Source of the DNA: an uncultured virus (IMG/VR IMGVR_UViG_3300005142_000031)
Taxonomy: Duplodnaviria; Heunggongvirae; Uroviricota; Caudoviricetes
IMG/VR virus record: IMGVR_UViG_3300005142_000031
Direction: 5' to 3' (one strand)
Length of the DNA: 20,000 bases
Shown: one piece after another, positions 1 to 20,000 of the stretch
Numbering within the stretch: position 1 is the first letter of the stretch
Layout: every line of letters begins with the position of its first letter
Notes under the pieces: generated by a model
What the model saw: only the letters and a program-made list of their open reading frames with translations
What the model was told of the DNA's origin: nothing
The model's database searches: none
Made by a program: the position numbers and the translations under genes

Positions 1-85
1 TGCCACCTAGCACATCCTTGCCGTGCGACAGCACGGGCGAGGTGCCCGGGCCGAAGCGAAACATCGGGAACACCATCTTGGTCAT
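1..85 (-). CDS. 5' end of a gene running off the window (MTKMVFPMFRFGPGTSPVLSHGKDVLGG...)
   Basis: ATG at 85 (in-frame ATG at 94), preceded by CCAAGGATGG and a promoter-like element at 123-150; frame open to the window edge. Confidence 0.45.
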   Translation of the reverse strand, partial: MTKMVFPMFRFGPGTSPVLSHGKDVLGG

Positions 86-122
86 CTTCACCATCCTTGG
101 TTAGTTTCCTATGACCATCTTC

Positions 123-150
123 AGTCTAGCACAGGACTAGACTTGTTCAA
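123..150 (-). promoter_or_regulatory. Sigma70-like promoter TTGAAC-N16-TAGACT
   Basis: Minus strand reads TTGAAC AAGTCTAGTCCTGTGC TAGACT; the 16-mer TGCTAGACTGAAGATG is identical to that at 15838-15853. Confidence 0.6.
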
Positions 151-655
151 AACTGGATTGTCTTGAGTCGCCCCAGTAGAGGCCAAGCATCCGTGCCTGA
201 AAGAACATCCGATCTGCCCGACCCGCCGCGGCCTCGCGCGACGTCTCCCAGTCGTTGCGCTCCTGGTCATCGACCAGCAGCAGGGCGATCAGCACACCCT
301 GGTTCTGGGTGTCGGCGAACACCCCCTCATCGACCAGCTTGAGATTGAACAGCATCACCGACAGCAGGGCGCCGAGCAGGTCCTCGTCAGCCCCGGCCGG
401 GCGCAACAGAGCTCTGGCGGTATCGTCAATGCGCCGGGCATAGAGCTTGGCGGTGACGCCATCGCAGGTCTTCAGCGGCTCGACCGCCGCCAGGTTCAGC
501 CGGTGGGTCAGGTCGTCCTCGACCTCATACAGACCCCTGGCCTTCAGACTCTCCAGCACCAGCGCCAGCATGTGCGCCGGCAGCGCCCGTTCGAGGATCT
601 GCTGCTCGGTGGTCGCCGGCGGCGGGCGTCGGACGATCGATGGTCTTGCCTCCAT
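137..655 (-). CDS. Hypothetical helical protein (~172 aa)
   Basis: ORF 137..673; the ATG at 655 follows a strong CCAAGGAGG SD so is the preferred start; directly downstream of terL. Confidence 0.75.
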   Translation of the reverse strand: MEARPSIVRRPPPATTEQQILERALPAHMLALVLESLKARGLYEVEDDLTHRLNLAAVEPLKTCDGVTAKLYARRIDDTARALLRPAGADEDLLGALLSVMLFNLKLVDEGVFADTQNQGVLIALLLVDDQERNDWETSREAAAGRADRMFFQARMLGLYWGDSRQSSFEQV

Positions 656-675
656 GGCGGCCTCCTTGGCCATCG

Positions 676-689
676 TGCAATCAATTGCA
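676..689. repeat. 14-bp palindrome copy 1, TGCAATCAATTGCA
   Basis: Read directly; intergenic between the terL stop and the SD of the next gene. Confidence 0.95.
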
Positions 690-691
690 AA

Positions 692-2641
692 CTAAGACGC
701 CAGGCGCTCCCGGCGCAGGCGCTCGGTGTAGCTCTGCGGGTCGTCCGGCGCCTCCCGGGCCGGGGTCTCGGTAGCATCGCTGCGGCGCAGGTAGTGTGGG
801 ATCTCGCTGATCGGCACGCCGTGGCCGACCCAGACATCGGTGGCCAGGGTCAGCCCGGAGATCACCCCCGCCACGGCGTCGGAGCAGTCCTTCGAGTAAT
901 TCACCGGGTGGTCGATCTTGCCGGTCTTGGGGTCGATCTCTAGCCGGACGAACTCGGTCTGAGCCTTGTCGTGCTCGGGCGCCTCGACCCGGCCGTCATA
1001 GAACGCCAGCTTGGCGATCTCGTAGTAGCGGTTCGACTCGTCGAGCGAGCGCAGCCCGGTCAGGAACCCCTTCTGGTTCAGCAGCTGCAGGGTGTCGGCG
1101 GACTGGTACTGGTCGGCCGAGGCCCAGCGCAGCGGCAGCCCGACCTCGCGCAGCTTGTAGAGCAGCGCCCGGATCTTGTCGTAGATGATCTCCGAGTTCT
1201 TCGGCGGTCGGACCTCGAGGATGGCGTCGAACCGGATCACCGGCAGCCACTCGTAGTGCCCCTCGGCCCGGGCGACCTTCTGGAACCGCGGCACATGGCC
1301 GATTGCCACACCGGTGGCGTCGCCGGTCTTCGACAGGTCGAGATGCACCCAGCGCGGCTCGTTCAGATTGACGAACCGCTTGGGGTAGATCAGCACCTGC
1401 GAGCTGGCGAAATCGGTGTCGGGCCGCGACAGCACCGAGGGTACCTTGCCGAAGCAGGCCGCCACCTTGTCCGGCTGCATCACGAACGGATAGAGCGCCA
1501 GGGTCGACACGCCGGCAATGTCGCGCAGCGAGGACAGCATGTCGCGCTCGAACTCGGTTCGATACTCCTCCGGCACCGCCATCACCAGGCGCTGGTCCTC
1601 TTCCGGGATCGTGGTCTCCTCGCCCGACTCCAGGATGCGCGGCCGGCGCGACACGTCGCCGACGAAAATGTGGAACCATTCGCCGGAGAAGGCGTCCGGC
1701 TTGACGTCCCAGACCCTCTTGTCGAAGACGAAGATCGAGGGGTCGTTCTTGGCCTCGTCGATCTTGATGTCGGTGAACTCGCCCGGGTAGCGCTTCGACG
1801 AGACCAGACAGAGCATGCCCGGCAGCTTGCCGCCCTGCATGAAGCGCGATTTCCGGCGCCGGACGATGGTGTTGTACATCTCGTTGGCCTGGTCGAACAC
1901 GCCGCCGTCGATCGCGTTCTTCGACTTCTCGACCACGGCCATGAAGTTGACCTCGTCGATGATGCCGCCGAACACGTTCTGGCCGATCGCCGCCGACACG
2001 TCGCCCGACAACGGCCGGACGATGATCCGCTTGGGGAACAGAAGCTCGCTCTCGATGTCCGGTCTATACGGGAACTTCGTCGAGAAGTAGGGCGACTGGC
2101 GCACCGCCGACTTGAACCGCTCGAACTCGACCGTCTTGGCCACCAGCTTGTTCAGCGACTGGAAGATGAACATGATCTCCGAGCTGGGATCGAGCCGGTA
2201 GGTGCGCTGCGGGCTGTGCAGACAGCTCAGCACGTAGAGCTGGTAAGCCGTCGTGTAGAGGGCCAGGGTCGTCTTGCCGGTGCCGATGCCGCCAGTGAGC
2301 ACCGCCTCGACATAGCGCCCGCCGTTCAGCTCAAACATGTCGTTGCGGATCGACGGATACAGCACCCCGGGCTGGTTCAGCATCTCGGTCGACTCGACGA
2401 AGGTCTGCGGGTCGACCGGCAGCCACCGGTAGTGCTTCTCCTCGCCCTTGAACTGCTTGAAATGGTTCAAGGCGCGCGACAGATAGGCGAGCCGCTCGCG
2501 CGAGTCCTCGTAGGTCTTCGAGAACCGCCAGACCACCTCGCCGGAGTAGCCCAGCCGGGCGCACAGCTTGAGCGCGGCCAGCAGGCGCTGCTCCAGGGTG
2601 AAGGCGTCACTGATCGACGGTGAGGTCAGTGACTTCGCCAT
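692..2641 (-). CDS. terL: Terminase large subunit
   Basis: Walker A LTGGIGTGKT, Walker B GGIIDEVNF, coupling-like LVSS, RNase H-like nuclease HLDLSKTGDATG and C-terminal KIDHP..SKDCSDA; 649 aa. Start approximate. Confidence 0.92.
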   Translation of the reverse strand: MAKSLTSPSISDAFTLEQRLLAALKLCARLGYSGEVVWRFSKTYEDSRERLAYLSRALNHFKQFKGEEKHYRWLPVDPQTFVESTEMLNQPGVLYPSIRNDMFELNGGRYVEAVLTGGIGTGKTTLALYTTAYQLYVLSCLHSPQRTYRLDPSSEIMFIFQSLNKLVAKTVEFERFKSAVRQSPYFSTKFPYRPDIESELLFPKRIIVRPLSGDVSAAIGQNVFGGIIDEVNFMAVVEKSKNAIDGGVFDQANEMYNTIVRRRKSRFMQGGKLPGMLCLVSSKRYPGEFTDIKIDEAKNDPSIFVFDKRVWDVKPDAFSGEWFHIFVGDVSRRPRILESGEETTIPEEDQRLVMAVPEEYRTEFERDMLSSLRDIAGVSTLALYPFVMQPDKVAACFGKVPSVLSRPDTDFASSQVLIYPKRFVNLNEPRWVHLDLSKTGDATGVAIGHVPRFQKVARAEGHYEWLPVIRFDAILEVRPPKNSEIIYDKIRALLYKLREVGLPLRWASADQYQSADTLQLLNQKGFLTGLRSLDESNRYYEIAKLAFYDGRVEAPEHDKAQTEFVRLEIDPKTGKIDHPVNYSKDCSDAVAGVISGLTLATDVWVGHGVPISEIPHYLRRSDATETPAREAPDDPQSYTERLRRERLAS

Positions 2642-3266
2642 CGATCACCTGCAGCAGGCCGTCGATCTCCTCGGTCCAGGAGAACTCCCGGACATTGCCG
2701 TCGGCATCCGTGACAGTACCGGTCATGTGCTTGGGCGCGCGCTTGATCGCTCCAGTCTCCAGCTGCAACTTGGCCAGGGTGCTGAGCATGTCGAACTGCA
2801 GGCGCATCTCGGACGAGACCTGCTGCATCAGCAGGGGCGATTCCTTCTCCCTCCTGTGCACCTTGTTCAGGCGCTCCTGCTGCATGTGGACCAGCGTCTC
2901 GATCTCGTCCATGGCATGCAGCCGGGCTTGCCAGGCCGGATCGGTCTCGCCGCGCACCTCGCGCACCACCTGGCGGAACTGGGCCTCGACAGGGTCGACC
3001 TCGCTCTCCTCCGCCGTCTCCTGGTCCTGGGCGTGGCGGCTGTCGAGCGGCACGATCTGGGTCTCGGCCTTGAGGTCGTCGCGCAGGCGGTACAGCGCCT
3101 TCTGCAGCGCCATCGGCTTGAGGTCCTCGCACTCGCCGCGCTTGTGCAGCATGCGCTGGATCGACGGCACCGACAGGCCCCGCTCGAGATCGTTGCAGAC
3201 CTCCTTGAAGCCCTCGACGCCGAGCCCCTGCAGCACACGGTACTTGGCTCGGTGCTTGATCGTCAT
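2607..3266 (-). CDS. Putative terminase small subunit
   Basis: 219 aa, immediately upstream of and overlapping terL; N-terminal HTH-like segment and coiled-coil-like middle. Positional inference. Confidence 0.55.
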   Translation of the reverse strand: MTIKHRAKYRVLQGLGVEGFKEVCNDLERGLSVPSIQRMLHKRGECEDLKPMALQKALYRLRDDLKAETQIVPLDSRHAQDQETAEESEVDPVEAQFRQVVREVRGETDPAWQARLHAMDEIETLVHMQQERLNKVHRREKESPLLMQQVSSEMRLQFDMLSTLAKLQLETGAIKRAPKHMTGTVTDADGNVREFSWTEEIDGLLQVIDGEVTDLTVDQ

Positions 3267-3267
3267 G

Positions 3268-4122
3268 TCACAGGCTCTTCACCATCTCGATCTGATCCTT
3301 GGTCGGCACCATCGACTCGGCCATCTCGATCTCGACCTGGGGCGTGGTCTCGACGATCCGGGCGACCACCTCGTCCAACTCGCCCTTTGCAATCAATTGC
3401 ATGAGGCCGCCGACCACGTCGTCGACGGTGCGGCTCTTCTGCCGGCACAGCTGGCAGACCGAGAGCACGGCATCGAAGCTCTTCTTGTTCTCGAGCCGCA
3501 GCCACACCGAGTCCTTGCCGCCATAATCGAGCACCATGTAGCCGAACGGCAGGCTGTCGCCGTAGACCGAGAACATCCGGTTCAGCAGCTTGGCCAGATC
3601 GTCGATGGTGCGCAGCTCCTTGGCCGCCTCCTTGAACTCCTTCTGCATGTCCTTGGGCAGCTGCTTCGCGGCGGCATCGATCAGCGCCTTGAACTCCTTC
3701 TCCTCGGCGAAGCCGAACATTTCCTGGAGCAGGTCGTCGCCGTACTTGCCGGCCACCTGGTTGTAGATGTCGACGAAGGCCTGCGGGTCCAGCTTGCCCT
3801 TGATGACGTTCATCCGGACCATCTGGAAGGTCTCGGCCTCCTCGTCGAAGTCCGGATCGGTGATCACCACCACCGGCACTTCCTCGAAGCCGAGGTAGCG
3901 CGCCGCCTCATAGCGGTGATGGCCGCCGACGATGCGATACTGGCCCTTCTGCTTGAGCGGCCGGACCAGGATCGGCTCGGTCAGTCCGGTCTGCTCCATG
4001 TTGTCGACCAGCAGGTCGAACGCCCGCCCCGACATCTTGTTCGGGTTCTTCGGGTTCGGCTGCAAGGCGTCGAGCGGCACCGTCTTGTACTCGTTCGACT
4101 TGGTCTTCTGGACCGCGGTCAT
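3268..4122 (-). CDS. ParB/Sulfiredoxin N-terminal domain protein
   Basis: VPLDALQPNPKNPNKM...GLTEPILVRP...YRIVGGHHRYEAARYLGFEEVPVVV is a ParBc-type motif set; uncharacterised C-terminal half. Confidence 0.88.
   Translation of the reverse strand: MTAVQKTKSNEYKTVPLDALQPNPKNPNKMSGRAFDLLVDNMEQTGLTEPILVRPLKQKGQYRIVGGHHRYEAARYLGFEEVPVVVITDPDFDEEAETFQMVRMNVIKGKLDPQAFVDIYNQVAGKYGDDLLQEMFGFAEEKEFKALIDAAAKQLPKDMQKEFKEAAKELRTIDDLAKLLNRMFSVYGDSLPFGYMVLDYGGKDSVWLRLENKKSFDAVLSVCQLCRQKSRTVDDVVGGLMQLIAKGELDEVVARIVETTPQVEIEMAESMVPTKDQIEMVKSL
3388..3401. repeat. 14-bp palindrome copy 2, TGCAATCAATTGCA (inside the ParB-like gene)
   Basis: Read directly; encodes (M)QLIA with AT-rich codons CAA TTG ATT GCA. Confidence 0.95.
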
Positions 4123-4682
4123 CCGTCACCTTCCTTGGTCATCAGCCAGTCATCGAGGTCGATCTCGTGCAGACCCTCCAACGGCAGGTTCACGCACTCG
4201 GTATGGCCGCAGCACGCCATGAGGATGTCGATCGACGCCGGCTCGGTGAACGCCCGGAGCCACACCAGCTGCGACACAGGTCCGCCATGGGTGGCGCAGA
4301 AGGGCAAACCCCAGAAGGCCACTTCCTCGGGCCAGTATGCCGGTCGCAGGGTCCTCATGGTGATCGTTCGGAGACTGGGCACCTGGAGCCAGGTCAAGTC
4401 GAGGTGCGCCTCCTCGACTTTGCTGTGTGGGACCTTCTTCTCGTAGCTCTTGCCGCAATAGCCACAGGTCCAGACCGCCTTCCACGCCTGATCAGCGATC
4501 CGGTATTCAACCTCCAGGCTGTCGGCGAACCGACCACAGATGCCACAGGATGGCTTACTGTGGAACGGCCAGACTTCCTGCGTCTTGTAGCTCAGCGGCA
4601 GTGGTGCACCCGCGTAGGCGAACGCTTTTTCAGCCTTGGCGAAGACCTTGGTATCCGCCATCTCGTCGAACAGCGCGACCAT
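4119..4682 (-). CDS. Hypothetical Cys-rich, probable zinc-binding protein
   Basis: CGIC, CGYC, CATHG and CCGH motifs; SD AAGGAAGGTGAGG; stop overlaps the ParB start (ATGA). Confidence 0.72.
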   Translation of the reverse strand: MVALFDEMADTKVFAKAEKAFAYAGAPLPLSYKTQEVWPFHSKPSCGICGRFADSLEVEYRIADQAWKAVWTCGYCGKSYEKKVPHSKVEEAHLDLTWLQVPSLRTITMRTLRPAYWPEEVAFWGLPFCATHGGPVSQLVWLRAFTEPASIDILMACCGHTECVNLPLEGLHEIDLDDWLMTKEGDG

Positions 4683-4685
4683 GCC

Positions 4686-5093
4686 TCACCTTCCTTGGTT
4701 CCAGGCCGTGATGTCTTCCCAGTACAGTTCGCCCGGCCGCTCGCGCTTGTGCCAGCGGTAGCCCTCGCAGCTCTTCGGGGTGCGCACGCCGGAGAAGCGG
4801 TTGTCGAGGATCAGCACGCCGGCATCGGTATCGACCGACAGCACCGCGTGGTAGGTGCCGGTCTCGTCCCAGCACAGGGTGATCTTCAGGTCCTCGCGCG
4901 GATAGCCCATCTTCATCAGCCGGTGCAGCTTGGCCAGGGCATAGTCCTCGCAGTCGCCCTCCTCGTCCGGGATCTCCCAGAGATCGAGCCGGCCGTACTT
5001 CTCCGGATCGGGGACGTACTTGATCTGCGCGTTGATCGTGCGCTGCACCAGGCTGATCCGCGCAGCGTTCTCGTGGGTCAGCTGGATGGGCAT
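4686..5093 (-). CDS. Transglutaminase-like cysteine protease (BTLCP/LapG-like, peptidase C93), catalytic domain only
   Basis: INAQIKYVPDPEKYGRLDLW...GDCEDYALAK...HAVLSVDTDAGVLILDNR gives the Cys-His-Asp triad; ATG at 5093 with GGAGG SD; no signal peptide. Confidence 0.88.
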   Translation of the reverse strand: MPIQLTHENAARISLVQRTINAQIKYVPDPEKYGRLDLWEIPDEEGDCEDYALAKLHRLMKMGYPREDLKITLCWDETGTYHAVLSVDTDAGVLILDNRFSGVRTPKSCEGYRWHKRERPGELYWEDITAWNQGR

Positions 5094-5275
5094 CCCGGGT
5101 CCTCCGGATAGCGGCGGCAGTAATCCAGCCAGCCCGGCGGCGGCGCAACCAGGCCATCCGGAGCCGGCGGCAGGACGGGACGGCGCGGATCGGGAGCGCA
5201 GGACGCCAGAAGCGCTGCCAGCACCGTGATCAGGGCCCACAGCACCAAGGCTCGGCCGAGACAGCTGCGGTTCAT
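5078..5275 (-). CDS. Small Pro-rich lipoprotein resembling the BTLCP N-terminal segment
   Basis: Hydrophobic signal with lipobox LLASC, then PPPGWLDYCRRYPEDPGC; start overlaps the dNMP kinase stop. Confidence 0.7.
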   Translation of the reverse strand: MNRSCLGRALVLWALITVLAALLASCAPDPRRPVLPPAPDGLVAPPPGWLDYCRRYPEDPGCPSS

Positions 5276-5805
5276 CCCTCAACCTCCAGCTCGGCGATCT
5301 GGGCATCGAGCTGCGCATACAGCCGCTCCAGCGACCCCGCGTTGTCGATGGTCAGGTCGTGCGAAATCCGCTCCAGCTCGGTCTCCGAGCGGTGCTTCTC
5401 GTGGGTCGAGCGTCGGCCGGTCAGCCGCCACAGCTCGCCGCCGAGCTCTCGGATGCCTTCCGCCTCGCTGAAGAACCGCACGTCGTCGATCACCACGTCG
5501 TAGTCGACGCCGATCAGCGAGCGCTGCAGCAGGTGCACCCAGAACCGCTCGCCGATCAGGTCGCGGCCCCATTCGGTGCCCAGGGTCTGCATGGCGTAGG
5601 CCGGGGTCTGCCCCAGCAGCAGATCGCAGGGCTCGGTCTTGAGGTCCCCATTGAGCTGGCGCTCGTCGAGGCCGAGCGCGCGCAACATCGCCTTCAACGG
5701 CGTGGCGAAGGAGCGGCGCTCGAAACCGTGATGTCCCTGCAGGTGCAGCGCGGCGGTGGTCTTGCCGCTGCCGCGGGGGCCGATCAGGCCGATGATCATC
5801 CTCAC
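5272..5805 (-). CDS. Deoxynucleoside monophosphate kinase (phage dNMP kinase family)
   Basis: IIGLIGPRGSGKTT P-loop, SFATPLK, MQTLGTEWGR, VIDDVRFFSE, HRSE and IDNAGSLE motifs. Confidence 0.92.
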   Translation of the reverse strand: MRMIIGLIGPRGSGKTTAALHLQGHHGFERRSFATPLKAMLRALGLDERQLNGDLKTEPCDLLLGQTPAYAMQTLGTEWGRDLIGERFWVHLLQRSLIGVDYDVVIDDVRFFSEAEGIRELGGELWRLTGRRSTHEKHRSETELERISHDLTIDNAGSLERLYAQLDAQIAELEVEG

Positions 5806-5838
5806 CCTCCTTGGTCTACCCGTCCTTGGGTGGCGAGA

Positions 5839-5867
5839 AGTCTACGGCCTGAATCCAGGCTGATCAA
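5839..5867 (-). promoter_or_regulatory. Sigma70-like promoter TTGATC-N17-TAGACT
   Basis: Intergenic, upstream of the dNMP kinase; same TAGACT -10 as other promoters in the window. Confidence 0.6.
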
Positions 5868-5907
5868 TGGCTTCCGCGCAACTCCGGTCTCGTGGACGCG
5901 ACCAGGA

Positions 5908-7053
5908 TCAGTTGACGATCTTGCGCCGCGCGTAGTTCAGCGCGTCCAGGCTGTTGCGCATGGCCTCGACCATCGGCCACAGGCCCTCCCGAGTCGTGCC
6001 ATCGAAGTACAGCACGCAGGCCTCGCTCGATAGCTGGCGCAACAGTATCCCGCCCGCCCAGACCAGCCGCCGAGCCAGCAGGTCGCCCTCGGCTCGGAAC
6101 AGCAGGTCGCCCAGAAAGTCGACCCGCTGCTTGCCGTTCTCGAACGGCAGGTGCTGGATCAGCTTGGCGACCGGGGTCTCCATCTTGGCGAAATACGCCA
6201 GCGCGCGCTTGCCCTCCTGGGTATGCCAGTCGAACGTGTAGCTGGGATACGGGCCGATCATCTCGACCTCTGGCATCGGGTCGTCGTGCGTCTGGGGCCG
6301 GGGCCGGGTCCCGTCGCCCCACACCTGCTGCCAGAGCAGGGCGAAGGGCATCGACATCTGGTCGCATCCGATCGCGTTGGCCTGGCGCACCGTGTACAGG
6401 ACGTCGTCCGGCACGCCGAGCCCGCGCACTGCCTTGAACCAAGGGCCCACCCCGCCCTTGCGACTCGGAAACCCCGCCTTCGGATCTTCCGAGTCGCGCT
6501 GGCCACGCAGCAGGGTCAGCGCCATGATCCGCGTGGTCCGGGGCTGATGCTCGTCCAATGCAATCAATTGCAGTTCATGGTCGGACAGCTCGGCCATGTT
6601 CTGCCGGGCGGCATGCCAGTTCCGGTGCCAGTAGACCGCGACCGGCCCGTCGCAGGCGGTGCGGTCGCCCGGTGCCTCGCACAACCGCCTGACCAGGGCC
6701 ATCAGCCCCGGCTTCTCGCCGTGCTGCTCGCGCACCGCCTTGGCGCTGCAGAACCGCACCAGAGCCATCATGCCATCGAGATCGGCGATACCGACATCCT
6801 CGAAGCCGATAATGGTCAACCGGCGCCAGAGATAAGCCGGGTCGACCTGCCGCACGCCCTCCGCCATCTTCAGCGCGGTGTCGACATCGCCGCGGCGCAC
6901 CGCTTTCTGCAGAGCCGAGATCATCCGCCACTTGCGCTGCGGGTCCGACACGCGGACCGCCGGGGTCTCCGGGGCCTCGACGACCCACTGGCTGAGCAGG
7001 TCGTCGGCCTTCTGTTTCTGGGGCTTGTATCCCTGCACGTCCCTACCATCCAT
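5908..7053 (-). CDS. RarA/MgsA C-terminal-like helical protein without an AAA+ domain
   Basis: ISALQKAVRRGDVDTAL...AYLWRRLTIIGFEDVGIAD matches the RarA post-ATPase motif; no Walker A or B in the ORF. Confidence 0.7.
   Translation of the reverse strand: MDGRDVQGYKPQKQKADDLLSQWVVEAPETPAVRVSDPQRKWRMISALQKAVRRGDVDTALKMAEGVRQVDPAYLWRRLTIIGFEDVGIADLDGMMALVRFCSAKAVREQHGEKPGLMALVRRLCEAPGDRTACDGPVAVYWHRNWHAARQNMAELSDHELQLIALDEHQPRTTRIMALTLLRGQRDSEDPKAGFPSRKGGVGPWFKAVRGLGVPDDVLYTVRQANAIGCDQMSMPFALLWQQVWGDGTRPRPQTHDDPMPEVEMIGPYPSYTFDWHTQEGKRALAYFAKMETPVAKLIQHLPFENGKQRVDFLGDLLFRAEGDLLARRLVWAGGILLRQLSSEACVLYFDGTTREGLWPMVEAMRNSLDALNYARRKIVN
6559..6572. repeat. 14-bp palindrome copy 3, TGCAATCAATTGCA (inside the RarA-C-like gene)
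   Basis: Read directly; encodes (L)QLIA in the same frame as copy 2. Confidence 0.95.
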
Positions 7054-7074
7054 GGTTTCGGTTCCCGTTCATTC

Positions 7075-7102
7075 ATTCTACCAATTTAACCAGGCCAAGC
7101 AA
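7075..7102 (-). promoter_or_regulatory. Sigma70-like promoter TTGCTT-N16-TAGAAT
   Basis: AT-rich patch overlapping the glycosyltransferase stop, about 20 bp upstream of the 7053 start. Confidence 0.55.
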
Positions 7103-8594
7103 GATGGCCCGTGGCCGCACCGGCGTCGCGCAGGCCATGCCGGTACTTCAGCTTGAGTCGATACTCGTTCCAGGCAGTGCCCATCGAGTAGCTCGTGCGG
7201 TGCCGCGAGCGCTGATAGACGGTGTACAGGTGGCGCAGCGTGCCGGCCTCGTGCAGGCCCTTCAGCGCGTCGGCGAACAGGAAGTCGGGCTTGCCCCGGG
7301 CCCAGTCCAGCACGCCCGCGACCACCTCGTTCTCGTCGGACTCGCCGGTCCCGGTCCGACCGATCCGCTCGGCCAGGCCCTGCTCGAACCGGTCGAGGAA
7401 CTCGTCGAGCAGGAGCGGGAACCAGCGGTCGTTGCGCTCGGCCATCATCAGCGCGAACACGTCCTCGGACCACGCCCGGAACTTGGCATACATGCCCTCG
7501 TAGTCCTCGTAGAAGGCCTTGAGCACCGCATAGGCCTCGCTCTCGCCCGAGACCAGGAATGGGTAGTCCTTGCCGAAGGTCGCCTCGGACCAGGCCGCCC
7601 TGTTGAACACCCCCGGCACCCCCAGCATCACCGGTTCGATCAGGCTGAGCGGGTAATCCTCGTCGTCGGACAGGGCCAGGATCAGGTCGGCCTCTTCGCG
7701 CATCACCCGCCAGAACTCCTCGCGTGGACAGCGCTTCACCTCCAGGTGCTCATGCTTCTCGTAGTCCTCGGTGACCCGGCTGTTCGAGGTCAGCAGGAAC
7801 CGGATCGGCCGCCGGCCGCCCCAGTACACCCACTGCTTGAGGAACACCGACAGGGCGGGCTCCTTCGAGGTGCGCTCAGACTTGCGCCGCGACACCCGCT
7901 GGGTATAGGCCACCGCGAACGGCCGCTCATGGGCGGCGACCGCCTTGACCTGCTCGGCCGAACGGGTGTGCACCTGGTCGACCCGGATCGAGGACGCCGC
8001 CACCAGCCGATCGGACAGCTCGCGCACCCTGCTGGGCGGAAACCAGCTGCGGGCCTCCTTCAGGATCAGCCTGGTCGAGGCGAACGAGAAGATCAGCGAC
8101 AGGTCGGCGGCCATGTAGCCGGTCAGGGCGAGCAGATCGCCCGAGCGCGGGTCGGGCTGACACACCCTGTTCTTGAACGACATGATCGGGAACTCATCGT
8201 CGATCACGATCGCCTTGGTCCAGGCCCGGTTCGACCGGGACATCCACATCCTGAGCGTCGGCACTTGGGTCGAGCGGGCGGTGAGCAGCACGTCGAAATC
8301 CCACAGCGGCCCGTTGTAGGCGACGGCGTTCTCGATGTCGGCGTTGACCCGGGCGTACTCCTTCATCCGGTCGGGGTCGACCGACACCGGCACGTAGCGC
8401 ACCCGCGGGTCGCGGATCAGCCAGTCATGGTCGATCGTCCAGCTGCCGCCCGAGGTCTCCGGGTCGGGCAGCAGGTAGTACACGAACAGGTCGTCCCGCC
8501 GCTCCAGCAAGTAGCGGATCATGGTCTGCATCTTGAAGTGGCAGGAGCAGAGCTGCGGGTCATTGGTGCTGATCGGATCGACGAGCAGTCTCAT
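7086..8594 (-). CDS. GT-B fold glycosyltransferase (GT4-like), ~502 aa
   Basis: Start MRLLVDP at 8594 (ATGA overlap with the WbqC-like stop); ADLILALSDDEDYPLSLIEPVMLGVPGV contains the E-x7-E motif; basic C-terminal extension. Confidence 0.78.
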   Translation of the reverse strand: MRLLVDPISTNDPQLCSCHFKMQTMIRYLLERRDDLFVYYLLPDPETSGGSWTIDHDWLIRDPRVRYVPVSVDPDRMKEYARVNADIENAVAYNGPLWDFDVLLTARSTQVPTLRMWMSRSNRAWTKAIVIDDEFPIMSFKNRVCQPDPRSGDLLALTGYMAADLSLIFSFASTRLILKEARSWFPPSRVRELSDRLVAASSIRVDQVHTRSAEQVKAVAAHERPFAVAYTQRVSRRKSERTSKEPALSVFLKQWVYWGGRRPIRFLLTSNSRVTEDYEKHEHLEVKRCPREEFWRVMREEADLILALSDDEDYPLSLIEPVMLGVPGVFNRAAWSEATFGKDYPFLVSGESEAYAVLKAFYEDYEGMYAKFRAWSEDVFALMMAERNDRWFPLLLDEFLDRFEQGLAERIGRTGTGESDENEVVAGVLDWARGKPDFLFADALKGLHEAGTLRHLYTVYQRSRHRTSYSMGTAWNEYRLKLKYRHGLRDAGAATGHLAWPG

Positions 8595-9349
8595 GCCCAG
8601 GCACTCATGTCGACGGCAGTGCGATTGGCCGTACCGGTGCCCAGGTCGGCGCCGATAGCCTGCCGGCACCAATCCGGACCGGCAACGAACAGCGGGTCGA
8701 GAGCGGACAGCCGCAGCGTCGGCTCGGGGCAGAGCCGCGGGGCGTCCGGGGCCGGCCAGTTCTGGCCCCAAAGCCGGATACCCTTCGGCGCGAACCGGCC
8801 TTTCTCGAAATAGTTCTCGATCGACACCACTCCCTGGATGTAGTCCGTGCCGCCTGCCGCCTGGGTCAGTCGGGCCAGCCATTCAGTTGGCTCCTCGGGG
8901 CGCACCGGGACCAACTGCTTGGACTTGCGGATCACCGGATAAAGCCCGAGCTCGATCGCCAGCCAGTCCATGGTCGTCTCGGCCAGCGACGCCAGCGTCC
9001 AGGGTCCCTTGTCGACCAGATGGTCGAGCAGACCGTCGAACGATGTCTTGACCTCGCGGTAGCCGTCGCACTTGCCGTAGACGTGCTGGCAGCGCTTCTG
9101 CAGCTTGTCGGCCCACTGGTCGAGCTCGGCCACCGCGATCTCGTCCATCGGCCGGCGGTTCTTGTCGCGGCAGGGCACCGGGATCTTGTGCACGCCGTCC
9201 TTCTGGCCGAGCTGAAACCAGCTGTGCTCGGCCGAGCGGCTGTGCTGGGCCTCCTCCATGATCACCACGACGTGGCAACGGGCGAAGCGCTCGTACATGT
9301 AGAGCGGCGGGAACATCAGAGGCTGGGTCGCGGTCACCCAGATCGGCAT
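8591..9349 (-). CDS. WbqC-like protein (putative aminoacyl/glycyl transferase)
   Basis: ATQPLMFPPLYMYERFARCHVVVIMEEAQH, IPVP, HVYGK, TEWLARLTQAAGGTDYIQG and LSALDPLF follow the WbqC pattern; start MPIW after CCAAGGAGG. Confidence 0.8.
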   Translation of the reverse strand: MPIWVTATQPLMFPPLYMYERFARCHVVVIMEEAQHSRSAEHSWFQLGQKDGVHKIPVPCRDKNRRPMDEIAVAELDQWADKLQKRCQHVYGKCDGYREVKTSFDGLLDHLVDKGPWTLASLAETTMDWLAIELGLYPVIRKSKQLVPVRPEEPTEWLARLTQAAGGTDYIQGVVSIENYFEKGRFAPKGIRLWGQNWPAPDAPRLCPEPTLRLSALDPLFVAGPDWCRQAIGADLGTGTANRTAVDMSAWA

Positions 9350-9372
9350 GGTGCCCTCCTTGGCAGCTAGGA

Positions 9373-10833
9373 TTATTGTCCCTTCCACTGGACGATCCAG
9401 GACGGCGCCTTGACTCCGCCCTCGAGCCGCACGACGTAACCCAGCTCGGTCAGCGCCCAGGCCAGCCAGGGCACCGAGTAGCGGCCGAGCGTGCCACTGT
9501 CGCGCGCCGCGGCGACCGCCCGGACCACCTGGTCCAGGGTCTGGCCGTCGACCCGGCCGACGCCGGCGACCGCCTCCAGGGTGGCGCCCATCGACTTGAA
9601 CCGGCCGAGTTCCAGGCCCGGGTTCACCGTCCGCCAGGCGTCCTCCATGATCGCGCCGATACGGTCACCGACCGCGGCCGGGTCGCGCATATCGAGCTCG
9701 ATCAGGGCGTTGGCATAGGCGGTGTCGGCCGCCGCGTCGAAGTCGGCGAGCAGCGTCTTGAGCGCCGCCATGATCGCCTCGACGTCGTAGCTGTCGACCG
9801 AGAACGGGCTGTTCACCTCACCGGCCGAATACCGGGTCGCCTTGTGCAGGTGCGGACTGCCCGAGCACACCGCCTCGATGCTCGACATGTACAGGCCGTT
9901 GTAGTCGGTCAGGTAGGCGGACAGCTCGCAGTCGTAGAGCGCGTCCATCACCTCGGCGCGCGGGCGCTGGTGCAGCACCTCGATCGAGTCGCCGGCCGCG
10001 TCGATCACGTTGCGCGCCCAGTCGTCGAGCTTGGACTGGGTTGCCAGCACGGTCCGGATCGGCGTGCCATTGCAGCGCAGGGCGTGCACCGCCCGGATCA
10101 GCGGCTCGGTCTGCTCGCCGGCCTCCTCCTCGCTGCGCCCGAACGAGCGCGCCACGAACACCCGGAAGTCGGCGCCGCGGCGCTGCCGGCGCACCGGGTC
10201 GCGCGGCGGCCGGTAGGGCCGGTACACCCGGTGCACGTTGGCCATGGCCTGGCGGGCGTTGCTGGGCGACAGCAGGGCGCGGATGTTCTGGTGCAGCACG
10301 GTCACTTCGTTGGGGACATGCAGCACCGCCGGGCTCTCCAGCGTCGACAGCACCTGGAGGTGCATCAGCTCGCGGATGAAGTCTGGGTTCGAGCCGCCTC
10401 GGCCGGCGCGGGACTTGCCGTCCTCATAGCCGAACACGCAGTCGAAGAAGGTGACCACCGGCACGTTCAGCCGAGTATGGCCCTTCCTGTAGAGGAACCG
10501 CCGGATCGCCAGTGCCGCCTCGGGCGTGCCCAGGAACACCACGTCGTATGGCAGGTCGGTCAGCTCAGGCATGAGAAGCCGGGCCAGCTCGGGCGGAATC
10601 AGGCCGCCGGTGAAGTTCAGGTCCTGCGGATAGTCGACCGGCCGCACCGTCAGGTTCGGATGGCCACCGAACCACCGGGTGTGGTCGTACTTCCAGTCCC
10701 TGCCCGAGGGCATGGCGACCACCACCGCGTGTCCGGCGGCGGCCAGCGCCCCGGCGAGCTCGGACTGGTGGACGATGCCGGAGGACTGCGCCTCGTCCTT
10801 GAAGTAGAGGTAGGGCAACATCAGCACGCGCAT
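9373..10833 (-). CDS. Second GT-B fold glycosyltransferase, ~486 aa
   Basis: MRVLML...SGIVHQSELAGALAAAGHAVVV N-terminus; PRAEVMDALYDCELSAYLTDYNGLYMSSIEAVCSGSP (degenerate N-x7-E motif). Confidence 0.78.
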   Translation of the reverse strand: MRVLMLPYLYFKDEAQSSGIVHQSELAGALAAAGHAVVVAMPSGRDWKYDHTRWFGGHPNLTVRPVDYPQDLNFTGGLIPPELARLLMPELTDLPYDVVFLGTPEAALAIRRFLYRKGHTRLNVPVVTFFDCVFGYEDGKSRAGRGGSNPDFIRELMHLQVLSTLESPAVLHVPNEVTVLHQNIRALLSPSNARQAMANVHRVYRPYRPPRDPVRRQRRGADFRVFVARSFGRSEEEAGEQTEPLIRAVHALRCNGTPIRTVLATQSKLDDWARNVIDAAGDSIEVLHQRPRAEVMDALYDCELSAYLTDYNGLYMSSIEAVCSGSPHLHKATRYSAGEVNSPFSVDSYDVEAIMAALKTLLADFDAAADTAYANALIELDMRDPAAVGDRIGAIMEDAWRTVNPGLELGRFKSMGATLEAVAGVGRVDGQTLDQVVRAVAAARDSGTLGRYSVPWLAWALTELGYVVRLEGGVKAPSWIVQWKGQ

Positions 10834-10849
10834 CGCCAACGGGCCTCCG

Positions 10850-10863
10850 TGCAATCGATTGCA
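10850..10863. repeat. 14-bp palindrome copy 4, TGCAATCGATTGCA
   Basis: Perfect palindrome, intergenic, abutting the GGAGG SD of the glycosyltransferase. Confidence 0.95.
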
Positions 10864-10869
10864 GGCGGA

Positions 10870-11433
10870 TCAGCGGGCGACGGTGACGACGCCGAGCAGG
10901 TAGCTGGAGTCCCCGGGGACCGGGCTGACAGCGACTGGGGCGTCGAAGGCCTCGCACAAGGACCGCACCGAGGTCGCCTGCAGCCGGCCGCCGTAGTGCA
11001 GCGGGTCGAGCCAGGAGACGACGACAAAGCGCTCGGCGAGGCTGCGCAGGGTCTGGCAGAACCGGGTGCGATCGGCCGGATCGACAGTTGGCAGCACGCC
11101 GGCGGCGACCACCACGTCGAAGCGCCGCGGCGTCTCCTGGGCGAAGCCGTCCAGGCCGCTCTTGAGGATCTCCAGCTTCGGATGCCGGGCCCGGGCGATG
11201 TTCCAAATCCAGTCGATCTGCTCGATGCCGGTATAGGCGACCGCCGGCGAGATGCAGTCGGCCAGGTCGCCGTAGCCACAACCCACGTCGAGCACCGAGA
11301 TTGGGTCGAGCGACGATACCAGCTCCGAGGTGGCGACCAGCCGGGCGTCATGCAGGTGGTCCGGGGTCAGCAGCCCCTCCGGGGTGCCACGCTTGTCGTC
11401 GGGCTGGCTCTCATAGATCGAGACCGCATCCAT
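10870..11433 (-). CDS. Class I SAM-dependent methyltransferase (small-molecule/sugar type)
   Basis: SVLDVGCGYGDL motif I, YTGIE, FDVVVAAGVL; no DPPY/NPPY or PCQ motif of DNA methyltransferases; start MDAVS after GGAGG. Confidence 0.85.
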   Translation of the reverse strand: MDAVSIYESQPDDKRGTPEGLLTPDHLHDARLVATSELVSSLDPISVLDVGCGYGDLADCISPAVAYTGIEQIDWIWNIARARHPKLEILKSGLDGFAQETPRRFDVVVAAGVLPTVDPADRTRFCQTLRSLAERFVVVSWLDPLHYGGRLQATSVRSLCEAFDAPVAVSPVPGDSSYLLGVVTVAR

Positions 11434-11452
11434 CCTGGACTGTCCTCCCTGG

Positions 11453-12133
11453 TCATCGCACCATCTTGCGCAGAACGTGGAACAGCTCGGCATAACCCAG
11501 CCCCGACTCGAGGCCGCGCATCCGCGCCATCGCCCGGGCCGCCTCGAACGACCAGCAGTGACCGTTCTGGCGGATCTGGGTCCGGTAGCAGCCGAGCATG
11601 GCGATCTTGGCGTCGAGGCCGGTCTCGCCGATTTCGACATACATGCCGCCCTTGCCGGCGTCGGCCGAGGACCCCGCGCCCCAGGCGGTTGCCGGGTATT
11701 CGTAGGCGGCGATCAGCTGGACGCCCCGGGTCAGGGCCGAGGGACGGGTCGCCGCCAGACAGGCGCGGTAGGCGATCTCGTGGTCCTGGTGGCTGGACGG
11801 CAGCGGAATCAGGATCTCGGTCGGGTCGACGGTGCGGATCTCGTCCTCGACGAACGACACGATGTCGGCGATCGGCAGGGTGTCGAGCAACCGGTCCTTG
11901 TCGTAGAAGCCGATCCGGCAACTGCCGCCGACCTGGTCCATCGACCGGCGCAGCTCCTGGACCCGCTCCTGCCAGGTGACCTCGCGGCCGAGATGGCCGA
12001 AGAACACGTTGCCGACCGCCAGCACCGAGACATGAACCTTGCCGCCGTCCGCCGCCACCCGGTGCATGTAGCCGCCGCAGCCGAGCTCCGCGTCGTCGGC
12101 GTGCGGGGCGACCACCATCAAGCGCTTCTCCAC
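11453..12133 (-). CDS. PIG-L/LmbE family N-acetylglucosamine deacetylase
   Basis: VVAPHADDAELGCGG and SSHQDH metal/catalytic motifs, AYE, KIAMLGCYRTQ, RG...YAELF; GTG start after AAGGAGG. Confidence 0.92.
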   Translation of the reverse strand: MEKRLMVVAPHADDAELGCGGYMHRVAADGGKVHVSVLAVGNVFFGHLGREVTWQERVQELRRSMDQVGGSCRIGFYDKDRLLDTLPIADIVSFVEDEIRTVDPTEILIPLPSSHQDHEIAYRACLAATRPSALTRGVQLIAAYEYPATAWGAGSSADAGKGGMYVEIGETGLDAKIAMLGCYRTQIRQNGHCWSFEAARAMARMRGLESGLGYAELFHVLRKMVR

Positions 12134-12215
12134 GCCCGTTCCTCCTTGAACATCCGGCGTCTTCGGATCGGCGCAGTCTGGCAAATCGGACCCGGCGAGG
12201 CACCCGGCACGACGA

Positions 12216-12243
12216 GGGGTGGCATCAGAACTGGTGCCACCCC
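12216..12243. terminator. Strong hairpin, possible terminator or processing site, separating accessory genes from the modification cluster
   Basis: GGGGTGGCATCAG-AA-CTGGTGCCACCCC (12 of 13 pairs); no U-tract on the minus strand. Confidence 0.45.
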
Positions 12244-12244
12244 G

Positions 12245-12258
12245 TGCAATCGATTGCA
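12245..12258. repeat. 14-bp palindrome copy 5, TGCAATCGATTGCA
   Basis: Perfect palindrome, intergenic, upstream of the PIG-L gene and adjacent to the hairpin. Confidence 0.95.
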
Positions 12259-12262
12259 GCGG

Positions 12263-12481
12263 TCAGACCTGGTCGAGGTCCGGCACCGGCACGTCGAGTG
12301 CCCGGCCGAGGGCATGGGCCAATTCGGACCCCTCGACCCGCTGGGTGCGGCTGCCCTGGCGGAACAGCGCAGACTCCAACATGGTCCATCCGACCAGATG
12401 GAGGCCGAGACGGTCGCCGATCGCTTCCCAGAAGTCGCCGGTGGCGATGGCCTGCCGGTCGTGGCGCGTACGCTGGGTCAT
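12263..12481 (-). CDS. Hypothetical protein (72 aa)
   Basis: ATG at 12481 after AGGAGGT SD. Confidence 0.65.
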   Translation of the reverse strand: MTQRTRHDRQAIATGDFWEAIGDRLGLHLVGWTMLESALFRQGSRTQRVEGSELAHALGRALDVPVPDLDQV

Positions 12482-12495
12482 GGACACCTCCTAGA

Positions 12496-12717
12496 TCAAG
12501 GCCGGAACCATTCGTCGCCGCCGATATCGCTGACCCCGTGGAAATACTGCTCGATCGCCAGGCCGGCATTATCCGGCATCGCCGTATCGGGCATCAGCTC
12601 CGCCCACTGCTCGGCAACGAAGTCCTCGAACAGATCGGCCTGCACTTCCTCGAGCGAAGTGCCGAGGTAGGTGTTGGCGCCATGCTGGTGGCTGACCACC
12701 ATGTACCAGATCTTCAT
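12496..12717 (-). CDS. Hypothetical protein (73 aa, MKIWYMVVSHQHG...)
   Basis: ATG after CCCAAGGAGGGG SD. Confidence 0.72.
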   Translation of the reverse strand: MKIWYMVVSHQHGANTYLGTSLEEVQADLFEDFVAEQWAELMPDTAMPDNAGLAIEQYFHGVSDIGGDEWFRP

Positions 12718-12752
12718 GGTCCCCTCCTTGGGTTCGGTCTTCCGGATCAGGC

Positions 12753-13263
12753 TCAGAACGGGTTGGTGCCCCCGCCATCGCCGATGACGAACACATCGAC
12801 GCAATCCGCCAGCAGGTTGGCGTTGGCCATCGTGCCGTGCAGGCTGATCACAAAGTCCGTCCCCCGCGGCAGGTCGACCGTCATCCGCCAGGACCGGGCG
12901 AAGGACTCGAAGAAGGCCTCATCCCATCCGAGGTAGATGTTGATCGAGGTCTCCGTGATCGCCGAAGCCGTGTGCGCCTGGGAGTAGCCGCCGACGGTGA
13001 TAACCACCCGACCCACGTCCCCCTGGGGCAGCGACCAGGCCGGATCGGTGAGTGCGAGTTGCAGGCCGGTCGAGAACACCGCCAGGACGACCTCTCGGCC
13101 CGTCTGCGGGTACTACGTCATCATCGAGCAGAAGACCTCATCCTGCAGGTTACGGTAGGCCTCGACCCACCACACCCCGCCGGCGCTGTCTGCCCACAAC
13201 GTCTCCGCCTGGACGGCCGGGGCCGTCAGAACTGCGGCGGTCGCCAGCAAGCAGTCTCGACAT
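12753..13263 (-). pseudogene. Disrupted exported protein gene (signal peptide ... C-terminal TNPF)
   Basis: One frame reads LLATAAVLTAPAVQA-ETLWADSAGGVWWVEAYRNLQDEVFCSMMT*YPQTGREVVLAVFSTGLQL...GGTNPF with an in-frame TAG at 13113-13115; the ATG at 13263 (MSRLL) is one base out of frame, or TTG at 13250 is the start. Confidence 0.65.
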
Positions 13264-13711
13264 CCCCGAAGAACCCGTTGGCGCCGCAAGTATGGCAGGT
13301 TGCCGTGTCGGTCCAGTTAACGACGCAGAACTTCTCGGCACTGCTATCCCATCGCACCTCGGCCGGCCGGGTGATGTCGGTCGATCCGCATTCCGGGCAG
13401 TGCAGGGTGATCTTGGGCGTGCCGACCGCCGACTCCGGCTCGGGGGCGGAGGCCGGATCGTGCGACCCCTCCCAGGTCAGGGCGGCATAGAGCCGACCTG
13501 CCAGATCCTCGACCCAGCCCTCCAAGTCGGGAGACAGGTCGAACAGCGCGGCGATCAGCCGGGTGCGGTCCTTTGGGTCGAGCTCGAAGATGATGCTCGA
13601 CAATCCGGACCTGAGCACGATCCGCTTGTTCGGATACCACAAGCCATCGGTCGACACCAGCAACTCCGTGCCGTCTTTGGTGGCGTCGTTGAACGGCCCG
13701 TATTCTGTCAT
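13226..13711 (-). CDS. Paralog-family member F, fused to a C-terminal zinc ribbon (CPEC...CHTC)
   Basis: Start MTEYG at 13711 (ATGA overlap); contains DRTRLIAALFDLSPDLEGWVEDLAGRL. Confidence 0.78.
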   Translation of the reverse strand: MTEYGPFNDATKDGTELLVSTDGLWYPNKRIVLRSGLSSIIFELDPKDRTRLIAALFDLSPDLEGWVEDLAGRLYAALTWEGSHDPASAPEPESAVGTPKITLHCPECGSTDITRPAEVRWDSSAEKFCVVNWTDTATCHTCGANGFFGDVETACWRPPQF

Positions 13712-13953
13712 GGCATGTCCTCCATGGCGGCGACCAGCTTGGTGGCGAGCTGCTCCCGCCAGTCGGGGTGCTCCAGGCTGACCCCGTAGAGCGCGGCGAC
13801 CAGGGTGAGCTTGCCGGACGGTTTCAGCACCAATCCGTTCATCGGGAGTAGCTCGGCCGAACCGTCCGACAGGGTGCGCAGCTTCATATGCCCGTTGCAG
13901 ATGTCGGCGCCGCACTCGCAGTTGACGATGACTTCAGTGTCAACCAAGACCAT
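13708..13953 (-). CDS. Paralog-family member E (81 aa)
   Basis: MVLVDTEVIVNCECGADIC...KLTLVAALYGVSLEHPDWREQLATKL; start overlaps the upstream stop. Confidence 0.8.
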   Translation of the reverse strand: MVLVDTEVIVNCECGADICNGHMKLRTLSDGSAELLPMNGLVLKPSGKLTLVAALYGVSLEHPDWREQLATKLVAAMEDMP

Positions 13954-14207
13954 CACGCACCCTCCAATGCCGCGACCAGACGCTCGGCCAGGACCTCTCG
14001 GAAATTCGGGGTGTCTTGCGGCACGCCATAGAGGGCGGCGACCAGTCGCAGCCTCTCCTCCTCGTGCAGGGTGACGTTCACCGACGCGGCGTTCTGGCCG
14101 TAGACGTCGAGGGTTACAGCCCCCACTCCGGATCTCGCCGTCACGATGGTAATGCCGTAGTCGCACTTTGGATCGCCGCAGGCGCAGTCGATCTGGAAGA
14201 AGGACAT
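13953..14207 (-). CDS. Paralog-family member D (84 aa)
   Basis: MSFFQIDCACGDPKC...ERLRLVAALYGVPQDTPNFREVLAERL. Confidence 0.8.
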   Translation of the reverse strand: MSFFQIDCACGDPKCDYGITIVTARSGVGAVTLDVYGQNAASVNVTLHEEERLRLVAALYGVPQDTPNFREVLAERLVAALEGA

Positions 14208-14464
14208 CACTCGGCCTCCTCGATCAGCGTGACCAGCCTTGCGGCCAGGCGCTCCTTCCAACCTTCCTGCTCGGAGTCGACGCAGGCGATCGCCGCGATG
14301 ACGTGGATGATGTCCTCGGTCCTGAGATCGATCGCCGGCATATCGAATTCGGGGTCGGGCTTGATGTCGAGCTGGCAGTAGTTCTTTGTCCTGAACACCT
14401 GCAGCGTGGTCTTGTCGTTGGGGTCTTCGTCCTTGAAGAGCCGGTTCACGGCGAGATTGGTCAT
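14207..14464 (-). CDS. Paralog-family member C (85 aa)
   Basis: MTNLAVNRLF...DIIHVIAAIACVDSEQEGWKERLAARL. Confidence 0.8.
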   Translation of the reverse strand: MTNLAVNRLFKDEDPNDKTTLQVFRTKNYCQLDIKPDPEFDMPAIDLRTEDIIHVIAAIACVDSEQEGWKERLAARLVTLIEEAE

Positions 14465-14676
14465 AGCCGCCCCCACTGCTCGAACAGCTCGTCCTCGATG
14501 CGGGTGCGCTCCTCGCGGGTCAGCTGGCCGGGGTCGACCTTGGCGCCGGTCGGCCAGAACACGGTAGTGCCCCAGAACTCCGCCGTCGCCGGGTCGCGGG
14601 TCGGCTCGAAGGTGCCGCGGGCGATCACGGGCATTCCGTCGCCGATCCTGGTGTCGATGAAGACTTCGTCGAGCAT
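14461..14676 (-). CDS. Hypothetical protein (71 aa), lacking the shared paralog motif
   Basis: ATG after CCCAAGGATGGG; stop overlaps the next start; preceded by a promoter-like element. Confidence 0.68.
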   Translation of the reverse strand: MLDEVFIDTRIGDGMPVIARGTFEPTRDPATAEFWGTTVFWPTGAKVDPGQLTREERTRIEDELFEQWGRL

Positions 14677-14715
14677 CTTGCGGTCCCATCCTTGGGTTGC
14701 TGAAGTCCTGTAGTC

Positions 14716-14743
14716 ATTCTGACACAGGACGAGACAGGGTCAA
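14716..14743 (-). promoter_or_regulatory. Sigma70-like promoter TTGACC-N16-CAGAAT
   Basis: Intergenic; spacer shares GTCCTGTG with the promoter at 123-150; inverted repeat GTCCTGT...ACAGGAC (14705-14730) covers the -10. Confidence 0.55.
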
Positions 14744-14985
14744 GAGAAAGGATTGGCCTCCAGGTCCTGGACCAGCCAGTGGGCGAGCCGCTCCTTCCAG
14801 CCTGTTTCGGTGATGTCGACACCACAGAGGCCGGCAACCAAGGTCAGGCGATCCTCCCAGGCGAGGTCGAACGACGGGAGGTCACCGACGAACAGCAGCA
14901 CCTCGTGCTGTGTGTCGTCCCAGACCACTTTCATCTGAAAGGACGGCTCGCCGTTGTCGTGGAGCGTCGTCTTCAAATGGGCCAT
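14740..14985 (-). CDS. Paralog-family member B (81 aa)
   Basis: DRLTLVAGLCGVDITETGWKERLAHWL. Confidence 0.8.
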   Translation of the reverse strand: MAHLKTTLHDNGEPSFQMKVVWDDTQHEVLLFVGDLPSFDLAWEDRLTLVAGLCGVDITETGWKERLAHWLVQDLEANPFS

Positions 14986-14986
14986 G

Positions 14987-15253
14987 TCACCCCTCTCCCA
15001 TGTCGTCGAGCAGGGCCTTGGCGAGCTGCTCGCGCCAACCCGGAGCTCCGTGCTGGATGCCGTACAGAGCCGCGATCATCGTGATCCGATCCGAGTCGGC
15101 GAGATGCATGATGACGTCATAATCCGCAAAGTCAGGATCGTCCGGCTCCGTCGCCCTGATCGTGGTGTAGTGGGTCGACGGCTCCCAGCGGGTAAGGTGC
15201 AGGGACGTTCCGTTGCCGCTGACGCAGAAAAAGCCGGCCTTGAGCTTCTCCAT
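14987..15253 (-). CDS. Paralog-family member A (88 aa)
   Basis: DRITMIAALYGIQHGAPGWREQLAKAL. Confidence 0.8.
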   Translation of the reverse strand: MEKLKAGFFCVSGNGTSLHLTRWEPSTHYTTIRATEPDDPDFADYDVIMHLADSDRITMIAALYGIQHGAPGWREQLAKALLDDMGEG

Positions 15254-15254
15254 G

Positions 15255-15530
15255 TCAGGCCTCCCCGACGATCTGCGATATGCGCTGCTTGGTCAGGCCG
15301 AAGCGGTCGCCGATCTCGGCCAGGGACAGACCCTCGGCGCGCATCCGGCGGATCTCCTTGTCGCGGTTGGGGTCGGCCGGGCCACGGGGGCGACCGGTGC
15401 GGGGACGCCAGTCGGGCACCTCGGCCCGGACCCGGCGCTTCAGCGCCCACACGCTGATGCCCAGCTCCTGGGCCAGCTGCATCAGGCTGGCGCCGCCGGC
15501 GTTGCGCTTGATGATCTGCTGCGGAGTCAT
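15255..15530 (-). CDS. Small DNA-binding protein with two HTH units (sigma70 region 4-like C-terminus)
   Basis: GASLMQLAQELGISVWALKRRV and GLSLAEIGDRFGLTKQRISQIV joined by a GRPRG linker. Confidence 0.82.
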   Translation of the reverse strand: MTPQQIIKRNAGGASLMQLAQELGISVWALKRRVRAEVPDWRPRTGRPRGPADPNRDKEIRRMRAEGLSLAEIGDRFGLTKQRISQIVGEA

Positions 15531-15547
15531 CCTTGGCCTCCCTCCTT

Positions 15548-15561
15548 TGCAATCGATTGCA
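15548..15561. repeat. 14-bp palindrome copy 6, TGCAATCGATTGCA
   Basis: Perfect palindrome directly abutting AAGGAGG upstream of the double-HTH gene. Confidence 0.95.
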
Positions 15562-15574
15562 CGCGGAGGTCGCC

Positions 15575-15799
15575 TTACGGCAGCACCACCAGATCGACCT
15601 TCGAGGCTTCAGGAAAGTCGCGGCGGGCGACCCGCTCTGCGTGGCGGCGCACCTCGGTCAGGGTGCCGCCAGCGGTGATCGTCTTCGGCTCGTAGCATGG
15701 CCCGACCACCGGCATCACCTCGATCATCCACTGACCCCGGCCTTTGGGCGACCTGCCATGCGTGGCGAGGTAGTGCTGGGTGTTCAACTCGAACTTCAT
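15575..15799 (-). CDS. Hypothetical small phage protein (74 aa, HGRSPKGRGQW motif)
   Basis: SD CCAAGGAGGG; first gene after the promoter at 15845-15872. Confidence 0.75.
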   Translation of the reverse strand: MKFELNTQHYLATHGRSPKGRGQWMIEVMPVVGPCYEPKTITAGGTLTEVRRHAERVARRDFPEASKVDLVVLP

Positions 15800-15844
15800 C
15801 TCGGGTGCCCTCCTTGGCGATACGGTGCAATTCCTTACATCTTC

Positions 15845-15872
15845 AGTCTAGCAAAAGGCGATGCGGGGTAAA
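15845..15872 (-). promoter_or_regulatory. Sigma70-like promoter TTTACC-N16-TAGACT
   Basis: Just downstream of a terminator; shares TGCTAGACTGAAGATG with 116-131. Confidence 0.62.
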
Positions 15873-15895
15873 GGAAAAGACGACAACCAGCCGGC

Positions 15896-15920
15896 AAAGA
15901 AAAAGGGGGCCGAAGCCCCC
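15896..15920 (-). terminator. Rho-independent terminator
   Basis: Minus strand GGGGGC-TTCG-GCCCCC-TTTTTCTTT, shortly after the stop at 15937. Confidence 0.9.
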
Positions 15921-15936
15921 GCTGCCGCTCGGCACC

Positions 15937-16347
15937 CTAGCGCCGGTCAGTGACGCCGTGCTCGCTGATCCACCAGACAAGGCCCCGGCCCCCGGACGGC
16001 GGGTAGAGCTCGACCTCGTAGCGTTTGCCGAACGGGTGCGCGCGACGGATACGCCCATCGATGCCTGCCGGCATGAACTCGCACAGCGGAACCGATCGGA
16101 CCCATTCCTGGTCACCAAGCTGGGCGGCCCGGCGCAGCTCGTCGTGCATATCCTTGATTCGACAGGCCCAGGCGCCCGTCGTCTTGACCTGGGTGCCGAT
16201 GCGATACATTCCTTCCGAAGACGACCCCGCGCTCTCCCGGTCGCCCCCGGCCCAGGCAAACAGACCGATCAGTATTGCCGCCGCGACAAACCAGCCAAGG
16301 ATCTTCCGATCCTGCGCATCCTGCTGCTGTTCGATCTGATCTGTCAT
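15937..16347 (-). CDS. Membrane-anchored hypothetical protein (136 aa)
   Basis: ILGWFVAAAILIGLFAWAG hydrophobic segment; ATG after GAGGAG. Confidence 0.7.
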   Translation of the reverse strand: MTDQIEQQQDAQDRKILGWFVAAAILIGLFAWAGGDRESAGSSSEGMYRIGTQVKTTGAWACRIKDMHDELRRAAQLGDQEWVRSVPLCEFMPAGIDGRIRRAHPFGKRYEVELYPPSGGRGLVWWISEHGVTDRR

Positions 16348-16429
16348 GGCGTGTCTCCTCATGTGCAACGTCCCGACAGGATGCCCTCCCGCCGGGACGT
16401 TGTCAGCGACAAATTGGAAAGTCGTGCGC

Positions 16430-16753
16430 TCAGTCGTCGCGCTCGTACAGCTGTGCGCGCACAGCGGCGTCCTTGGCCTCGAGCAGCTTGCGCAGGGCTA
16501 CCGTGCGTTCCGGGTTGCGCGGCAGCGTCTCGACGATCTGCCGGGCCAGGTCGCAGAACGGCTGGCTGACCTGCTTCAGCTCGGGCCGCAGGTGCTCGTA
16601 GCGGAAGAACTGCAGAATCGGGTCCTGCTCAGGCAGCCCTTCTGCGGCGGCACCGATAGCCGTGCGATCACGGTCACTCGGTTCGTACTGGTTCTCACAG
16701 GCGGTGCACTCCAGCTTGCCGTCCGGCAACTGGACGATGGGGTCCTGGGTCAT
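16430..16753 (-). CDS. Small phage helical-hairpin protein, possibly Acb2/Tad1-like
   Basis: ILQFFRYEHL...VSQPFCDLARQIVETLPRNPERTVALRKLLEAKDAAVRA; N-terminal CTAC extension. The ORF is secure; the family link is tentative. Confidence 0.6.
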   Translation of the reverse strand: MTQDPIVQLPDGKLECTACENQYEPSDRDRTAIGAAAEGLPEQDPILQFFRYEHLRPELKQVSQPFCDLARQIVETLPRNPERTVALRKLLEAKDAAVRAQLYERDD

Positions 16754-17076
16754 CCTTCGACTCCCTCCTTGGGTTGGCGGGCCACCGCCCTCCGCCCGGC
16801 GACATAGCCGGCGTGGTGGCCCTTGGCATACGGATCGTCGCCGAGCTCCCGGTCAACCGGGATCAGCTGCTGGCCGAGCACGCCGAACGCGGCGTTCAGG
16901 TTCTCGACCGTCGGGTTGCCGCCCCGCTCGAACCAGCGTCGTATCGTCTCGAAGCTGACCCCGGACCGCTCGGCCAGGTCCTGCGGGCCGATGCGCTGCC
17001 GGGCCATCTCCGCGGCGAGGCGCTTGACCAACGGCACCGCGGTGTCCCGGCACCTGATCCTGCGGAACCGACGCAT
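16750..17076 (-). CDS. XRE/Cro-family HTH regulator
   Basis: IGPQDLAERSGVSFETIRRWFERGGNPTVENLNAAFGVLG. Confidence 0.85.
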   Translation of the reverse strand: MRRFRRIRCRDTAVPLVKRLAAEMARQRIGPQDLAERSGVSFETIRRWFERGGNPTVENLNAAFGVLGQQLIPVDRELGDDPYAKGHHAGYVAGRRAVARQPKEGVEG

Positions 17077-18164
17077 CAGGCGACAGTCCCGGGCAGCGGG
17101 CCCTTGATCGGCTTGTTGGCCTGCTTCTGGCGGATCTGGTCGATCTTCAGCCAGACCCGGGCGAGCTCGGCCTCACCGAGTCGGTGCATGTCCATCTTGT
17201 GGGCGAGGCACAACGCCGCCAGGGTAACCATCACCCCGCCGACCTCCTGGGGCGGGTGGCCGATCTCTCGGCCGTAGACGTAGTCGACCAGGGCCAAGGC
17301 GTCATCCTTCGACAGACCCAGGGCCTGGACGAGCTCGATCGCCTCCTCGAGGAACCGGCAACCCCGCTCGTAGACGTCGGTGGCGATCGTCTCGCCGAAG
17401 CAAGCCGTCAGCCAGGGTTGCACCCGGTCCTGGAACGCCCCGGCCGCACTGTCGGTGCCGTCCGGCGTCGGCGCCGCAGCGAGCATGGCGCGGTAGCGGA
17501 TGGTATGCTTCTCGCGCACCGACACGTAGTCTGCCGTCGGCCGATGGTCGGGCGACATCGCCTTGCACGCCGCGTCGATCATGGCACCGGTTGGTTCGGG
17601 CGGCACCACACTCCAGCCCGGCGGCACAACCTGCCCCTTCAGGACATTGAGCACCCAGTCGCGGCGCGCCTCGGCAGTCTCGGCGTCCGGGCCATAGACT
17701 TCGATGACATGGCCGTGGCTGGGCTGGTCGATGCCGGCGACGTACATCTGAATGTCCCGATCATCGACTGCCCCCTCGACATCGGAACTGGGCATCAACG
17801 TGCCATCGAACGGGCTGTCCTCGGGCGGGAAGGCCCATCCCTCCTTGGGATCGGAAGGCTCTACCGTGTCGTAGCCGGCGAGCTCGTCCGGGGTCGGCCG
17901 GCGCCACTCCCCCTTGTACTCGACGTCGTACTCGCCCCAGCAGTCGGGATGTCGGACCTCGACCAGACGCGACAGGCCTTCCCACACCCACAGGCCGTGT
18001 CCGGGCGGGTCGCCCAGGCCCAGATCGTTGGTCGCCTCGCTGACGTTATTGATGTCCTCGTCGATGCCGGGGTTGTCGTCTTCAGGCGGCGCAAGGTCCT
18101 TCACCACCCAACCCGTGCCGGTGATCTTGGAACAAGCCACCAGGACCTTGATCTTCATTGCCAT
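17076..18164 (-). CDS. Mosaic protein: acidic N-terminal domains, EaA/Ead-like segment and MazG-like (all-alpha NTP pyrophosphatase) C-terminal domain
   Basis: PPGWSVVPPEPTGAMIDAA...YRAMLAAAP, then FQDRVQPWLTACFG...RFLEEAIELVQA...QEVGGVMVTL. Confidence 0.68.
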   Translation of the reverse strand: MAMKIKVLVACSKITGTGWVVKDLAPPEDDNPGIDEDINNVSEATNDLGLGDPPGHGLWVWEGLSRLVEVRHPDCWGEYDVEYKGEWRRPTPDELAGYDTVEPSDPKEGWAFPPEDSPFDGTLMPSSDVEGAVDDRDIQMYVAGIDQPSHGHVIEVYGPDAETAEARRDWVLNVLKGQVVPPGWSVVPPEPTGAMIDAACKAMSPDHRPTADYVSVREKHTIRYRAMLAAAPTPDGTDSAAGAFQDRVQPWLTACFGETIATDVYERGCRFLEEAIELVQALGLSKDDALALVDYVYGREIGHPPQEVGGVMVTLAALCLAHKMDMHRLGEAELARVWLKIDQIRQKQANKPIKGPLPGTVA

Positions 18165-18181
18165 CGTCCCCTCCTTGGGTT

Positions 18182-18195
18182 TGCAATCGATTGCA
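18182..18195. repeat. 14-bp palindrome copy 7, TGCAATCGATTGCA
   Basis: Perfect palindrome between the stop at 18196 and the SD of the 18164 gene. Confidence 0.95.
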
Positions 18196-18417
18196 TTACT
18201 TACCCTGGGCGGCCCGCGATCCCAGACAGGGGGCGAACAGGCACCTCAGGGCATCGCTGCGCTTGACCTCGGCCTTGCATTGGGCGCAGGCGACCCGGGC
18301 GCTGCCGGTCAGCGTCTCGGCGGTCGCCATCGAATGACATACCTTGCGGTTCGGCCGACCCGAGGCGAAGTGGTTGCCGCCGGCCTTCAGGCGCAGCTGT
18401 GGACGTTTCTGGCTCAC
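18196..18417 (-). CDS. Hypothetical basic Cys-containing protein (73 aa)
   Basis: GTG after GGGGAGGGG; CAQC and CLFAPC motifs. Confidence 0.55.
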   Translation of the reverse strand: MSQKRPQLRLKAGGNHFASGRPNRKVCHSMATAETLTGSARVACAQCKAEVKRSDALRCLFAPCLGSRAAQGK

Positions 18418-18442
18418 GTAGGTCCCCTCCCCCTCTCTCGGG

Positions 18443-19153
18443 TCATCGATCGTCGACGAGACAGTCGTGCTTGCTGCCAAGGCGTTGCAGGGCAGCCGTC
18501 TCCCGCTCGTCGAACGACAGCCGGTAGCGCTGCTTCACCGCGACCCACCGGCTGATGTAAAGGCAGACGGCGCCTTCGTTCGGCGGCAGCCAGTCCTCCG
18601 GGCCCCTGTCCGATTTCTCCTGGTTCAGCCCGTCATCGACCAGCAGCAGGTTGAACGGATCGTTGGCAAACGCCCGGCGCCGGTCCTCGTCCCAGCCCCA
18701 GGCCCCCGAGCGATGCGCCTCGGCCAGAGGCACAACATGGTCGACGTCGATCGCCGAGGCGAACACGTAGACCTTGCCGCTGTACCAGTCGTGCCAGAGT
18801 CCGGACCGCACCGTGCAACCGCTGTCATTGAACAGGACAGCGTCGGGCAACAGAGACCGCTCGACCAGCAGTTCGGCCCGGGTGTCGAGGCAGTCGCCGT
18901 CCTCGTCGATCCAGTGGTCGTACAGGTCGCGGTCGTAGGGGTTGGCGATCAGATCGACCGAGAGCGCAGGCACCTCGTCGGGCATCGGGACGTCAGTCGG
19001 CCCGTCGGCCAGGGCGGCGGCCAGCGGCAGCCAGAACAGCAGGGATAGGGCCCCGCCGATCAGCAGGCCGCGGACCAGCGCGACGCCGTCCGGAGCCGGG
19101 TCGTCCGCCACGTCACGCGGTGGGGTATCGAGACTCGGGATCGCCGCATCCAT
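18443..19153 (-). CDS. Exported/membrane-anchored HNH nuclease (DUF1524 type)
   Basis: YDRDLYDHWIDEDGDCLDTRAELL, IDVDHVVPLAEAHRSGA, FANDPFNLLLV, NQEKSDRGPEDWLPP; hydrophobic N-terminal segment; start MDAAI after CCAAGGAGGG. Confidence 0.88.
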   Translation of the reverse strand: MDAAIPSLDTPPRDVADDPAPDGVALVRGLLIGGALSLLFWLPLAAALADGPTDVPMPDEVPALSVDLIANPYDRDLYDHWIDEDGDCLDTRAELLVERSLLPDAVLFNDSGCTVRSGLWHDWYSGKVYVFASAIDVDHVVPLAEAHRSGAWGWDEDRRRAFANDPFNLLLVDDGLNQEKSDRGPEDWLPPNEGAVCLYISRWVAVKQRYRLSFDERETAALQRLGSKHDCLVDDR

Positions 19154-19169
19154 GGCACCCTCCTTGGGT

Positions 19170-19340
19170 TCAGCGCAGACGATTCGGGTCGGCGCGATTG
19201 GCCTCGTTGTGCTCAAGCCGGTTGATCCGCAGCTGCAGGGTGCGGATCTCCTTGGCGATCCGGTGCAGCAGGGGATGGTAGGCGTCGGCCCCGCCGTCGA
19301 GCCGGGCGACGATCGCCTCGATCGACTCGGGCTCAGGCAT
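19170..19340 (-). CDS. Hypothetical protein (56 aa, MPEPESIEAIVARL...), below the ORF-track cutoff
   Basis: Translated by hand; fills the gap between neighbours and overlaps the upstream stop. Confidence 0.6.
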   Translation of the reverse strand: MPEPESIEAIVARLDGGADAYHPLLHRIAKEIRTLQLRINRLEHNEANRADPNRLR

Positions 19341-19533
19341 CGGTGACACTCTCGTCCCGGGCCCGCTCCTTGAGGCGCTGCCACTCGTCGGGGTCGACCA
19401 GCTTGAAACCCAGGTGCTCGGCCACCTTGTGGACGATCTCGCGGGGCGTCATGTGGTTCTTGAAGTCGCGGATGGCGAACTCGGCGTGCATCACGCGAAT
19501 GTCGTCTTCCGGGATCAGGGTCTTTTCGGACAT
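19333..19533 (-). CDS. Hypothetical protein (66 aa)
   Basis: Purine-rich SD; GC-rich third codon positions. Confidence 0.68.
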   Translation of the reverse strand: MSEKTLIPEDDIRVMHAEFAIRDFKNHMTPREIVHKVAEHLGFKLVDPDEWQRLKERARDESVTDA

Positions 19534-19606
19534 CCTTCTCTCCCTTCCTTGGGTGGTGGGTCCGCGAACAGTATCTCGCAGAGGTCGGCGGTCTGTCCAG
19601 GATGGA

Positions 19607-19810
19607 TCAGACGTACTTGCTCAAGGCGTCCCGCGCGCGGATCAGATCGTCCCACGCCTCGTCGAAACTATCCTCCAGCTCCCGCGCCCGGGCTATCAAC
19701 TGGTCGAGCTTATCTCGGGTCGCTGCCATCTCCTTCTCGATCTCATCGAGTTCGGCGCAGACCTGGGTGATCTTGGCACGGACCTCCTGGTCGAGCGGGT
19801 TGTCGGTCAT
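19607..19810 (-). CDS. Small coiled-coil protein (67 aa)
   Basis: Heptad-like acidic helix; starts 1 nt after the upstream stop. Confidence 0.72.
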   Translation of the reverse strand: MTDNPLDQEVRAKITQVCAELDEIEKEMAATRDKLDQLIARARELEDSFDEAWDDLIRARDALSKYV

Positions 19811-19811
19811 G

Positions 19812-20000
19812 TCACTTCCCTTTCCTCATCGCTTCCTCGAAGCCTTCGCGGTAGGCCGCCTTGTGGTCATCCGACCAGTGCCCCCAGGGCGTGCAAGCCC
19901 AGCCATAGGCGCAGTGCGTCGCCCCCATCCGCCGGGCACTTTCCAGCGTGGGGGCCTCGATCAGCCGTCTGTCGTTCTCAGCCCAGTTGACCTCGGTCAT
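19812..20000 (-). CDS. Hypothetical protein (62 aa or more; may extend beyond the window)
   Basis: ATG at the window edge; AYREGFEEA tail. Confidence 0.6.
   Translation of the reverse strand: MTEVNWAENDRRLIEAPTLESARRMGATHCAYGWACTPWGHWSDDHKAAYREGFEEAMRKGK

Follow-up and report, generated by a model that had tools for sequence, protein, structure and literature searches.

The seven copies of a 14-bp palindrome in the 20,000-nt stretch of uncultured caudovirus DNA analyzed here (the window) belong to a lattice of TGCA-N6-TGCA sites that recurs every 2–4 kb in the DLP5/SIO-2/RcZahn/SM1 group, in which this phage was placed. The sites are evenly spaced, conserved among related phages, and vary as a DNA dyad. 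They co-occur with an unannotated core gene, phrog_17202, for which a ParB-like fold and a dimer were predicted, and a subset of them keeps a narrow distance to promoters. On balance, we favor the reading in which a dimer of the phage-made phrog_17202 protein docks on the palindromes; this protein would serve both as an autorepressor and as an evenly spaced coat marking the phage DNA.

All seven copies in the window lay where the original prediction had placed them, with the gaps it gave (2712, 3171, 4291, 1395, 3303, and 2634 bp), versus a mean of 0.00 copies in 200 shuffled sequences. A search allowing up to three mismatches yielded no extra copy (7 observed versus 0.51 expected). The copies were spaced more evenly than under random placement (CV of the gaps 0.30, p = 0.007). 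The copies at 676, 3388, and 6559 were the A variant in one orientation, and the remaining four were perfect palindromes (Table 1). Also as described earlier, five copies are intergenic; two are intragenic. Four copies are followed within 10 nt by a Shine-Dalgarno-like purine run and 17–24 nt on by a start codon, and none overlaps any of the four sigma-70-like sites predicted in the window. The original contig (G000; 42,791 bp, 45% complete) contained 13 copies with two or fewer mismatches and one 13-bp variant, and one A variant beyond the window reads in the opposite orientation.

Table 1. Palindrome copies and genes discussed in the text, in window coordinates.
Feature	Position	Strand	Remarks
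Palindrome, A variant	676..689		3 nt past the terL stop, 21 nt ahead of the next start
Palindrome	3388..3401		within the parB-like gene; codons M-Q-L-I-A
Palindrome	6559..6572		within a 381-aa gene (5908-7053); codons L-Q-L-I-A, rare
Perfect palindrome	10850..10863		intergenic; glycosyltransferase gene start 17 nt on
Perfect palindrome	12245..12258		intergenic; 5 nt past a stop, PIG-L deacetylase gene 112 nt on
Perfect palindrome	15548..15561		intergenic; abuts the Shine-Dalgarno of a small HTH gene
Perfect palindrome	18182..18195		intergenic; 1 nt past a stop, next start 24 nt on
Terminase large subunit (terL)	692..2641	-	places the phage beside RHph_Y1_11, RcZahn, DLP5, and Vibrio SIO-2-like phages (47–55% identity)
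Presumed terminase small subunit (terS)	2607..3266	-	ahead of terL; presumed from position
ParB N-terminal-domain protein (PF02195, phrog_26387)	3268..4122	-	tested as binder, rejected
Glycosyltransferase-like gene	7086..8594	-	shares its phyletic pattern with the parB-like gene

The proposal of a genome-wide array of putative protein-binding sites was supported by the related phages, in which the lattice recurs and the intragenic copies are kept by means of rare codons. Four of the codons of the copy at 3388 have a relative use of 0.04–0.08, and a copy occupies the same column of the parB-like alignment in DLP5, G014, and RHph_Y1_11 with different amino acids. When spaced palindromes were ranked, that of the group came first in 17 of the 18 sequences and second in the other one. 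There were roughly 16–56 sites per genome, and their spacing was more even than random (p ≤ 0.001) in 15 of the 18 sequences, also when compared with randomly chosen gene junctions. The phages bearing the lattice infect Vibrio, Stenotrophomonas, Pseudomonas, Rhizobium, and Rhodobacter. Approximately half of the sites are intergenic, often in the order of stop codon, site, and next ribosome-binding site, and the 282 copies in genes use all three frames. The site profile is symmetric with no conserved flank past ~16 bp, and both orientations were seen in DLP5 and the original contig. Over 613 sites, the central two bases were C (67%) or T (24%) and G (58%) or A (31%), and the center differs across the group (CG, CA/TG, TA, AA/TT, and AT). 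Seven outgroup phages related by terminase contained 0–5 TGCA-N6-TGCA each. A promoter-type conserved downstream element was absent at most sites, and the idea of a promoter element for a phage activator was dropped for this reason. No description of the motif or of repeats in these named phages was found in the literature searched, mainly open papers.

phrog_17202 lies 3' of ruvC in the relatives, outside the contig fragment; the likely binder was thus invisible to the original prediction, and we infer its presence in the source phage. The gene was detected in 16 of the 18 sequences, being missing solely from the original contig and G005, and it was present in all of the complete lattice genomes tested but in none of the seven terminase-related outgroup phages. 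G005 (81% complete) carries 28 sites, and its whole replication module is missing together with phrog_17202. Among 70 non-redundant loci picked by the phrog_17202 protein, 66 had as their highest-ranking de novo 14-bp palindrome one that is two or fewer letters from TGCAAT. With 1,083 clusters (50% identity) matching at E ≤ 1e-10, the family is large, and the gene was found without a lattice in L372 and in G027, a 34-kb fragment. The bacterial genome G037 carries phrog_17202 together with 26 exact sites, of which five flank it; of 60 relatives in its family, none has the gene and 58 lack any site. Many of the G037 sites reside in copies of one ~450-bp segment and therefore count as one event. 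The phrog_17202 protein of DLP3 (gp62) was not among the 21 proteins from DNA-released ghost particles (PMC7326821), which neither backs nor rules out a DNA-bound role in the virion. The product of phrog_17202 is probably the protein that binds the sites.

The AlphaFold model of phrog_17202 (pLDDT 89) resembled the DNA-binding domain of ParB-parS (6s6h; Z 8.1, 118 residues, rmsd 4.6), Spo0J (1vz0; Z 7.3), and KorB-operator (1r71; Z 6.7). Raf1 gave the highest structural score (Z 9.2), and values near 8 between helical domains can reflect a common arrangement. Foldseek retrieved nothing at E ≤ 0.001, the phrog_17202 profile had zero matches in the PDB sequences, and the ParB CTPase domain (PF02195) had no match in eight family members. 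The N-terminus is variable and acidic. The C-terminal 101 residues were predicted as a homodimer with a score of 0.45 (best control, 0.00), with contacts agreeing at 84% or more and pLDDT of at least 64; 20 of 30 known dimers pass the mark applied here, compared with 1 of 23 monomers. This part has weak matches to ribbon-helix-helix proteins (Z 3.6–3.9), and the pass may come from likeness to solved dimers of that fold. As for DUF3102 (PF11300), the G001 copy alone matched (E 0.004; 17.8 bits, below the 24.4-bit cut-off), and the Atlas listing of DUF3102 at 0.84 for phrog_17202 is a lead only.

Natural variants suggest a link between the recognition helix and the site. In the complete genome G020, the helix arginine is replaced by serine, and TCCAATNNATTGGA occurs 12 times versus 0 in the 17 other sequences; in a second lineage that lost the arginine, the same base is relaxed to G/A. 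This co-change comprises two independent losses, and the independent-pair tests had 2–3 pairs, so that significance was unreachable. JP1 lacks the arginine, yet the base is kept, and G023 has an altered site (TGACATTAATGTCA) while its helix is ordinary. Helix positions 73 and 77 were compared with the outermost base (Mann-Whitney p of 0.06 and 1e-4, respectively, over 55 rows that are related to one another); the rules tying these positions to that base were dropped because the rows are related and the independent pairs too few.

Of 16 genomes, 13 have a site 250 nt or less upstream of phrog_17202, whereas the share for 2,438 genes is 17%; among 70 further loci, 44 have such a site, versus about 12 expected. 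Of 55 such sites, 33 have a sigma-70 promoter behind them and 24 end 7–9 nt before the -35 box. The proximal operators of KorB lie 4–10 bp upstream of promoters, and clamp-defective KorB still represses there, according to the excerpt of PMC11790492. It is likely that phrog_17202 represses its own gene. The prohead-protease gene is also often preceded by a site (10 of 13), as is one gene of the tail region (6 of 7).

The promoter-proximal sites bear on the strongest alternative, namely that phrog_17202 is purely a transcriptional repressor or roadblock acting genome-wide like a stoperator system, keeping the lytic genes of a plasmid-like prophage silent or reducing read-through. We regard this alternative as rather unlikely. 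The proximal class is real: a strong sense-strand promoter lies behind 36 of 615 sites, 30 of them at 7–11 nt (antisense, 1), and in VH2_2019 a site accompanies 7 of the 12 strong promoters, as it does 5 of the 12 in P11VFA. The intergenic half of the sites, many with a stop codon before them and a ribosome-binding site after, also suits a role in transcription, as do the lysogens formed by DLP3 and the isolation of DLP5 as a phagemid (PMC7326821). On the other hand, 94% of the sites in the group have no strong promoter behind them, including all 13 on the original contig (best score, 10.5), and the spacing is more even than that of randomly picked gene junctions. Furthermore, the sites are symmetric and unoriented, whereas stoperators lack symmetry and follow the direction of transcription (PMC4351075, in excerpt).

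If the sites were instead dispersed recognition sites for the small terminase subunit, packaging could start anywhere on phage but not on host DNA. Such a self mark would fit the even spacing, the circular permutation of RcZahn, and the headful packaging of RcDurkin (PMC8601537), and phrog_17202 lies 1.8–5.4 kb ahead of terL in ten genomes. Nevertheless, members of the presumed terS family turned up in just 12 of 35 sequences, G037 has sites and phrog_17202 with no other gene of the lattice-phage core nearby, and both the helix co-change and the promoter-proximal placement favor phrog_17202. We thus regard this alternative as improbable, with the presumed small subunit being the remaining rival binder or a partner.

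Among the binders named in the original prediction was the ParB-like protein of the window, which might act as a CTP clamp loaded at the sites and direct DNA-modifying glycosyltransferases. Its gene encodes a ParB N-domain and contains a positionally conserved site, and 15 restriction enzymes fail on DLP3 DNA (PMC7326821). However, the ParB N-domain is absent from the complete, lattice-bearing SIO-2, G001, G020, and G033, and was not found in the 100 kb read of the lattice-bearing G021 and G029; the chance that this protein is the binder appears slim. Window-type ParB and the glycosyltransferase occur in exactly the same 13 sequences, and the two genes probably form a DNA-modification module separate from the lattice. 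The ParB-like protein has no profile similarity to phrog_17202, which ruled out a 'split ParB' sharing a dimerization domain between the two, but it may be recruited in a secondary role by the bound phrog_17202 dimer. No ParA was found among the Pfam/PHROG matches of the 35 window proteins. The HTH and XRE genes of the window, also put forward as binders, fell outside the 75 most widespread gene clusters of the group.

A hijacked host regulator of the LacI/GalR/CcpA type, suggested earlier because the window sequence matches the pattern TGNAANCGNTTNCA, is highly improbable, as the central CG is not conserved over the group, RcZahn and RcDurkin have differing site variants in one host strain, the lattice phages infect five host genera from Vibrio to Rhodobacter, the copies in two binned genomes concentrate on one contig each (16 of 16 and 9 of 10), and 58 of 60 genomes from a single bacterial family contain none. 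We likewise give hardly any credence to a short mRNA hairpin tuning translation or processing: a 5-bp stem formed in six of seven local folds and four copies immediately precede a ribosome-binding site, but the stability is merely -2.5 kcal/mol, the intragenic copies spread over all frames, and among 3,080 sense-oriented arm pairs, the deviations that preserve pairing (17 compensatory and 38 G-U) are far outnumbered by those that disrupt it (122 A-C and 137 other mismatches).

Among the closest known systems is KorB/OB of the IncP-1 plasmid RK2 (PMC11790492 and PMC3597684, in excerpt), which shares with the lattice dispersed palindromic sites, a proximal class alongside a larger distal class, and, judging by the phrog_17202 model, possibly a ParB-type DNA-binding domain. 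It differs in that phrog_17202 has no CTPase domain or sliding clamp, neither parA/incC nor korA was identified as a partner, and the even sites stand on phage chromosomes. ParB-parS and Noc-NBS may share the DNA-binding fold predicted for phrog_17202 and, in the excerpt of PMC7383237, have specificity that shifts with recognition-helix residues; the lattice differs in its site, in the absent N-terminal CTPase, and in being even over whole genomes with no clustering at the origin. According to the excerpt of PMC4351075, the 17-bp dyad repeat of Cluster O mycobacteriophages has more than 30 genic and intergenic copies mostly off promoters and a predicted but unnamed dimeric binder; its sequence, arm spacing, and unrelated phages set it apart, and evenness is not reported there. 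The stoperators of Cluster A mycobacteriophages, as excerpted in the same source, are likewise many genic and intergenic sites for a single phage protein. The best model for the window ParB-like gene is the phage ParB activators of DNA-modifying dioxygenases, which in the excerpt of PMC13229309 have nucleotide-binding and dimerization domains, lack a DNA-binding domain, and are tied to a modifying enzyme; the partner in the window is a glycosyltransferase, and the phyletic pattern leaves the pair unconnected to the lattice. In MatP-matS and similar systems, a dimeric protein on dispersed palindromes organizes a chromosome region, although MatP-matS belongs to host chromosomes and its fold differs from that of phrog_17202.

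We propose that phrog_17202, expressed from its own sigma-70 promoter, would read one half-site with a ParB/KorB-type helix-turn-helix, dimerize through its ribbon-helix-helix-like C-terminal part, and carry an acidic, variable N-terminal tail in place of a CTPase domain. Bound just upstream of its own -35 box, it would repress its own gene as KorB does, and other early promoters in some lineages. Without a CTP clamp the protein would not slide, so the chromosome would be covered only if sites were everywhere, and selection would therefore keep one per 2–4 kb despite the rare codons. The dimer coat would mark and organize the phage DNA, most plausibly serving the step from replication/recombination to packaging. 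Given phrog_17202 as the binder, we lean toward such a structural or marking role. Indirect support for this purpose of the coat comes from the even spacing, the 94% of sites lacking a strong promoter behind them, and the gene order. More tentatively, this group of 80–130 kb phages may build a sequence-programmed nucleoid, in which a ParB DNA-binding domain that lost its CTP clamp uses a site lattice instead of sliding and the coat distinguishes phage from host DNA in packaging, replication, or nuclease protection; satellite-like integrative elements may have picked up both the gene and the sites so as to be taken for self.

Dispersed dyad repeats have been known in Cluster O mycobacteriophages without a binder or function. 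Here, a candidate protein, one residue-base pair, and natural specificity variants can be named, and cultured members of the group (RcZahn and RcDurkin of Rhodobacter capsulatus, RHph_Y1_11, and SIO-2) grow on laboratory hosts; the question is thus directly testable. If the proposal holds, a ParB-family domain would function without CTP, and if the coat marks self DNA, these phages would recognize their own DNA without relying on base modification or on a single pac site.

The seven copies of the palindrome TGCAATC(G/A)ATTGCA that the original prediction had claimed were confirmed at their window positions (see the table; chance mean 0.00), and no extra copy was found in the window at up to three mismatches. 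The source contig (42,791 bp, 66% G+C, 45% complete) holds 13 copies in total at up to two mismatches, plus one 13-bp variant. The copies are spaced more evenly than under random placement, both in the window (CV 0.30, p=0.007) and on the contig (CV 0.34, p=0.0007; p=0.0003 against random gene junctions). As had been claimed, five of the seven window copies are intergenic; the remaining two lie within genes and impose codons with 4-8% usage.

By terminase, the source phage is 47-55% identical to RHph_Y1_11, RcZahn, DLP5/DLP3 and the Vibrio SIO-2-like phages, and RcDurkin, JP1, P11VFA and Samunavirus are more distant. Other window features are listed in the table. Translations of the six small tandem genes, compared by eye, have a common C-terminal motif of about L-x-A-A-L-Y-G ... 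W-x-E-x-L-A-x-x-L; no Pfam or PHROG match was found for the six, which look like an expanded paralogue family.

Features of the window and of the bacterial genome G037
Feature	Location	Match or remark
Palindrome copies	window 676, 3388, 6559, 10850, 12245, 15548, 18182	
Pyruvate phosphate dikinase-like gene	ends at window position 94	common to DLP5/SIO-2 group
ParB N-domain protein, two glycosyltransferase-like genes, WbqC, methyltransferase, PIG-L deacetylase	window 3268-4122 and 7086-12184	probable DNA-modification module
Transglutaminase-like cysteine protease	window 4686-5318	PF06035
Six small tandem genes	window 13226-15253	
Membrane-anchored GmrSD C-terminal/HNH-like protein	window 18443-19153	PF07510
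Satellite-like islands of G037	C7:100000-162000, C30:11000-29000, C6:64000-69000	L472-L482

Conservation of the array in related phages was found to be group-wide in a comparison of 18 sequences, comprising the source contig, ten sequences found by terminase homology and seven chosen for holding the motif. In 17 of the 18, a nested form of TGCA-N6-TGCA ranked first for enrichment among spaced palindromes, and in the other it ranked second. The exact variant differs by lineage (e.g. DLP5, TGCAATCAATTGCA; JP1, TGCAAACGTTTGCA; P11VFA, TGCAACNNGTTGCA). With a matrix built for each genome, the site density was 1.7-6.5 per 10 kb, and the spacing was under-dispersed at p<=0.001 in 15/18 sequences; evenness was weaker in G009 (p=0.04) and G010 (p=0.07), and the partial record of BHU-1 showed no even spacing. 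Across the 613 sites there was no conserved flank past ~16 bp, and the 282 genic copies are mostly translated as LQSIA/VQSIA-like peptides. Counts of TGCA-N6-TGCA were 0-5 in seven more distant terminase relatives versus 15-48 in six group members. Altogether, the palindrome lattice is real, selected and group-wide. Two members, G001 and G005, bear contractile-tail-like genes and have the same lattice as the siphoviruses; all that G001 has in common with the latter is the replication module, the candidate binder described below and terL. A variant half-site, TGACAT, is pure in G023 (L460-L461) and mixed with TGCAAT in G029 (L452-L456). A second enriched palindrome family is represented in JP1 (L210-L214) by a GTATATAC-type core with GTAT arms (28 copies) and in locus L295 by TAGTA-N-TACTA.

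The ParB-like protein of the window had been suggested as the binder, and this did not hold: no ParB N-domain was found in the complete, lattice-bearing genomes of SIO-2, G001, G020 and G033, nor within the 100 kb covered in G021 and in G029. The window-type ParB and one of the glycosyltransferases have an identical distribution, in 13 of 35 sequences; other group members possess a ParB-methyltransferase pair in their place, or neither. Some phage ParBs without a DNA-binding domain are reported to activate modifying enzymes (PMC13229309), and the pattern of the window ParB fits these. DLP3 DNA is described as resistant to 15 restriction enzymes (PMC7326821). A hijacked host regulator of the LacI type, proposed from the operator pattern of that family, fared no better, as the palindrome centre varies over the 613 sites. 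Furthermore, RcZahn and RcDurkin, phages of one host strain, differ in palindrome variant; the copies in two binned bacterial genomes sit on a single contig in each (16/16 and 9/10); and in one bacterial family no copy occurs in 58 of the 60 genomes compared. The suggested mRNA hairpin can be dismissed, with a folding energy of -2.5 kcal/mol and deviations comprising 17 compensatory and 38 G-U changes versus 259 mismatches.

When the predicted proteins were clustered, phrog_17202 was the only widespread gene with a DNA-binding look to remain, and five lines of evidence point to its product as the candidate binder of the lattice. The gene lies 3' of ruvC in 16 of the 18 sequences, being missing only in the source contig fragment and in G005, an 81% complete contig in which the whole replication module is missing. 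It matches 63 records of phages of Vibrio, Pseudomonas, Rhizobium, Rhodobacter, Stenotrophomonas, Aeromonas and Agrobacterium, was found in 0/7 outgroup phages, and belongs to a family of 1,083 clusters at E<=1e-10. Its product is gp66 in RcZahn, EVC30_035 in RHph_Y1_11 and gp62 in DLP3. Among 70 non-redundant loci selected by the protein, not the motif, the arms of the top de novo 14-bp palindrome were within two letters of TGCAAT in 66, part of these matches being weak. Loci superseded by longer contigs were tallied separately: G026 has a weak variant of the lattice, G025 has five TGCA-N6-TGCA in its 40 kb, and no lattice was found in G027 (L450-L451, 34 kb). Likewise, none was found in the carrier locus L372 (21 kb).

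A palindrome precedes the phrog_17202 gene by no more than 250 nt in 13/16 genomes versus 17% of 2,438 genes, and the same was seen in 44 of the 70 further loci (~12 expected). Upstream palindromes are also frequent for one tail-region gene (6/7) and for the prohead-protease gene (cluster 15), where a copy 10-91 nt 5' in 10/13 genomes marks a second conserved position. A sigma-70 promoter stands behind 33 of 55 phrog_17202 upstream sites, 24 of them with the -35 box 7-9 nt away; genome-wide, a strong sense-strand promoter follows only 36 of 615 sites (against one antisense), and none on the source contig.

Most members have Y-R-K-A in the recognition helix. In the complete genome G020, where the helix has R-S-K-A, TCCAATNNATTGGA occurs 12 times (0 in the 17 other genomes), and in RcDurkin and G012, a separate arginine-loss lineage, the same base is relaxed to G/A. 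We compared helix and site in 55 rows with an enriched core from 100 non-redundant ones, three noisy rows having been removed by hand. The frequency of G at position 2 had a median of 1.0 and a minimum of 0.64 in the 50 arginine rows versus 0.99, 0.79, 0.61, 0.10 and 0.00 in the five arginine-less rows; since the tree needs two losses, the independent-pair test on this co-change cannot reach significance. Exceptions are JP1, which lacks the arginine and keeps the G, and G023, where the site is altered and the helix ordinary; the helix gives no explanation for the TGACAT half-site of G023 and G029. The specificity of ParB and Noc is likewise reported to be set by recognition-helix residues (PMC7383237).

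The bacterial genome G037 carries the phrog_17202 gene with no other core phage-group genes nearby, and 26 exact palindromes, five flanking the gene. Its 60 family relatives lack the gene (0/60), and 58 lack the palindrome, the other two having one and two. The palindromes sit in IS-riddled islands, whose genes include an integrase, a DUF3987 primase/helicase and a reverse transcriptase besides terminase fragments. Many are copies of one ~450-bp non-coding segment, so we count them as one event; the segment had no DNA match among the 18 phage sequences. Capture or mimicry of the phage mark by these islands is possible. The islands also hold groES/groEL and type I restriction genes, and one has phrog_17202.

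The G014 protein, modelled over residues 100-349 (m6da56c2114a3, pLDDT 89), matched parS-bound ParB (Z 8.1, 118 residues, rmsd 4.6), Spo0J (Z 7.3) and operator-bound KorB (Z 6.7) in their DNA-binding domains, with Z values that are moderate by helical-domain standards; the top match of the helical domain, slightly above ParB, was the N-terminal domain of the Rubisco accumulation factor Raf1 (Z 9.2). Foldseek with the model gave no match at E<=0.001. The C-terminal part weakly resembles ribbon-helix-helix proteins, and its last 101 residues were predicted as a homodimer (0.45 versus 0.00 for the best control; contact agreement at least 84%, pLDDT at least 64), passing a mark passed by 20/30 known dimers and 1/23 monomers; this outcome may reflect resemblance to dimers of solved structure. 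No CTPase domain was found in the protein.

The proposed system would work most like KorB and its operators, albeit the candidate is not a KorB, the CTPase being missing. Proximal KorB operators are reported to precede their promoters by 4-10 bp, and KorB with a defective clamp still represses from them (PMC11790492). MatP-matS, in which a dimer on scattered palindromes organises part of a host chromosome, is a further parallel, with a different fold. The candidate dimer would probably be expressed from its own host-polymerase promoter, the proximal site limiting its synthesis. Without a clamp it would occupy its sites alone, so that genome-wide coverage would need a site every few kb, and this need would account for the regular intervals and for the price paid in rare codons.

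A purely transcriptional roadblock by the same protein is less favoured, as the majority of sites lie away from promoters; we keep this reading because DLP3 and DLP5 are reported to form lysogens, DLP5 having been isolated as a phagemid (PMC7326821). The absence of the DLP3 candidate protein, gp62, among the proteins of DNA-free ghost particles does not decide the role. Our search, which covered neither supplements nor most subscription papers, found no published account of the motif or the phrog_17202 protein, and the main text of the RcZahn/RcDurkin paper has no mention of palindromes or a motif; Cluster O mycobacteriophages are described with a 17-bp dyad repeat, unexplained (PMC4351075). 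The phrog_17202 gene has the recombination genes on one side and terS-terL on the other, and in ten genomes it precedes terL by 1.8-5.4 kb. Because of this gene order and the position of most sites away from promoters, we favour a coat that would mark and organise phage DNA for replication and packaging. The lattice is of the dispersed-operator type, with a named, testable candidate binder.

Follow-up and report, generated by a model that had tools for sequence, protein, structure and literature searches.

DNA is the likeliest target of a five-gene glyco-tailoring cassette in the 20,000-nucleotide stretch analysed here (the window), a reading to which we give about an even chance and in which the modification would necessarily be partial. 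The initial annotation had already leaned towards DNA, and its choice gains support from a winged-helix-like domain in the core glycosyltransferase (GT-II) and a strict linkage to a ParB gene. In the pathway that we favour, with confidence a shade short of even, a late, packaging-linked set of enzymes would decorate a fraction of the phage DNA, after its replication, with a cationic amino sugar. The phage is a DLP3/RcZahn-like siphophage from a salt lake, represented by a partial genome (contig of 42.8 kb).

The cassette and its neighbours

Five adjoining genes occupy positions 7086 to 12133, all on the minus strand, with gaps or overlaps of at most 36 bases between neighbours and with gene starts set by RBS and homology. 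The initial annotation had given the same five contiguous genes, which are confirmed, and its enzyme assignments are upheld by Pfam, PHROG and structure matches. The PIG-L/LmbE-family de-N-acetylase (11453 to 12133, 226 residues from a GTG start; PF02585, E 6e-14, above cut-off) has HxDD and DH metal motifs that are invariant across 11 phage orthologues, and the nearest solved relatives of its profile are diacetylchitobiose deacetylase and BshB1. It is followed by a class I SAM-dependent methyltransferase of small-molecule type (10870 to 11433, 187 residues; PF13649, E 2e-6), which matches no DNA-methyltransferase family in profile scans and has orthologues in locus L006 (E 1.5e-22) and in the Vibrio phages V-YDF132 (E 2e-13) and VH2_2019 (E 1e-11).

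The accessory GT-B glycosyltransferase, GT-I (9373 to 10833, 486 residues; GT4-type Pfam E 1e-5, below cut-off), is by its alignment with the GT-II family a distant paralogue of GT-II (hhalign 96.6%, E 5e-10, 325 columns). Only three non-self homologues are found among 8000 candidates, with none in GenBank phages and no locus among the viral contigs searched; GT-I is, as far as these sequences indicate, nearly private to this phage. A winged helix suggested by eye in GT-I is rejected, as its C-terminus fails to align with that of GT-II (0.2%). Next comes a WbqC-like protein, a putative aminoacyl transferase (8591 to 9349, 252 residues; PF08889, E 1e-20), 56% identical to its L006 orthologue. 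A profile search of structures gives no solved relative for it, BshC included. A glycyl-transferase role has been proposed for WbqC in the O-antigen literature. Two WbqC-like genes are kept in the sister phages R21Y and SIO-2, both of which are without GT-II and ParB, so the action of WbqC on the sugar is unproven. The last gene encodes GT-II, a GT4-like GT-B enzyme and the conserved core of the cassette (7086 to 8594, 502 residues; PHROG glycosyltransferase, E 3e-5; no Pfam match).

None of the five proteins has a clear membrane segment, as had been noted initially: the highest 19-residue hydropathy among them is 1.62, in a stretch of GT-II that the model shows as a helix of the soluble Rossmann domain. 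Also borne out is the absence of flippase, polymerase and nucleotide-sugar synthesis genes among the 17 window proteins scanned, and the same scan gives no bactoprenol glycosyltransferase or periplasmic transferase of gtrABC-type or O-antigen loci. These results bear on lysogenic conversion of the host LPS or EPS. WbqC, DegT and dehydratase genes are common in surface-glycan loci and occur here or in relatives, the relatives can be temperate (DLP3, DLP5), and one of them (G001) has an integrase. A host-surface (LPS) conversion is suggested for DLP3 gp102 in PMC7326821. We nevertheless hold this explanation to be highly unlikely: the cassette is without a membrane component and lies inside a terminase operon, V-YDF132, described as lytic, has it too, and the three matches in bacterial genome assemblies (two on contigs of only 2.8 kb) adjoin WbqC-like, MgsA_C-like or terminase genes and not LPS loci.

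The dNMP kinase, ParB and terminase genes lie downstream of the cassette where they had been placed, all on the minus strand: the kinase at 5272 to 5805 (PF21448, E 7e-13; phrog_139, E 2e-42), a ParB-N protein with an intact GGHHR motif at 3268 to 4122 (284 residues; PF02195, E 5e-13; phrog_26387, E 8e-86), a probable terminase small subunit at 2607 to 3266 and the terminase large subunit at 692 to 2641 (phrog_2, E 1e-5; E 3e-194 against the annotated DLP3 terminase). The small subunit, without a family match in Pfam and PHROG profile scans, is assigned by position; its homologues immediately precede TerL in 13 of 16 loci. A promoter and terminator scan gives a chance-level result only.

The earlier reading overlooked the extra C-terminal domain of GT-II and the MgsA_C-like gene at 5908 to 7053 (minus strand). 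The latter encodes a stand-alone MgsA/RarA C-terminal-like helical protein (381 residues; PF12002, E 0.002) that lacks the ATPase domain and whose profile finds structures of the RarA C-terminus (E 5e-13). It has the invariant motifs S-x3-K-x2-RRG, ED and D-x-H-x3-G, is found in 16 of 22 GT-II loci, and falls in the ESM Atlas into unnamed clusters only, many from giant viruses.

The kinase is not constant. Its slot holds a P-loop kinase-like ORF in L008 (assigned by eye) and a dCTP-deaminase-like ORF in L010, L014 and L016 (identified from similar annotated genes in Vibrio phages), and a kinase or deaminase-like gene thus often lies between GT-II and ParB. This arrangement would suit a pre-replicative route, where the sugar is placed on a mononucleotide that the dNMP kinase and a phage family-A polymerase then incorporate; the phage does encode its own DNA polymerase, of Pfam family A in the relatives. 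Such a route is quite improbable in our estimate, because the kinase is missing in most GT-II loci, the ThyX proteins of the relatives come from different subfamilies (19-43% identity), genes of a packaging operon are expected to act late, and full base replacement should relax the avoidance of restriction sites.

GT-II and its tie to ParB

The AlphaFold2 model of GT-II (pLDDT 92) has a GT-B fold, with the two Rossmann domains and the ExxxxxxxE-type nucleotide-sugar motif of a GT4 enzyme. The second Glu of the motif (E320) is invariant in 94 sequences and the first is variable, and the N-terminal, acceptor-side domain has the conserved basic residues R76, R107, K127, K141 and R182. The best structural matches of the model are BshA (VIA-align Z 22.0, rmsd 4.4, 342 aligned), PglA and MshA. 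The comparison with phage DNA glycosyltransferases that the initial annotation called for gives Z 19.0 for the HY126 glycosyltransferase and Z 14.7 for the T4 alpha-glucosyltransferase. The modelled fold is nearer to BshA/PglA-type GT4 enzymes (Z ~22) and to the HY126 enzyme than to the T4 enzyme, a resemblance that does not identify the acceptor; proven phage DNA arabinosyltransferases likewise have BshA/MshA-like proteins as their best structural matches (PMC13326640).

The same matches raise the question of an intracellular product, either a small molecule or a host or phage protein modified during infection. Bacillithiol and mycothiol are made by a GT4 enzyme, a PIG-L enzyme and the addition of an amino acid, and aminoglycosides by a glycosyltransferase, deacetylase, aminotransferase and methyltransferase. 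That BshA, PglA and MshA lead the list for GT-II, that BshB1 is among the nearest solved relatives of PIG-L and that WbqC-like pairs are kept without GT-II would all fit. We consider the explanation unlikely, however, since no scaffold-synthesis gene is found near any examined locus, PIG-L scores far below the cut-off of the BshB1 model (50.8 against 182.5 bits), WbqC has no solved relative, BshC included, and neither ParB nor a winged helix is evidently needed for such a product.

The C-terminal domain of GT-II (about residues 411-502; 7089 to 7364, minus strand), modelled alone with a pLDDT of 76, gives a VIA-align list dominated by winged-helix domains: the cullin WHB (Z 6.4, rmsd 3.3, 76 aligned; best Z), PadR (Z 6.3, rmsd 2.3, 64 aligned), linker histones, forkhead and Z-alpha. 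With the best Z below 8, the assignment is a fold-level one only. Foldseek gives no match for the domain at E<=0.001 and the ESM Atlas search no usable one. The top matches are protein-binding cullin domains.

Clustered by 50% identity, the GT-II family falls into ~400 groups (399 representatives with E<=1e-10), and ParB lies within ~6 kb of GT-II in 21 of 22 loci. All 15 GenBank records that match GT-II are among the 22 that match ParB; among the other seven, a family glycosyltransferase is present in four RcF phages and two Vibrio phages, PG28 being left out. Both genes are missing from R21Y and SIO-2, with three controls detected. By these sequence searches the family appears confined to phage contexts, in line with the initial annotation, and tied to one ParB subfamily. 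The relatives that carry it are DLP3 (gp96-104), DLP5, RcZahn (gp141-146), RHph_Y1_11, KarBoss, V-YDF132, VH2_2019, RcTiptonus (gp21; first taken as a control without the glycosyltransferase) and Kelleziovirus; VH2_2019, V-YDF132, RcZahn, RcTiptonus and DLP3 are cultured. A genome-wide palindrome considered as a parS-like loading site for ParB and GT-II is rejected, being present in R21Y and SIO-2, which have neither gene, and lacking in Kitkat, where the two genes occur.

The tailoring set upstream of GT-II varies among the 22 loci. PIG-L is present in 16; WbqC-like, aminotransferase, dehydratase, methyltransferase and second glycosyltransferase genes come and go, and several loci carry two to three glycosyltransferases. 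V-YDF132, VH2_2019 and G001 share the PIG-L/methyltransferase/WbqC variant. The relatives also encode UDP-GlcNAc 4,6-dehydratase-like, UDP-GlcNAc 2-epimerase and DegT aminotransferase genes, which support the HexNAc-type donor proposed at the outset.

The acceptor and the DNA evidence

In the cited literature, phage DNA is glycosylated on a base that has first been primed (5hmC, 5hmU or 5hoC). The initial annotation held that the acceptor-making enzyme is not visible in the window, which stands, and proposed a search of the rest of the genome; in the eight complete relatives the enzyme is not found. No TET/JBP enzyme (PF12851; control Altadena detected at E 2e-5, below cut-off) and no ThyA-type enzyme (PF00303; controls T4 gp42 and YuA gp17 detected) is present in any of the eight. 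As direct queries, the Altadena JBP, T4 gp42 and YuA gp17 give no match in 6812 ORFs, the contig of the window included for the JBP. Very divergent 5mYOX enzymes may escape the Pfam model, and for the phage of the window itself the 42.8 kb contig covers only about half of the genome. In G001 (114 ORFs) and DLP3 (123 ORFs), Pfam scans give ThyX only, and ThyX is rejected as a priming enzyme since the types in the relatives are non-orthologous. A DNA target therefore requires new chemistry.

We turn to the restriction sites. The observed/expected ratio for palindromes is 0.56 in DLP3, 0.35 in RcZahn, 0.53 in G001, 0.65 in G002 and 0.43 in RcTiptonus, against 0.94 in T4; in these five relatives 19-26 of 36-60 testable palindromes are depleted, compared with 11/39 in Kitkat, 0/27 in T4 and 2/29 in the window's own contig, which shows little avoidance. 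Many 6-bp palindromes are lost in most relatives, as in unprotected phages and unlike T4, and the anti-restriction mark that had been proposed is not supported as a blanket one. Hydroxymethylase-bearing coliphages show no restriction-site avoidance (PMC6286503). The sisters R21Y and SIO-2, which lack the glycosyltransferase, have ratios (0.70 and 0.73) no lower than those of cassette carriers, and the cassette thus gives no sign of a protective effect. YuA, which has an annotated hydroxymethyltransferase, avoids palindromes as strongly (0.45). Since YuA DNA is thymidine-hypermodified, avoidance is compatible with a partial mark. Local protection near the genome-wide palindromes is rejected, the surviving depleted sites being no closer than random in 6/6 genomes (p 0.14-0.95).

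DLP3 DNA has been published as resistant to 15 enzymes, of which only 5 have sites and 10 have none, which makes the resistance weaker than it appears. It is uncut by EcoRI (7 sites), NdeI (4), ClaI (18) and SmaI (68), part of which host methylation could explain. DLP5 DNA is cut by 4/36 enzymes. (The 'DLP3' with arabinosylated cytosine in NAR 2026 is an Acinetobacter Straboviridae namesake, irrelevant to Stenotrophomonas DLP3.)

The same data bear on glycosylation of the virion, where GT-II and GT-I would furnish capsid or tail proteins with a short tailored glycan. Virion glycosylation of this kind is reported for some mycobacteriophages. A position in the late packaging operon, two to three glycosyltransferases at several loci and the avoidance of restriction sites are all expected on this explanation, which needs no priming enzyme and so fits the absence in 8/8 genomes; the DLP3 epimerase gp97 is detected in virions by mass spectrometry, though its authors note non-structural carry-over. 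It leaves unexplained the GT-II/ParB linkage, the winged-helix-like domain and the resistance of DLP3 DNA to four enzymes with several sites each, and 92% of the DLP3 major capsid protein is covered by peptides in a search without glycan modifications. We rate it as rather unlikely.

A DNA target is thus supported by the winged-helix-like domain, the basic acceptor-side residues, the tie to ParB, the DLP3 and DLP5 digests and the unmodified-peptide coverage of the capsid. For phage DNA dioxygenases that act after replication, ParB-N is an activator (PMC13229309); the BshA/MshA-like best structural matches of proven phage DNA arabinosyltransferases also count in favour, and phage Altadena has a remote PIG-L homologue (E 9e-4) inside its ParB/Tet-JBP/GT cluster. 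The target is weakened by the cullin-topped winged-helix list at Z <8, the WbqC-like pair without GT-II, the palindrome avoidance in most relatives and the Altadena queries without a match, its ParB and GT giving none to the ParB and GT-II families of the cassette.

For partial DNA glycosylation we infer the following steps. GT-II would use host UDP-HexNAc, a donor that in many relatives may first be altered by a phage-encoded dehydratase or aminotransferase, and would transfer the sugar to DNA at some sites only, assisted by the winged-helix-like domain, with ParB as a loader or activator. The acceptor would not be 5hmC or 5hmU from a known enzyme; a heteroatom of a canonical base or a phosphate could serve instead, or else a base on which some unrecognised enzyme does the priming, and the MgsA_C-like protein is the best candidate accessory. 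PIG-L would then free the 2-amine of the transferred sugar, WbqC may aminoacylate and/or the methyltransferase methylate the product, and GT-I may add a second sugar. The mark could give partial protection from nucleases and/or neutralise charge for packaging. A bolder form is possible and rather doubtful: a widespread priming-free hypermodification, in which a ParB-activated winged-helix GT-B enzyme would directly glycosylate a canonical base or the backbone, and interchangeable tailoring genes would leave the packaged DNA with sugars that are aminoglycoside-like or aminoacylated cations.

Known systems and what the cassette would mean

The closest known arrangement is the 5mYOX cluster, in which a 5mYOX (TET/JBP), with or without a C5-methyltransferase, is joined by a glycosyltransferase and ParB (Pyle et al., bioRxiv 2023.12.21.572611; O'Toole et al., PMC13229309). 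Soluble glycosyltransferases, ParB-N, sugar-tailoring genes and terminase neighbours are common to both, as is a PIG-L homologue in the case of Altadena. The cassette differs in that its relatives (eight complete genomes) have no 5mYOX, its glycosyltransferase and ParB are of other subfamilies, and it adds the winged-helix-like domain and the MgsA_C-like gene. With T-even and RB69/HY126-type cytosine glycosylation (PMC13326640) it shares GT-B enzymes, paralogous glycosyltransferases in series and a nearby dNMP kinase, whereas its relatives have no ThyA-family synthase, carry it in a siphophage packaging operon and, unlike T4, mostly avoid restriction sites strongly.

The likeness to bacillithiol and mycothiol synthesis (BshA/B/C, MshA/B/C) lies in a GT4-like glycosyltransferase, PIG-L and a putative amino-acid-adding step. 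Identity is ~12%, however, the BshB models stay far below cut-off, the curated BshA and BshC models match none of GT-I, GT-II or WbqC, no relation of WbqC to BshC or MshC is found, and the cassette has the ParB linkage and the C-terminal domain. To mycobacteriophage virion glycosylation, for which we know of no ParB linkage, it is likened by its gene context, having several soluble glycosyltransferases near packaging genes; the mycobacteriophages reportedly have several near packaging or structural genes (Freeman and colleagues, 2023). Delepquintavirus and relatives have the same GT-II family and the same ParB and terminase order. In the available portions of their descriptions the genes are annotated one by one (moron genes, LPS modification, 'Erm', 'endolysin') and not as a pathway, and we find no description of the cassette as one pathway in the literature searched, which covered work outside subscription papers.

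A family of ~400 clusters with ParB and packaging context and no priming enzyme points to a new acceptor chemistry or an unrecognised priming enzyme. If the virion were the target, the cassette would exemplify tailored virion glycans in a Proteobacterial setting. If partial DNA glycosylation is true, it would account for the reported DLP3 and DLP5 DNA modification, of undetermined nature, and genes that at present go by the labels 'Erm', 'endolysin' or LPS-modifying would take on a new reading.

The cassette and its genomic setting

The window covers positions 161-20160 of a virus contig that is 42,791 bases long. A 200-kb metagenome contig (L037) contains an identical copy, and the runs listed are labelled hypersaline lake metagenome. 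The five contiguous genes reported in the initial annotation are exactly as described: PIG-L (12133-11453), a methyltransferase (11433-10870), GT-I (10833-9373), WbqC (9349-8591) and GT-II (8594-7086) are tightly packed on the minus strand. The enzymes also appear to be soluble, with a clear membrane segment in none of the five. The metal ligands of PIG-L are conserved, and GT-I is a rare, distant paralogue of GT-II. Past GT-II the order is MgsA_C-like gene, dNMP kinase, C93 peptidase, ParB, probable small terminase and large terminase. The MgsA_C-like gene (5908-7053) encodes a protein that stands alone, resembles the C-terminal part of MgsA/RarA and carries a conserved D-x-H-x3-G motif; many giant-virus clusters are among its Atlas look-alikes; the peptidase (4686-5318) is a BTLCP C93 cysteine peptidase, overlapped by a small ORF that is lipoprotein-like by eye.

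Upstream of the cassette lies the only likely plus-strand gene of the region (12753-13079, 108 aa, GC3 0.89), for which family-profile scans give no family match. It is followed by a run of about five short genes (13226-15253) that by eye are paralogue-like and share a similar terminal stretch, 'rl.l.aaL.g.......w.e.La..l...le', and by a GmrSD_C/HNH-type nuclease domain protein (18443-19384, E 3e-14). Homology to annotated relatives also names head and tail genes in the contig, a DNA polymerase, a PPDK-like protein and a pair of tyrosine-phosphatase-like proteins; the contig stops inside the tape measure gene. Just beyond the window (contig G000, C1:20067-25350), the PPDK-like protein, the two phosphatases (DSP-type) and a 355-aa unknown protein form a block between terminase and polymerase that is conserved in all five genomes compared and looks like a phage phospho-signalling module.

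The GT-II family and its loci

By tblastn, GT-II matches 15 GenBank records, those of Stenotrophomonas phages DLP3, DLP5 and Summit, RcZahn, two Rhizobium phages, KarBoss, JP1 and Arthrobacter phages. Profile searches add RcTiptonus gp21 (E 2e-36) and, at E about 1e-21, two Vibrio phages, V-YDF132 and VH2_2019, and the family reaches 399 representatives at E<=1e-10. VH2_2019, whose host is Vibrio natriegens, has the PIG-L/MTase/WbqC form of the cassette, and RcZahn has the form with an aminotransferase. We compare 22 distinct loci with usable flanks, leaving out duplicates (L011, L045, L037) and 2.8-kb contigs (L040, L042). ParB lies within about 6 kb of GT-II in 21 of them, and the stretch of the sole exception (L012) begins within the terminase. 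PIG-L and the MgsA_C-like gene are each found in 16 of the 22, a DegT aminotransferase in 10 (by Pfam in DLP3, by clustering in the others), and a WbqC-like gene also in 10 (four by direct match, six assigned through an N-terminal motif together with alignment and clustering). Amine-exposing or amine-adding enzymes are predicted in most variant cassettes. Further loci carry a gene for a PseB-like UDP-GlcNAc 4,6-dehydratase or a UDP-GlcNAc 2-epimerase, which supports HexNAc donors. At the RcTiptonus locus, GT-II and ParB are accompanied by a small gene; no tailoring genes are seen next to them.

Two side observations concern neighbouring genes. DLP3 gp99 (L001:13646-14326), a methyltransferase annotated 'Erm', is flanked by the aminotransferase and GT-II, and its orthologues occupy the same slot in RcZahn, KarBoss and two further loci (L014, L016); it has no Pfam or NCBIfam match, and sugar tailoring seems at least as likely a role as rRNA methylation. 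A carbamoyltransferase gene (L022:3426-5138) lies among the tail genes of G001, the closest relative.

Does the cassette instead alter the surface of the host? The initial annotation had allowed for closest homologs in host LPS/EPS loci; the three matches in bacterial assemblies are all in a phage-like context, and we regard host-surface conversion as very unlikely indeed.

In the sister Vibrio phages R21Y and SIO-2, searches of the complete records detect three controls but neither GT-II nor ParB, and neither PIG-L nor the MgsA_C-like gene is found in the 50 kb scanned. Each has a pair of WbqC-like genes directly upstream of the small terminase (R21Y gp91-92, L049:24729-26281; SIO-2, L050:28699-30187), and WbqC may act without the sugar. 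Both also contain a 14-base palindrome, consensus TGCAATYRATTGCA, that has seven copies in the window (676-689, 3388-3401, 6559-6572, 10850-10863, 12245-12258, 15548-15561 and 18182-18195) versus none in 200 shuffles. The copies are frequently within genes and evenly spaced, at about 3.2 kb for the 13 copies in the contig (CV 0.34 versus 0.90 at random) and roughly every 2-3 kb genome-wide. At one mismatch or fewer there are 13 copies in the contig, 34 in DLP3, 34 in G001, 38 in a second relative (G002), 19 in RcZahn and 22 in 50 kb of RcTiptonus, and none in Kitkat, YuA, DLP4, DLP1 or T4; variants occur in Vibrio, Rhizobium and other members, and the palindrome recurs across the Proteobacterial members of the phage group. 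Its presence in R21Y and SIO-2 indicates that it is lineage-wide and independent of the cassette.

Acceptor, priming and restriction

The GT-II model, a confident one (pLDDT 92), has a GT4-like GT-B fold. In the suggested structure comparison, BshA (Z 22.0), PglA (21.8) and WbnH (21.5) score highest, ahead of the HY126 phage glycosyltransferase (Z 19.0) and T4 alpha-glucosyltransferase (Z 14.7). The same kind of best matches is described for proven phage DNA arabinosyltransferases (PMC13326640) and for GT-B DNA enzymes in the Pyle preprint (bioRxiv 2023.12.21.572611); the fold therefore does not name the acceptor, and a small-molecule or protein target, for which the higher-scoring matches leave room, is in our estimate quite unlikely. 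Residues about 411-502 make up a domain of their own which, when folded alone, has winged-helix domains throughout its match list, with a best Z of 6.4 that is under the tool's trust level and protein-binding cullin domains in the top rows. The N-terminal domain holds several near-invariant Arg and Lys residues.

The next question is whether the genome encodes, outside the window, the enzyme that creates the acceptor base. Of the types that the initial annotation had in mind (hydroxymethylase, TET/JBP, thymidylate synthase), ThyA-type and TET/JBP enzymes were not found in any of the eight complete relatives searched (G001, G002, DLP3, RcZahn, RHph_Y1_11, V-YDF132, RcTiptonus and Kitkat): PF00303 and PF12851 match in none, with T4 gp42 and YuA gp17 detected as controls and Altadena JBP detected weakly, and these three proteins as direct queries find no match in 6812 ORFs. 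This places the system outside the known primed-base families; the cassette may work like them. Pfam scans of 114 G001 ORFs and 123 DLP3 ORFs give ThyX only, plus a dCTP deaminase in G001. Phage T-dioxygenases are activated by ParB-N proteins (PMC13229309). Arthrobacter phage Altadena has a cluster of ParB, Tet/JBP, glycosyltransferase and PIG-L genes (L048:3716-7091) that includes a remote homologue of the window's PIG-L, making this phage a cultured candidate for a de-N-acetylated sugar on primed DNA. In Mycobacterium phage Rich (L047:1-5350), a PIG-L gene, three unknown genes and a kinase lie directly upstream of the terminase.

DLP3 DNA is resistant to 15 of 15 restriction enzymes (PMC7326821), and DLP5 DNA is cut by 4 of 36, where 36 counts the enzymes tried regardless of site presence (PMC5834331); a review table restates these results (PMC8228603). 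The DLP3 genome contains sites for only five of the 15 enzymes (EcoRI 7, XbaI 1, SmaI 68, ClaI 18, NdeI 4) and none for the other ten, and resistance to those five may come from the cassette or from host methylation. The available portions of the papers on RcZahn, V-YDF132 and R21Y (PMC8601537, PMC9413028, PMC10671443) contain no restriction data. Six-base palindromes are depleted in the relatives (observed/expected 0.35-0.73), unlike 50 kb of T4 (0.94) and DLP4 (0.90); the window's contig stands at 0.83, and the sisters without GT-II, at 0.70 and 0.73, show no stronger depletion. YuA, which carries a thymidine modification, shows avoidance as strong as that in the relatives (0.45). Coliphages bearing hydroxymethylase show no site avoidance (PMC6286503). 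Taken with the depletion in the relatives, this makes the proposed anti-restriction mark unlikely in a T4-like blanket form, while the avoidance in YuA makes a partial mark possible in GT-II phages.

A tentative pathway

In the most likely scheme, GT-II, aided by ParB, would add HexNAc to phage DNA after its replication, at some positions; PIG-L would free the amine of the transferred sugar, WbqC and the methyltransferase would cap it, and GT-I would extend the sugar. We hold the placement of HexNAc on DNA by GT-II, with tailoring to follow, at a little under an even chance; a nucleotide-level route is judged very improbable. Glycosylation of the virion is an unlikely destination for the sugar; against a glycosylated capsid, unmodified peptides span 92% of the DLP3 major capsid protein. 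The module is not described as a pathway in the main texts of the largely open-access literature searched. Amines on DNA would fit a role in shielding it from nucleases or in neutralising charge during packaging, a purpose that we infer. The cassette is a real, widespread variant of predicted phage glyco-modification, and it is testable on cultured phages.
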